Source: Anthoceros angustus
Lineage: Eukaryota; Plantae; Anthocerotophyta
Length of the DNA stretch: 64,000 nucleotides
Reading direction: 5' to 3'
NCBI GenBank assembly: GCA_010909165.1
Contig: MU008157.1
Span: forward strand, 496,001 to 560,000
Shown piece by piece: positions 1-64,000 of the stretch. How positions within the stretch are numbered: the stretch's first letter is position 1; every line of letters starts with the position of its first letter. A model generated the notes under the pieces. That model was not told where the DNA came from. It was given only the letters and a program-made list of their open reading frames with translations, and made no database searches. Both the position numbers and the translations under genes were made by a program.

Positions 1-2496
1 TCTGCCAGGAGTTTGGTCTCAGCAGAGGAGGATTTGAATGCAGTGTTGTCGTCTGATGGACCTCGTGCTCTGGTGTCGAGGCACAAGGATTTGCTTGCAG
101 CTGCTATGGCGGAGGGGTCAGCACAACCGAATTCTGCAGCAGCTAACGTTGAGAAGGGGAATGGGTACGGTGCAGCTGTCATTATCAGGGCCTGGGTGTC
201 TGCTCAAATCGCTCCTGGCTGGCACTCGAGCCATGGAGACGATCCTCAAGTTCCACTAGGCAGCAAGGCTGTCATTCATCTCAGGTTAGGGGTGCATGCT
301 GACTCTCAGAAACTGGATGAGGAATATGCCCTGCCTGGCAGGTCTAGGATGGTTGACGATGTGACAACGAATAGGCAGGCAAGAGACTTGTTCTTTTTGC
401 TAGTATTACAGGGTTCGGCTGTTAATTCCAGACCAGCGCAGTCTGTTCCAAGGATCACAGAGGACAAGAATTACCTCTACTATTTGTCCGAAACATCGTC
501 ACTGCTAGATCTCGCCCTGGCAGTGAGAGGGGAGGTGCCTGGGGAAGCTTCAGAGAGACAGGGGCAGATGCGTCTGGGCCGCCCCCAATTTACACCGTGT
601 CCAGCGGGGATGGATGTAGACGAAAATGAGGCTCCAGAGTTGTCATCACTTTCTTGGCTTGAAGGCCCAGCATCTGAGAGCATTTCCAGGTTGCGTGTAC
701 TGCTGTCGCCAGTGTTGCAAGGGAATGGTACTAGGACTGAAATGCCTTGTCCTGGGAGTGTCCTTCTACATGGACCACCTGCATGTGGGAAGACTCGACT
801 GGCTTTGGCACTCGCTCGAGATCTGAAGAATGACCCTTCCATAGTGGCCCACACTGTCCTTGTGAGGTGCCCTGAACTGGTTGGGGAGCAAGCCCAAACT
901 GTGAGAGCTGCACTTGAGGAAGCCATCTCTGAGGCACACCTACATGCACCGTCTTTGATCATACTGGATTCTTTGGATGCTCTCTTTCCTTCTTCAGATT
1001 CTGGAGGAAGTGAGCCTGGTATCGCTGCTCTTGCTGAATTCCTCGGGGACCTGATGGATGCCGCGCAGAGAAGCTGTGGACTAGCAGCAACTGCTTTTCT
1101 TGGGGTAGCAAAATCACCTACAACTCTTCCAGCAACGCTGTGCTGTGCCGGAAGATTTGACTTCTATGTGGAGTTACCAGCTCCAGCAGCCAAAGCAAGG
1201 GCAGCCATCCTAGTGCAAGCAGTTGAATCTCGTAGATTTGTATGCTCTCAACAAGTTGCAGACAACGTGGCAGCAAGCTGTGATGGATGTGATGCAATAG
1301 ACTTGGAAGTTCTGGTGGACAGAGCAGTCCATTCAGCCACTGCACGCTACCTTTCTCCCAACGTGGCTCCGTTACCTAGTTCAGCTCCTGCTACTGCTAC
1401 ACCTATAAACGCAGGAGCAGGGGAGGGTGGCAGACTGCAGCGATCAAGGGCACTGACAAGGATGAGTGCAGAGCATGCTCATTTGTTGATGCGCAGAGAG
1501 AAGTTTGAGCTCCTGGAGCAGGATTTTTTGTTTGCACTTGAAGACTTTGTGCCGGTTGCTATGAGGGGCATTGCCAAGAAAGCATCTCAAGGAGAACAGA
1601 TGGGTTGGGACGACGTCGGAGGCTTAACTGAACCTTGTCACAAAATTAAAGACATGCTGGAGACGCCTGCAAAGCATAGCAAGATTTTTGCAGAGGCTCC
1701 CTTGAGGTTGAGATCAGGGGTTCTGCTATTTGGGCCCCCTGGATGTGGCAAGACTCATCTGGTAGGTGCAGCTGCAGCAGCATGTTCACTCCGCTTTATA
1801 TCTGTGAAGGGACCTGAACTTCTGAATAAGTACATCGGAGCTTCTGAACAGGCAGTTAGAGATCTTTTCTCAAGGGCGGCTTCTGCAGCTCCCTGCATCT
1901 TGTTTTTTGACGAGTTTGACGCAATAGCACCAAAAAGAGGGCACGATAACACAGGTGTGACAGATCGTGTTGTGAACCAGCTTCTGACAGAACTGGACGG
2001 CGTACAAGCCCTCAACGGTGTGTTTGTGTTTGCTGCAACCAGCCGGCCTGACCTTCTGGACGCGGCACTCCTAAGGCCAGGGCGGTTGGATCGGCTCCTT
2101 TTCTGTGACTTTCCGTCCACCGAAGAGCGCGGGGACATTTTGAGAATACTGTCCCGCAAATTGCCTTTGGCGGAAGATGTTGATCTGAACCTGTTAGCAT
2201 CGATGACGAATGGTTTTAGTGGTGCAGATTTGCAGGCTGTGCTTTCAGATGCGCAGTTGGAGTCCATCCACTGTTTTCTGGATACCTGTGAAGAGGGCAC
2301 TTTGGCCAGTGGAGGTGAGGAGAGGAAGCCTTTCATTACTATGGCACAACTGGAGGCCACAGCCGCGAAGGCAAGGCCTTCTGTGACAGAGTCGGAGAAG
2401 AAAAGACTCAATGCCATATATGACAACTTCTTGGGTAACAGGTCTGCGTCTTCTATGGCAAGGGACACCAAAGGCAAGCGAGCCACTTTGGCGTGA
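1..2496 (+). CDS. PEX1: Peroxisome biogenesis AAA ATPase PEX1 (5'-partial, open from the window edge, no introns visible)
   Basis: Two AAA modules: GPPACGKT with degenerate Walker B, and GPPGCGKT/ILFFDEFD with SRH ATSRPDLLDAALLRPGRLDR. Also ELLNKYIGASEQ and the plant PEX1 C-terminus KGKRATLA. Confidence 0.93.
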   Translation, partial: SARSLVSAEEDLNAVLSSDGPRALVSRHKDLLAAAMAEGSAQPNSAAANVEKGNGYGAAVIIRAWVSAQIAPGWHSSHGDDPQVPLGSKAVIHLRLGVHADSQKLDEEYALPGRSRMVDDVTTNRQARDLFFLLVLQGSAVNSRPAQSVPRITEDKNYLYYLSETSSLLDLALAVRGEVPGEASERQGQMRLGRPQFTPCPAGMDVDENEAPELSSLSWLEGPASESISRLRVLLSPVLQGNGTRTEMPCPGSVLLHGPPACGKTRLALALARDLKNDPSIVAHTVLVRCPELVGEQAQTVRAALEEAISEAHLHAPSLIILDSLDALFPSSDSGGSEPGIAALAEFLGDLMDAAQRSCGLAATAFLGVAKSPTTLPATLCCAGRFDFYVELPAPAAKARAAILVQAVESRRFVCSQQVADNVAASCDGCDAIDLEVLVDRAVHSATARYLSPNVAPLPSSAPATATPINAGAGEGGRLQRSRALTRMSAEHAHLLMRREKFELLEQDFLFALEDFVPVAMRGIAKKASQGEQMGWDDVGGLTEPCHKIKDMLETPAKHSKIFAEAPLRLRSGVLLFGPPGCGKTHLVGAAAAACSLRFISVKGPELLNKYIGASEQAVRDLFSRAASAAPCILFFDEFDAIAPKRGHDNTGVTDRVVNQLLTELDGVQALNGVFVFAATSRPDLLDAALLRPGRLDRLLFCDFPSTEERGDILRILSRKLPLAEDVDLNLLASMTNGFSGADLQAVLSDAQLESIHCFLDTCEEGTLASGGEERKPFITMAQLEATAAKARPSVTESEKKRLNAIYDNFLGNRSASSMARDTKGKRATLA

Positions 2497-2889
2497 CTTT
2501 TGCAAGTACTCGTGCAACAAGGCGAGGAGGTTGTTGTCATGTCAGATCTTCTGGTCCCAGCAAACTCAGGTACCTAATAACAAATGCCTCCGAAAGCCTG
2601 TAAAAGGCTGTTCTAAAACTCTGACTCCACTCCCAACGTCCTGCATCACCTAGCCAGTATCAGGGCGCTGGCCTCTCTCTCTATCCAGGTAACCTGGTCC
2701 GAAGTCAGGCAGCCGTGATTCGCAAGAAGTACCGGTATCTACCTTCCATTGCCAGCACATCAATCGCTGAACTGTGTACATATGTAATCGTAACATCACC
2801 GGTCGCGAAAGGACGTTGCAGTCATTCCCCTAGGATGATGTGCATTGAGTACCTAGTTTTGGAGAACCAACTTTTTTTGCTCTATCTAA

Positions 2890-3026
2890 AAGAAGAAGAA
2901 GAATACATTATAATCCACTTGGACGAAAGTTTCCCGTCATGGGACTTGGTACTTACCAACGTGTACCATGGTGTGCCTAACCTACTTGCACCAAGGGCAT
3001 GGGCATCCACCCCCTTCAGGCACCCC
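2890..3026 (-). mobile_element. SINE-like retroposon (about 130 nt, (CTT)n tail), TSD ATCTAA
   Basis: Homologous to the copies at 3647, 4977, 19135 and 30564. ATCTAA at 2884-2889 and 3027-3032. Confidence 0.8.
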
Positions 3027-3454
3027 ATCTAAGTACCGATGTACCTGATCCGCATGTCCATCCATATTGCAGGGTCGCCGCTCAATAGTTATCAAACCTG
3101 TAGTCGCACACTTGCATAATTACAGAAAATCACGAGCATAGGACTAAGTAGATAGGTAGTTGCTATGAATGTTGTGCCGAGAAGAAAACAATTCGGAGCA
3201 CACGGTAGCGTGGTGTATCCATATGGCCTGGGTTCAAGCCACCTCCTGCTGGTTCAAAGTTTGTGTTCACATCACCCTATTCTCCGTACCCTGGGCATCC
3301 ACTAGTCTCCCGGGGTGTTCGAGGCGGAGCGTCCGAACCCTTTGCTTCAAGCACAATTCAGATGCTATGTAGCAACAAAGAAGCCCAGGAATGAGAGCGG
3401 CCGGACTAATTATGAAGACATGAAAAGATTTGTATGCCTTTATGGACCCAGGTA

Positions 3455-3580
3455 TGAGGTGAGAGAGGCTCGAACTCTCGACCTTAGGATTCCTCTAGAA
3501 GAAGAAGAAGAAGAATTTTATTTAAGTCCACTAAGGACCTAGAGGTATGAGACCTACGCTAGCCAATGCGCCACCACCCC
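3455..3580 (-). tRNA. tRNA-Met(CAT) elongator with retroposon-expanded intron; damaged duplicate (3 nt missing in the D-arm region)
   Basis: Same as 4781-4909 but with small deletions. Either a pseudogene or a noisy assembly copy. Confidence 0.6.
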
Positions 3581-3646
3581 ATGATGTACAAGTGCCTATC
3601 TTCTAATGTAGAGATCAAAACATTTTGAGGTGGAGCTTAATTAAAA

Positions 3647-3773
3647 GACGAAGAAGAAGAATTTTATTTAAGTCCACTAAGGACGGATTCTCAATGGGAC
3701 TTGGTACTTAACAACTTGTATCATGGTGTGCCTAAGCTATTTGCACCAAGGGCATCCACTCCCTTTAGGCACC
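3647..3773 (-). mobile_element. SINE-like retroposon copy (duplicate of 4977-5106)
   Basis: GAAGAAGAATTTTATTTAAGTCCACTAAGGACGGA...AGGCACC on the + strand. Confidence 0.8.
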
Positions 3774-4232
3774 GTGGCGCGACTTTTCTTGGACAGCAGC
3801 AATCCGTGTCGTTGTAGGAAGGAGTTCGTTCCCAAGGAATAGCCAGTCCGTTTCGGCGTTCGGCGATTCTCGTCTTACTGCGTCCGCTCGCCCAACGCAC
3901 CCACTCCTCAGTTCACGTCTAACTACTCGCGACAAACACCGCACAGCCCGGTATGGCCAAGCGTTTAAGGACCCGTTCGCGTCGTTTGTTCACGTTCATA
4001 CTCACATCCTCGTCCGTGCCTCTCTCTATCCAGGTAACCTGGTCCGAAGTCAGGCAGCCGTGATTCGCAAGAAGTACCGGTATCTACCTTCCATTGCCAG
4101 CACATCAATCGCTGAACTGTGTACATATGTAATCGTAACATCACCGGTCGCGAAAGGACGTTGCAGTCATTCCCCTAGGATGATGTGCATTGAGTACCTA
4201 GTTTTGGAGAACCAACTTTTTGCTCTATCTAA

Positions 4233-4366
4233 AGAAGAAGAAGAATACATTATAATCCACTTGGACGAAAGTTTCCCGTCATGGGACTTGGTACTTACCA
4301 ACGTGTACCATGGTGTGCCTAACCTACTTGCACCAAGGGCATGGGCATCCACCCTTCAGGCACCCC
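4233..4366 (-). mobile_element. SINE-like retroposon copy (duplicate of 2890-3026)
   Basis: Same sequence and same ATCTAA TSD as 2890-3026. Confidence 0.8.
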
Positions 4367-4780
4367 ATCTAAGTACCGATGTACCTGATCCGCATGTCCA
4401 TCCATATTGCAGGGTCGCCGCTCAATAGTTATCAAACCTGTAGTCGCACACTTGCATAATTACAGAAAATCACGAGCATAGGACTAAGTAGATAGGTAGT
4501 TGCTATGAATGTTGTGCCGAGAAGAAAACAATTGCACACGGTGGCGTGGTGTATCCATATGGCACAGGTTCAAGCCACCTCCTGGTTCAAAGTTTGTGTT
4601 CACATCACCCTATTCTCCGCACACAGGCATCCACTAGTCTCCCGGGGTGTTCGAGGCGTCCAACCCTTTGCTTCAAGCACAATTCAGATGCTATGTAGCA
4701 ACAAAGAAGCCCAGGAATGAGAGCGGCCGGACTAATTATGAAGACATGAAAAGATTTGTATGCCTTTATGGACCCAGGTA

Positions 4781-4909
4781 TGAGGTGAGAGAGGCTCGAA
4801 CTCTCGACCTTAGGATTCCTCTAGAAGAAGAAGAAGAAGAATTTTATTTAAGTCCACTAAGGACCTAGAGGTATGAGACCTACGCGCTAGCCAACTGCGC
4901 CACCACCCC
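4781..4909 (-). tRNA. tRNA-Met(CAT) elongator with a 55-nt intron (11-nt intron plus 44-nt insertion)
   Basis: Sense GGGGTGGTGGCGCAGTTGGCTAGCGCGTAGGTCTCATA-[intron]-ATCCTAAGGTCGAGAGTTCGAGCCTCTCTCACCTCA. Exons differ from 30848-30932 by only 2 pairing-compatible changes. Confidence 0.85.
4826..4864 (-). mobile_element. 39-nt 5'-truncated LINE/SINE tail inside the tRNA-Met intron, TSD CTAGA
   Basis: Identical to the 3' end of the SINE at 4977. CTAGA at 4821-4825 and 4865-4869. Confidence 0.9.
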
Positions 4910-4976
4910 ATGATGTACAAGTGCCTATCTTCTAATGTAGAGATCAAAAACATTTTGAGGTGGAGCTTAATTAAAA

Positions 4977-5106
4977 GACGAAGAAGAAGAATTTTATTTA
5001 AGTCCACTAAGGACGGATTTCTGTCAATGGGACTTGGTACTTAACAACTTGTATCATGGTGTGCCTAAGCTATTTGCACCAAGGGCATCCACTCCCTTTA
5101 GGCACC
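4977..5106 (-). mobile_element. SINE-like retroposon, 67 bp upstream of tRNA-Met
   Basis: Full family consensus from GGTGCCT to (CTT)n. Confidence 0.85.
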
Positions 5107-8100
5107 TGTGGCGCGACTTTTGCTGACGGCCAGCCGGGCGCGCACAATCCCGTGTCGTTGTAGGAAGGAGTTCGTTCCCAAGGGAATGACAGGCTCCGTT
5201 TGCAGCGTTTCAGGCGATTCTCGTCTTACTTTGCGTCCGTTCAGTTCCAACGCACACACTCCTCAGTTCACGTCTAACTACTCGCGACAAACACCGCACA
5301 GGCCCGGTATGGCCAAACGTTTAAGGACCCGTTCGCGTCCGTTTCGTTCACGTTCGTTACTCACACCTCGTCCGTTCCTCTCTCCACTCACACTACACTT
5401 ATCAGTCTTAAGGAAAGACGCGCGGGTTACACAGTCCGGACCTCCTCCGTCGTTCTACCGGGCCTCTCCGTCCGGGCTCTGCACGCCCTCCCGGAGTCCC
5501 TCCGGCTCACACGTTCCGGTCCGTTCGGTGGCGGGCGCGGCTCGGGCGAGCACGGTCCCGCCACCTCCCCGCACACACCACAACACGTTAGGTCCGTCAC
5601 GGGACCACGATCAATCCCTCCGAGTCGCCGTGCTCGCCGACTCGAGGACTCACGTTAGCAAGAAGACACACAAAGGTGCAAGAACGCGGCATCAACACCA
5701 AGAGAAAGATGATTTATTAGCGTGACCCTCTTATACTACGCCGGTCGGCGTCTTTATTACACCCCTATTACGGTGATGGCATTTCGGTGTACTAATCGAC
5801 CGCCTACCATCCTATTCCTCCTCCTATCTCCTTCGCCGGCGGTGGGGGGGAAGGTCCGAGTTCCGCCTTGGGATTGGTGGTCCAATCTCCCGTCACGGCG
5901 GTTGCGGCGCAATCGGATGATCCGCGAGGCGGACCTCCTCTCCCGGAATCACAGCCGGGTTGGGCTCGGCGGTCGGCGCCGCCGTTACCACGTCATCCTC
6001 CCTGGCCTCCCATGGGTCCCCTCGGTGGGGCCTATATCTGCTCCCCAGCGTAAGTCGAAGGGCTCCTCCTTCTTGCCGAGTCGACCTCGAGGTCCGGTCT
6101 CGACTCAGTGAACTCCGGTCGGCTTATTTCTGAGTCCGGTGGGTCCGGCCGTCTCGGGTTCGGACCTCGGTCCGAACTTATTCAGTCCGGTCCCCAAGCT
6201 CGGACCCCCCACTGTGGACCTCGTCTTGCTAGGTCCTCCTCCCTACCCCCCGACCCTTGTCTTGGTTGGGTTGGCTCCCCTGCACTTTCAGGCCCGTCAC
6301 CTCCCTTCTCCTGAGCGGGTGGTGGTGAACTTACCCTAGGGTCCGTTGCGTCCGCTCCTCTTGGGGCTCTTCTCCTTGCCGTCGTCTCCAAACAGGGCCC
6401 CTAGGGTCCCTGTACTGTCCCCGTGCCCTTCTTCCCCTCAGGGGCCTTCCGAGGGGTCAGGCGTGGTGAGAGGCCTCTGCCGGGGAGCTCGGTGTGGTAA
6501 TAGGCAAAGTCCGAATCCACTTGTTGGATTGCCTCTTCCACGTGTGCGGGCACCGATACTCCCTTCGCCATAGGTGCTCAGGTCTTGCCGGCTTGTTGGT
6601 CCACCTCCCGAGTTTGATATGGGCGGGGCTGCTTCTCATGGCAGGCTGCCTCGGTCACCTCCAGTGTCATGTTGCTCCACTGCTCCAACTCCTCCGCTTG
6701 GTTCATTTGCCGGCTTGCCCGCCATAGCGCGGCGTTCCGCCTTCCTCGGTGGACCAGCGGCTTCTTATGCCTTCCGGCGCCCTCGCCTCTTTGTCCATTC
6801 TTACATTAACTCCGCCATCTCCCTCTCTCGACGGTGCAACCTTGCGGGCGGGCTTCGCCGAGCCCTTCTCCATCTCGGCGGCGTCCTGCTCCTGTTCCGC
6901 CGTCTGCTCCGTCGCCAGCGGGCCGCTCTATTTCCCGGTCGCGTTCCGCGACCATGTCCTGCAGACTACCATTCCTCTCAATGATAGTTTGAAGCTGCAG
7001 CTCCAAAGTCTCCTTGCGGTCTTCCATCTCCTGCCGCTGCTGCTCCACCTCCCGGAGCTGAGTCTGGAGATCCTCCATCTCCTTGTCGCGAACTTCTTGG
7101 GCCTGGCTGGTCCGCGCTTGCTCCGCCACCTCCTGCTCCATCTTCAGGCAGAGCTGGAGGCGCTCTATCTCCGCTCGAAGTCCTGGATTCTCTTGTTGAG
7201 AACCCCTTGCTGCTTTGCCAGCGTCTTGGAGTTGTAACTCCAAGGTGTCCTTCTTGTCCTCCTCCTCCGCCTCCCTTCTCCTGCTTGTGCATACAGGGTC
7301 CCCGATTTCCGGGTCTTGGCCTCAGTGTTTTTGCACGGCTCGTCCGTGCTTGCTCACTGCTCGGCCTTGATTGGCGTGGCTCTAGCCTCCCTCCACGGTT
7401 CGATCACGCCGATAGTGATCGCGATCGGCCGCCGTGGCTTCCGCCTCCTTGGCCACCTTCACGAGCCTCTCGGCTTGGCTCGGTCGGTCAGCTGCCTCCG
7501 CGGTCCGCGCCGCTGCTTGCGCCCGGGCCTCTCGCTTCTGCTGCGCTACCCCTCACTGCGAGGTCCTCGGCCAGCTTGGGCCTCCTTAGCTGCCGGTGCT
7601 CCTCCGGTGAAGGAATTTAGTCCGGTCCTTGCGGATGGACGGACCTCCCTCTCGGCCTCGGCGTTTCCCTTCCTCAATCCGGCCGAGCTTGGCCTTCCTT
7701 CTGCCTCCTGGGCCCCTCAGCTCACGGAGGAGTACCATGCGCCTCGGGTGGCTTCTACCTCCGGGTCTTCTCGGCCATCCCAGAGACCCCAAAGCATACC
7801 GTCCATGGCGGTAGCAGGACCGCCGTGTTTCTTCCACGGCGCTGAGTGAGGCTCCCACAAAGTCCGTGGCGGGGCCGGCATTTCACGGTCCGCCAAGGAC
7901 CTCCATACCTTGTCGGAGTAAGTCGGTGGGTTCTCCGGACCTAATCGGGACCCTTAGGTCCCCGAGGCCGAGCTTCACCCTCCTTGGCCCCAGGCGCGAG
8001 CTCCTTCTCGCCCTTTTTCTCACAGGGCTCGGAGGTGAGGGAGTCCGGAGCAAGCCCTTTTGCCCCTTCACATCGGCAGGACCGGCTCGGTCAGTGCGGT

Positions 8101-8700
8101 GTCCTCCTCCTCCACAGGCGTCCCTCTCGCCTCCTTACCGCTTCCTCCGCTTCTTGCCACTCAGGTGGCGGGGTAAGTCTTGGCACCAGGTGCAGCGTTG
8201 GTAAGTGGTCTTGCGTCTCTTGGCTCCCTCACAGTCGGCGGGGCTCCATGGTATGGTTGTGGTGGTGGCGGGGCGGGGGTCGGGCCGCTTCTGCTTGGGG
8301 CTGCTCGGTTGGGGCACGGGAGGAGGAGGCGGGAATTTCTTCCCATACTTCCACAGGTGGTGAGGGGTCCGTTCAGGGCGTATGGAGTCCGGAATCCCTC
8401 CCCGCCTCCTCCCGGTCCGTTTGGCCTTCTCGGCCTCCTCCCTCGGCGCCCTTGCCCGCTCCACTTCCGGCGGGCCTCAGTCCTTTCGGGCGCCCGCTCA
8501 AGCTCTCCCTCCTTGAGGAGCTCAATGCCCCATACATGGATGGGGCGGGGGCCAGAATGGCGAGGGCTTCTCGGCCCCGAGCTTGGGCCTCTGACTAAAC
8601 CGGCGAAGATAATCCTTCCAGTCCGCCTCTTCCCAGCTAGGCGCAGGAATACCAACAGATTGTCACACCGAGGGAAGTACATTTGAACGAATCTTGATCC
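5107..8700 (-). mobile_element. Probable 3' part of an LTR retrotransposon: LTR 5107-5809, PPT 5810-5834, frameshifted coiled-coil ORF remnant
   Basis: TG...CA-bounded 703-bp segment. On the minus strand it is preceded by the purine tract GAAGGAGATAGGAGGAGGAATAGGA. GC-rich interior with an E/Q/R-rich ORF (6806-7243). No RT or integrase recognised. Confidence 0.5.
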
Positions 8701-9311
8701 TTGGTCTTGGTCTTGGTCTTGGTCTTGGGAACTTCACATTAGGACACAGATTTCTCAATCCACCAGCCTGGGTAGTGTTGATATATCAGCAGGTTACTTG
8801 TCCAGCAAGCATCACCAAACCAAGGAAGAAAAGAATCTATTCAAACACTTGGTAATCCGCCAACAGCACATTGCTGTTACACATTGCTGTTACATTTATC
8901 AGAACGTTGTCTTCTCGAAATATCTTTTCTCAACACAATGGCTTAGTTTCAAGGTTTGGCTGATGGTCACCGGCTCCGGCAACAGCAACAGCTACAGCAG
9001 TGCGAGGGAGGGTCCCGTATTTCAGGACACAGGCTGCCAATCCGCCAACCTAAAGTGTTGATAGCAGCAAGCATTACTAAACAGAGTATGACAACACAAT
9101 GCCCCCGTTCTGGCTCTAACCTGGAATTCACTGAGCTGTTCCCTCACCTTGCATCACAGCGTTGGCTCTGGTACCGGCTAAAGGGCTTGACATGCTGCGT
9201 TCTCACTCTCATGCTTGCAGGAAGCTACCAAGCTGAGTTCAACTTTCCTTCACGTGTAGCAAGGGTACCACTCCAGCGGAGTGGTTTTTCGGTGGCGGCC
9301 CGAACAGCAGG

Positions 9312-11678
9312 ATGGCCTCGGGTGGAGATGCCGGGGCTCCGGAGCATGCTGCGGAGGCGGGGGCCGTGAGCAAGAAGGCGGCCAAGAAGGCGGCAATGAA
9401 GGCGGAGAAGCAGCTGCGGCAGCAGCTGGCGGCGGCGGCGGTAGTGAAGGAAGAGGTCGATCCCCTTGCAGGAAACTACGGGGATGTGGGATTCGAGGCT
9501 TTGCAGTCGAAGGAGTTCACTGGTCGCCACTGGACTCCAGTGTCCAAGCTGCTGGCGAAGTTGGAGGGGGAGAGAGTGCTGGTCCGTGGGCGAGCGCAGA
9601 ACGTGCGGGCAAAGGGCGCCATCGCGTTTTTCATCGTCCGGCAGGCGGGGTATACGGTGCAGTGTGTGCTGAGCAAGGGGGAGCACGCCAGCAACAAAAT
9701 GCTGAAGTTCGTTGGGAGCATCAGCAAGGAAAGCGTCATCGACGTCGAGGGCATGGTGTCTGTGCCAGGCACTGCCATAGCCGCGACCTCGCAGCAGGCA
9801 TGGATGGTGTGAGGAGGTATGAAGTTTCGGATGCTCGCTGCCGGCGTGTTTGAACGTTTCGCTTGTGCTGGCAGGTCGAGATTCAGGTCCGCAAAGTCTA
9901 CTGCGTCAGCAAGGCGGAACCAGTGCTTCCTATCAACCCTGAGGATGCAGCCCGGAGCGAGCGTGAGATAGAGAAAGCAGCTGAGGTACAGTACCCGGAC
10001 GAATGACATAGGTGCATTAGGAAAGCCTACCGTATTCAAGTGTTGGCTCACTTTTTTGTTCTTCTTTGTCCAGGAGAACGTCCAGTTTGTTCGTGTTCTC
10101 CAAGACTCGAGACTCAACAACAGGGTTCTCGACTTGCGCACCCCTGCAAACCAGGGGATTTTCCGGATTCAGTCTCAAGTTGGCACGGTAGGGTGAGCGA
10201 TTCGTTCCCCTCTGCAATCAAATTTCCATGTGGATGAAGGACCTTGATGCTAAGGATGCTGTGTGGCGTGTTTGTAGCTTTTCCGGCAATTCCTTCTGGA
10301 TGAAGATTTCGTGGAGATACATACGCCCAAGCTGATAGCTGGAGCAAGTGAAGGAGGGTCCTCGGTTTTTAAGCTCCAGTACAAGGAGCAACCGGCGTGC
10401 CTTGCCCAGTCACCCCAGTTACATAAGCAGATGGGCATCTGTGCAGATTTTGGTCGAGTTTTTGAAATCGGTCCGGTATTTCGGGCAGAAGATTCCTTCA
10501 CCCACAGGCATCTGTGTGAATTCACTGGCCTTGATCTTGAAATGGAGATCAATGGACATTATTTTGAGGTAACAACTCGTACTTGTGAGAATCGCTTCTT
10601 GTGGGGGTGTTTAGGAGCTGACCACTTTGTCTTGCAGGTGATCGACTTGATAGATCGGCTTTTCATAGCCATTTTCGATGGTCTGAATGAGAAATGTTCA
10701 CGAGAACTCCAAGCTATCAACACTCAATATCCTTTCGAACCTCTGCAGGTTACTTATTTCATTTCCGATGTGTAGTGTGTTGTTTGTTTTTCTTTTTGGG
10801 GAAACTGGGGTTCTGACGATGATGTTTGATGGATGTGACAGTATCTGAGACAGACATTACGGCTCACCTTTGCTGAAGGCGTTCAGATGCTGAAGGTACT
10901 TCTGCCTGAGGCTTGATTGAATCTTACCTCATGTTCAGATTTGGCATGCTCTGGAATGTGTTCTGGTCTGATAAAGGATCTTTTCTGGGCAGGAAGCTGG
11001 TGTAGAGATCGATCCCTTGGGAGACCTGAGCACAGAAGTGGAAAGAAAATTGGGTCAGCTTGTCAAGGAAAAGTAAGCCATCACAACCTTTTTGGTATGG
11101 GTATCGATGGTGGTAACAGCGTCTACCATTATTTGCAGGTACCAAACAGACTTCTACATTCTTCACAGATATCCACTAGCTGTTCGCCCATTCTACACCA
11201 TGCCGTGTGCCGATGACCCAAATTATACCAACTCATTTGATGTGTTCATTCGAGGTATGTAACTTTGTTGAAGAGTCTAGCGACATACTCACCTTTTTCA
11301 GTTTGGTGCAGCTTGCAGTTTTGATGGATGACAGCTGCTGACCATTTGGATCACAGGGGAGGAGATCGTTTCTGGTGCTCAACGTGTCCATGAACCTGGA
11401 TTCTTGGCGAAGCGTGCAGAGGAATGTGGAATCGATGTCAAGACCTTGTCAACCTACATCGATTCCTTCAGGTTTCTCTGTTCTTCCTCAAGTTGGCGGG
11501 TCCTTCTTTTAGTTCTCCAAAAAGTTCCATTGACAAATTTGTCGCATGCAGGTGGGGTGCTCCGCCTCATGGAGGTGCTGGAGTGGGTTTGGAGCGCGTT
11601 GTTATGCTCTTCTGTGCACTTGACAACATTAGGAAGACTTCAATGTTCCCAAGAGATCCAAAAAGACTAGCACCTTAG
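9312..11678 (+). CDS. AspRS: Cytosolic aspartate--tRNA ligase, about 10 exons
   Basis: OB-fold [40 protein letters not shown], motif 2 [22 protein letters not shown], motif 3 [15 protein letters not shown], and end [10 protein letters not shown]. Short introns. Confidence 0.95.
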
Positions 11679-13432
11679 ATCATTGACTCTATCTTGACCG
11701 ACATGGGGTCTCACCAAGACATGAGGGCAAACTAGCATTACAAAAGGTGTCAGGACTGAGAGCACCAACTTCCAAGCTTAAACTGTTCCCACAGAAGTTG
11801 CTTAAAGGTTCCCAACCCGGCTGTTCAGCACGGGAGACTGCAGCAGAGAAGCCAATCAAAACGAAACCGTTTCCCAACCCCGCATTCCAGCATGGGAGAC
11901 GGAAGTAGATAAGCCTGTCAAGACGACACAATGGATGCTGCAGCCATCTGCTGGCCCATGGCCCAGGTTATCGAGTCTTAGAGACATTGGTGAGAATCAA
12001 GTGAAATGAGAGCAGGAGGTGAAAACGCAGCTCGCACCTCGCTACTGCTGCTTCTTCTGGAGTTGTGCACTTGCTTTTTATTCATATGGAATGGCTGCTC
12101 CAGCACATCAGACAGCAGGCCAGAGGCGCACGAGGCCCTGACTGCCTGCTGAGTGCCTGGATTTTGGCTTTTCAAGGCAGCGATTCCCCAAGCAGGCCCG
12201 CAGCCCCTCGGGAACACAAACAGGTTCAAGGTCTGCTGAAAGATGGTGTTGCCGTTGGAAGACACGAAGCCAACCTCCAGAGTGCCTTCCACCAGAACAA
12301 GAGTTCCGAGGCCCGCCCTTCCCCCCAGCTAGATATTCTACATGTTGGTGTCGTGAAATACATGTGCAAAGACGACCCGGAGGATCAGTATGTTCAATGT
12401 AGCTTGGGCAAGCTGAACGCAAACGGTTGTTCCGCCACAGCAAACGCCGAATCCTGGTTGTCAGGGAAGAAGATGTCTGCTGGATGGTTGCTCCTGTTGG
12501 ATTCACACTGTCATAGTTTGGACACGAAGCTTAGCATCTCTGGCAAGACCGAAGTCGAATTGCACTCTGTCGTGAACGTGCACCGTTGGTAGGAGATAGT
12601 ATTACAGACGGATTGATCTTTACATGGGGGATGTGACCTCGCAGACTTGCCCGTCTTCCTTGCAATAATGTGATAGTCCCCACTAAAATGATGCGGTGTC
12701 ACCTGTCGGATGCCACCTCCTTTCAGGCATATGATCTGGGACTTGCTTTACAACCAGCTCGACGGTGGACACACAAGAGGTCGATGCTGTACCACTGAAA
12801 GCTTTCTTTCTGCCAGCGTCAGTCTCTATACTGGAAGCTCACAGAGCCGGGTCAACCTCAATTTATGACGAGGAGTTCGTAGGTGCGCATACATATCAGA
12901 ATCTTCGAAATCTTGAATGTGCGCACCTCATACAGTGTGCAGTCTAATCCTTCACCCTCGTGTTTGGCTGTCCGGAATCGGGTCCGGCAGTCCGAGATCG
13001 CTTCCGGTAACAGTTTCATCCGTTTTGAGTTTGGTATGTTAGGTTCAGCTCGGGAGCGAACCTGCCAGAAATTCTTAGTGGCCCTTTCAGGCCGCTAAGG
13101 GGGGTTGGAAAAAGTTTTCAACCAGCAATTGACGCGTCTCGGTATTACCTCACGAACTGCGTCATTGCCCCAAGCGCAAAGATGAAATGTAATGTCCCAG
13201 GGCTCTATTATATACTCTCAATTCGTGTCAGTCAAATCTCCTCACCCAGTATGGGATATATCGACACCCTATAGCATTAAGCCCATTGCCCACATTCTTG
13301 TGAAAGTGTAAAAGGCCCCTCGGGAACACGAACACAAGTCGCTCTTCTTCAGCGTCAGCTCAAAAGGGTTTTGCTTTTGGAGGAAGAAAACTTGCCGACT
13401 GGCTAGCTTTATCATCTAAGGACGGCGTCAAT

Positions 13433-14073
13433 CTAAATGGGGGCGCCGTTGTTGGGGCATGGAAGGCCTGACCAGTGCCTGCCTGTGTCGGGCTCGGAGA
13501 CGTGCCAGCTGTAACACAAACACAGACGCGAAGAAGCTGATCATGAGAATTGCTGGGTGAACAGAAACTGGAGGATCACTATTATGCAGGTTCCAAGAAA
13601 GTACCAAGCCCACCTGAATTGGTTGCTGAGGTAGCGAAGGAAGACTTTCATCTCCACGATGGCCAGATCTTTACCGAGACACACCCTGGGGCCCGTGCCG
13701 AACGGCATGACGGTGAGGGCTTTGGTGCCTCCTGTTAAGCACCACACGTGACGTATATCCTCGAGGGCCAGGTGCTAACATGAGGAAGAAGGAGAGCTGC
13801 ACGGAGGTGCAGATGATGTCTGTAGGCTGGGAGCTGAGCACCTACATCGAAGCGAGATGGGTCGAAGGTGTGTGGATCCGAAAACAGTTCCGGGCTGTGG
13901 TGCAAGTTGTAGACATCGAGCACAAGGTTCCAGCCCTTTGGAATGTGATGTCCTGTACACGGTATGCATGATGTCTACAGGGGAGGGAGGCCCAGCGATT
14001 GCGAGACACCTAAAAACCTCGCCCAGCGCTGCAAATCAGCCTTCCACACATTCAACTGTCTCTCTGGCGATCC
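13433..14073 (-). pseudogene. C-terminal fragment of a cytochrome P450 (5' part missing)
   Basis: Spliced exons give HIPKGWNLV, FDPSRF and the heme motif PFGTGPRVCLG. No ExxR or I-helix exons were found upstream before the AT-rich/repeat DNA. Confidence 0.75.
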
Positions 14074-14859
14074 CTGAATTGTCGTCGCAATCCGATTACT
14101 GTCGCTGCTTGCAATTGCTCTATCCAGTGCCAGTGCCAGTGCGAATGCCAATGCCAATGTCGACTGTTCGCCCAATAAATGCGTAGCGGCGTTCCATCAC
14201 CCGACCGGCTTGGCTGCATACCCACCGGTGAACGGTTCAGGTGACGCTGCGTGCTTGGAAAGGGGGGCTAGTTTTCCCCGCAACCTCCGTCCGATTTGAC
14301 GTGGAAACTCGGTGGGAGGGAGTCCCACCCTGCCGAACCCATATCTATTTAGGCCTAGCCTGCTTCACGCCAATAGAGTATATATTACATTTACAGTTTG
14401 ATATGAGATAATATTAGGTATTTATTAAAATAAAAATGAATTTATTTCTAGATAATTTATATAAATATGAATCAATAAAAATAGATTAATTTTTTAATCT
14501 ATATGCCTTTTACCCATTTCGAGAACCTATAATATGGTGATTGTTCACCTTTGACGTCTTACATCATCTCATACTAAGAACTATTTGTTCATCTAACTAT
14601 TATCAAAACATAAAGTGTGGGCCACTCGCTCTTCCCTCTTGCTTGCACTGGACGAAGGAGTGAGTAGAGGAGATTCATTTGGCCCCTTGCTTTGCTATAG
14701 GGTACGATTTCGCTAAGCCTTTCATATACCTTTATGCCCTATTGAATGAGGGACAATGCATGTATGTTCCTTTGGCAAATTTTAATTGGCTCTCTATTTT
14801 GCTGTTCCTTTGGGCTGTAGTTCGAAGAGGTCCGATTTGACCAAGCCTTTCATGTGCCT

Positions 14860-16745
14860 TGTACCCTATGGAGAGGCAAGGCCATGTATGGTTCTTTACT
14901 TTTCTTCCATGTGCTTTTGTACTCTACTGAGAGGCAAGACCTATGGTTCTTTGCTTTCTTTCATTCTCCCTTGTACCTTACTGAGGCGCAAGGCTCTGTA
15001 TAAGCAAGGCCATGTATGGTTCTTTGCTATCTGCCTGTGCACGCTACATAAAAAACCAAGTATGGTTTTTTGCTTTCTGCCTCTACACGCTACATAAAAA
15101 ACCAAGTATGATTTTTTGCTTTTTGCCTCTACACGCTGCATAAAAAACCAAGTATGGTTTTTTGCTTTCTGCCTCTACACGCTACACAGAAAGCGTGTGC
15201 ATGCTACACCATCTATGGTTGCACGTTACACCTAGACGCTACACCATCTATGGTTCTTTTGCACACTACACAGAAAGTGTGTGCATGCTACACCATCTAT
15301 GGTTGCACGTTACACCTAGACGCTACACCATCTATGGTTCTTTTGCACACTATACAGAAAGCGTGTGCACGCTACACCATATATGGTTGCACAAAGTGTG
15401 TACGCTACACCATCTATCGTTGCACGTTATACCTGTATGCTACACCACTAATGGCTCTTTTGCTTGCTGCTGCACCATCTATGATCGCTCACTACAACTA
15501 TGCACGTGGTTGCACGTTACATCTGTACGTCACACTATTTATGGTTCTTTTGCTTGTTGCTACACCATCTATGGTTGCTCGCTATACCTATACACGCGCT
15601 TGCACGCTACACCTGTATCCTACACCATTAATGGTTCTTCTGCTTGCTGCTACACCATTAATGGTTCTCTTGCTCGCTGCTACACCATCTATGGTTGCTT
15701 ATACCTGTACGCTACAGAATTTATGGTTCTTTTGCTCGGTACTATACCATCTATGGTCGCACGCTACAGCTATGTAGGCTACACCATCTATGGTTCTCAT
15801 ACTACATCATTTATCATTCATATGCACGGTACACCATCTATGGTTCTCATACTACACCATTTATGGTTCTTTTGCTCGCTGCTATGTAGCGAGCAAAAGA
15901 GCGCTCACATAGGCGTAGAGAGCAACCTTTTGCTCGCTGCTATGTAGCGAGCAAAAGAGCGCTCACATAAGCGTAGAGAGCAACCTTTTGCTCGCTGGTA
16001 TGTAGCGAGCAAAAGAGCGCTCACATAGGTGCTCTCACATAGGTGTAGAGAGTAACCATAGGTGTACACCTATGGTTGCTCTCTACACCTATGCACGCTA
16101 CACCATCTATGGTTCTCATAGATGCTTGCTACACTTAAGCATGTGGTTCTCATAGATGTTCGCTACACCTATGCATGTGGTTCTCATAGATGCTTGCTAC
16201 ACCTATGCACGTGGTTCTCATAGATGCTCGCTACACCTATGCACGCTACACTCTCTATGTATGGTTGTTTGCTCTCCGCTATACCATCTATGTATGGTTG
16301 TTTGCTCTCTGCTACACCATCTGTGTATGGTTGTTTGTTTGCTCTCCGCTACACCATCTGTGTATGGTTGTTTGCTCTTTGCTACACACCTACTCTTGTT
16401 TGCTCTCTGCTATATACCATTTGTGAATGGTTATTTTCTCGTGAATGGTTGTTTGCTCTCCGCTACACACCAACTGTGAATGGTTGTTTGCTCTCCACTA
16501 CACACCAACTGTGAATGGTTGTTTGCTCTCCGCTACACAATTGCCCTCCGCTGCACAAGTGCTCTCCGCTATACATCATTTGTGAATGGTTGTTTGCTCT
16601 CCGCTACACAATTGCCCTCCGCTGCACAAGTGCTCTCCGCTATACACCATTTGTGAATGGTTGTTTGCTCTCCCCACACCTGGTCTCCGCTACACACCAA
16701 CTGTAAATGGTTGTTTGCTCTCCGCTACACCATCCTATGGTTGCA
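14860..16745. repeat. Degenerate minisatellite array (core GCTACACCATCTATGGTT) with a palindromic centre at about 15870-16090
   Basis: Dozens of variant units are directly visible. The Cys/Tyr-rich ORFs here are repeat artefacts. Confidence 0.9.
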
Positions 16746-16765
16746 TTGCTAGCTACGCTCCATAT

Positions 16766-18428
16766 GAAGAAGAAGAATTTTATTTAAGTTCACTAAGTAC
16801 GGATTTCCGTCATGGGACTGATCTGACAGATATACAAAGAGACTATAATGAAATTTAAGCGCTATTCGAGTCGTGAGACTAGTGCTGTGAGGCATAATCA
16901 AATATCCGGCAAGTTGAGAAGTTGAATTTGGTTGGTCCTCATTTCCCACATTTGTTTCAAGCAAACTCCAGCAATAATAGAGTCAGGAAAATTGAAAAAA
17001 CCCCTGAGTGAAGATCGAGCTGTTGTAAATAGATTGATAAATTTATGCCTGATATCTTCATATATGGGATAGTGGAACACAAAGTGTTCCTCAGTCTCAA
17101 CATCCCTGTTGCATAACCTGCAAATTCTGGACTCCTTTGGTGGCTTTGGACGTAGCCATCTATCAGTCTCAATCCTGAGACGGTGAGATCCGATACGAAG
17201 ATGGCCCGTAATCATCCTAAGCCTGAAAGACACAGGGGTGCGGAGATAGAGAGGAAGCACTGGTTTCCTGGAGTTGGAAAGGCTAGGGAAATCCGGGAGA
17301 AACTCGGGAAGACTCTCGAGACAGAATCCAAACTTCTCGAGCCAGGAAGAAGACTGAGCATACCAGCAGGTCTTGTTACCTGAGGAGGCTAACTTTCGGG
17401 AGGACTGGAACGCAAGAAGGAGATATGAGGGAGTGCGGGTGGGGTGATTAGACTGAGCTTCTTCTAAAGAGTAAAGGTGGTATAGGAAGTTGGTTAGGCG
17501 AAATAGACCCTCAAGTTCAAGCGGGAAAGTGGCAAACTCTGCAAGAAAGATGGCAAGGGGGACAAACTTCTTACATGCAATGTGGGGCCGAAGAAAGGAC
17601 GTCTGAACCTCCTCCACCTTGCGCCAGTCGTCGAGGGAGAGATAGGGTCCCCAAAACTCAGCCGCATACATAGCCCAAGGAACAACAACTGTGTTGAAGA
17701 GCCATTGCTGAGTGGGGATGTCTTTGATGTGCATCCTAGAGCATTGTCTCCGAACCCCACAAGCAGATGCCACACCCTAGACAATGCGAGCAGAGGCAGA
17801 GAGCTTCCACTGGAGTGTTGGGCCATAGAGAGTGCCTCCTAGGTAGACATAAGATCGAACAACCTCCACATGTTCACCATTATAGAAGAACTTCAAATTG
17901 TGCTCAACTGGATCCCGCCGGTTGAAAAACATGACCTTGGTCTTCTTCAAGTTCACTTCCAAATCTTTTGCCGTGGAGAAGCGGGACAATGTGTTTAGTT
18001 GCTGTTGGAGGCCCTCAGGAGAATGGGACAAAAGAGCAATGTCATCTGCATACAAGAGAATAGCTATATATACGAAGGAGAGGAGGCAGCCAGGATCCCC
18101 AGACTCCGCAATCCAAGACTCCATGGAGCTCATCCATGAACAAGCCAAAAAAGTTGGGAGAAGATGGATCTCCTTGCCGCACTCCCAAATTGCAAAGCAA
18201 ATCCAAAAGGTCAAAAGCAGCATAGGGAGTGCGGATCTTGGCCTTCACCTTTTCATAGAGAACCTGTATGGCATGTAAAAGATGAGCAGGCAACCCCAAC
18301 CTATGAAACGAGGCAAAGAGCTTCTCGCGGGAGATAGAGTCAAAAGCTTGGTTGAAATCAACAAAACAGACATAAACATGTCTATAATCCTTCCGCCTGC
18401 TCTTGGCCTCGCTCTCTTCTCTCTCTCA
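16766..18428 (-). mobile_element. 5'-truncated, frameshifted LINE (RTE/RTEX-like RT plus C-terminal Zn motif) with a (CTT)n tail
   Basis: VCFVDF..AFDS, GVRQGDPSSP, LLYADDIALL, VNLKKTKVM, and GSHRLRIETDRW...ICRLC..ETEEHF. The last ~50 nt match the SINE tail. Confidence 0.9.
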
Positions 18429-18487
18429 ACGCTACATGCTTTGTGAAGCAATTCCTATTTTATTTGTATAATGCCGGGTATTGTCTC

Positions 18488-18948
18488 GGAAAAGAAGGTA
18501 CTCAAGTGAAGGACTTGCACAAGGGAAAAGAAGGTACTCAAGTGAAGGACTTGCACAAGGGAAAAGAAGGTACTCAAGTGAAGGACTTGCACAAGGGAAA
18601 AGAAGGTACTCAAGTGAAGGACTTGCACAAGGGAAAAGAAGGTACTCAAGTGAAGGACATGCACAAGGGAAAAAGGTTCTCAAGTGAAGGACATGCACAA
18701 GGGAAAAAAGGGTCTCAAGTGAAGGACTTGCATGCAAGGGAAAAGAAGGTACTCAAGTGAAGGACATGCACAAGGGAAAAAAAGGTTCTCAAGTGAAGGA
18801 CTTGCACAAGGGAAAAAAGGGTCTCAAGTGAAGGACTTGCACAAGGGAAAAAAGGTTCTCAAGTGAAGGACTTGCACAAGGGAAAAAAGGTTCTCAAGTG
18901 AAGGACTTGCACAAGGGAAATAAGGGTCTCAAATGAAGGACTTGCGCA
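18488..18948. repeat. Tandem repeat, 13 units of about 36 bp (AAAAGAAGGTACTCAAGTGAAGGACTTGCACAAGGG)
   Basis: Directly visible. No spacers between units. Confidence 0.95.
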
Positions 18949-18963
18949 AAACACCCCGTTTCG

Positions 18964-18985
18964 TGGAGACGCCGGGTTTCGATCC

Positions 18986-19031
<46 letters not shown>

Positions 19032-19036
19032 CCCCC
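18964..19036 (-). tRNA. tRNA-Ala(TGC)
   Basis: GGGGGTGTAGCTCAATTGGTAGAGCGCGCGCTTTGCATGCGCGAGGTACCGGGATCGAAACCCGGCGTCTCCA, with G3:U70 and a TTTT terminator 12 nt downstream. Confidence 0.9.
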
Positions 19037-19134
19037 AGATGCCTCGAAGTGCTGGCTTGTACTATAGACCTTATTTTGCTTTATGATTCGTTCGTTAAGC
19101 ATCGTGCGTTTAGATCGATACTACATTACATAAA

Positions 19135-19259
19135 GTGCCTTAAGGGAGTGGATGCCCTTGGTGCAAGTAGCTTAGGCACACCATGGTACAAGTGTGAAGT
19201 ACCAAGTGCCAAGACGGAAATCCGTTCTAAGTGGACTTCAATAAAATTCTTCTTCTTCT
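19135..19259 (+). mobile_element. SINE-like retroposon, 98 bp upstream of tRNA-Ala
   Basis: GTGCCTTAAGGGAGTGGATGCCCTTGGTGCAAG...AATAAAATTCTTCTTCTTC. Confidence 0.85.
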
Positions 19260-19534
19260 CATGACCGCCCTGGCGACTTTAGCTGTGAGCTCAAGACCGC
19301 CCTGGCCACTTTAGCTGTGTTTTGAGCTCATGCTCGACTCCATAGGCTCGACAAGCAGATGCTTCTACAAATTCTGACTAGCTAGCGCGTTGTCGTTCTT
19401 CCACACAAAGGAGGAAAGTAAAGGGCCTTTCGTGGCAACAGCTTGTCTGAAGCCGACACGAGAGAAGAAGTCTAATCTAGTCCACTTGGACGGAATGTTT
19501 TTCACAAATTTTCGTCTGTTGTGAAGTAGGCCAA

Positions 19535-19607
19535 TAGAGACGCTGGGTTCCGATCCCGGTTCTTCGCGCATGCGAAATGCACGCCTTATCACTCCAGCTA
19601 CAGCCCG
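19535..19607 (-). pseudogene. tRNA-Ala(CGC) pseudogene
   Basis: Colinear with tRNA-Ala at 18964, but D-arm, acceptor and T-stem pairing are disrupted. Confidence 0.7.
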
Positions 19608-21167
19608 TGGTACCAGCAGCTTCAGTTTCTCTAGATTCGAACGTTTTTCATAATCTGATTCTAATTTTATCAAACTGGATATGAAGTCATGGACAGCAAC
19701 TGGCCGCCCTGGCCACTTGAGCTGTGTTCTGAGTTCATCCTCGACTCCAGAGGTCCGACGAATAAAGGAGGAAAGGAAAAGGCCTTCATGGCTGTTGCTC
19801 GTTTGGAGCCGACAGAAGTTGGTGAGTGGGATCAGAGGTGCGTTCCGCAACAAACTCCGCAGTCCAAGGGAGAGTGTCAAAGCATCTCTTTCACTTCTCT
19901 CCGCACCATACACCACACCAGTTCCACAAGCCAGCGTGGACCACTACAGATGATGGTTGTCTAGAGTTGTGCAGGTCATTCTTCTACATTCTTGATAGAG
20001 TCCATCTGCACTTCTAAAGCCCTGATGTGGGCTTTAAAATACCTGAGCAATTGGAGTGCCACCCTTCATTTCGTAGCCACTGTTGGCGATGTTGCCAATG
20101 ATTTGGTTTGAAATAAGTATCTTAACAAGCAACCCACAACAGCTACACTAAGGCTGTTTCCGAGTAAAGCATACCTACACATCAAGAATTACCCACTTTT
20201 CAGTCACTGTTACCAATGACTGACATGAGAGCGGAGTCATTCACAAACTACTCGCAAACTTCATTCACAAGCTACTTGCAAACTTCAGTTACCTTTGCTT
20301 CAAAGTCACATGACTAGGAAACCTGAACTTTGCAAGGAAAGAATGGAGATTGGCCACCTGAAGCATCAGTACCCTGCAGTCTGAGTCACAAGCTTTACCA
20401 CGTACGAGAAACAATTGCACTTGAAGCATGGTAGAACATACCTCCCGAGGAGTAAAAGTATCTAAGCTGCAAATTTGATATACACATCCCAGAGGATCCC
20501 GTCGACAGGTTCGCCACTTGAGACTCTGAAACCTGCAACGAACCCTCGTCATGTCAAAACTGTGAGAGTTATGGAGCTAAGGTCTAGAATCAAGGCTTAT
20601 GATAAGAGACGATGGCGACTCCAGCGAAACCCACCTTCATTGCCCAAAAGGATCCCGTGCCCTTAGCAAACCGAGAATAGCTTTTCGTGAAGCAACAGCC
20701 AACAGCAGCGTCTTGACTCCGGGCAAACTATGTCTACACCAACATTTTTCAAACAGCACGAGTTAGCCACGTGACAAATCAATGCAGCAACTACAAAAAC
20801 AAAACAAGCTCTCGAGGGTTAGGGAGGTACCAAAGACTTCACCCCAACGTCTGATTGTGCTGGAGGGCACCACATAGTCCTTCCATTTATGCAACATGCG
20901 CTGTATTGCTGGCACAACTTAACTCATGTGCTTCACTTATACTTCTACGGGATGCATGTTCTACAGTAACTGGCTGAGAAGTGTATGATGTATGAGGTTC
21001 CAGCTCTAAAAAGTGGGTGATGTGTTAGCAAATAACAGCCGGATCTAGCACTGGTTCAGTAATGGTCCTTGGTTGAATACCGGGCTTGTAGGGTACTTGA
21101 GAGGTCTTGTCCATGTGGTGTGGGCACTCTGCAATATCTGGAGGTACAGGGCCGGGTCTATAAAGCA

Positions 21168-21580
21168 GGCTGAGGATTGATTGAATGTTCCTTTACGCCC
21201 TGGAATGTGCTCTGGCTGATGAAAGGGGTAAGATTTCATGAGCAGGAAGCAGGAGTGGAGATTGATCCCTTGGGAGACTTGAGCACAAGAGTGGAAAGAA
21301 AATTGGTACAGCTTGTCCAGAAAAAGTACGACATCACAACCTTTTTGGAATGGGTAACGATGATGCGTTTGACAGGGTAAGGTGAAGCCTTGCGGTAGAA
21401 GGGCATGCTGACATTACCCTTGATAGATTTGATTGGATTCATCTTCATGGATTTGATGCTTATAGGAACGGTGTGCTAACAGCGTCAAACATTGTTTGCA
21501 GGTGCAGAGCATACTCCTTCTTGCGAGAAACAGACATCTACGTTTGAGAAACTGTGTGTTCTTTCCTATGCTGTCACGAT
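21168..21580 (+). pseudogene. Decayed partial duplicate of the AspRS gene (exon plus flanking introns)
   Basis: [24 protein letters not shown] matches the exon at about 10993-11072. Flanking intron sequence matches 10905-11140. Confidence 0.8.
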
Positions 21581-22174
21581 TAATATTGAATCCAACCATT
21601 TCAACTACATGTTCATAATCAGTGCGCTCTGCATCCATCTCACGCCAAATACTACCTATTTGGGATGTTTCCTGTTCATACTTCGCTGATCTAACGATCT
21701 ACACAGGAGAGCCATAGAACTGCCATCTCCGTGTCAATTGTACAATCCTGACTTTGAAAGGTCCTATTGAAGCACAATACTTTGCTGCCCTGCGAAGACG
21801 GTGACTGTATTCAGCTACTGTATCCTGTCATGGCTCTGTCGCCTGAACTATGCACATTTCCGAGCCTCTTTCTCCCTTCCACAAGGTTAGGATTCCTGTT
21901 GCCACAGATCAGATAAGGACTGCTCTCGATTAGTACCAGAACATGTCCAAATTCCAACAAGTTTCACAATGACCACTAGGACGAGCAACCCACCGTCAAT
22001 TTCAGAAAGAAGTTTGCGAGGACCATGTCGCATGACGTATATCACTCCAGATCTCCACATTCACACGATGTCCTTGGCGCACTCCAATGACGGGCCCATC
22101 ATCCCTACCTCACTGCTACGTCTCGTGGCCAAAGTTTGAACCTGCAAGTGCAACTCTGCTCCTACCACAAACAG

Positions 22175-24689
22175 TCACCGAGCTTCAGTCGCCGAAAATC
22201 TGCGTTGCACTTCCATCTTTAGTCCCTTGGACCCGTTGAAGTTCATAGTGATATCATACTGCACTGGAATCAATTGACTGGTAGGGTGCAACGGCTTGAA
22301 TCTGAATCTCTGCAATAGTGTGGCGGCCATAAGCGTGACAGACATTTGGGCGAAGGAGGCCCCCAAACACATACGGGGGCCCGCACCGAAAGGTAGCCAT
22401 TGGAATTTATGGTGTTGGGCTTTGGCTGTAGGCGAGAATCGGTCAGGATCGAAGGTGAGAGGATCAGCCCATATCCGAGGGCAGCGTCCGATGGCGTAGG
22501 ATGACATAAACACAACATCACCTGCCACCAGCACAGCACAACGTGAAGGCAATTAGCACAACATTGAACTGTATCAAGGAACTGTATGGTGGACACGACA
22601 GAAAAGCCTTTTTGTGCTGCGCCCACCTGACTTGATGGGGTGTCCGGAGGGCAGCACATCGTCCTCTTTAGCCTCCCGAGGAAACACTGGTATGGCTGGA
22701 TACAACCTCATGGTCTCCTTCACGCACTGCGTGAGGTACGGCAGTCGCTCTAAGTCCTCGTATGCAGGAGGGCGGCCACCCAACACGGTGTCCAGCTCTG
22801 CTGCTACCTTGCGCTCGACCTCAGGATGCGCTGCACACAACAGTTGGTGTCACACCACCATGTCATGCCAAAGCTTCGGTGACAAAATGGTTCCAAGCCA
22901 GAGCTCAAGACAACAGTAGTACCGGATATGCAGTACAGGGCTGCTGCTGTTGTTGTCGCTGTTGTCTCATGACCCGCCCCCATGACGTCATGGACATCCT
23001 CCCACAGCTCCTCGTCAGTCATAGGGCTGCCATCCTCATCAACAGTCTGCAGTAGCACACCTAACAGAGAATCGTCATGGTCGGCACCAGCCGCCAGAGC
23101 CTCACGACGCCCCTGCACACCACAAGGAAGGAACGGTCTAATTCCCAGTCAGGACAAAGGGCCACGTTAAACACGCTTCCAGGCCATGGCCTACCGAGCA
23201 GAAGTAAACAGGGTAGCACACGCCCCACCTACCTGTATGACCTCCAGCATAGACTCCCTCATGGTCTTCACAGACTCCTCAAGCATGCGCAGCTGTGGGA
23301 ACCCGATCTGCCCCAGAAACTTGAGCACGGGCAACGGAGTAATAAAAACCTGCAAAGACAGCCCACCTCGGTCATCATCCATTCCGGATTCCAGGCTAGG
23401 TCCTGAAACCTTGCAATTGCACTCCAGAAGCAACCCACCTCAGCGAGGACTTCCCCAAACGTGTTAACCGCCCACAAGAGACGGTCTGTGCCCTCCCGGT
23501 GATCGTTGGCAGCCCCGGACATGTCCCTCTGGATGCGCTCCGTCTGCTTGAAGTCATGATTGAAGGCCACCAGGCCAACAACGTCCAGAGTGAGCCGCTG
23601 CGTTTGTGTGGCCATATCCGTGCAGAAGCCCGCGCCACCATTCTGCTGCCATATGTCGGCCAGCTCAACTGACCTGCATCAAACCATCCATCGTTTGTGA
23701 CGAAATCCGACTCGGGCACAGATGATTGAGGAATAGATTACAGAACAATAGCGCTGTACCTGGCGACCACCACCTGAGCAAATTTCTGCAGCTGCGCCTT
23801 GCTGCGGAAGGGCGGTTGACACAGTCTCCTGTGCTTGGCGTTGTAGTCCCCCTGGGACCCAAGAATCCCCTTCTCGTGGGTCACGTACTTGTAAATGTCC
23901 TGGCAGAATCAGGCACGATCAGGATCGACACCTGGGTCACAGAAGCTGACAATCCCTGACAAACCAGGACTCACTGGGAGATAGCGCATGCCGTAGTTCC
24001 GCACGTTGGTGGCACACACATGCTGGATGAGGTCTGGGGAGTTGAGAAACACCCAGCTCGTCGCATTATTCAAAGAGGCTGGATTGGCGAATCTGCAGGA
24101 GGACGTGAGGGAAGAGGATGGTCACAGGAAGGACCCAACTTCCGGCGCACCAGCCGAAGGATTGAAAAATTCCCTGCCAGAAATTGCGCACCGATCGTTC
24201 CAGTTCCTACCTGCAGATCGGCCCGTACTTCAGCGAGAAACAGAGCATGGCTTCGTGCAGCCCGTGGAAGAAGATGCGGCTGACGTCCACAAAGGAATCC
24301 AGGCTGAAAGGATGCGGCCCCGGGATGGGCAAGCCATCGGGCGCTGCCGGTGCAGACCCAGGACTCAGAGTCGGAGAAGGTTGTCCGGCGAGGCGGGTGG
24401 TGAGCTGGGTGAATGGGCAGCCGGCAGCTCCGGCGCTGCTGACAATCTCTGCAGCTGCCGCGCTTCCTGCCTGGGCCGTACGGCTGTTGCTCAAAGCCTT
24501 GCCGGCCACCTGCGCACGCAGCGTTAGAGAGTTTCTACTTCCGCATCCGCATTGTTCCTGCCGCCATCTCGTATCCAGAGCCACACCCAGATTGCTGCTC
24601 CTGCCCGAGATGGCCAGCAGGCTCATGTTGGTGCCGGGTTGGGACAAGTGCGAGCAGGCCACGGTTTCGAATCCGGAAGCGGGCAACAT
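22175..24689 (-). CDS. Cytochrome P450 with N-terminal transit-like peptide (CYP97/CYP746-like), multi-exon; alternative start at 24626
   Basis: I-helix AGHETT, ETMR, FDPDRF, heme motif PFGAGPRMCLG, and a Ser/Ala/Arg-rich N-terminus. The family assignment is from memory and unverified. Confidence 0.85.
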
Positions 24690-25039
24690 GTATGTTGAGG
24701 TTCTGTGGATTGGCAGAAGCGTGCATAGATTTCTCAACTATTTGGCATTCGGAGCTGGACTCCAAATGCCCAATAGGGGCCTGATCGGAGGACTTCGGGA
24801 GCTCCGAGCGTCGGGAAGGAATTGGGTCATTGTTCGGGAGCCTCCAACAGTCCGTTCTGGCGGGGAAACGTGCCGCCCTCCCGGGGATTGGACAACTGGA
24901 TTCGTCGAGTCCGACGTGGCATGCCGAAGCCTATCCGCTTGCAAAAATCTCAGCTGGCATGGTCCCGACCAATGGCATATGTGATGCTTGGATCTGATTG
25001 TACGCCTGCACTACCTAGCTCGATATCGAGATATCTTCA

Positions 25040-25495
25040 CGGATATACGTATACCCATTGCCTATACGTGGTAATTCATGCAAGCATTTGAAGAGCTTAC
25101 ATGCCGAGCTTATGGCGGCCCTGCATAAATGTATCAATGTCGCTTGCTCTCAAAGGGGCACGCCTTCATCCCTCGCAATTGAGATATATGGGCCATGGGC
25201 AAGGCCTTTTCTAAGTGGGAGGGAGTACCACTGCTTACGAAGAGGGTTGGCCTCATCTTTCATGTATTTTGGCTTTCTACAAGCAATGGGTGTCCATCGT
25301 CCTGCAGCGGGCATTGGCCAATGTGGTGCAGAGGATGACGGCAAATGCAGCGCAAGCGGCTTCTTCGGCACCGGTGGTGGGTAGGTCCTTTCGTATCCCT
25401 GATTTTGATATCCCATGGTCTGGTGTCCTCCTAGAGGTTGTTTCGCCCTTCTCTTGGGGTAGATGGGTTTTTCCATCTCTTTTTCATAATAAAGT
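25040..25495 (+). mobile_element. Decayed 3' end of an RLE-type (CRE-like) non-LTR retrotransposon
   Basis: Frameshifted FIP/LAIEIYG and FYKQWVSIVLQRALANVV, ending near AATAAA. Confidence 0.6.
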
Positions 25496-25779
25496 GTCCA
25501 GGGCTACTCTCAAGACAACTTCAATCAATTCAATGAAGGTCTTACACATCTTTCGGCCCTTGTTGGAAACAAACAAGCTCAAAGCTGAGGGCGTTTTTGT
25601 ATGGGCGAGAGGAGCCAGCAAACCTTTCCATTAACAGAAAAGAAGCGGATTGAAAATGGCTATTTTCAAAATAGCCATTTTGAAAATTATTTCTAAAGAA
25701 AATCCTCAATCTCAATCCTTAATCTTGCAATGCTTCTTGGCTAAAAATAGAAGAATCTTGGAATGCCAGCGTTAAAACA

Positions 25780-25960
25780 AACTTCACTTCTCCGGTTGCC
25801 TCTATCCACCTAGACCACATTATATTAGAACAGAACTTGATAAATTTATCAAAGTTTGTAGCCAACGTCCCATAAGTGTCCAAAGCAAGCGGATGAAGAA
25901 GTGATCTGACTGCATTCCCCTATACTTAGTTATTCTTCCTAAATACGACATTGTAGGTGC
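25780..25960 (-). mobile_element. RLE-type retroposon fragment
   Basis: TKYRGMQSDHFFIRLALDTYGTLATNFDKFIK. Confidence 0.6.
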
Positions 25961-26439
25961 AGTCAGTGACTTTCAGTAGGGAGCTTTGCTGTTCCTTTTC
26001 ACCACGACCCCTAAGGCCGCCTTTGGATGTTCTCTGCAGGATGAGCTTTTCCCATTAAATTTTTCCCTCAATAAACATTGGCTTTTCATATTATTCCAAT
26101 GTGTCTCACACGTTTGGTTTCCAAACTTTACGTTTTCATTTCAAAGACATTCTTTTATTTTCCTTTTGTTATTGCCCTTTCCATCATGTGGATGAGTACG
26201 TCTATTTGTAGCGTGTGTGTTTCTCGATACCTGCCCCAATGCAGCAATAATGCTCTCATAACTCTAATTTCACGTGGCTAGAGTTGTTGCGGTTATTTAG
26301 TTAACCCTCTTGGATTATTTAATTAACCTATCACCAGGTAATGATTTAACCTCAAGTTAGATGACTTATATATAAAAGATCAATTTTTTCATATTCAATT
26401 AATTATCTCTTGCATTTTTTCCTGTAATTTAACATGGTA

Positions 26440-27190
26440 TGGGAGCCATCGAAAACTCTATAACTAATATGACTGGGACAATTTGTTGCTCTAAGTACAC
26501 TGGTAGGCATACATCCTCTGATGCATGTGTCCTGGTATATTTAATGAACATTTGCCTCTACACATTCTCCAAGTTCATCAAGGCTTGTGCCAAGAAATAC
26601 CACAACCGCAAGAATGGGGTTGGTCTCCCCCTTTCCTATATGATGGCTTTCTTCACCCTGTAGAGGACATTGACCAACGCAGTGTACAGGATGACAACAA
26701 GCGTAGGGGATGCAGCATCTTTGGCACCAACGGTAGGTAGGCCCTTTCATATCCCCGGTCGCGACATTCTCAACACAATGGGTAGATCGGAGATAGGCAG
26801 TCACGGGGGCTAGTGCTTGTGCCCTCCAGAGGATTGTTCCCCTTTGTCTTAGGATAGATAATATTTCGTACCTTTTTTCTTACATAAAGTCTCCACGTTT
26901 TCCTTACACATTCACCAGCAGATCAGATGGTCCTAACTATGAATCGAGAAATTTCTAGAAAAAAATTTCACTACTCTCCAGAAATGGTAGCAGATGTGAT
27001 GGTTACTCACCTACACGGTGAACACGTATTCCTAAACTATCCAAGTTGGGGAGTAGCTGGAGCAATGACTTTCAAGGTTACTAAGTATAGGGGAATGCGG
27101 ACTGGCCACTTCTTCATACTGCGTGCCTTGGAAACTTATGGGGCATTGGCTAAAGACTTTAATAAATTTATCAGGGTCTTTCATTCAAAT
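26440..27190 (+). mobile_element. Two further RLE-type retroposon fragments (26440-26890 and 26983-27190)
   Basis: FSKFIKACAKKYHNRKNGVGLPLSYMMAFF and VADVMVT...KYRGMRTGHFFILRALETYGALAKDFNKFI. Confidence 0.6.
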
Positions 27191-28031
27191 TCAAAATGTT
27201 GCCAAGGTGAAGTTTTTGTATGATTGTTTTGCCCTTCCTATTTCATTTGGAGTTGGTCTGATTCTATGTTTTTGGCAGATTTCGAACCCATCATTGTGCC
27301 AAGTGATTGTGATGAAACGTCTGAAGTGCAACAGGACAGAAAGGTGGCCATATTGCCATCTCTGGATATGGTATTGCAGAATGGGAATGGCATTGGAAAT
27401 TCAAGCAGTTTTGAGCAGAGTCTTGCTGATACCTCCCGAGAACGGGAGTTAGATAGAGAGAAACAGGAAAGGGAGTTTCAACGGCAAAAAGATTTAGAGG
27501 TACTGAATGAGAGGCAGAGGCGCAAAGCTGTTGAACTACGAGTGTCCAAGCAAAGAGAGAAAGCTCTTGAGATTCAGAGGCGAAAAAATGTGGAAAGAAG
27601 ACAAGAACACTTGAAACATCAAGAAAAACTCAAACAGCAGCAGAAAGAGCAGTAAGAGATTCGAAGATTGTAGTGGAAAAGGCAACAGCAGCATAAGATT
27701 GATAATGGGCCTCGAAGGGTGCCCACTGCCACCCAGGAAGACCCGTCAGGATCAGTAAGTAATCTTATCCTCCCTTTATTACTTATAGTAGAGTGAAAAC
27801 TAATGTTTGTGTTTGATTAGGTTGTGAACTTACAGGAAGATGAACAATTTCTTCGAAGCCCTCAGCTTCATCGATTTCTGGCCAACTATGATAATGTTGG
27901 ACAAGTTGTGCCAATCAAACCAAGTGGTCGTGAAAATTACATTTTCAATTTGTATAATTGTACAGTCAATTTTCCAAAATAAGGTGAGTATCTTTGCTTA
28001 AGTATCTGTGCATCTATTACCTAACGTATTA

Positions 28032-28640
28032 CCACCCAGGATGCCATTCATGACGTTATATTTGCAATGACTTGTGAAAGTGGTTATATGGCTTGGAGGG
28101 AGCGTTGGTATGCTTTACATATGGAGCCAACGGTCAGAGCCGACTTGTACCTTGTCCGGGGTGACCAAGTCTCAGTCGCAGACGTGGTGGTTATTTATCC
28201 TACATGGGATTCCACCTTTGAATAGGTTATCCTAAACCATCCAGGCTGGGCGGCAACTAGAGCAGTGGCTTTCAAGATTAGGCCTACAAATAGTTAAGGA
28301 AGAGGAGGATGCATCACCTACAATTGTATCTTTGTGGATGATCATCGTGGAAAAGACCCATTAAAGGGAAATTGAGACCCGCTGTTTAAAGAACGTAGTG
28401 AAGTAGGAAAGGATCAACCTTATACCGTGACTCCGGGCGTAATAAGCTTTGGCGCAAGACTTGATAAATGCATTGAAATCCTTAGTCATCGCCCCATATG
28501 TTTCGAGGGCGAGAGGAATGAATTGGTGGCACGTTTCCATCCCGCTATATATCTTGACTTTGAGAATCGCCGCTCCGACAGCAGCCCAACTTGGACAGTT
28601 AGTGATTACCTGTGCAGAGTTGGTGTCAGGAGAGACAAAG
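28032..28640. mobile_element. Two convergent RLE-type retroposon fragments (28032-28283 +, 28361-28640 -)
   Basis: + strand: QDAIHDVI..RE..VRADLYL..VADVVV. - strand: HQFIPLALETYGAMTKDFNAFIK...FFKQRVSISL. Confidence 0.65.
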
Positions 28641-29129
28641 GAGGGGAGGGCGAGGAGCGGATCCTCTATCTCTCCTTCGCACTCGCTGCTGCCTAATATG
28701 GAAACGGTTTTATGGAACACAATGTACGAATATACATTTCCTATTGACATAAGTATGTTTCAAGTCTCATGGAACACAACGCATGCATACACATTTCCTA
28801 TTGACATAAGTATGTTTCGAGTAACACAACGTTACACAAGTAGTATGTATCTTCACTACAAACCCTTCGTAAAATATTGTACTTAGTTGTATTATTTTCC
28901 CTCCCTTAAAAATTATTAGCTTAAGGTGAGAACTCTCCAAAAATTTCTCGAATCCGATATTAGGGGAGTTGATATCTGCCTTCGCATGGAATACATGCAC
29001 TCCCTTTTCACTCTCCAACCATTGATTCTAGATCGTTCATTGAGAAGCTATTATCAAACAGACAAACTTGTTGGGGTGGGACAAGAGAGGAGAACAAATG
29101 CATTAGGCATAATTAAGAACTAGGGTCTC

Positions 29130-30490
29130 CAGCAATAAGCAATCTTACTAGAGTGTCGAGCAAGACTTTGCAATAAGCAATTTTACTAGAGAGTCAAGCG
29201 AGACGTTGCAATAAGCAATTTTACTAGGGTGTTGAGCAAGACGTTGCATTGCAGGTCTAGCGATAGGGTCACAATGTATACAACTTGCATAACGAGAGAA
29301 CTTGGGATGAACAAAGAGGTTCGCATATAAGATCCATATATAGTTATAGCTCACGACAAGAGTAGTTCACTGGCAGTGGCAAGAGTAGTTCACTGGTAGC
29401 GGCAGGAGTAGTTCACAGGCAGTGGCAGTTCACTGAAATTCACAACTCATCTCAACATAATGTTTTTAAGAGATCGTAGTTGGCTTGATTATGTCGAAGA
29501 TGGCTGATGAAGCAGTGGTCAGTCAACTTGTTGTGGAGAAGGCTGGGGAAGCAAGACGGCTGTAGTTTGCAACATCTGCTAACCAACCGTCGTATGCAAG
29601 AATGGTGGAAAAAATATCTGACGAAGACTCCATGGACCAGGATACGGAAAGGTATGAAGCACCAGCAGATAGAGAGGTTGAGGATGACGCAGATAGTAGG
29701 TTTTGCTTAAATGGCTATGATTCTTAAAGCCTAGTGAGAAGTTGTATGCTATAAAGTTTTAAGGGCTTGAATCTTCAATCAAAGAGAACCCTTGGATAAT
29801 TATTATCCATAGTTCCTAGAGAATTTTTTAATCTTTAGACATGGATAGCTAGCTAGTTGTCTTAAAAGAAAAGGATGTCCATTGTGTAGGATGGTGAGCC
29901 AATGTGGTCACGAAATATCTACCTAAAAAACTTTCAATACTTCTTCTTCTTGTGGATATTGCAACCACTACCACGGGTTTAGGCTCATCACCAGAGCCAG
30001 GATAATGGGTGAGCAAAGGATGAATTGGCTAAAAAAGAAAAAGAGAGTCCGGTGTGCAAGGTTGTATGCACCTCTCACACATTGTCCATCAACATGCACT
30101 AAACTCGGAACATTCGACAACTGAGCCTTATTCTGTTATCCAACCAAAACACTCGTTGCGATTTGACCCCATGAGATGCGTCCAAGATAGAGCCACATTC
30201 ACAGGTGAGAAGTAAGGAAGCCACTGGCTGAACCAAACTGGAAGCACATTGCACGAATAGTACCTTGGGTGGTAATACGTTTGACCCCATGAGATGCGTC
30301 CAAGGTAGAGAGCCACATTCACAGGTGAGAAGTGAGGAAGCCAATGGCTAAACCAAACTAGAAGTACATAGCTCTTGTGAAGGTTGTACGTAACCTAACA
30401 AATTAACTTGTGAAGTGAGGAAGCCATTGGCTGAACCAAACCGCAAGCGCATTGCTCTTGTGAAGGATGTAGGTGACCTAACAAATTAAA
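29130..30490. repeat. Short local tandem repeats (about 38-bp x3, 21-bp x3-4, and 75-120-bp units), probably a TE interior
   Basis: Repeated GCAATAAGCAATTTTACTAG, GAGTAGTTCACTGG and GAGGAAGCCATTGGCTGAACCAAAC. Confidence 0.7.
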
Positions 30491-30563
30491 ATTTTGGTGA
30501 TATTGAGGTACTCATAATATATCTCCATTTGGCCTAATAAGAACGTCATGATTAAGCATCCTT

Positions 30564-30677
30564 GGAGTGGATGCCCTTAGTACAAGTAGGGTAGGCATAC
30601 CATGGTACAAATTGTTAAGTACCAGGTCCATGACGGAAATCCATCCTTAGTGGACTTAAATAAAATTCTTCTTCTTC
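30564..30677 (+). mobile_element. SINE-like retroposon (slightly 5'-truncated), 170 bp downstream of tRNA-Met
   Basis: GGAGTGGATGCCCTT...CCTTAGTGGACTTAAATAAAATTCTTCTTCTTC. Confidence 0.85.
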
Positions 30678-30847
30678 ATAACTAGATTTTGGTACTACTT
30701 AGATACTCTTAACTTATTTAAATAATATTTTTCATATTTTAAAATTATATAGATTTCTAATTTTGAATTATATAAAAATTAAACATAATTTTTAAGATAA
30801 ATACATATACGGAAAAATTTTACCCTATCACATTGAAGAGGAAAAGA

Positions 30848-30932
30848 TGGGGTGAGAGAGGCTCGAACTCTCGACCTCAGGATTTCTCAGTAGCTATGAG
30901 ACCTACGCGCTAGCCAACTGCGCCACCACCCC
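30848..30932 (-). tRNA. tRNA-Met(CAT) elongator with canonical 11-nt intron
   Basis: Plant tRNA-Met(e) cloverleaf. Intron GCTACTGAGAA follows position 37, and TTTT lies immediately downstream. Confidence 0.95.
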
Positions 30933-31495
30933 TTGTTGTCTGCTATATCACTTTTATTATAAATATATAAAACAATGTATTTAAACAACACACATTCTTA
31001 CCCAACTGCACTATACCAGACTTAGTCTTCTCTTTTCGTGCTTCAAGAAATAAGATGACAAACCAGCGACTTGCATTGCCCAAAAAAACCGATCGGTCGA
31101 ACGACTGGCGCTCTCGTTTTTGGTTTGTTCCAAGAGTGTGGTCGGCCTGGATCGGAGCTGCCTATTTACAAGGCCACCTGCTGGATGGCAATGGGATCAC
31201 AGAAGAGGGGGCGAGCTCACTCGATGCTCGCACCACAAGCATACACCGACACTACTGACCTAATAATCTACGAAAACTTGCTTGCTCCTGCATTTCTGCA
31301 GACTGGATCGCTGTCGGGCACCTCATCATGATAATGAGTCCAAGAAGTTGGGCCGAGAACCGCTTGAACCGACCTTGAATCGGTTCTGCAACTGAATCGA
31401 GATCTGAAACTCGAGCACAGATGAGCCAGAATGGTGACTGAAAGGCATGCGTCATGTCGGGAAGGAATCGGGAAACCGCGCGCCATCCTGCTGCT

Positions 31496-32579
31496 TCAAG
31501 GCGCCAATGCACAAGCCTGCGTCGCCGGATTCCACACCGCGGGAAGCAAAAACGTCCTCTTCTTGATCCCAATCGCATTGTAGGAAGCTCCAGTGCGGGC
31601 GTCCTTCTGCAAATCCCCCGGCCAGCCAGGAAACGCTCCCGGCCCGAAGTTCCCCGCGCACGCCGTGGCCGCCTCCAGCGGCAGCCGCCCGTCCCCCTGG
31701 TAGAACCCGTTTCCCAAGGGATTGGTAGCAGCTCCCGCCAGCACCGTGGCGATGTTGATCACCATCCCGTCCACCCCGACGTCGCCGTTGGGAGGCTGCA
31801 GCGGCTCGAAGTCTGGAGCTCCCGGGAACGATGGCCTGGCGAAGGGCCAGGCGCACATCCCCGGGCACTGCTTCCCCGCGTTCCCGACCCAGGCGTACGG
31901 CACCCGCACTTCCGCCTTCTCCTTCTCCTTATCCCCCGCCTCCACCTTCACGTAGCTGTGCGCGCCGCACGAAGAGACGCAGAAATCCTCCACCACCACG
32001 TCCTCGGCCGTGAGCAGGAGAAGCACGCTGTTCTCCGCTGCCGGGATGGCGCCGCTTTGTAGCGCCTTCTCCACCAGGATGCCGAGATCCGATCGCTTCA
32101 GCTTCTTTCCAAGCATCCGCGCCCCCCGGTCCTCGATCTGCCCCGCCAGCTCCAGCTCCGGCTCCACATCCGTCACCGTCACATCTTCCTCCCCTCGCAA
32201 TTTCTTCTTGTACCCGCTCACCAGACTCCACCACTCCCGCACCGTGGCCCCCGCCGTGACCTCCCGGCCCGGACACGGATCGGAGGAAATTCACGACCGT
32301 GTGCTTCTGCGGCTTGCTGAAGCTCCCGTACCAGAGGATGTAAACCTTCACGCCTCCCAGCACGGGCCCGCCGTGGTAATCAAGAAGGAGAGGCGCCTCC
32401 GGGACCAGCCCCAGGAGCTTGCGGCTAACGAACGCATGCCTCGGCCTCGGCCCTGGGCCAGCCCCCTCCTCCGCCGTCGGCTCCCTCTTTCTCAGAAGCC
32501 TCCCGCTCTCCGCCGGCGACACCGCCATAGCCAGCAGCAGCAGCAGCATCGCACACAGCCCCACCCTCAGCGCCGCCAT
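31496..32579 (-). CDS. EXORDIUM/Phi-1 family secreted protein with a 1-nt frameshift near 32265
   Basis: Signal peptide, LDYHGGPVL, VYILWYGSF, then WVGNAGKQCPGMCAWPF, PPNGDVGVDGMV, ATNP, LEAATAC and FLLPAVWNP in the shifted frame. Confidence 0.85.
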
Positions 32580-33306
32580 GACGATGCGGTGGATGGACAC
32601 AGCATACGGCAATTCCTCTTGCTTGCAGGAGCGTGTGAGCTCTGACAAGCCTGATGGAATTGGTGGAAGAAGTCCGCAGAATCGCGCACAGCGAGAGGAA
32701 TGGAATGAGAGGGAGCGGGAGGAAGATGCAGTTTAATGCAGCGCGAGGCGAGCGAGTCGACTCCAAGAAGAGCGGATCGTGAAGCTTCGCAAAACCAGGT
32801 GGAATGGCTGCCATCGCCGGCTCCGGCCCCGGCCGAGGGGGCAAGGGGTTTATGGAATTACAGGACGCAGTATTCGCTGTTGCGATTGCGCGCGATTCGG
32901 TGGCGCGTGAGGATTTCCGACCGGGCGCGGAAATGATTGTGCCCTACGCTGGCGTGCGCTGGCAAAGCACACCCGTCAGGGCAGCAAAACGACAAACGTT
33001 AACTCAACCTACCGTTGACCTACTGTAACCCCGTGGCGTAACCCCAGCATGCCTGACGTTTCGTTCGGGTTTCTTTCCTTCAACATGGAAGCGTTTCGGG
33101 TTCACCATACATGCCATGTGAGTCCTTCTACCAAGACAGACACATGTACAGACGTAGCACATGAGCGAAGACTCGGAGCTAGGCGGAGACATGCAAATGC
33201 TCTGTCATGCTTTGTCCTGTGTATGCTTCCGCTGTGGAACAAGAATCGCGAAATCCTGCACACATTTTCGACAGATTATTGCATGTGGGTTCCCTGGAAT
33301 GTGTGT

Positions 33307-36282
33307 TCAAGGGATCGCTCTTGTGTGCGGTAGGGACATAGGGTTTGCGTTTGTGTCAATGGATGGACTGTTTTGTGTGCTAGATAGTGGAACATGTTGC
33401 CCTTCCTTCACGCTGGGAAGGACATGTTGCAGCCGTGCTTGACTCTTGGGATGCTCCTTGTCCCCAGCCAGGAAGGTGTGCACCAGTCCGTCCATATCTG
33501 TCCACCAGCTTTGGCCCGGCTGCTTCCATGCTCTGATTTTCTTTCTCCTGGCCTGCATTTCCTGTCCCTGCTCCCACAGCTGGGCAGTGCTGTATAAGCT
33601 TGACATCAACACGTATGATGCGGCGTCTTTGTGGTCTAGTGTCACTGCTTGGTTGAAAGCTTGGCGGCCCACCTCCACGTTGCTCCATTTTCGACAAGCA
33701 CCTAACAGGGTGCGCCAGACTGTGGCATCAGGTGGTACGGGCATCGTTGTTGCTAGAGTTAGTGCCTCGTCCAGTTGGCCGGCACGGCCCAGGAGATCCA
33801 CCATGCAGGTGTAGTGCTCCACTGCAGGGGTGATACCGTGGTGTTGTTTCATAGCCTCGAAGTACTGTCGGCCCTTGCTGACCAGCCCTGTATGACTGCA
33901 TACTGATAGTATGGCGAGGAATGTGATGGCATCTGGATGTGTGCCATCCCCTTTCATTTTGAGAACCAAGTCGAAGACCTGGTCGCTGGCTCCTTGGTGA
34001 CTGTATCCTGCGATTAGCGCATTCCAAGCGGAAGTGTCTCTTTTGGGCAATGCATCAAACACCTGCTGCGCATCGGCCATGCTCCCACACCTTCCATACA
34101 TGCTTATCAAACTGACAGCCACGGACACATCACCTTGAAGCTCCTGTGCCTCGATCTGGGCATGTAGCTGCCTTCCCAGGTGCAAAGCTGCAACATTTGC
34201 ACATGCTTGCAGGAGGCAGACAAATGTCATGGAATTGGGTACCGCGATGCCTTCGTCTTGCATAGCACTGTAAAGACGAATCGCTTCCTGCCCCATGCAG
34301 TGCTGGGAATAACCTGCAATTAGAGCCGTCCATGTTACCACATCCTTCTCACCGAGTTGGTCAAACATTCTTCGAGCATCCTCCAAGCTGCCACACTTTG
34401 TATACATGTTCACCAAACTGCTGGCAACAAAGATATCAGATTGATATCCTCGTTTCCTGATTTGTGCATGGAGAAGCTTTCCTTTCTCCAAAGCTGGGGT
34501 GCCCACACTTGCACATGCCTGCAGGAGGCACACACTTGTCATGGAATCGGGTATGGAGATGCCTTCTTCTTGCATAGCACTGTAAAGGCCAAGGGCTTCC
34601 TGCCCCCTGCCCTGCTGGGAATATCCTCCAATGAGAGCAGTCCACGTTACCACGTCTTTATGAGCAAGTCCGTCGAACACTCTATGAGCATCTTCCAAGC
34701 TGCCGCACTTTGCGTACATGTTCACCAAACTGTTGGCTACAAACACATCAGCCTGCTCTCCTCGTTCTCTAATTTGGGTATGAATCTGCCTCCCTTTCTC
34801 CAAAACCGAGGTGCCCAAACTTGCACATGCATGAAGGAGGCACACAAATGTCACGGAATTGGGGACAGCAATGCCTTCTTCTTGCATTGCACTGTAAAGC
34901 CGAAGGGCTTCCTGCCCCCTGCCCTGCTGGGAAAAACCTGCAATAAGAGCGGTCCACGACACCACATCTTTCTGACGAAGTCCCTCAAAGACTATCTGGG
35001 CGTCTTCTAGGCTGCCACACTTTGCATACATGTTTACCAAACTATTGGCTACAAACACATCAGCTTGGTACCCTCGGTCTCTGATTTGTGCATGAAGCTG
35101 CTTCCCCCTCCCCAATGCCAGGGTGCCCTCACTTGCACATGCCTGAAGGAGGCACACAAATGTCACAGCATTGGGTACAGCGATGCCTTCGTCTTGCATA
35201 TCACTGTAAAGACAAAGGGCTTCCTGTCCTCTGCCCTGCTGGGAATACCCTGCTATCATAGCATTCCATGTCACCACATCCTTTTGACCAAGTCCCTCGA
35301 ACACTCGTTGAGCCCCTTCCAAGCTGCCACACTTTGCATACATGTCCACCAAGCAACTACAAACGAACAAATCAGGCTCAACGCCAGAAGCCATCACATC
35401 AGCATGCACCTGCTGCCCAGCTATCAAATCTCGTGCCCTTGCACAAGCCTGAAGGGCTGCCACAAAGACATGGCCATCTGGCTTCACACCTGACCTGCGC
35501 ATCCGATGATACAGCTCTATGGCCTCCTTGTCCTGCCCCTGTTGAACATGCGCAGAAATTATGGAAGACCACATGAAGGCATCTGGCTTGCCAACTACGG
35601 TGAACACATCCATCGCGTCTTGCAAGCTGCCATGAGACGCATACATTCGCAGGATATGATTGCCCAGGAAAGTGTCCGACTGGTATCCCTGTCTTACAGT
35701 GAGAGCATGGACCCGACGACCCAGCACAAAATCCTTCTTACCCACGCATCTCTTCAGCACATTGTAGAAAAGAGCATTGGGAATGCAACAGTCAGTCTGC
35801 ACTAAAACTCCCAATGCCTCAACAGCCTCAGTCACATGACCACGATGACAAAGCTGGCTCACGGTTTCAGCCGTTAAGCCCGTGTGCCATCCAGTGGGTC
35901 CGCGAGGGTAAGGGTCATCCGGCAATTCACGAGGACCCATCTCCTGGAGCTCCTCATGCTGGAATGTGATTTCACATCCTCTGGGACGGTCTGGGTCTCT
36001 TGCGCCGGTGGTGCAATTCGTGGCTTCCTTGTTTGCCGACGCTTGCTTCCTCGAAGACAGGCGAGCGGGAGCTCTTCCAGGTAACCCATCACCTTGCTGA
36101 GTCCAGGGAAACGATCCCCACAAGAAGTCCTGGTGCCCTTTGCATGACTCAATTCCCATGCTCGTCGCAACCATAGAGCTACATGAAACTGAGCCGATAC
36201 CTATACATGCTGGGCACTGGCCAGCCCTGTCACATGGCTCTCCCATACCTATACATACATGCTGGGCATGCTTGAAGATCAT
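33307..36282 (-). CDS. PLS-class PPR protein, E1-E2-E+ (PGQSWW box, no intact DYW); organellar RNA-editing factor
   Basis: P-L-S triplets, P2-L2-S2 (VEHYTCMVDLLGRAG), E motifs and QPGQSWW. Intronless. Confidence 0.92.
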   Translation of the reverse strand: MIFKHAQHVCIGMGEPCDRAGQCPACIGIGSVSCSSMVATSMGIESCKGHQDFLWGSFPWTQQGDGLPGRAPARLSSRKQASANKEATNCTTGARDPDRPRGCEITFQHEELQEMGPRELPDDPYPRGPTGWHTGLTAETVSQLCHRGHVTEAVEALGVLVQTDCCIPNALFYNVLKRCVGKKDFVLGRRVHALTVRQGYQSDTFLGNHILRMYASHGSLQDAMDVFTVVGKPDAFMWSSIISAHVQQGQDKEAIELYHRMRRSGVKPDGHVFVAALQACARARDLIAGQQVHADVMASGVEPDLFVCSCLVDMYAKCGSLEGAQRVFEGLGQKDVVTWNAMIAGYSQQGRGQEALCLYSDMQDEGIAVPNAVTFVCLLQACASEGTLALGRGKQLHAQIRDRGYQADVFVANSLVNMYAKCGSLEDAQIVFEGLRQKDVVSWTALIAGFSQQGRGQEALRLYSAMQEEGIAVPNSVTFVCLLHACASLGTSVLEKGRQIHTQIRERGEQADVFVANSLVNMYAKCGSLEDAHRVFDGLAHKDVVTWTALIGGYSQQGRGQEALGLYSAMQEEGISIPDSMTSVCLLQACASVGTPALEKGKLLHAQIRKRGYQSDIFVASSLVNMYTKCGSLEDARRMFDQLGEKDVVTWTALIAGYSQHCMGQEAIRLYSAMQDEGIAVPNSMTFVCLLQACANVAALHLGRQLHAQIEAQELQGDVSVAVSLISMYGRCGSMADAQQVFDALPKRDTSAWNALIAGYSHQGASDQVFDLVLKMKGDGTHPDAITFLAILSVCSHTGLVSKGRQYFEAMKQHHGITPAVEHYTCMVDLLGRAGQLDEALTLATTMPVPPDATVWRTLLGACRKWSNVEVGRQAFNQAVTLDHKDAASYVLMSSLYSTAQLWEQGQEMQARRKKIRAWKQPGQSWWTDMDGLVHTFLAGDKEHPKSQARLQHVLPSVKEGQHVPLSSTQNSPSIDTNANPMSLPHTRAIP

Positions 36283-36458
36283 CACTGTGGTAAATGTAAG
36301 AATTATGAGATGACAACTAGACTAATGAGATTTTTTGCAAAGGCCAGAGCTATAAAGGCCAGTCCCGACGTGAGGGGCGAGGGAGGACGGTGTTGACCGG
36401 GATAGCCTCCTCTGCAGCAGCTGGCTCAAGGGACAGGAGTGTTTGATCTTCATTGGCC

Positions 36459-37683
36459 ATGACGGCAGGCAACGAGGAAGGCGGTAGCGGCGAACACCGT
36501 GTGGAGGTGCCGTCCTACTACGGCACCTTTCAGGATCAACCCAACTATCCGCAGCCAGTGGCCCCCGGCCAGTATCACAAGGGCCAAGGTTGTTTGCTGC
36601 ACCCATCTCCAAGATCCCCAGTAGGCAGATGACATGGAATCAGTCGTGTCCGGTTTACCTGATGTGCTGGGCCTCATGCCGCATTTCGGAAGTTTTTAGG
36701 ACATGTTTTTCTTAGCACGCTCGATTTTGACGGAGGTATAGCAGACTCTAGCTGCTCCTAGGCATTGTGGCAGCTGGAGATCTGGGGAGATAGCACTTTG
36801 AAGCTTGTTGACGTCCCGAACTGGATGGCCATGACGGCAGGGCAAGGCGGAAGCGGAGATTACTACGGGACCTTCCAGGATCAGCCCAACTATCCGCAAC
36901 CGGTGCCGCCCAGCCAGCAGCCTCACTACCCGTACCCTTCACATCAGCGTGGTGGTGGCTACCACCAGGTTCCAGGTTGTTGCCTGCACCCACCCTCAGC
37001 AGGAAAGACATCTCTTTGCTCAACCTGGATGTGCTAGTGCCCCTTTTTGGTTTCTTCTAATATATGATCTCCCAGCTAAGCTCAGATGTGTGGGGAAAAG
37101 CTCGTGGAAGCGTGTCGTGAGGCTGACTAGGCTGCGTTGCAGGCTACCCGTCTGGCGAGCTTGGAGAGTATGTTCAGGACAATCCACTTCCCTTTTGTGG
37201 TCTCGGATTTGGCTGGTTCTTGTAAGGCTTCATCCACTGGGTGCCACCTGAGTTGCACAGTGCTTTCTGCTTTCTTTGGTGTTCCTTGTGAGCTCGCAAT
37301 TTTTTTTCTAGATTGTTCGCCATCACTCTGACGCGTAGTTTTGTGAATTCCAAGGTTCATTCTCGGCTTCTTCTGCGTGATTCCTTGGTACATAGGAGCT
37401 TTCGTTCATTGCTGCTTGCAGCATGATTACCGGGAAAAGAATGGGCTTCTGGCATGCCTCATTATTGTAAGTTTACCGATCTGTTACGGCCGTCCTACGC
37501 ACTTGCTGTTGTCCGTGTGCACTTCTTTTTTTTTTTTGCGCGGCTCAAAGCTCATTGCGGAGCCGTAGTATATTCGTGGAGTTTGAAAGCTTCAATAAGC
37601 TTTGTGGTTTCGCCTGTTGATGGCAGGCTGTGATATTCACGTTTTTCGGGCCGGGTCTATCTAAGGGCTTAAATATGTGGTGA
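36459..37683 (+). CDS. '60S ribosomal protein L18a-like' membrane protein with two alternative first exons (36459-36588 or 36825-36975), then 37143-37221, 37355-37466, 37627-37683
   Basis: Family motifs YYGTFQ..PNYPQP, LPFCGLGFGWFLFILGFF, IPWYIGAF and DYREK. Splice phases are consistent. Confidence 0.8.
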
Positions 37684-38070
37684 TGTTGCCTTGGAAGCAG
37701 CACTTTGTGTTGCCTTGGAAGCAGCACTTTAGCGTTTGTGTTTTCAGCATACCTCGCTGCTGTCGAAAGCCTGGTGCGAAGTGTGTATAATTTGAAGTAG
37801 GTCATCGCTTTGATTGAACCTGTTGTTTGCCCTTTGCAATGTATTGTTCTTGAATCAATAAATAAGTAGCAACGTCATAGGTGTTGGGTTTGCGTTGTGA
37901 AGCATTTACATTTCACTTTTTGAACGGGCGCTGCACAATGTAATAAAAAGATTAATGTTAATACTCGACGACTCCTTTCAGCTTCAACATTGGCCTCAGG
38001 CATAGAGGTGCAGAGAATCGACGCTGTGTCATTTCGAACGATAAAAGTTTCATTCACTTCGGAGACGTAA

Positions 38071-38733
38071 ATGGGTCGTCCAATGTGCGAACGCTGCAGG
38101 AGGCCTGAGTCTGCGTGCCTGTGCGAGGAGCTGCCGCGGGAGCCGGTCCACACGGAGGTGACACAGGTGGTGGTGCTACAGCACCCGCACGAGCAGCGGC
38201 ACAAGCTCTCCACGGCGCCTCTCCTGCCGGCCTGCTTGGCCCGCTGCCACCTCCTGGTCGGCCGCCGATTCGCTCCGGGGCTGCTCCCTCTCCTCGATGC
38301 TCTGGCTGCGACGGCAGCTGCCACACGGCCTCATGTGCTGCTGCTCTTTCCTTCAGCAGGAGCCGCCGACCTGCAGCAATGGAACACCGTCAACAGGACA
38401 GGCAGCAGCGGTAGCCGCGACGTCGTCCTCCTGCTGGTCGACGGGACCTGGAAGCACGCCAAGGAGATGATCAAGGCCAGCATGCCGTTCCTGGCCAGCT
38501 TCGTGGTTCCAGTCTGCTTTCCTCACGACGTCCGCAAGCAGGGGCTCGGCAAGGGAGATGATCTAATTCTGAGGAAGGAGCCGTACGCTGGTTGCATCAG
38601 CACTCTAGAGGCTGTGGCGCGGGCGCTGGCCTGCTTGGAGTCCAATGGCTCGGAAATTCAAGAGAAGCTGCTGTCCGTCTTGCGCAAAATGGTTGCTATC
38701 CAAGCAAGTTACACTCCTCAGCAGCATCGCTGA
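38071..38733 (+). CDS. DTW-domain protein (tRNA-uridine aminocarboxypropyltransferase, DTWD2/TapT-like)
   Basis: CxxCxRP..CLC, LQHPHE, DGTW, and RKEP..CISTLEAVARAL. Confidence 0.9.
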   Translation: MGRPMCERCRRPESACLCEELPREPVHTEVTQVVVLQHPHEQRHKLSTAPLLPACLARCHLLVGRRFAPGLLPLLDALAATAAATRPHVLLLFPSAGAADLQQWNTVNRTGSSGSRDVVLLLVDGTWKHAKEMIKASMPFLASFVVPVCFPHDVRKQGLGKGDDLILRKEPYAGCISTLEAVARALACLESNGSEIQEKLLSVLRKMVAIQASYTPQQHR

Positions 38734-38790
38734 TTATAAGACTTGTAGCATGCAAGTGACTGTACGTGCTTGAAGAACCACTTGATCCCG

Positions 38791-41671
38791 CTATCCTAAG
38801 AGCTGCTGCAGTTGATCGATGTCATTGAGGAGAATCAGACTGCCATCGGCATCCACATCTATTATGGCAGAGTCGCCTTCTTTGATCTGCCCTGCCAGCA
38901 TCCTCTCTGCCACGCCGTCTTCCAGGAGTCTCATGATTGCTCGTCTTAGTGACCTGGCACCATAGCTGGCGCTGTAGCCTTCCTCCACAACATAGTCCCG
39001 AAACCTTTCTGTTACTCGGAGCCCGATTCCCATTTTCTGTAGTCGCTCGAATACGTCTTTTAGCATGATGTCCGCGATTTCCTTGGCTTCGCATTTCGTG
39101 AGCTGCTTGAATACGATGATCTCATCCAGCCTGTTCAGGAACTCTGGCCTGAAGTGATGCTTCAGCTCCACGTCCACCAAGCTCTTCATTCTGGTGTAAC
39201 TGTGGCCAGCAGCCCGCTCTATCACAGTGCTACCAAGGTTGGAAGTCATGATCTGCAGAGTGTTTTTGAAGTCCACTGTCCTACCCTGGCTGTCTGTCAG
39301 TCTCCCATCGTCCAAAATCTGAAGCATCATGTTGAAAACATCAGGATGAGCTTTTTCAACCTCATCGAATAGCACCACTGTGTAAGGACGCCGGCGAACT
39401 GCCTCGGTTAGCTGACCACCGTCACCATATCCAGCATACCCTGGAGGTGATCCAATCAGCTTCGATACTGCGTGCTTCTCCATATACTCGCTCATGTCCA
39501 GCCTGATCATGGCATCCTCAGAACCAAAGTAATAGGATGCTAGAGCTTTAGCCAGCTCCGACTTGCCCACACCTGTGGGGCCACAAAAGATAAAACTAGC
39601 AATTGGGCGCTTTGGGTTCTTCAACCCCACACGGGCACGGCGTATTGCACGGCTAATGGCCTTCACAGCTTCATCTTGACCGATCACACGCTGGTGCAGA
39701 GTCTCTTCCATCTTGAGGAGCCTGTCCGACTCATCTGAGGATACCTTGTCAACTGGAATGCCGGTACAGGCACTTAATATTTGCTGAATATCACCCTCCG
39801 TCACTACAGGTCCAGTTTCAGCAGCATCCTGATCTGCCGACTTCTCACTCCTTCCTTCAGTCATGGAACCAATTTGTGCCATCATCTTAATCTCCCAATC
39901 CCGCAATTCTCCAGCCTGCATGATGAAGAAATATGACATCAATAAGCTTGAAACAACAAGCTACCATCATCATCATGCACAATCTTGTCAAGCACATGAT
40001 AGGTTTGCACACCTTCCAAAAGTCTTGGTCTCGTACTGCTTCATTCTTATCCTTCACTATCAGCTTCAACATCTTGTCACGCTCCTTCGCCTCTTCAGGG
40101 AGCTGAACATGCCAAGCAGTTCAAGGAACAACTTAGGCTAAGCGAGGATGGATCCCTTGCTCCAGCTACCTTCTATACGAAACTTATGAGCAAACATTCA
40201 CCTGAGAAAACCGTAGGCGTACACGGGAGCCAGCTTCATCCATGAGATCTATAGCCTTGTCAGGCAAGCACCTTTCACTGTCAACAGGCCAGGACAAGCA
40301 GTCAGTGCAAACGCTCCACAGAAAAACACCAGAACAGACAAAACACTGATACGAACCTGATATACTGATAAGAAAGTTGTGCTGCAGCTCCAAGTGCTCC
40401 ATCAGTGTACCGCACCTTGTGATGAATTTCATAGCGCTGCCGCAAGGCATGCAAGATCAAAACGGTTTCTGGAACCGAAGGCTCTGGCACTTGAACTGGC
40501 TGAAAACGCCGCTCCAATGCAGGATCTTTCTCAATGTACTTCCTATACTCATCCATGGTGGTAGCACCAATACACTGCAAAGCAGACGCTCAAAATGCAA
40601 ACCGGGATTGTAAGATCAGCTTCTGTGTGAGAGAAATATAGAGGATAGATGTTCAACACGATGGTCAGTATGCAGTACTTGGAGATCACCACGAGCAAGT
40701 GCTGGCTTCAAAATATTGGCAGCGTCCATAGACCCTTCGGCTGACCCAGCTCCAACCAGGGTATGAACCTCATCGATGACAAGAATAATATTGCCGGCTT
40801 GCCTAATCTCCTCAAGGAGTTTCTTAAGCCTTTCCTCAAATTCACCTCGATATGTCGTACCAGCGACAAGCAGCCCTAAGTCCAAACTCACGACCTGCAT
40901 TGAAGAACACGATGATCAAGCCAACATACACAACAAAAGGACCAACACAACAGCCAACGTGGACCAGTCCTACCTTTTTGCCCTCAATGGTCTCTGGCAC
41001 ATCCCCCGCGACTATTCGCTGGGCAAGGCCCTCAGCGATTGCTGTCTTTCCCACTCCAGGCTGCCCAACCAGACAAGGATTGTTTTTCCGTCTCCGGCTA
41101 AGAATTTGAGTCACCCTTTCAATCTCTGTTTGCCTTCCAACCACCGGGTCAAGCTTGCCCTGTTCAACATGCGAGCATGGTCAGAAGCCAGACAATTACA
41201 ACCTTCAGTCAAACAGGACGAACCAAAGCCCCAGAAGAAAGGGAAAGAGACAAACATCTTCTGCAAGCTTGGTCAGGTTAGTTCCGCACTGCTCTAGGGT
41301 TGAAACAGGCGGTGCAGCTTCACGAACAGACCAGAAATTCACCCATAGCTGACAGTTGGGATGACCTGCCACAGGATACAAGCAACAAGAGTCATGTCCG
41401 GCCAGCTGATGGACACGGCAAAGCTAATGAGGCAGGGAGACGTCTGTGGAAACATACGCTTTAATCCTGACTCCTCAGTTCTATCCTGGCACATCCCAGA
41501 AGACGACCAAGAGGCATTCGAGAAGCCCCTGACTTGATTGCCAAGACTGACGTTTCCTTCTGACAAGCATGCTGACGCTGCCCTCCTGGATACTTTGCAA
41601 CCTTGAAGCTCTGCATAGTGGGAATTCACAAGCCTTGCCAACAGCCCAGGTGAGCGCATCCTTCCTCCCAT
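38791..41671 (-). CDS. ClpC-derived Hsp100 AAA+ protein lacking the N-domain and IGF loop, 8 exons
   Basis: In-frame spliced model: 41671-41458, 41365-41256, 41159-40974, 40894-40679, 40574-40357, 40277-40202, ~40102-40013, ~39914-38791. Motifs [27 protein letters not shown], a UVR-like middle domain, GPTGVGKS and [11 protein letters not shown]. Confidence 0.85.
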
Positions 41672-41744
41672 GTTACCACTTGAGGTGGCCTCTCAGGAGC
41701 ATAGTGGAGACCAGGTGGGTGTTTCACTATCACGAGTCACCAGA

Positions 41745-42035
41745 CGCAGCTTCAACAAAACCTGTGAATTCGCAGAATTGGGACTCCCCTTTTCTAGAAT
41801 CTCCCCATTTATTACGATCTCAAATGGTGAGATGGGCTAATGCACTTCGGTGCAGGCAGGAGAATTCACTTCCCCGTGCGATCTTCCCCATGCGACATCG
41901 TTCGGGCTTTAGGGGTTTGGGTTTTGGTCGGTCGACGCCCTAACCATAAAATCCAACAGGAACCAGTACTATGACACACGGATACAGGGAACAGAGAAAG
42001 CTTCCGCTGATACGGGCTGCCTGCCGAGTCGCATA
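41745..42035. promoter_or_regulatory. Diverged duplicate of the panC/PPR intergenic (bidirectional promoter) region, directly upstream of the ClpC-like gene
   Basis: Colinear matches to 43868-44150, e.g. CAGCTTCAA..CTGTGAATT, ATCTCAA.TGGTGA, GCTAATGC, GGGGTTTGGGTTT, GCCCTAA, CACACGGAT, GGGCTGCCTG.CGAGT. Confidence 0.7.
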
Positions 42036-42432
42036 GGCAGGCATTGTTTCTACCAAAGGAATTACGTAACATATTTATCTTGAACGTTAGAACAATAAAG
42101 ACATCCAGCAACCAGGAGGCTAGAACTTGCTAGATTCACATGGCACAGTCCATTCCTCACATAATGAAGTAATTGATCATCAATGAGGCTCCCACAATTT
42201 GCATACATCTCTGTTCTAGTAGCAGCAGGTTGTGTTTGGCACAAGGTGTGCCGCTCAGTAACGCAGACGAGCTCTCGGGACAGGACTCAAGATGCCTCCA
42301 AATCCAGGGACGCGGAACAAAGCCTTGGAATGGCTCCATTCCTCCACTGACCATGGATATTGTAAAGTGTGGCCATCACGTATAGGCTGGCAGCTCATTT
42401 TTCGTCTCGCCATGCCAGCTACCGCTTTCAGC

Positions 42433-43839
42433 TCACCCCAGCGTACAGTGGACGAATGGGCTGACCTCGATATTGTCCAGCAGCCGTACGCTGCCGAACC
42501 AGGCTGCCACAGCAAGCACCACTGGTGAATTCACCACTCGCACCGTTTGCAGTGTTTCCTGTTCCACAACCTGTCTCACGAAATGGAGGTCAAATGAAGG
42601 AAAGGAAACGTACTTGCCTCCAAACGCAATGAAGCAGAAAGTTGGGCAGCAGAGCATCATGAACTTACCTCCACGTAGTCAACTTTGCCGTCGGCTACGC
42701 TGATGGCATGTCTTATCAGTCGTGTCAGGACCTCGGGCTCGGATTCCCCAGCCTCAACAAGCTTTGCACACTCCTGCAACGACCTGCTGATTGACAGAGC
42801 CTGCAAGTTATGAACAGGTCAGACAAGAGGGGCATACGACAACATGTAAAAGGGTTCAATGAGCCATACCCGCTGCCTTTCTGCCGGTGACAATCGTACG
42901 TTGCGGGAGCTCATAGCCAAACCGTCTGCTTCTCGGACCAATGGGCAACCAATAACCTCCACGTCAAAATCCAGATCCCTCACCTGCTACATACATCACT
43001 TTGTCAGCCCCGGTATGGGAAACTTCAGCCAGTATGCAGTTGAGGTGAACGTACCATTCTCTTGATGACACACCACTGCTGATAGTCTTTCTTCCCAAAT
43101 AGGGCATGATCAGGCTCCACAATGTTGAACAGCTTGGCTACGATGGTTGCCACTCCTCTGAGAAAGACTGGTCTGCTGACTCCGCACAGTGGTCTCTCAA
43201 GCTTCTCCACCCTGATCCAAGTCTCATGTCCAGACTCACCATCTTCCTCGAGGCAGGATACCGGAGTGACAGAAACTCCTCTCTGAACCTGTTTTCTCCC
43301 CTCTTCTCTATCGCCGGAATCAGGTCCCCCATCAGTTTGCCCTCCAGGCGTACTTGGACTAGTCCCAGTCACACCTTCATTGGTCGATTTCTTCGATTCA
43401 GCTCGGACATACAGATCATACGGATTGAACACCGCTTCCACATTCAATGGCTGGAAGATTCAAAAAAGTGCACGAATAAACAACCGAGGAAGCCAGACAC
43501 CTTACGCAGACAGGCAAACCAGGCATCCATGAGATGGACTGAACGTGGCAAGGACTAAGGCATTGGGCTGTAAGATCACCTGAGCAGGACCTTTAATCTT
43601 TTGATGTCTCCTTCCAGATCTTTGGGATACGAAGCTAAGTCTTCGCCCGGAGCAAACTGGCTTGGATTCACGTACACAGAAACCACCACGACATCCGCGC
43701 GCTGCCTGGCCTCCCTCACAAGAGAAAGATGACCTTCATGCAGAAATCCCATAGTAGGCACCAATGCCACGGTCTTGCCTGCCGCTTTCTGCTTCCGCGA
43801 CCACTCTCTCATCAGCTTCTTATCCCTGATTATTTCCAT
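42433..43839 (-). CDS. panC: Pantoate--beta-alanine ligase (pantothenate synthetase), multi-exon
   Basis: [69 protein letters not shown] and VRLLDN. Confidence 0.95.
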
Positions 43840-44110
43840 GCCTCCGCTCTCCCTTCCGCTGCTGGAGTCCAGCTTCAATGAAGCTGTGAATTGTACAAGA
43901 TTGCCACTCCCCTCGTCTTGAATTGTTCATCAGTGTAACAATCTCAATTGGTGAAGCTAATGCCCTTCCCTGCAGCAGACAGAGGCATTCACTTTCTCAT
44001 TTGGATCTCCTTCGGGGTATGGGGGTTTGGGTTTGGGTCGAACGATGCCCTAATCACGGAATCAAGCAGGGACAAAACGATGGCACACGGATGATGACAG
44101 GGATCAGAGC
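43840..44110. promoter_or_regulatory. Short (about 270 bp) bidirectional promoter region between panC and the PPR gene
   Basis: Head-to-head start codons. Confidence 0.55.
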
Positions 44111-47100
44111 ATGCTTCTGCCGATCAGGGCTGCCTGTCGAGTGGCATTTCACTCATTCAGGGCGGGAGCTCATCCAAACGAGTGTCTGGCAAGTGAGGGG
44201 TTGCACCAGGAAATTGTGTGCCGGCAGTTTTTTTGGGACTATATGCTTGGGTCGGGTAGCAGGCAACAGCATACGAAATGCTCTGACTTCCGGCATGGGA
44301 AGTCCCAGGAAGTTCGCTTGTTAAACAAGTCCTACATTCCAGGTTGGGTGGATGAGGAGGTGGCTGCTCAGGATGTGCAGATGGGTCGTGGAGCCCCTAC
44401 ATCCAGGCCTGCAAAATACCCAAGGGACGCAACGCCTGAAACCGTAAGCATACTATGTGAGCAGGGGCAGCTCAGTGAGGCTGTCGAGGCTCTGGGAGTG
44501 CTGGTGCAGACAGGATGTTGTGTTCCTGATGTTTTTTATACTGTCCTGAAAAAATGTGTGGTCCAGAGAGATCTGGTTCTGGGCCGGCGGGTCCATGCCC
44601 TCATCGTGAAAGGAGGTTATGAGTCGGACACATTCTTGTGCAACCACATCTTGCGGATGTATGCTTCTCATGGCAGGTTGCAGGACGCGATGGATGTGTT
44701 TGCAATGGTGGCCACACCCGATGCCTTCACGTGGTCTGCCATAATTTCTGCGCTTATTAAACACGGGCAAGATAAGTGGGCCATACAACTGTATCATCAG
44801 ATGCAGAGGACTGGTGTGAAACCAGATGGCTATGTCTTTGTAGCAGCCCTCCAGGCTTGTGCAAGGAGAGGAGACTTGAAAACTGGGCAGCAGGTGCATG
44901 GACATGTATTGTGCTGTGGGCTTGAGCATGATGTGTTTGTTTCCAATTCCTTGGTGGACATGTATGCAAAGTGTGGTAGCTTGGAAGACGCTCAAAGAGT
45001 GTTTGACGGACTTGCCCAGAAGGATGTGGTGACGTGGAATACCATGATAGCGGGATATTCCCAGCAAGGCATGGGGCAGGAAGCTCTGCGTCTTTACAGT
45101 GTTATGGTAGCGGAAAGCATTGCTGTACCCGATTCTGTGACATACGTGAGCCTCTTGCAGGCGTGTGCAAGTCTGGGTACCCTGTCTCTGGAGGAGGGGA
45201 GGCACCTTCATGCGCGAATAAGAGAGTTGGGACTTCACGGTCATGTGTTCGTGGCCAACAGCCTGATCAACATGTATGCAAAGTGTGGCAGCCTGACCGA
45301 CGCGCAAAGAGTCTTTGACCAACTAGGTCAGAAAGATGTAGTGACGTGGACAGCTCTCATAGCGGGGTATGCCAACCAGGGCAGTGGTCAGGAAGCCCTC
45401 CATCTCTACAGAGCTATGCAAAATGAAGGTATTGCAGTACCGAATTCGGTTACTTTTATGACTCTCCTGCAGGCATGTGGAAGTGTAGGCACCTTGGCTT
45501 TGGAGCAGGGGAAACAGCTTCACGCACAGATTGAAAACCAAGGACTTCAATCTGATGTGTTTGTAGCTAACAGTTTGGTAGACATGTATGCAAAGTGTGG
45601 CAGCTTGGAAGATGCTCAAAGAGTCTTCGATGGACTTGGTCAAAAAGATGTGGTAATGTGGACGGCTCTGATAGCTGGGTATTCTGAGCAGGGTATGGGC
45701 AAGGAAGCCCTTCATCTCTACTGGGCTATGCAGGAAGAAGGCATTGCTGTACCGAATGCTGTGACATTCTTGTCTCTCCTGCAGGCATGTGCCTGTGTGG
45801 GTACCCTGGCTTTGGACATGGGGAAACAACTTCATGCACAGATCATAGAGCGAGGGCTTCAGGTTGATGTTGTTGTAGGTTGTAGCCTGGTGAACATGTA
45901 CGCAAAGTGTGGCAGCCTAGAGGATGCTCAACTCGTCTTTGATGGACTTGGTCAAAAAAATGTGGTCACATGGACGACTCTGATAGCAGGATATGCAAAC
46001 AGTGGCGCCTTGGAAAATGCTCAAAGAATTTTTGAGAGGCTTTCAGAGAAAGATGTCGTGATGTGGAATGCCATGATTGCAGGATATTCTCAGCAGGGTA
46101 TGGGGCAGGAAGCCCTTCGTCTTTACAGCTCTATGCAAGAAGAAGGCATGGTTGCACCCAATTCTGCAACATTTGTGTGTCTCCTGCAGGCCTGTGCAAG
46201 TGTGGGCACCTTTGCTTTGGAGAAGGGGAAGCAGTTGCATGCAGAAATAAGAGAGCAAGGACATCAAGCTGATGTGCTTGTAGCCAACAGTTTGGTAAAC
46301 ATGTATGCAAAATGTGGCAGCTTGGAAGATGCTCAGAGGGTGTTTGATGGACTTGGTCAGAAAGGTATGGTGACATGGACTGCCATGATAGCAGGATATT
46401 CCCACCACGGCATGGGGCAGGAAGCGCTTCGTCTCTACAGTGCCATGCAAGAAGAAGGTATTACTGCACCCGATTCTGTGATGTTTGTGTGCCTCCTGCA
46501 GGCATGTGCACGAGTGGGCACAATGGCTTTGGATGAGGGGAAGGAGCTCCATGCACAAATTCAAAAGCAAGGGCTTCTATCTGATGTTCTGGTTGCAAAC
46601 AGTTTGTTGAACATGTATTCAAAGTGTGGCAGCCTAGATGATGCTCAGGGTGTATTTGATGGACTTAGTCACAAAAATATGGTGACGTGGAGTGTCATGA
46701 TAGCAGGATATTCCCAGCAGGGAATGGGCCAGGAAGCCCTTCGTCTTTACAGGGCTATGCAAGAAGGAGGCATTGTTTTACTGGATTCTGTGACATTGGC
46801 GTGCCTACTGCAGGCATGTGCAAATCTTGCAGCTTTGCATCTGGGAAGGCAGCTACATGCACTTATTGTGAAGCAAGGGCTTCAAGCTGATGCCCTTGTA
46901 GCTGGCAGTTTGATAAACATGTATGGAAAGTGTGGGAGCATGGCTGATGCCCAGCAAGTTTTTGAGGCATTACCTGCGAGAGATGTTGTTGCCTGGAATG
47001 CGCTGATTGCAGGCTACACTCGTCAAGGGGATACAGAAGTGGTCTTTGACTTGTTTCGCAGAATGAAGGAGGATTGCATACAGCCAGCCGGGATCACATT

Positions 47101-47692
47101 CCTTAGTGTAATGACAGTATGCAGTCATGCAGGTTTAGTGGACAAGGGTCAAGAGTACTTCGAGGCTATGAGCAGAGACCATGGCATCACTCCCACAGTG
47201 GAGCACTACACATGCATGGTAGATCTCTTGGGGCGTGCAGGCCAACTGGACGATGCACTGGCCCTGGTAAGGAAAATGCCTGTACTGCCTACTGCTGCGG
47301 TTTGGCACACTCTATTGGCTGCTTGTCAAAAGTGGAGCAACTTGGAGGTAGGACGCCATGCTTTTGATGGAGCAGTGAAATTAGACAAGAGCGATGCTGC
47401 GGCGTATGTGTTGATGTCCAACATATACACTGGTGCCGACATGTGGGAGCAGGCACAGGAGATGCACGCTAGGAGAATAGAGCTTGGGGTATGGAAGCAG
47501 CCAGGACAGAGCTGGTGGACGGACATGGCCGGGCTCGTGCATAAATTTTCTGTTGGAGATAGGAAACATCCCGAGAGTGAAGGTATATATGCAAGGCTCA
47601 AACATTTGCTCTCTAAAATAAACAAAGAACGGTATGTGTCACATCACTTCAGATACACCGGAGGCCTTCCACAAGCAGGGCTGGTTAGCTAA
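44111..47692 (+). CDS. PLS-class PPR protein, E1-E2-E+ (PGQSWW box, no intact DYW); paralog of 33307-36282
   Basis: Highly similar P-L-S triplets, one SS motif, E motifs and QPGQSWW. Intronless. Confidence 0.93.
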   Translation: MLLPIRAACRVAFHSFRAGAHPNECLASEGLHQEIVCRQFFWDYMLGSGSRQQHTKCSDFRHGKSQEVRLLNKSYIPGWVDEEVAAQDVQMGRGAPTSRPAKYPRDATPETVSILCEQGQLSEAVEALGVLVQTGCCVPDVFYTVLKKCVVQRDLVLGRRVHALIVKGGYESDTFLCNHILRMYASHGRLQDAMDVFAMVATPDAFTWSAIISALIKHGQDKWAIQLYHQMQRTGVKPDGYVFVAALQACARRGDLKTGQQVHGHVLCCGLEHDVFVSNSLVDMYAKCGSLEDAQRVFDGLAQKDVVTWNTMIAGYSQQGMGQEALRLYSVMVAESIAVPDSVTYVSLLQACASLGTLSLEEGRHLHARIRELGLHGHVFVANSLINMYAKCGSLTDAQRVFDQLGQKDVVTWTALIAGYANQGSGQEALHLYRAMQNEGIAVPNSVTFMTLLQACGSVGTLALEQGKQLHAQIENQGLQSDVFVANSLVDMYAKCGSLEDAQRVFDGLGQKDVVMWTALIAGYSEQGMGKEALHLYWAMQEEGIAVPNAVTFLSLLQACACVGTLALDMGKQLHAQIIERGLQVDVVVGCSLVNMYAKCGSLEDAQLVFDGLGQKNVVTWTTLIAGYANSGALENAQRIFERLSEKDVVMWNAMIAGYSQQGMGQEALRLYSSMQEEGMVAPNSATFVCLLQACASVGTFALEKGKQLHAEIREQGHQADVLVANSLVNMYAKCGSLEDAQRVFDGLGQKGMVTWTAMIAGYSHHGMGQEALRLYSAMQEEGITAPDSVMFVCLLQACARVGTMALDEGKELHAQIQKQGLLSDVLVANSLLNMYSKCGSLDDAQGVFDGLSHKNMVTWSVMIAGYSQQGMGQEALRLYRAMQEGGIVLLDSVTLACLLQACANLAALHLGRQLHALIVKQGLQADALVAGSLINMYGKCGSMADAQQVFEALPARDVVAWNALIAGYTRQGDTEVVFDLFRRMKEDCIQPAGITFLSVMTVCSHAGLVDKGQEYFEAMSRDHGITPTVEHYTCMVDLLGRAGQLDDALALVRKMPVLPTAAVWHTLLAACQKWSNLEVGRHAFDGAVKLDKSDAAAYVLMSNIYTGADMWEQAQEMHARRIELGVWKQPGQSWWTDMAGLVHKFSVGDRKHPESEGIYARLKHLLSKINKERYVSHHFRYTGGLPQAGLVS

Positions 47693-47997
47693 CGGGCGGT
47701 GAAAATTGTCCATTTGCTTTCAAGAAACCTAGGCTGATCTCACACAAGAAATGTCCCTTGACAATGTCAAGCTGCTAACACCCTTAATCTACATTTATCA
47801 GCTGTAAATATATCTAACACAGTTTATAGAAGCCTAAAGTAGGTACAAGTCTTACAATCAGACTTTCGGCCTGAAAAAATGAAAATCTATCTATTCCTTG
47901 AAATATATACAACCAAACTTGTTACAAAGTATGCATTATTGGATGGGCGAATTGAAGCATATCATGTTCTCTTCCTAGATAACCTTGTGATCTTTTG

Positions 47998-48125
47998 CAC
48001 TTCAAGATATCCAACATATCCAACTTCTCCACTTCAAGGTATCCAACTTTTCCACGTCAAGGTATCCAACTTCTCCACGGCAAGATATCCAACTTCTCCA
48101 AGTCAAGATATCCAACTTCTCCACG
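47998..48125. repeat. Tandem repeat of about 22 bp (CAAGRTATCCAACTTCTCCAC) x ~6
   Basis: Directly visible. Confidence 0.85.
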
Positions 48126-48494
48126 TAGGGAATGGGAAGAAGATATGCCCAAGTTCTCCTCGTCGTGGATCCGGCAGAGACGGAGGGGCAGCTGAAAAGG
48201 AAAGAGAAATTGGTTGAGCCTACACGGGAAGTTGGACTGTTAAATTGACGTGGGTGCTCATGTAGCCATTCCCGCGTTCAAATCTCTCAGGTTGTCCTTA
48301 TATTTTCCTAATATCACCGTCTGGCGCACGAGGAAGTCGATCAACTTGCCACATGAGATTGGGCCAAAGCGCGTACTAATACACAATGGGGCCCCATCGG
48401 TTTGAGGAGAAAGCGTGATTCCTCCTTCAACATAATCCAACTCCTGGGCTCCGGCTGGGTGATGCTAGTATCGTGTAGGATTTAATTCACCGAT

Positions 48495-51400
48495 TGTGGG
48501 AGGAAAACCCCGGGGCTTCCGAGATTCACCCTCTAGTGGCCACACTTATCCCACTGTCGCTAAGTACAATAGGTTTTGTCCCATGAGACTCTTGTTTGTC
48601 GTCACCGATCCAAGGCACAAACCACACACCTCTTCACACCCCAAGCTCCCTCACACAACCGGAGCAACCTCAACTCACTCCACGCATAAAGAACCACGCC
48701 TCACCGTGTTGCTCGTCAATCACCGCTCGGACTCCTACACCCCACTATAGGTCCACACACACGTAGGTCAAGACACAGGGACCCCCACGCTGCAACGCGA
48801 CTTCACCACCCGTGATCTTCCACTATTCCTTTCCCATTGCCTTCCCACAATTGGCACATCCTCAACCACCAACTCGGCGGCGCGCGCTCCCCGCTCTCGA
48901 ATCGCCGCCTCGGACCTACAACCAACAACAAACAATTGTAGGGCCTACCCCTCCTACCACTTGTAGGAGAGTTGTAGAGATCCAAAGGTAATCTGGGCCA
49001 AAGACACCCTCATTCCTACGTGGGAGGAGACACTATCCCAACGCACCTGGGCGATCCTACCACCGTAGGGTCGCACGGCAAAGCATAGGTTACCTCGCCC
49101 TAGTTCAAGGCCTCCAACTTGTGCCGGCGCCCAACTACAACTTGGTGCGCCCACAAAACTCCACACCGGCAGCAGCCACGATACCTCCGCACGCCCGCCG
49201 ATCTCCGCCTCCGGACCTACAACGACATCCCATACGGGAGGTCCCACCCTACGGTGTAGGTCCATCGCCTCGCACATAGGGACCCCTCCCTTAGGCTCGA
49301 CTTCTCCACCCGTGATTTTGAGACCTTAGCCCAGCTTCCGGTCTCGGTTTGGTGCATTTGGGACCCCTCCTACCACTTGTAGGAGAGTTGTAGGAGATCC
49401 GATTGCCTTTGGTGGGCGGCCACCCTCATTCCTACGTGGGAGGAGACACCCTATCCCAACGCACGGGGCGCATCCTACCACCGGTAGGTCGCTGGCGGGC
49501 AACATAGGTTACCTCGCCCTAGTTCAAGGCCTCTCCAACTTCCGGGCCCGCGCTCCAACTACAACTTGGTGCGCCCACAAAACTCCTGCGGCAGCCCCGA
49601 CACCTCCGCCTTTCCGTCGGATCTCGCTCCTGGACCTACGACATCCTATCAGGTCCCACCCCTGGCCAGTAGGTCCATCGCCTCGCACATAGGGACCCCC
49701 TAGCCGTGACTTCTCCACCCGTGATTTTGAGACCTTAGCCCAGCTTCCGGTCTCGGTTTGGTGCATTTGGGACCCCTCCCTTAGGCTCGACTTGGGCCTT
49801 CTTCTTACTTCTAATCTCTACCTACTCCTCTACTCAACATTCAGCTCCACATTCCCTCAACACTCACCTCAACTCAACTCCTCATCCTCCTAATCTAACC
49901 TTACTTCAAGCTCACGGCCCTAGCTCGCCTTACTGACAACCGCCTGGGTCCGCCTAAGCCAACAAGTTCTTCCTCATGTTGCTATGAGTTTGCACTGACA
50001 ATGAGAACCTCCAGGAGTCTTTCCCGAGTCTACCCTCAAGCCGAGAGTTCCTTGGGCATCGCCACACACCCAAAGCAAAGCAATTTCAAAGAACCATTCA
50101 CAAGGGAGCAACTGCAGAGGCGCCTGCAAGAGCGAGCCTCCGCCAAGCACTCACCACCGCAAACTCCTCTCTACCAGACACTGCGTTAGCTTGCAGCCGG
50201 CATGAAATTCCTTCACAAGGAGCAAAGGACTCGCGAGTTTGGGAGCGCAAGACGCGATAATTTTACTTCACAAGCTCCCTCCTTTTATAGGGAGGACCTC
50301 ACATACAACCTCCCCCTGGCGCGCCTTCCTGACGCTGCCTCACTCCTTATTTTAGTGTATCCTACTGTCAGACTTTAAGTTCTGACATTGAAGCATCTTT
50401 GGTAAAATTCTATTCTAGCAACCTCACCTACGTGAGCCTTAATGGCTCCTGTCAACATTCCTATCTAGCTAGTCAACACACCCCTACTGGGTTGACAAGC
50501 ATTTATGCCTGTCCTCCTCTAAAGAAAGTCTCCCCCCAAGCAATGAGCCCACACTCCAAGCTACCACCAACCCCTTCAATTACCTCCCTCGCGCCCATCG
50601 CCGCACGTGATCCCATGGATGTAGGGCCACCACCTCCTACGGACGTGGGGTCAACTTCTTATGGCCGCCCGCCTCCACGCCTCCACCGCAAGAAGGTCTC
50701 CCGTGAGCGGATCTTGCTCCATGCCTTCCTCTTCCTCCTCCGAGTCATCCTCTCGGCCTTCCTCTTCCTCCTCCGAGTCATCCTCTCGGCATCTCTATCA
50801 TTCCTCCGAGTCATCCTCACCAATGTCACCAAGTGCCTAGCCTTCACTGCGGAAGCATCAAGTTCCTCTTCTCCGGCTCCCTAGCAACCAACTTGCCTTC
50901 TTAGGTGCAAGCGCTTTCACCATCTTGCACCTTCAAAATAATCGCACAAACAAGACAAGCTTGGGCACAATGCTCGCTTTCCACCTAGTTGTCACCTCGT
51001 ATGCACAATTGCAAGCTTTCTTCACTCGCCACACAAAATCCACAAAGAGAGCAACTTCAGCCCTTTTCCACTTACTTCCTCTTCACTCCACGGTCCCACC
51101 TAGCTCAAACTTGATGGCCTCACAAAGATACTCCTTATGCGCCCAAATCCCTCACTTGCAAGGTCCTAGGCACAAAAACAGCCCGCCTCTTCCTTGGGCA
51201 GTTGCTATGAGTTTGCGACAATGAGAACCTCCAGGAGTCTTTCCAGTCTACCCTCAAGCCGAGAGTTCCTTGGGCATCGCCACACACCCAAGCAAAGCAA
51301 TTTCACAAAGAACCATTCACAAGGAGCAACTGCAGGCGCGCAGGAGCGAGCCCTCCGCCAAGCACCACCACCGCAAACTCCTCTCTACCAACACGTTAGC

Positions 51401-54400
51401 TTGCGGCACGAAATTCCTTCACAAGGAGCAAAGGACTCATGAGTTTGGGAGCGCAAGACGCGATAATTTTACTTCACAAGCTCCTTTTATAGGGAGGTCC
51501 TCACATACCTCCGGCGCCTCCCGCCGCCTCACTCCTTATTTTAGTGTATCCTCACGACTTTAAGTTCGACATCCAAGCATCTTGGTAAAATTCTATTCTA
51601 GCAACTTCACCTATGTGAGCCTTAATGGCTCGCCAACATTCCTATCTAGCTAGTCAACACACACGGGTTGACAAGCATTATGCCTCCTCCTCTAAAGAAA
51701 GTCTCCCCAAGCAATGAGCCCACACCCAAGCTACCACCAACCCTTCAATTACCTCTGAGCCGCACCGCCGGTGATCCTACGGATGTAGGGCCACCCTCTA
51801 CACCTCCTACGGACTGAGAGGGTCAACTTCTTATGGCCGCCCGCCTCCACGCCTCCACTGCAAGAAGGTCTCCCGTGAGCGGATCTTGCTCCATGCCTTC
51901 CTCTTCCTCCTCCGAGTCATCCTCCACCTCCGGATCATATCCTGCATCCCTATGTTCCTGTCCTCCTCTAAAGAAAGTCTCCCCAAGCAATGAGCCCACA
52001 CCCATATGTCCTCCCTCTCGAATGTCACGCCTGCCGGGAAGCAATTAAATTCGCATTCCTCTTCTCCGGCTCCTAGCAACCAACTTGCCCTTCTTAGGTG
52101 CAAGCGCTTTCACCATCTTGTACCTTCAAAATAATCGCACAAACAAGACAAGCTTGGGCACATGCTCGCTTTCCACCTAGTTGTCACCTCCTACACACAA
52201 TTGCAAGCTTTCTTCACTCGCCACACAAAATCCACCAAGAGAGCAACTTCAGCCCTTTTCCACTTACTTCCTCTTCACTCCTCCCACCTAGCTCAAACTT
52301 GATGTCCTCAGATACACTCCTTATGCGCCCAAATCCCTCACTTGCAAGGTCCTAGGCACAAAATTCAGCTGCCTCTCTTCAGCTTGTGCTTCAAATCCTT
52401 CACACACACACAACCCCTTATGCACGCACATCTCCTTCTCCTTGCACACACACGGGCACCTGCTCACCAAGCTCCTTGCATGCACAAGCTCTTCCTCGAT
52501 TCCTCGCAGCTTCCTAGGTGCCACCCCACACACCCCGCTTGCATGGCCAGTGTGAAACTCCTACACCGCTGATTCCTTGCCATGTGGCACCATTTCCACT
52601 GGCCCTCTATTTAGCCTACCTTGATATAGGCCGTTGATTCCTTGCCATGTGGCACCATTTCCACCGTCCTCTATTTAGCACCCTACACTACCTACCTACC
52701 TTACATATTTATGGTCTATTATTCCTAATATACCTATTTATCCATAACCTTGATATACCTTTTAACAACTCCTAGGTGAAACGCCCACTCCGCCCCCACG
52801 AAACCTCCACCCCACATCCTACCCATGTAGGGTCACCCTACATACATGTAGGGTCACCCTACATCCCACCCCACATCCTACCCATGTAGGGCCACCTGGT
52901 CACCCTACATACCACCATCTTGTACCTTCAAAATAATCGCACAAACAAGACAAGCTTGGGCACGCCCATGCTCGTTTCCACCTAGTTGTCACCTCGCCTA
53001 CACACAATTGCAAGCTTTCTTCACTCACACAAAATCCACCAAGAGAGCAACTTCAGCCCTTTTCCACTTACTTCCTCTTCACTCCACGGTCCCACCTAGC
53101 TCAAACTTGATGTCCTCACTATTATGCGCCCAAATCCCTCACTTGCAAGGTCCTAGGCACAAAAACAGCCCGCCTCTTCCTTGTGCTTCAAATCCTTCAC
53201 ACACACACAACTCCTTATGCACGCACATCTCCTTCTCCTTGCACACACACGGGCACCTGCTCACCAAGCTCCTTGCATGCACAAGCTCTTCCTCGATTCC
53301 TCGCAGCTTCCTAGGTGCCACTCCCTACACACCGCTTGCATGGCCAGTGTGAAACTCCTACACCGCTGATTCCTTGCCATGTGGCACCATTTCCACTGGC
53401 CCTCTATTTAGCACCCTACCTTGATATAGGCCGCTGATTCCTTGCCATGTGGCACCATTTCCACCGCCCCTCTTAGCGACCGTTAAAAGCACCTACACTA
53501 CCTACCTTACATATTTATGGTCTATTATTCCTAATATACCTATTTATCCTACCTTGATATACCTTTTAACAACTTCCTAGGTTGAAACGCCCACTCCGCC
53601 CCCACGAAACCTCCACCCTACCCATGTAGGGCCACCTGGTCACCCTACATACATGTAGGGTCACCCTACACTACCTACCCCACATCCTACCCATGTAGGG
53701 CCACCTGGTCACCCTACACTACCTACCATCTTTGTCCCGCCCATACATACATGTAGGGACCCCGAGTCTCCCACCCCACATCCTACCCATGTCCACCTTG
53801 GTCACCCCACATACTACCTGCATCTTTGTCCCGCCACATACATACATGTAGGGACCTCGCCCCTACCTATGTAGGGTGCCTCCACCCCACATTACTTAAC
53901 CTCCGTCCGGACTCCGCCTGCATCTTTGTCCCAGAGGGGACACGCACGCACCGGCCCCTAAGAGGGAGCCCCCTACCCATGTAGGGTCACCCTTCTCCCA
54001 CTCGTAGGGCTCTCATGTGACTTCAAAATATAATAAGTTGAAACACCTCACACAAAAGCATCTATCTGATCGATCCCCTAGGGGCTTGGCTCTGGAGTTC
54101 TTACACTTCATTATCCAACACACCAAATTGGCTGCACAACACTTAACCTGAATAAACTGGATTTATTCCCCGGTGAACTCCTCACGCCTCAACTCCATCT
54201 CCTATCAACCCTCCTTGCAGCCCACTCCTCGGCCACCACAACGGCCTCCCTTCACTTTGACTTGCAGCCCACCGCAAATTCCGCCGCCATGATGCACACC
54301 GTTGTGATCCCTTCACCATGTTGTAGCCCACCGCAACACGCCTTCCTATGGTTTGGCCACACCTCCATCTTGCAGCCCAAATACAAATTCAGCCGTGAGT

Positions 54401-57400
54401 GCTCTACCATGGCCTTTCCTAGTTCAACACACGGCCCTATCATGCCATCCTCACATCGTGACTCCATTGAGAGCACTTCCATGTGCCTCGCACCGCCATG
54501 GCCTCCTCTTGCAACCCTTGTGGCTGCTCACCAACATGAGCTCCTCGCCCCATCCTTGCACCGATTGCCGCCTCCTCGCATGCCGAGCTCCCAACCTAGA
54601 GCCCCGCAGCAGATCCCGTGTTCCACCATTACGGGCACTTGGCCCATCTTCCTGCAGCAACCCTTGCCACACATCTCTACCTAGCAGTCCTCCCATCGCA
54701 AAATCTCAACGTGAGCACCGCCCATGTCTCACTTCTTCCACACATGTGGCAAATTACTTTGCCTTCCCTCAAACTTGGTGGTGGTCCCCAATAATCGTGC
54801 CTTTGCCTGCAAGCCTATCAACATTGGCCAGCAACCTCAAGCTAATTCCTTGGCTTAATTGCCTTCACCCTCTACTCCTCATTCTCCAACAAATTGCCTC
54901 AAGATCTTTTGACCATTCTCTTCCACTTCACTTCAATTCTCTCCAGTTCGTTCCAGCTCTTCTCCAGTTTTGCTCTAGTTTAATCCCTTTTGATCCAAAA
55001 AGTAGGAGTGCCCAAACTTTCATGTTCCACATACTCCCCTCCTCACCTATTTGCGTCCTCGCAAACAACAGATACCTCGGGCTGAAGGTACTTCTTAACC
55101 TTCCACCCGTTCACTCTTGTTGGCAATAACTCCCCATCCTTTGCACGTAATTGCACAGATCTATTCTCATATTCTGCCACCACCTGATACGGTCCCATCC
55201 ATCTCAACCTAAGCTTTCTTCGGAAATCCATGTAACGACTATCATATAGAAGAACCAAATCCTCGGCCATGATAGCCTCTTGCTTCCTTAATTTCCCATC
55301 ATGCCTCTCCTTTTTAAGCTCTTGAATTCGCTGGGTTTCTTCTAAAGCCTCTTCCCTACGTTCCTCATGCTCTATGAAAGACTCTAGTCTAACTTCCTGA
55401 CTCTCCTCTGCAGTTATACGCTCATCCCCCATGATTCTATAGGTAGGTACCTCAAATTCAATGGGCATCATTCGTTAAATAATATGGAGTCTTCTTGGTA
55501 GTCACTTTCTCCGCTGTCCTGTAAGCCCACAATGCCTGCATCTAAGATCTTCTTCACCGTGATTTACACTGAATAATGGCCTCCAACCTCTTCTGCATGC
55601 AAAGGTTCTTTAAGAAGAGAAGCTTCCTTCCCTTCCAAACAACGTCGGATCTTCTCATCCAAACCAAGCTTGTATAAGACCCCATCTCTTAGACAATAAG
55701 GCACAGCTCTAGGGAGAAAGGCAGCACGCCCTTCCCTAGACAAACTATCCAGCATGATTCCGTGCTCCAAGAAATTTCATACCTCACCATTCAATAACAT
55801 GGACATGGGAGTCCTTCACGTTCTAACCTCCTCTTCCCATGCACTTTTCGCCACTTCCTGCTACCTCGCCCACCGACGGACACAGGGACTGTGGCCGCAG
55901 CCCCATGTACATTATGACCCGTGGACGCGCCTGCTCCTTGCATCGACGGCGCTGCAGGTATCCACGCCTGCAGTGCGTCAACTTGCTCTTCTTGCAGCAG
56001 TGGTCCTGCCATGATAACCTTAGGCTCCTGGCCCGAGCTAGCTCGCGCTCCTACGACAATACTCTCGACATGCCGTACCTCCACAAAAGTGGCTTCCTTG
56101 GCCGCCCATGAATTCGCCAATTCCTTTTCCTGCAAGCTCCCCTTGGATCGCAGTTTCTTCACCGCTTCTTTCCATGCACACCATCCTCGAGCCGTCCCTA
56201 CTCCGAGGCTCCATCATACGCGCTTCCCACACACGCCATGTGTGGGAGTCCCTCCGCGATTTCTCCGTTTTCTCTTCTCCCTTTGCCAACTTGCCGGCCT
56301 CCACTTGCAGCCCTCTTGACTCACCCTTTCTCCTCGCTCGAATCCCCAATTCATTAGGTTGCGCATCTCTCGCACAAAACTCCCTTCACGGATCCTTGGC
56401 TTTCTAACGGCATCAAGACTTGCTCTTCAGCCTCTAGGCCAGCCACGCCTTGCTTGTTTCCATCTAGCTTGTTCACCAGTGGATGTTGGTGCTGTGGCCA
56501 CAACCCCGCCTTCAACTCGGCTCACAAAACTAGCTTCTCCCTGCACGTCGATGCTGCAGGCATCCGTGCCTGCAGGTCGTGGACCTGTGCATCATCGCTG
56601 GTACACCATCTCCCGACCTTCTAGACTCATGTCTAGCCCTAGATCGCGCTCTAGCAGCAATCTCCTTACGTTGCTGCAATTTCCTGGCAGCAATTTCCGC
56701 AATCGACCGTGAATTGGTCGACGCTCCTTCTTGCAATTCCACTGCAAGCATATCTTGAGGTGTGATTTCTCCACAATCCTCCTTCATACACATCACCATA
56801 GAGCCATCCTCGCTCCTGGGCTCTAGCGCACACTTCTTCTCAACACACCATTCTTGTGTGCCACCTCTCCTTCCTCCAAATTGCGATTTCTTCGCTTTCA
56901 TCGCTTTTTCCACCATCGTGGCCTCCACTTGCAGCCCTCCTGACTGCTCACCCTTAAAGAGCACTCCTCATTCCGTTGTAGACATTTTGCCACTTCTTTG
57001 CTTCATCTCGAACTCTTAGATTGACCTCCTGCAGCCAATCCCGCACAAAACCCCTTCCCTACCTCATGCTCTATGAAAGACTCTAGTCTAACTTCCGACT
57101 CTCCGCATTATCGCTCATCCCCATGATTCTATAGGTATTACCTCAAATTCAATGGGCATCATTCGTTAAATAATATGGAGTCTTCTTGGTAGTCACTTTC
57201 TCCGCTTCCCGTAAGCCCACAATGCTCGCATCTAAGATCTTCTTCACCGTGATTTACACCGAATAATGGCCTCCAACCTCTTCTCGCATGCAAAGGTTCT
57301 TTAAGAAGAGAAGCTTCCTTCCTTCCAAACAACGTGGATCTTCTCATCCAAACCAAGCTTGTATAAGACCCCATCTCTTAGACAATAAGGCACAGCTCTA

Positions 57401-60400
57401 GGGAGAAAGACAGCACGCCCTTCCCTAGACAAACTATCCAGCATGATTCCGTGCTCCAAGAAATTTCATACCTCACCATTCAATAACATGGACATGGGAG
57501 TCCTTCACGTTCTAACCTCCTCTTCCCATGCACTTTTCGCCACTTCCCCGCCAGCCCAACGACGGACAGGGACTGGGCCGCAGCCCCATGTACATTATGA
57601 CCCGTGGACGTGCCTCCTCGCGATCGGCCAGTATCCACGCCCGCCAACTTGCTCTTCTTGCGGTCCCGCCATGATAACCTTAGGCTCCTGGCCCGAGCTA
57701 GCTCGGCCTCCACGACAATACTCTCGACATGCCGTACCTCCACAAAAGTGGCTTCCTTGGCCGCCCATGAATTCGCCAATTCCTTTTCTGCAGCTTTTCG
57801 CAAGCTCTTGGATCGCAGCTTCACCGCTCCTTTCCATGCACACCATCCTCGAGCCCTACTCCGAGGCTCCATCATACGCGCTTCCCACACACGCCATGTG
57901 TGGGAGTCCCTCCGCGATTTCTCCGCTTTCTCTCCCTTTGCCAACCGTGGCCTCCACTTGCAGCCCTCTTGTTGCTCACCCTTTCTCCTCGCTCGAATCC
58001 CCAATTCATTAGGTTGCGTGATCTCGCACAAAACTCCCTTCACGGATCCTTGGCTTTCTAACGGCATCAAGACTTGCTCTTGACCTCTAGGCCAGCCACG
58101 CCTTGTTTGTTTCCATCTAGCTTGTTCACCATGGATGTTGGTGTGGCCACAACCCCGCCTTCAACTCGGCTCACAAAACTAGCTTCTCCCGCACGTTGAT
58201 GCTGCAGTATCCGCGTCGCAGTCGTCGTGGACTGCATCATCGCTGGTACACCATCTCCCGACCTTCTAGACTCATGTCTAGCCCTAGATCGCGCCTAGCA
58301 GCAATCTCCTTATGTTGCTGCAATTCCACAATCGACCGTGAATTGGTCGACGCTCCTTCTTGCAATTCCTCTGCAAGCATATCTTGAGGTGTGATTTCTC
58401 CACAATCCTCCTTCATACACATCACCATAGAGCCATCCTCACTTCTGGGCTCTAGCGCACACACCTTCTCAACACACCATTCTTGTGTGCCACCTCTCCT
58501 TCCTCCAAATTGCGATTTCTTCGCAATCTCTTCATCGCTCTTTTCCACCATCGTGGCCTCCACTTGCAGCCCTCCTGACTGCTCACCCTTAAAGAGCACT
58601 CCTCATTCTCGTTGTAGACATTTTGCCACTTCTTTGCTTCATCTCGAACTCTTAGATTGACCTCCTGCAGCCAATCCTGCACAAAACCCCTTCCACAGAC
58701 ACTTGGCCCTTCTGCTTGCAACACCTCTTGCTGCACAACCTCAATCACACCTGTACTTTGCCCACGTTCCTCTCCTTCCAACCGTGCTACTGCTACCAAC
58801 TCCTCATCAGGAAATTGGTCATCAGCAACCACAATCCGCTCACCAGCTTTCAGTCGAAAAATAAAACCTGCATTAAACTCTTCCTACACTTCTACACTTA
58901 GAAATCTTTGCTACCTTACCAGATTCCAGCTCTAAGTTTTCTATGGCACATGGATCTACATGCATTCCCTTGAACTCCTTCCTACACTGTTTCCCGAACC
59001 TTTATCAAGAAAGGTCATATCATGGGCCTTGCTTTTGCGGTATATTACATCCTTCCTGGGCAGTGGTGGTACTCTTTTCCTCTATAATCATACAAAGACT
59101 CCTCCTCTTCCTTCGCAGAGTTCTCAACCGACCAACGTGATCTCGCTTTCTCCCCAACTCTCATCACATGGCCGGGGGTGACTAATTCCCACCACCTCTG
59201 CTTTCCTCCTATCATGGTCAAGGGCGTCCACAAAACTGGGCACACCTCCCAACGAATTCCCCGCACACTGGCAAGAACAAATGTTGCCTGCAAGCGGATG
59301 TACTATACATGCACTTGGGCACACAAGCGCCTCGGCCTCCTAACAAGCAAGGTTGAAAGGGCAGCAAGTGGGCAATAATTCGATCAAGACCTCAAATATC
59401 ACCGTTAGATTTCATACCCCAACTTCTCCACCGCCAAATCTCACCCTCTTGCCTTCCTCCTCTAACGACGACAAAATCGAGCTAGAAGAGCTCGACAATC
59501 CACGCCAAAAGTCCTCCTCTTGCGTGAACCAAGATGTACCTTGAAATTAATCACTGCTCGGATTCTTGACCTCACCCTTGATCAAGAACTCGCAACAACC
59601 TCCTTCCTCTCTGTCCGTGAGCACAACCTCCTCGCTCTTAAACAATCGCTTCTTCCTCAACGGAACCCTTGAAAATGTTAGCACATGTAGCTTCCTCCGC
59701 AAGAGTTCTCTCTCCGCTTCTTCCTTTGCACATCAGCAACAACTAATCTTTCACGCATGATTTCTCCATTCAGTTCACAAATCCCTTGCAGACAAAGACG
59801 GGGTGATCTCCTCTCAACTCCTACACGAAAATTACTTCCTCCCTCCCGACTAGACTGCAAGCACGCCACACCCCTCAACACACAACTATCCAAAACAGCA
59901 AATCCTCCTACTCCTGCTCCACTCATGTTGCTTGGTCCAGATGAGCTAGGCGAACTCACACTCTTCCTCTCCTGCAGTAAATTCTCCAACCAAAGTTCTC
60001 TGCAGAAGGGTGTCCCGCATAAAAGATTGGGGACGGTTGTGGGATGGTGTCTCCCTAGGTGTGCGTCCCAAGACGTGAGCTGAGCAAAGGATTCTATCAA
60101 GGCGCCGCAAGATCTTCGCACCACGCTCAAAATTCCCACCGCCACCCCACCTCTTCACTTCTCTCTGCTTCGCTTGGAGTTGAGCTAGATCCACCACTCA
60201 AGGTCCAGCGTTGAGAAGGCCTGTGCTGGTAGCTGAACTTGAATCGTGCTCCAAACGGTGCTTCCTCCTCGCTTTCCTCTTCACACACCAACTCCTCTTC
60301 AACCACCTCCTTTGTTTCGCTGTCGGTGATTTCCACGTCCCCTTCTCCAAAAGCGATTTCCTCCTGATCACTTGGCTCCCCCTTGTAGGTAAGGGCAAAA

Positions 60401-61981
60401 ACGGCCTCCTCCTCGAGCGCCCTTGTCTCCTCCTCCTCCTAAAGACGCCGTGCAAGCACCGCAGCGTTTTCCTCCCTCAATTGATTTCTTCTTGCAACTC
60501 TCAGATCTCTTGCAAGAATCGGTGGGGTGACCTCCATGCCTCCCCCTCCTCGCTAGACATCCGCAAGCATCCTCATAGCCTCCAAAACACGGTTGTTAAA
60601 GAAAAATCAGCCAACCGCCATGTGCCATTCTTGCTGCGAACACACAATCACACCATCTGTGGAGGCGTGGAGCTCCTCCTTCACAACGCAGGTTCCAGGA
60701 CGTGTAGGCTTCTTCCTAGACCCCACTTCACCTCCTTACAAGATCTTCTCACTACACGCAAGCTAGCAACCTAAAATCTCAAAATTTCAACTGCTCAAAG
60801 AACAAGTCCCAACGGCGCCAAAATGTGGGAGGCACATCCCGGGCTTCCGAGATTCACCTCTAGTGGCCACACTTATCCCAATCGCTATACAATAGGTTTT
60901 GTCCCATGAGACTCTTGTTTGTCGTCACCAGATCCAAGGCACAAACCACACTCTTCACACCCCCAAGCTCCCTCACACAACCGAGCAACTCAACTCACTC
61001 CATGACAAAGAACCAAGCCTCACCGTGTTGCTCGTCATCACCACGGACCTGTGACACCCCTACCAGGTCCACACACGGCAGAGGTCAACAGGCACACGTA
61101 GGGACCCCCTACGCTGTAACGCGACTTCACCACCCCGTGATCTTCCACTATTCCTTTCCCATTGCCTTCCCACAATTGGCACATCCTCAACCACCAACTC
61201 CGACAGCGGCCTCCCGTGACCGCCTGGCTGACCGCCTGTGACCTACAACCAACAACCAACAACAAACAATTGTAGGGCCTACCCTCCTACCACTTGTAGG
61301 AGAGTTGTAGATCCAGTAATCGTGGGCCAAGACACCCTCATTCCACGTGGGGAGGAGACATCCTATCCCAACGCACGCAGGGCGATCCTACCACCGGTAG
61401 GGTCGCACCGGGCGGGCAGATAGGTTACCTCGCCCTAGTTCAAGGCCTCCAACTTGTGCCCGCGCCCAACTACAACTTGGTGCGCCCACAAAACTCCACA
61501 CTAGCGGCCACGATACCTCCGCAGACCGCCTCCGCTGGGATCTCCGCCTCGGACCTACAACGACATCCCATGCAGAGGTCCCACCTACGGCAAGAGGTCC
61601 ATCGCCACGCACATAGGGACCCCTCAGCGCGACTTCTCCACCCCGTGATTTTGAGACCTTAGCCTAGCTTCCGCCTCGGTTTGGTGCATTTGGGACCCCT
61701 CCCTTAGGCTCGACTTGGGCCTTCTTCTTACTTCTAATCTCTACCTACTCCTCTACTCAACATTCAGCTCCACATTCTCCTCAACACTCACCTCAACTCA
61801 ACTCCTCATCCTCCTAATCTAACCTTACTTCAAGCTCACTGCCCTAGCTCGCCTTACACAGGCCTGGGTCCGCCTACAAGCCAACAAGTTCTTCCTTGGC
61901 GTTGCTATGAGTTTGCACGACAATGAGAAACCTGTGAGTCTTTCCCTGTAGTCTACCCTCAAGCCGAGAGTTCCTTGGGCA
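48495..61981 (-). mobile_element. Decayed, non-autonomous Ty3/gypsy (Athila/Tat-like) LTR retrotransposon; 5' LTR 60824-61981, 3' LTR 48495-50058
   Basis: Two homologous TG..CA LTRs of about 1.15 kb (the left one has an internal duplication). PBS TGGCGCCGTTGG at 60809-60820. Integrase pieces LYKLG..RRCL..H..GGH (55564-55770) and LVLLYDSR..KLRLRWMGPY..RVNG (55043-55471). Confidence 0.88.
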
Positions 61982-62199
61982 AAACCGGATAGACAAGGAA
62001 GTCCAAAACCGGATAGACAAGGAAGCCATATGGCAGGAATTAGGTGAACTGATGTACGTGAAGGGTTCCAGCACATCAATTCGAGATACAATTCGGGAGG
62101 GTGAGAAACGGCAACCCGTGTTCGTGGGCTATTTCAGAACAACCTGGGGTGCACAACTAGGTTAGTCTATATCTCCAGCCTCATATTCTCCCTTTTCAA

Positions 62200-63130
62200 G
62201 CTTGTGCACATACACATCTTCACAAGGCCTGTTTTGATTGCAGGCATATTCATAAAAAATGCCCGCATGCAGGGCAAAGACTGTGCCTCTACTATGGAGG
62301 CATGACATCGGTTTTTAAAGCAGAAACTTAGTCTTATGAGGGCATCTCTTGTCTGCATTTAGTAGACTCAAGTGCATCAGTTCGAATTGCCTCCCATTAT
62401 TGGTATGTGAACCATTGCAAAGAAGGAGGGTATGTGGTTAACACAGCCAAGGAGAAACTGGTGCACACTGCAATAGATGGGGCAACTCTGATTGAGGGTG
62501 ATAATGTTACTTTGCCTTCCCCACCTTGTACCACAGCTTTATGCAGAAGTTCAACAGATGCCCATGTGACATATACAATTGAGAATACAGATTCCATGTG
62601 GGCTACATGTGAGTGTGCTCAAGGGAGGAAAGGCTTTATTTGTAAACACATCGTAAAAGTGCAGGATATGCTTGGAGTGCTCTCATACACACTCCGGATG
62701 AAACGTTAGTATACAGCAAAGAATGGTCTGGTAATTCAGGAGCCTGTAACGACTCTTGCTTTATGTGATAATAGAGAACAGGTGATGGAAAGCGTTTCGT
62801 GCAACCTACAACCCGCTGTGGAGGGTACTTTATGTAACGAAGGTGGAACAGAAGATCAGATTCGCTTCCTGGAACAAGATTGCAATGCTATTGTGAATTT
62901 GATGCACAAGAATAAGGAAGTCGTGGAGGATGCAGCACTTTTGGTGAAACGTACACTCATGGATGTCCAACGTTTGATTGCATATGAGCAGGAAATGCCT
63001 GCAGCACGGCAACCTCTTCAAGCATTCACCACCAACGAAGGAGACAAACATCGTCAGGACTAAGCCATTCTTCTCACCACCAAAGAAAAAGAAGAAGAGA
63101 GTGACTTGGAAGTTATCAGCAGACAAAGAA
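62200..63130 (+). pseudogene. Decayed SWIM zinc-finger / MULE-transposase-like sequence
   Basis: SWIM motif ATCECAQGRKGFICKHIVKV, upstream PHAGQ and HYWY motifs, in-frame stops. Confidence 0.6.
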
Positions 63131-64000
63131 AACTAGCGTAGGTGTAGGTGCGATGTAGGTCCCAGTAATGTCTCCCTTCAGATGCTGCAATTAATCAAAA
63201 ACTCAGTCTTGGTGATCGTCCTCTCCGCTCGTCTTGGTGATCCTCCTCTACGCTTGCCTCGGCGCCCCTAGCCGCATGCCCGAATGAACGTCGCCGACGA
63301 GTTCGACTTTGTATCAGGCAGTATCGCCACCAGATACGTGACGACGGAACTTGAATTAGTTCCCTTGTGGCCCCCGCTGTCAAGTGGGGCGACACGAGAA
63401 AGAGGGGTAGGGGAGAGGAAGGCCATGCTCATGGCATGGCATGTCGGTTCGCCTGGTATTTAGGCACTCGAGTTCTAGTACAGATTGGTTAGAACTAGGA
63501 ATCCATGATGATAACTACTATATTTTAGCTGGCTCATTATACTCCCTGCTTATTTGTCGCGCACGCTTCTTACCCAGTACCTAGAGTATTATCTACAGCA
63601 TGCAGCACTCTAGTATATCTAAAATGGCAACATGCCCAATTCCAACAAAAATTTTCAACGGAGAAGAACAATTTAGGAGAAAAACATTTTATCGAAACCG
63701 AAGGAGGTTCACGGTACCAGGATCATCGTGTCTCCATCGTGTACCAAGCGCTGCGAATGAAAGCGATTAGATGGGGATGGCCGACCTGTCGTGCAGTGCC
63801 CAGAGTCTGAAACCTGCAACACACAGCAGGAATAGCACGTCCTGGATAAGGATACTCTGCGTACTCTTCATGTTACGGGATTGTCTACATCATGTCAGAG
63901 CTAGTACATCTGCTCTTCATTCTACACAGCCTTCTTCTGTGGTGCTGTCTGCTGTCACCTACGATGATATTAAAGTGGGACCGTACGATTGGAAATATTT

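Follow-up and report, generated by a model that had tools for sequence, protein, structure and literature searches.

Insertion at Pol III genes is the textbook safe haven of transposons in a compact genome. Targeting of this kind has been documented for LTR elements of yeast, and for both LINEs and LTR elements of amoebae (PMC5911963, PMC5006619). In the gene-dense genome of Dictyostelium, the elements TRE5, TRE3 and NLTR, which are LINEs with an AP-type endonuclease (APE), occupy both sides of tRNA genes and have no target motif (PMC5006619). The insertion window of yeast Ty1 is also not a point, but extends over several hundred bp (PMC5911963). LINEs of the NeSL group insert inside tRNA genes themselves: NeSL-1_TV in tRNA-Pro, and LIN15_SM and LIN25_SM in tRNA-Arg and tRNA-Glu (PMC4640811). 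Another kind of relationship is that of the stringent LINE/SINE pairs, such as those of plants in which an RTE or L1 lineage is accompanied by SINEs that share its 3' end (Ohshima 2012; PMC3472496). No plant case of tRNA-gene-directed insertion is named in the reviews and the full-text literature that we searched. Here, we analyze a LINE and a SINE-like family in a 64-kb stretch of Anthoceros angustus DNA (the window), which were originally predicted to target tRNA genes.

Results

tRNA loci of the window

The window is gene-dense, with genes for an AAA ATPase, two PPR-E+ genes, an EXORDIUM-like gene and ClpC. The calling of tRNA genes with Rfam and ARAGORN revealed three independent tRNA loci (Table 1). 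One consists of a tRNA-Met gene and its tandem duplicate, another of tRNA-Ala(TGC) and a decayed paralogue, and the third of a second tRNA-Met gene. The 1.35-kb tandem duplication copied the first tRNA-Met gene together with its three inserts, which must therefore be older than the duplication. Copy A of this gene has deletions in the D-arm and a 41-nt retroposon tail within the intron; copy B has intact exons and a 55-nt intron that includes the tail. The decayed tRNA-Ala-like copy appeared in alignments as the product of a local segmental duplication. The possibility that this copy and the tail next to it are a template-switch chimera was rejected, as the region upstream was duplicated too. 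Of the four tRNA genes, two were overlooked or miscalled by ARAGORN, the second tRNA-Met being called as SeC when the intron mode was off, and with relaxed thresholds the program returned 107–199 calls that were noise only. The window also contains a gene for U4 snRNA, which in plants is a Pol II transcript. No copy of the LINE/SINE family was found by blastn and nhmmer within several kb of this gene, which provides a single negative comparison.

Table 1. Features of the window discussed in the text (positions are those of the whole stretch; a dot marks features without strand).
Feature	Position	Strand	Evidence and remarks
Tandem duplication, 1.35 kb, 94.4% identity	2675-5384	.	self-blast
SINE, diverged subfamily (79% identity)	core 2892-3024, long form to about 3110	-	blastn, nhmmer; duplicate 4234-4364(-) and beyond
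tRNA-Met(CAT) copy A, intron-bearing	3455-3580	-	Rfam tRNA 29.8 bits and alignment
Tail-only insert, severely 5'-truncated, in tRNA-Met intron	3496-3538	-	duplicate 4822-4864(-)
SINE, ~123 nt	3650-3772	-	blastn, nhmmer; duplicate 4980-5105(-)
tRNA-Met(CAT) copy B, tandem duplicate	4781-4909	-	Rfam 44.5 bits; ARAGORN tRNA-Met with intron
U4 snRNA gene	13043-13183	-	Rfam 102 bits
LINE, 5'-truncated, frame-broken, degenerate	16766-18428	-	Pfam RVT_1 1.4e-8, zf-RVT weakly
Satellite, 36-bp unit, 13 copies	18488-18949	.	TRF; between LINE 5' end and tRNA-Ala 3' end
tRNA-Ala(TGC)	18964-19036	-	ARAGORN, Rfam; T4 run 14 nt downstream
SINE	19135-19258	+	blastn, nhmmer
Probable tail-only fragment, tail of the 2892 type	19463-19504	-	12-nt exact core and CTT repeats
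Decayed tRNA-Ala-like paralogue	19535-19610	-	alignment, 80% column identity to tRNA-Ala
SINE	30556-30677	+	blastn, nhmmer
Second tRNA-Met(CAT), native 11-nt intron	30848-30932	-	Rfam 48.7 bits and alignment

A 3' tail common to the LINE and the SINE-like family

The LINE of the window retains an RT palm with the YADD motif, a thumb, a degenerate C-terminal Cys/His (CCHC) knuckle, a 3' UTR, the tail and (CTT)n, and a possible target-site duplication of ~10 bp is seen at its flanks. The LINE and tRNA-Ala have the same orientation, with the LINE 535 bp downstream of the gene; this distance shrinks to about 75 bp with the intervening satellite discounted. The relatives of the LINE have an APE (Exo_endo_phos) and an RT in about 1,100 aa, and show a C-terminal CCHC knuckle as well. 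The microsatellite tail is compatible with RTE, RTEX or algal L1 (PMC3472496).

The SINE-like elements are ~125 nt long and, as had been predicted, end in the same tail as the LINE. This tail of ~55 nt ends in (CTT)n, and between the LINE and the SINEs its identity is 89–95% across 40–55 nt. A 32-nt pattern of the tail had 7 matches in the window, as compared with 0 expected. Hairpins can be drawn in the tail, but RNAalifold gave a weak consensus for 8 sequences, with -1.3 kcal/mol and a single compensatory pair. The similarity of the 3' ends supports the assignment of the LINE and the SINE-like family to a putative partner pair of the stringent type. The SINE copy at 2892 has, in addition, a long form of ~215 nt, with a summed depth of 2,300 in the bin 3030–3114 versus 13 in the bin 3115–3199. 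By eye only, some resemblance to 5S was seen in the long form near positions 3025–3045. A search of Rfam at E<=10 found no family in the SINE body, in the head of the long form, or in the tandem repeats at 16.3–16.8 kb.

Genome-wide, the copy number of the family is on the order of 1,000 or higher, with 1,980 contigs seen in a single run, and thus many copies may be located away from tRNA genes. Exact-pattern scans with two tail motifs gave 0 matches in JGI metagenome contigs and 0 in GTDB genome contigs. As for the LINE itself, the only same-family fragments recovered by an exhaustive protein search were P0001 and P0003, whose contigs measure 1.1 and 1.7 kb, and word-based protein searches that started from the 291-aa LINE ORF, from P0001 or from aligned SINE read-through peptides found nothing other than P0001. 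A full-length member of the family, with ORF1 and an endonuclease, was not among the sequences recovered. A second copy of the LINE (L001), from another data set, ends in the same tail, and its flanks of 235 and 100 bp contain no recognisable tRNA. Three further candidates (L003–L005) were rejected as same-family copies; they belong to different LINE families, end in different tails, and have no tRNA nearby. In the case of L004 and L005, which are more remotely related LINEs from plant-like contigs, no tRNA was present within 11 kb.

Copies of the family in the window lie at tRNA genes

With the tandem duplicate discounted, six insertions in the window are clear, and a seventh event, a tail fragment, is probable. 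Searches with blastn and nhmmer confirmed the six independent insertions of the original prediction, all of which are at tRNA genes, and reproduced their distances to within about 10 bp (0, 69, 430, 98, 535 and 170 bp). Likewise, each of the three tRNA loci said to be hit, tRNA-Met, tRNA-Ala and the second tRNA-Met, proved to have copies, and nhmmer --max at E<0.1 found no further copy in the 64 kb, as had been claimed. When the tail fragment is included, all seven events are at distances of 0–535 bp to tRNA or tRNA-like genes (0, 30, 69, 98, 170, 345–430 and 535 bp), at four such loci. Two of them are upstream of the tRNA gene, one is inside and four are downstream; five have the orientation of the tRNA gene and two the opposite one.

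Three of the events are clustered at the first tRNA-Met gene, all in its orientation: the 3' end of the SINE at 3650–3772 is 69 bp upstream of the 5' end of the gene, the diverged SINE is 345–430 bp downstream, and the tail-only insert, flanked by CTAG and TCTAG, is in the intron. The SINE at 19135–19258 has its 5' end 98 bp upstream of tRNA-Ala, and the SINE at 30556–30677 has its 3' end 170 bp downstream of the second tRNA-Met, both in the opposite orientation. The tail fragment, which is not significant by the SINE profile alone (nhmmer E 5.3), is 30 bp downstream of the decayed tRNA-Ala-like copy.

The insertions are true and independent, because the flanks are unrelated between loci and because two paralogous sites are empty. 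In a between-locus comparison by self-blast, the match was limited to the tRNA exons, and thus the possibility that the tRNA loci and the SINEs are copies of one segment was rejected. One empty site is the paralogous unit 19505–19830, from which the SINE at 19135–19258 is absent. The other is the intron of the second tRNA-Met, whose length of 11 nt equals that deduced for the intron of the first tRNA-Met before insertion. The view that (CTT)n was the target instead of the tail was also rejected, as the 5' junctions have no CTT repeats. The junctions have no common sequence motif, which argues against plain sequence specificity. All copies are old, with a divergence of 6–21%; they are older than the duplication, itself 5.6% diverged, and only survivors are visible.

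The probability that one random site in the window is <=535 bp from a tRNA is 0.056. The chance P is about 3e-8 for the six independent events and 1.8e-4 for the three independent loci, as calculated for one window chosen post hoc from about 1,800. The association of the copies with tRNA genes inside the 64-kb window is far beyond chance. The number of events in the window is also high, 7 versus the roughly 1.3 that 1,980 contigs in 97.6 Mb would predict. The sequencing run X1 represents the same genotype as the window (0 differences on unique contigs), and is not independent; it provides no empty sites for comparison.

Discussion

Comparison with described systems

The family described here resembles the TRE and NLTR elements of Dictyostelium in that its copies are at tRNA genes both upstream and downstream, in gene-dense DNA and without a target motif, and in that the relatives of its LINE have an APE. 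However, TRE5 is strictly about 50 bp upstream and TRE3 strictly about 100 bp downstream of tRNA genes, whereas here a single family is upstream, inside and downstream, at 0–535 bp and in both orientations; no narrow fixed distance or side is seen in the seven events. Moreover, unlike in the case of TRE, most of the copies are those of the SINE partner, and the host is a land plant. The insertion beside Pol III-transcribed genes, a presumed safe haven, is also shared with yeast Ty1 and Ty3. Those are LTR elements whose integrase is tethered to AC40 or TFIIIB and which insert upstream only, in contrast to a LINE/SINE pair that would depend on target-primed reverse transcription and is found on both sides and inside. 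The predicted tRNA targeting was supported in part: the partner pair, the independence of the insertions and the association within the window stood. The variation in distance, side and orientation speaks against a strict precision of the TRE or Ty3 kind.

As in the NeSL group, one insert of the family is inside a tRNA gene. However, NeSL elements use a restriction-like endonuclease and one site in one tRNA species, while here we found neither such an endonuclease nor a fixed position, but an APE in the relatives, two tRNA species and variable positions. From stringent LINE/SINE pairs, the family shows no difference in the pairing itself: the 3' ends of the SINE and the LINE are homologous over ~50 nt with hairpin potential, the tail is a microsatellite, and the SINE is far commoner than the LINE. 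The (CTT)n tail is absent from the plant tails listed in PMC3472496, and no tRNA association has been described for those pairs.

A probable bias of integration towards tRNA genes

On balance, we consider it somewhat more probable that a tRNA-proximal integration bias is real than that it is not. The explanation that we prefer, at slightly better than even chances, is that a LINE/SINE partner pair integrates with a bias to roughly +/-0.5 kb around tRNA genes. The LINE machinery would recognise the common ~55-nt structured tail in the RNAs of the LINE and of the short non-autonomous element, and both RNAs would be copied into the genome by target-primed reverse transcription. This copying would often halt early, which would leave tail-only inserts of about 40 nt. 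The bias would cover the surroundings of tRNA genes, which are Pol III-transcribed, as well as the gene body. Most likely, the LINE particle would be drawn to a mark of active Pol III genes, such as TFIIIB, TFIIIC or Pol III itself, or else attracted to nucleosome-free, fork-stalling DNA created by Pol III factors; recognition of DNA sequence is a less likely cause. Such a bias would act at integration and not via later retention, would presumably hold genome-wide, and may involve tethering. The more far-reaching proposal, that in a land plant a LINE has acquired tethering to the Pol III apparatus or its chromatin, and that this LINE and its SINE parasite land in and around tRNA, and perhaps 5S, genes, is tentative, and we lean slightly against it.

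The alternative that survives best, although we regard it as unlikely, is that insertion is near-random and that copies persist only in harmless DNA, e.g., in the spacers of redundant multi-copy tRNA genes. The gene density of the window and the old age of every copy would fit retention of this kind, and the three-locus P rises to 1.3e-2 if the insertable part of the window is limited to 15 kb. However, other repeats occupy non-tRNA spacers at 10.9, 21.2 and 25.8–28.6 kb, so tolerated space exists, and it is without a copy of the family. In addition, one event is inside a tRNA gene, a tiny target that retention could not enrich, and thus the tolerance of neutral DNA alone is insufficient as an explanation.

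Somewhat less probable still is a general preference for open or AT-rich chromatin, for a loose nick-site motif, or for the neighborhood of earlier copies, with tRNA genes being one such place. Insertion on both sides and in both orientations suits a regional rather than a point preference, and the presence of three inserts within 0.9 kb at tRNA-Met would fit a regional preference or homing. Homing would also agree with contig joints that show copies adjoining other copies elsewhere in the genome, but no insert is in the (CTT)n tail of another copy. A nick-site motif is at odds with junctions that share none, and a preference for open or AT-rich DNA with the lack of copies both in the AT-rich spacer at 26–30 kb, away from tRNA genes, and at U4. 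Finally, a coincidence made prominent by selection, i.e., an abundant repeat overlapping a local tRNA group in one window out of about 1,800, is improbable. The post hoc choice speaks for it and raises the three-locus value of 1.8e-4 to about 0.3 over about 1,800 windows (1,815–1,867 in the scan), but the six-event P of 3e-8 withstands correction for the number of windows.

Implications

If the integration bias towards tRNA genes is true, it has consequences for Anthoceros angustus itself. Targeting would account for the tRNA genes of its genome whose introns are expanded or whose D-arms are split. In practical terms, tRNA annotation in this species will miss or miscall the genes that bear inserts, whatever their origin. 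If the LINE is indeed tethered to the Pol III apparatus or its chromatin, the targeting of tRNA genes would have arisen independently for a third time, following yeasts and dictyostelid amoebae, and this would be the first case of a highly amplified SINE that inherits targeting from its LINE. A plant example would mean the convergent evolution of this strategy in a third eukaryotic supergroup, and would provide a natural system in which to learn how a LINE particle that uses target-primed reverse transcription reads Pol III chromatin.

tRNA Genes and Other Genes of the Window

An Rfam search of the window revealed four tRNA genes, all on the minus strand, and one U4 snRNA gene. A 1.35-kb tandem duplication (2675-4026 vs. 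4020-5384, 94.4% identity) accounts for the first two tRNA-Met genes, and therefore the window has three independent intact tRNA loci: tRNA-Met locus 1, tRNA-Ala and tRNA-Met locus 2. The tRNA-Ala unit has been duplicated locally; a decayed tRNA-Ala-like sequence is part of this duplication, which also includes the upstream region (alignment of the duplicated units, A5). ARAGORN in its default mode missed both tRNA-Met genes of locus 1, and called the tRNA-Met gene of locus 2 'SeC' because of its intron. The 3455-3580 duplicate has lost three D-arm bases.

The plant protein genes of the window encode two PPR proteins with E/E+ motifs, a Phi_1/EXORDIUM protein, and ClpC-like and CDC48-like ATPases. 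An intronless, inverted PPR-E/E+ gene pair, 33307-36285(-) and 44111-47692(+), has ~76% DNA identity across 1.6 kb. The strand is strongly C-rich at 48495-61981 (GC skew down to -0.46), a region composed of large direct repeats of 85-91% identity (e.g., 48495-50058 vs. 60824-61981, and 55344-57058 vs. 57047-58694).

Features of the window, with the position of each insertion relative to the nearby tRNA gene
Feature	Position	Strand	Evidence	Relation to tRNA gene
tRNA-Met (locus 1)	3455-3580	-	Rfam	
tRNA-Met (locus 1, tandem duplicate)	4781-4909	-	Rfam	
tRNA-Ala(TGC)	18964-19036	-	Rfam	
Decayed tRNA-Ala-like sequence	19535-19610	-	Alignment with tRNA-Ala (A3)	
tRNA-Met (locus 2)	30848-30932	-	Rfam	
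U4 snRNA, full length	13043-13183	-	Rfam, 102 bits	
SINE-like copy	2892-3024 (duplicate 4234-4364)	-	blastn and profile	Locus 1, downstream, 345-430 bp, same orientation
Tail-only piece	3496-3538 (duplicate 4822-4864)	-	blastn and profile	Locus 1, inside gene (intron), same orientation
SINE-like copy	3650-3772 (duplicate 4980-5105)	-	blastn and profile	Locus 1, upstream, 69 bp, same orientation
LINE remnant (3' end at 16766)	16766-18428	-	3' end, blastn and profile; RT palm with YADD, Pfam RVT_1 1.4e-8, frames broken	tRNA-Ala, downstream, 535 bp, same orientation
SINE-like copy	19135-19258	+	blastn and profile	tRNA-Ala, upstream, 98 bp, opposite orientation
Probable tail fragment	19463-19504	-	Shared core and CTT repeats	Decayed tRNA-Ala, downstream, 30 bp, same orientation
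SINE-like copy	30556-30677	+	blastn and profile	Locus 2, downstream, 170 bp, opposite orientation

A LINE and a SINE-Like Family with a Common 3' Tail

Family copies were located by blastn and a profile search of the window. As originally noted, the LINE and the SINE-like copies have a 3' tail in common: their last ~55 nt are 89-95% identical and terminate in (CTT)3-5. The same tail ends L001, a related LINE copy on a Logan contig of another run, with 75-78% protein identity to the window LINE. Stringent LINE/SINE partner pairs are classically recognized by tail homology of this kind (Ohshima 2012, PMC3472496), and the window family is a member of this class. The tail sequence allows hairpins to be drawn, but the covariation supporting them is weak in this small sequence set. 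Rfam recognized no family in the SINE body, so that a Pol III promoter is putative. The repeat sequence of the 2892 copy extends to ~3110; judged by summed depth, this long form (~215 nt) accounts for roughly one tenth of the family. By eye, a stretch of its extra head resembles the 3' part of plant 5S rRNA, with no Rfam 5S match.

The LINE remnant has neither the endonuclease nor the initial half of the RT, and is therefore 5'-truncated; its coding sequence is spread across three frames, and includes a degenerate Cys/His knuckle with a weak zf-RVT match. Its relatives occur in ferns, one lycophyte and Coleochaete; they and the window LINE share a conserved block at the C terminus, SH-x-L-x-IE-x-GR ... 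C-x2-C ... H-x4-C. RTE/RTEX is a candidate label for the LINE. A tandem-repeat complex (15869-16731, periods 29-71) adjoins the LINE 3' end; its recurring minus-strand motif, GTGTAGCGGAGAGCA, looks by eye like the 5' part of tRNA-Ala without the D-loop, and Rfam gave no match to the complex.

Independent Insertions at tRNA Genes

The six independent insertions that had been proposed to lie at tRNA genes were all recovered there. Between the three loci only the tRNA exons match, and the flanks differ. One event is inside a tRNA gene. The 55-nt intron of tRNA-Met 4781-4909 consists of CCTCTAG, a 41-nt tail with (CTT)n, and TAGAGGA. At the corresponding site of the locus 2 paralogue, one base 3' of the anticodon, the intron measures 11 nt (alignment A2). 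If the insert is taken out together with one CTAG, the intron returns to an 11-nt palindrome, which indicates tail-only retroposition into the tRNA-Met body in sense orientation; 5'-truncated products of the pair range down to 40 nt. As the exons are intact and the sense strand of the insert has no run of four T, this gene may still be transcribed and spliced.

At the tRNA-Ala locus, the duplicated unit lacks the SINE at 19135 (A5), and an imperfect ~10-bp repeat is present on both sides of the LINE. The gap between the LINE and tRNA-Ala is mostly filled by a satellite of 36-bp units (18488-18949, 462 bp, 13 copies, 93% matches), which sits precisely between the 5' end of the LINE and the 3' end of tRNA-Ala. 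The short piece near the decayed tRNA-Ala, which matches the 2892-type tail exactly over a 12-nt core and shares its CTT repeats, is probably a further insertion; it was counted as no more than probable, because its SINE-profile score is E 5.3.

A search with nhmmer --max at E<0.1 found no further family copy in the window, in line with the earlier claim, and none is near the U4 gene. Spacers distant from tRNA genes hold other dispersed repeats. Short dispersed or inverted pairs there (68-83% identity; 10948-11112 / 21197-21365, 25832-25930 / 27080-27179, and 27019-27173 / 28462-28616) are probably other small transposons.

Chance and Genome-Wide Abundance

With the tandem duplicate collapsed, three loci and a 535-bp radius, the chance that a random site falls at a tRNA locus is 0.056, which gives 3e-8 for six independent events and 1.8e-4 for one event per locus. 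When the insertable space was restricted to 15 kb, these values were 1.7e-4 and 1.3e-2, respectively. The window was picked post hoc among ~1,800; upon correction for this number the six-event figure survives, and the three-locus figure alone does not.

Logan contigs of X1, a public sequencing run containing the window, showed zero differences from its unique parts, so the run represents the same genotype and is not independent. A total of 1,980 of its 592,621 contigs (97.6 Mb) map to the SINE/tail parts of 1500-4030, where summed word depth is 21,000-47,000 vs. 12.7 on unique sequence. As word depth is no copy number, only an order of magnitude can be given: on the order of 1,000 copies or more. 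If targeting were strict, several copies per tRNA gene would be required. The contig count predicts ~1.3 copies in the window, and seven independent ones were observed; the number of tRNA genes in the window is unusual, and the excess fits an association. No X1 contig covers 3200-3454 or 3540-3624, with neighbouring unique DNA at depth 12.7; a filter can produce such holes.

Pattern scans of metagenome and prokaryote collections, protein word searches and contig look-ups yielded no usable sample of further copies. The flanks of L001 (235 bp 5', 100 bp 3') contain no recognizable tRNA, which is only weakly negative for the association, as the distance to the tRNA exceeds the reach of these flanks in three of the seven events of the window. 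A stretch of the 100-bp flank after the tail (1012-1112) allows a tRNA T-arm and acceptor 3' strand to be drawn if one change in the T-loop is accepted; its length is insufficient for an Rfam or ARAGORN call. Two less closely related LINEs were found on plant-like metagenome contigs; their microsatellite tails are different, and no tRNA lies within 11 kb of either.

Possible Basis of the Association

We consider a real integration bias toward tRNA genes a reasonably probable explanation. Retention near tRNA genes, rather than targeting, appears unlikely: it hardly accounts for insertions inside gene bodies, as a tRNA gene offers so little DNA to hit. A generic chromatin or sequence preference is rather improbable; the insertion junctions compared in the window have no motif in common. 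Coincidence, with the six-event figure surviving correction, is very unlikely.

In the inferred mechanism, the tail would be bound by LINE proteins, which would nick the target and start reverse transcription on it, and the LINE particle would be drawn to active Pol III genes. This could occur through contact with TFIIIB, TFIIIC or Pol III, as it does for Ty1, Ty3 and TRE5-A (PMC5911963, PMC5006619). Alternatively, the particle could be drawn to nucleosome-free, replication-impeding DNA at these genes. Active tRNA genes impede replication forks. A review on transposons and host DNA replication treats fork barriers in general only (PMC5371812).

The mode of working resembles that of Ty1 and the dictyostelid TRE/NLTR elements. 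However, TRE elements are defined by a fixed distance and side, which the window family lacks, and it is therefore not filed as TRE-like; the association with tRNA genes noted earlier is confirmed in the window, and the proposed targeting is partly supported. A NeSL-like element is ruled out by the AP-type endonuclease of the LINE's relatives and by the variable insertion sites. In the available reviews and full-text searches there is no mention of a plant retroelement that targets Pol III genes, an absence that is not proof. The loose range of distances and the presence of both orientations agree better with attraction to nucleosome-free, replication-impeding DNA, or with a flexible tether, than with a rigid tether.

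Follow-up and report, generated by a model that had tools for sequence, protein, structure and literature searches.

Known tRNA introns and retroelements at tRNA genes

The nuclear tRNA introns of land plants are few, short and uniform, and the route by which eukaryotic tRNA introns are gained or lengthened is unsettled. The introns of nuclear tRNA-Met and tRNA-Tyr genes measure 11-25 nt in Arabidopsis (PMC13728533, PMC13578239), and splicing in wheat germ depends on the D stem and on the length of the anticodon-intron helix (PMC13728533). The plant TSEN enzyme is probably an (alpha-beta)2 assembly and may read local structure more than its animal and yeast counterparts do (PMC10485636). Longer nuclear tRNA introns are found in other lineages, reaching ~64 nt in Ostreococcus tauri (PMC13578239). 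Long introns of this kind keep a helix-bulge structure and have been shown to be spliced. The tRNA intronic circular RNAs of Drosophila offer a further comparison for long tRNA introns.

Retroelements are connected with tRNA genes in several organisms. Copies of the Dictyostelium elements TRE5/TRE3 and DGLT-A and of yeast Ty1/Ty3 cluster at tRNA genes, where they insert at fixed distances outside the gene (PMC5006619, PMC5911963). Transposon hits in redundant tRNA genes are ordinary, and so are retroposons truncated at the 5' end; an exact landing in a tRNA intron that leaves both exons whole is unusual. A literature search found no report of a transposon inside a nuclear tRNA intron, an absence that is weak evidence.

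The window considered here, a 64,000-nt stretch of the hornwort Anthoceros angustus (assembly GCA_010909165.1, contig MU008157.1, positions 496,001 to 560,000 of the forward strand), contains such a configuration in a tRNA-Met gene on the minus strand (4909..4781). Like the elongator tRNA-Met genes of land plants, this gene has the anticodon CAT, an intron at the 37/38 site and a reconstructed pre-insertion intron of 11 nt with G(-3) available for C32. Unlike them, it has a 55-nt intron, well beyond the range reported for land plants, which starts with C instead of G and in which the anticodon-intron helix is predicted to be absent. The inserted segment resembles the 5'-truncated LINE/SINE copies that target-primed reverse transcription (TPRT) generates: it has a simple-repeat tail, a shortened 5' end, a short target-site duplication (TSD) and a possible microhomology between AGA and the tail. 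It differs from the usual ones in being just 39 nt long and in lying inside the intron of a Pol III gene. In this window, copies of the family to which it belongs appear to cluster at tRNA genes as TRE5/TRE3, DGLT-A and Ty1/Ty3 do; in contrast to those elements they lie at variable distances and in both orientations, and one of them is intragenic. Finally, the intron matches the long introns of other lineages in measuring tens of nucleotides and in its canonical position, whereas a recent repeat fragment accounts for its extra length, and the helix-bulge structure is predicted to be lost.

Overall, we suggest that a (TTC)n-tailed SINE/LINE inserted into a tRNA-Met paralog, which then became a poorly spliced or dead copy; we give this explanation a probability of about 0.6. 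If the gene is dead, which we hold likelier, the locus would be an ordinary redundant tRNA gene disabled by a repeat, and a data point for the apparent attraction of the family to tRNA genes. If the intron is accurately spliced, the locus would provide the first record of a land-plant nuclear tRNA intron lengthened by a retroposon, and by a datable event.

A tRNA-Met gene with a 55-nt intron

The gene at 4781-4909 (minus strand) is a full-length tRNA, matching positions 1-71 of the Rfam model RF00005 with 44.5 bits (gathering score 29). When introns are permitted, ARAGORN recognizes a tRNA-Met with anticodon CAT whose 55-nt intron follows position 37, i(39,55). The 5' exon (4872..4909, minus strand) comprises positions 1-37 with the anticodon CAT and an intact A box, and the 3' exon (4781..4816, minus strand) comprises positions 38-73 with an intact B box. 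Between them the intron, which begins with C, occupies 4817..4871 on the same strand; its placement at the canonical 37/38 site comes from ARAGORN and from alignment with a normal paralog whose intron is 11 nt long.

This paralog, an elongator tRNA-Met gene at 30848..30932 (minus strand, 85 nt, Rfam 48.7 bits, assigned also by alignment), has its intron at 30884-30894. The intron reads GCTACTGAGAA, and the paralog served as the reference for the "empty" state. In its bacterial mode ARAGORN miscalls the paralog as tRNA-SeC (tca); since it is an ordinary elongator tRNA-Met, the call gives no ground for supposing that a land plant decodes selenocysteine.

Alignment of the unjoined exons of the filled gene with those of the paralog gave identity at 70 of 72 positions. 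The 5' exon is identical throughout, and the only exon changes are two transitions in the 3' exon, G43A and C71T, which yield the derived A43 and U71 and the pairs U27-A43 and G2-U71. The first-pass annotation of this DNA had named exactly these two differences, and the alignment agrees. The A and B boxes are the same as in the paralog, and neither the discriminator A73 nor the cloverleaf is disrupted. With its CAT anticodon, 37/38 intron and conserved exons, the gene belongs with the elongator tRNA-Met genes. Both substitutions keep their base pairs within a full cloverleaf, which speaks against impairment; the argument is a weak one, since about half of all stem transitions would do likewise.

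The signals for Pol III are also in place. A T-run scan found no T4 on the sense strand within the filled gene, and the first one beyond it (4749..4752, minus strand), which follows the gene by 29 nt, is the likely terminator. On its antisense strand the insert does carry a T4, which the opposite orientation would have placed inside the gene; the annotation had drawn attention to this asymmetry, and correctly. With intact A and B boxes, no T4 on the sense strand of the insert or of the rest of the gene, and a downstream T run, read-through by Pol III is plausible. The flanks are plainer than those of the paralog, whose terminator TCTTTT starts 2 nt past the gene end: upstream of the filled gene there is no CAA or ACAACAA at the start site, the DNA is less AT-rich than the corresponding paralog sequence, and a copy of the repeat family lies 68 nt away. 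We gave this difference little weight because the flanks of a tRNA-Ala gene in the window are comparably plain: its start site lacks a CAA, and its T4 comes 13 nt after the gene end.

The insert is the 3' end of a short retroposon family

The inserted segment (4826..4864, minus strand) is 39 nt long and is a severely 5'-truncated copy of a repeat family, identified by an exact match to a family probe, by its fit to positions 88-125 of the 125-position family profile and by alignment with other copies. On the plus strand it consists of A(GAA)5 followed by 23 nt that match the 3' end of the family consensus. Read on the gene strand, a stem-loop (GTCC-TTAGT-GGAC) leads into TTAAATAAAA and from there into a 16-nt (TTC)n tail. 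The insert is colinear with the profile, and all of its non-tail bases equal the consensus (23/23). Hence, it represents the extreme 3' end of a (TTC)n-tailed retroposon family.

The insert is bordered by two copies of CTAGA, as read on the plus strand, one next to the (TTC)n tail (4821..4825) and one next to the truncated 5' end (4865..4869). Removal of the insert together with one CTAGA leaves an empty intron of 11 nt, CCTCTAGAGGA, which shares with the paralog intron both its length and the triplet G7-A8-G9, the nucleotides that pair with C34-U33-C32 in these 11-nt introns. We regard this agreement in both features as the strongest internal evidence confirming CTAGA as a genuine TSD. Exact matching against metagenome contigs, a collection that evidently lacks DNA of this plant, gave no hit for the 5' exon with the start of the intron or for the family tail, and so no observed empty or filled allele. 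The locus thus displays both a duplicated target and a reconstructable empty site, as retroposition would leave them. The annotation had proposed a LINE/SINE tail of 39 nt with a 5-bp duplication, expanding the intron from 11 to 55 nt; direct reading, the probe and the profile all support this account, and we consider it highly likely that the insert arose by 5'-truncated retroposition into the tRNA intron.

Predicted folding of the precursor

We predicted precursor structures under the constraint that all four arms of the mature tRNA form. The RNA was treated as naked, that is, without bound enzyme, La-type chaperones or modifications; the empty allele carrying CCTCTAGAGGA was included as a computed construct. 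For the paralog the prediction is a textbook substrate: the anticodon-intron helix forms, a 3-nt bulge holds the 3' splice site, and the 5' site lies in the loop. The probability of the C32:G(-3) pair under these constraints is 0.99 in the paralog, 0.72 in the reconstructed empty allele and 0.00 in the filled gene. Forcing the anticodon-intron helix in the filled gene costs 5.9 kcal/mol relative to the ensemble, which corresponds to a conformer fraction of 7e-5 at 37 C, 1e-5 at 25 C and 2e-6 at 15 C; across 15-37 C the fraction stays within 1e-6 to 7e-5.

The dominant predicted fold of the filled gene instead contains the insert's own hairpin (-8.8 kcal/mol) and a tail hairpin (-6.3 kcal/mol). 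In this fold the 3' splice site is buried within a duplex of the (UUC)n tail and AGAGGAA that spans it, while the 5' splice site is unpaired in the predicted ensemble. Neither an anticodon-intron helix of >=3 bp nor a 3' site in a single-stranded bulge, the structure expected of a splice-competent plant pre-tRNA, is thus found for the filled gene in silico. Akama et al. (2000) are said to have found that a C at intron-exon boundaries impairs the splicing of pre-tRNA-Met, and an extension of the anticodon stem shorter than 3 bp reportedly abolished it.

The annotation had regarded the insertion as tolerated and the intron as apparently still spliceable, on the grounds that a perfect 7-bp stem between CCTCTAG and CTAGAGG loops out the insert and that the antepenultimate G of the intron is kept. 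Both features are indeed present in the sequence. However, the stem CCUCUAG/CUAGAGG uses G(-3), A(-4) and G(-5), the partners of C32, U33 and C34, and since the same nucleotides are involved the stem and the anticodon-intron pair are mutually exclusive. The claim of spliceability is therefore unsupported: the two features cited for it exclude each other, the helix is predicted at ~1e-5, the 3' splice site is paired, and the D arm of a twin gene with the same insert has decayed (see below).

A tolerated insertion would mean that Pol III transcribes the gene, that the endonuclease removes the 55-nt intron and that a working tRNA-Met with A43/U71 results, making the locus a live case of retroposon-driven intron expansion. 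Several observations fit such a gene, among them the intact cloverleaf, A and B boxes and A73, the pairs kept by both exon changes, the unpaired 5' splice site, the 7-bp stem that loops out the insert in ~10% of the predicted ensemble, and the introns of ~64 nt tolerated in other green lineages (Ostreococcus tauri; PMC13578239). The freedom from sense-strand T4 in the present orientation, unlike in the opposite one, also fits, but one orientation of two is no evidence of selection. Against tolerance stand the near absence of the anticodon-intron helix (~1e-5) together with the base-paired 3' splice site, the mutual exclusion of that helix and the 7-bp stem, the reported dependence of plant splicing on helix length (PMC13728533), the decayed twin and a normal paralog 26 kb away, which makes the filled copy dispensable. 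Taken together, these points make a tolerated insertion rather unlikely.

The competing folds suggest that the filled gene is most likely poorly spliced or dead and on its way to becoming a pseudogene like its twin. Four considerations favour an impaired or dead gene: how the precursor is predicted to fold, the decay of the twin, the derived state of two exon positions and the existence of a normal paralog. Judged from these predictions and comparisons, the odds of impairment or death against continued splicing would be roughly two to one. A point against impairment is that eukaryotic endonucleases also place their cuts via the mature domain. The filled gene and its normal paralog could serve as a natural pair of substrates for asking what the poorly known plant endonuclease needs: intron length, the anticodon-intron helix, or local structure rather than a mature-domain ruler.

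Copies of the retroposon family near tRNA genes

A 32-nt probe taken from the insert matches the window 7 times (0 expected; none in 100 shuffles). With a profile built from six copies we found 9 matches in the window: six of ~125 nt with a common 5' end, one of 57 nt and the two intron inserts. A full copy at 4977..5102 (minus strand, nhmmer 130.7 bits, profile positions 6-125) has the same orientation as the tRNA-Met gene, and its tail ends 68 nt upstream of the tRNA start, while the copy at 4231-4356 lies 425 nt downstream of the filled gene. Other copies of ~125 nt are found at 2889-3014, 3647-3768, 19138-19261 and 30557-30679. The 57-nt copy (16763-16819) indicates that the family does make 5'-truncated insertions. 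Directly downstream of it, at 16600-16760 (minus strand), there is a run of imperfect ~30-nt tandem units resembling GTGTAGCGGAGAGCAAACAACCATT.

Besides the copies at the filled gene, one lies 102 nt away from the tRNA-Ala gene, and another is separated from the normal tRNA-Met gene by 169 nt. With the tandem duplication described below collapsed, 4 of 6 independent family insertions lie <200 bp from 3 independent tRNA loci, a clustering reached in 5 of 1,000,000 trials under uniform random placement (P ~5e-6, for a small sample from one window). The distances to the tRNA genes vary (0, 68, 102 and 169 bp), both orientations occur, and no fixed geometry is apparent. The clustering may reflect a shared preference for open chromatin. 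Around the truncated copy at 16.8 kb, a search admitting E values up to 1 revealed no tRNA or other Pol III gene. In 2400-5700 the filled gene and its twin were the only RNA-family matches, with no 5S-like RNA among them, and the U4 spliceosomal snRNA gene of the window (13043-13183, minus strand, Rfam 102 bits) has no adjoining family copy.

The full-length copies in the window have no clear target-site duplications, so the 5-bp duplication at the intron insert cannot be assigned as typical of the family. As to an autonomous LINE partner, the window contains no reverse-transcriptase ORF. The annotation had further seen in the filled gene a possible intermediate in the birth of a SINE. This idea is speculative and finds no support here: within the transcript the tail lies internally, with the 3' exon coming after it, and no element joining a tRNA-Met head to such a tail occurs in the window. 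A broader reading combines transcription of the filled gene, continued splicing of the 55-nt intron despite the competing folds and a preference of the family for Pol III genes, with the possible release of a stable intron RNA bearing the LINE recognition stem-loop; we consider this combination decidedly unlikely.

The proximity of a full family copy raises another possibility, namely that a double-strand break in the intron was repaired with filler DNA templated by this neighbour, 68 nt upstream of the gene, and that the insert is no retroposition. End-joining in plants can copy nearby sequence, and the copy at 4977-5102, ~110 bp away, is identical to the insert over 34 nt. However, the insert ends exactly in the family tail and has 5-6 TTC units as against 4 in the neighbour, which argues that it is not a plain local copy. 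Moreover, filler synthesis does not produce a clean 5-bp duplication, and the left junction shows no microhomology (intron CTAG|GTCC versus donor ATCC|GTCC). An origin as filler is thus very improbable, and retroposition remains the preferred account of the insert.

A tandem duplication and a probably decayed twin gene

The filled gene lies in a two-unit tandem duplication of ~1.35 kb per unit (2675..5384; units 2675-4019 and 4020-5384), as defined by blastn and by alignment of the units. Each unit carries a tRNA gene with the insert and two family copies, and the breakpoints fall within CCTCTCTC runs. The units are 94.7% identical over 1386 columns (blastn). In the alignment, identity is 98-100% over most of their length and 68-83% in the last 280 bp; blocks of 100% stand beside blocks of 68-89%, and many of the differences are indels of 1-6 nt. 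This patchiness suggests gene conversion or assembly noise.

The second tRNA gene of the duplication (3455..3580, minus strand) was delimited by pairwise alignment and contains the same insert (3500-3538). Three nucleotides are missing from its D arm, namely G15 and a CG in the D stem; it scores 29.8 bits with the Rfam model, and D-stem pairs are broken. Judged from these deletions, this twin is probably a pseudogene; alternatively, the three D-arm deletions are read errors. As the insert is identical in both units, the insertion is older than the tandem duplication, and at least one copy is free to decay. An assembly artefact, in which the insert or the twin with its 3 missing bases stems from misassembly or read indel errors, would fit the many 1-6-nt indels between the units and the D-arm differences of the twin, which are pure deletions within ~290 bp of otherwise identical sequence, but it is hardly credible for an insert that recurs base for base in two units differing elsewhere by substitutions, with junctions logical for a real insertion (TSD, restored 11-nt intron).

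Proposed origin and fate of the filled gene

We infer the following order of events for the insertion and subsequent impairment from the anatomy of the locus. Target-primed reverse transcription would have begun on the plus strand midway through the 11-nt intron, at ...TCTAGA; the plus-strand sequence of the empty site is TCCTCTAGAGG. The primer would have come from a nick after ...CTAGA, and its AGA could have paired with UCU in the tail of the RNA. Reverse transcription would then have proceeded through the tail and the 3' stem-loop and halted after 39 nt, and a staggered second nick would account for the 5-bp duplication CTAGA. Later, the locus and two neighbouring family copies would have been duplicated in tandem by unequal exchange in CT-rich runs. 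In the precursor of the filled gene, the insert hairpin, the (UUC)n-AGAGGAA pairing and the 7-bp stem are predicted to out-compete the anticodon-intron helix.

Neighbouring genes

Upstream of the duplicated block, an ORF of 827 codons (13-2496, plus strand) represents the 3' part of PEX1, the C-terminal portion with two AAA domains, and ends ~180 bp before the block. The closest relative of its product is a protein from a Logan assembly (65% identity), and identity to liverwort PEX1 is ~55%; no identical protein is on record for the exact product. The 11.4-kb Logan contig that encodes the relative carries no tRNA gene and ends ~470 bp after the stop codon.

The other long ORFs of the window are two long intron-free PPR-E genes of the organelle RNA-editing type (33307-36285, minus strand, and 44111-47692, plus strand) and a Phi_1/EXORDIUM-like ORF (31496-32242, minus strand). 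These nearby genes place the tRNA cluster in gene-rich DNA.
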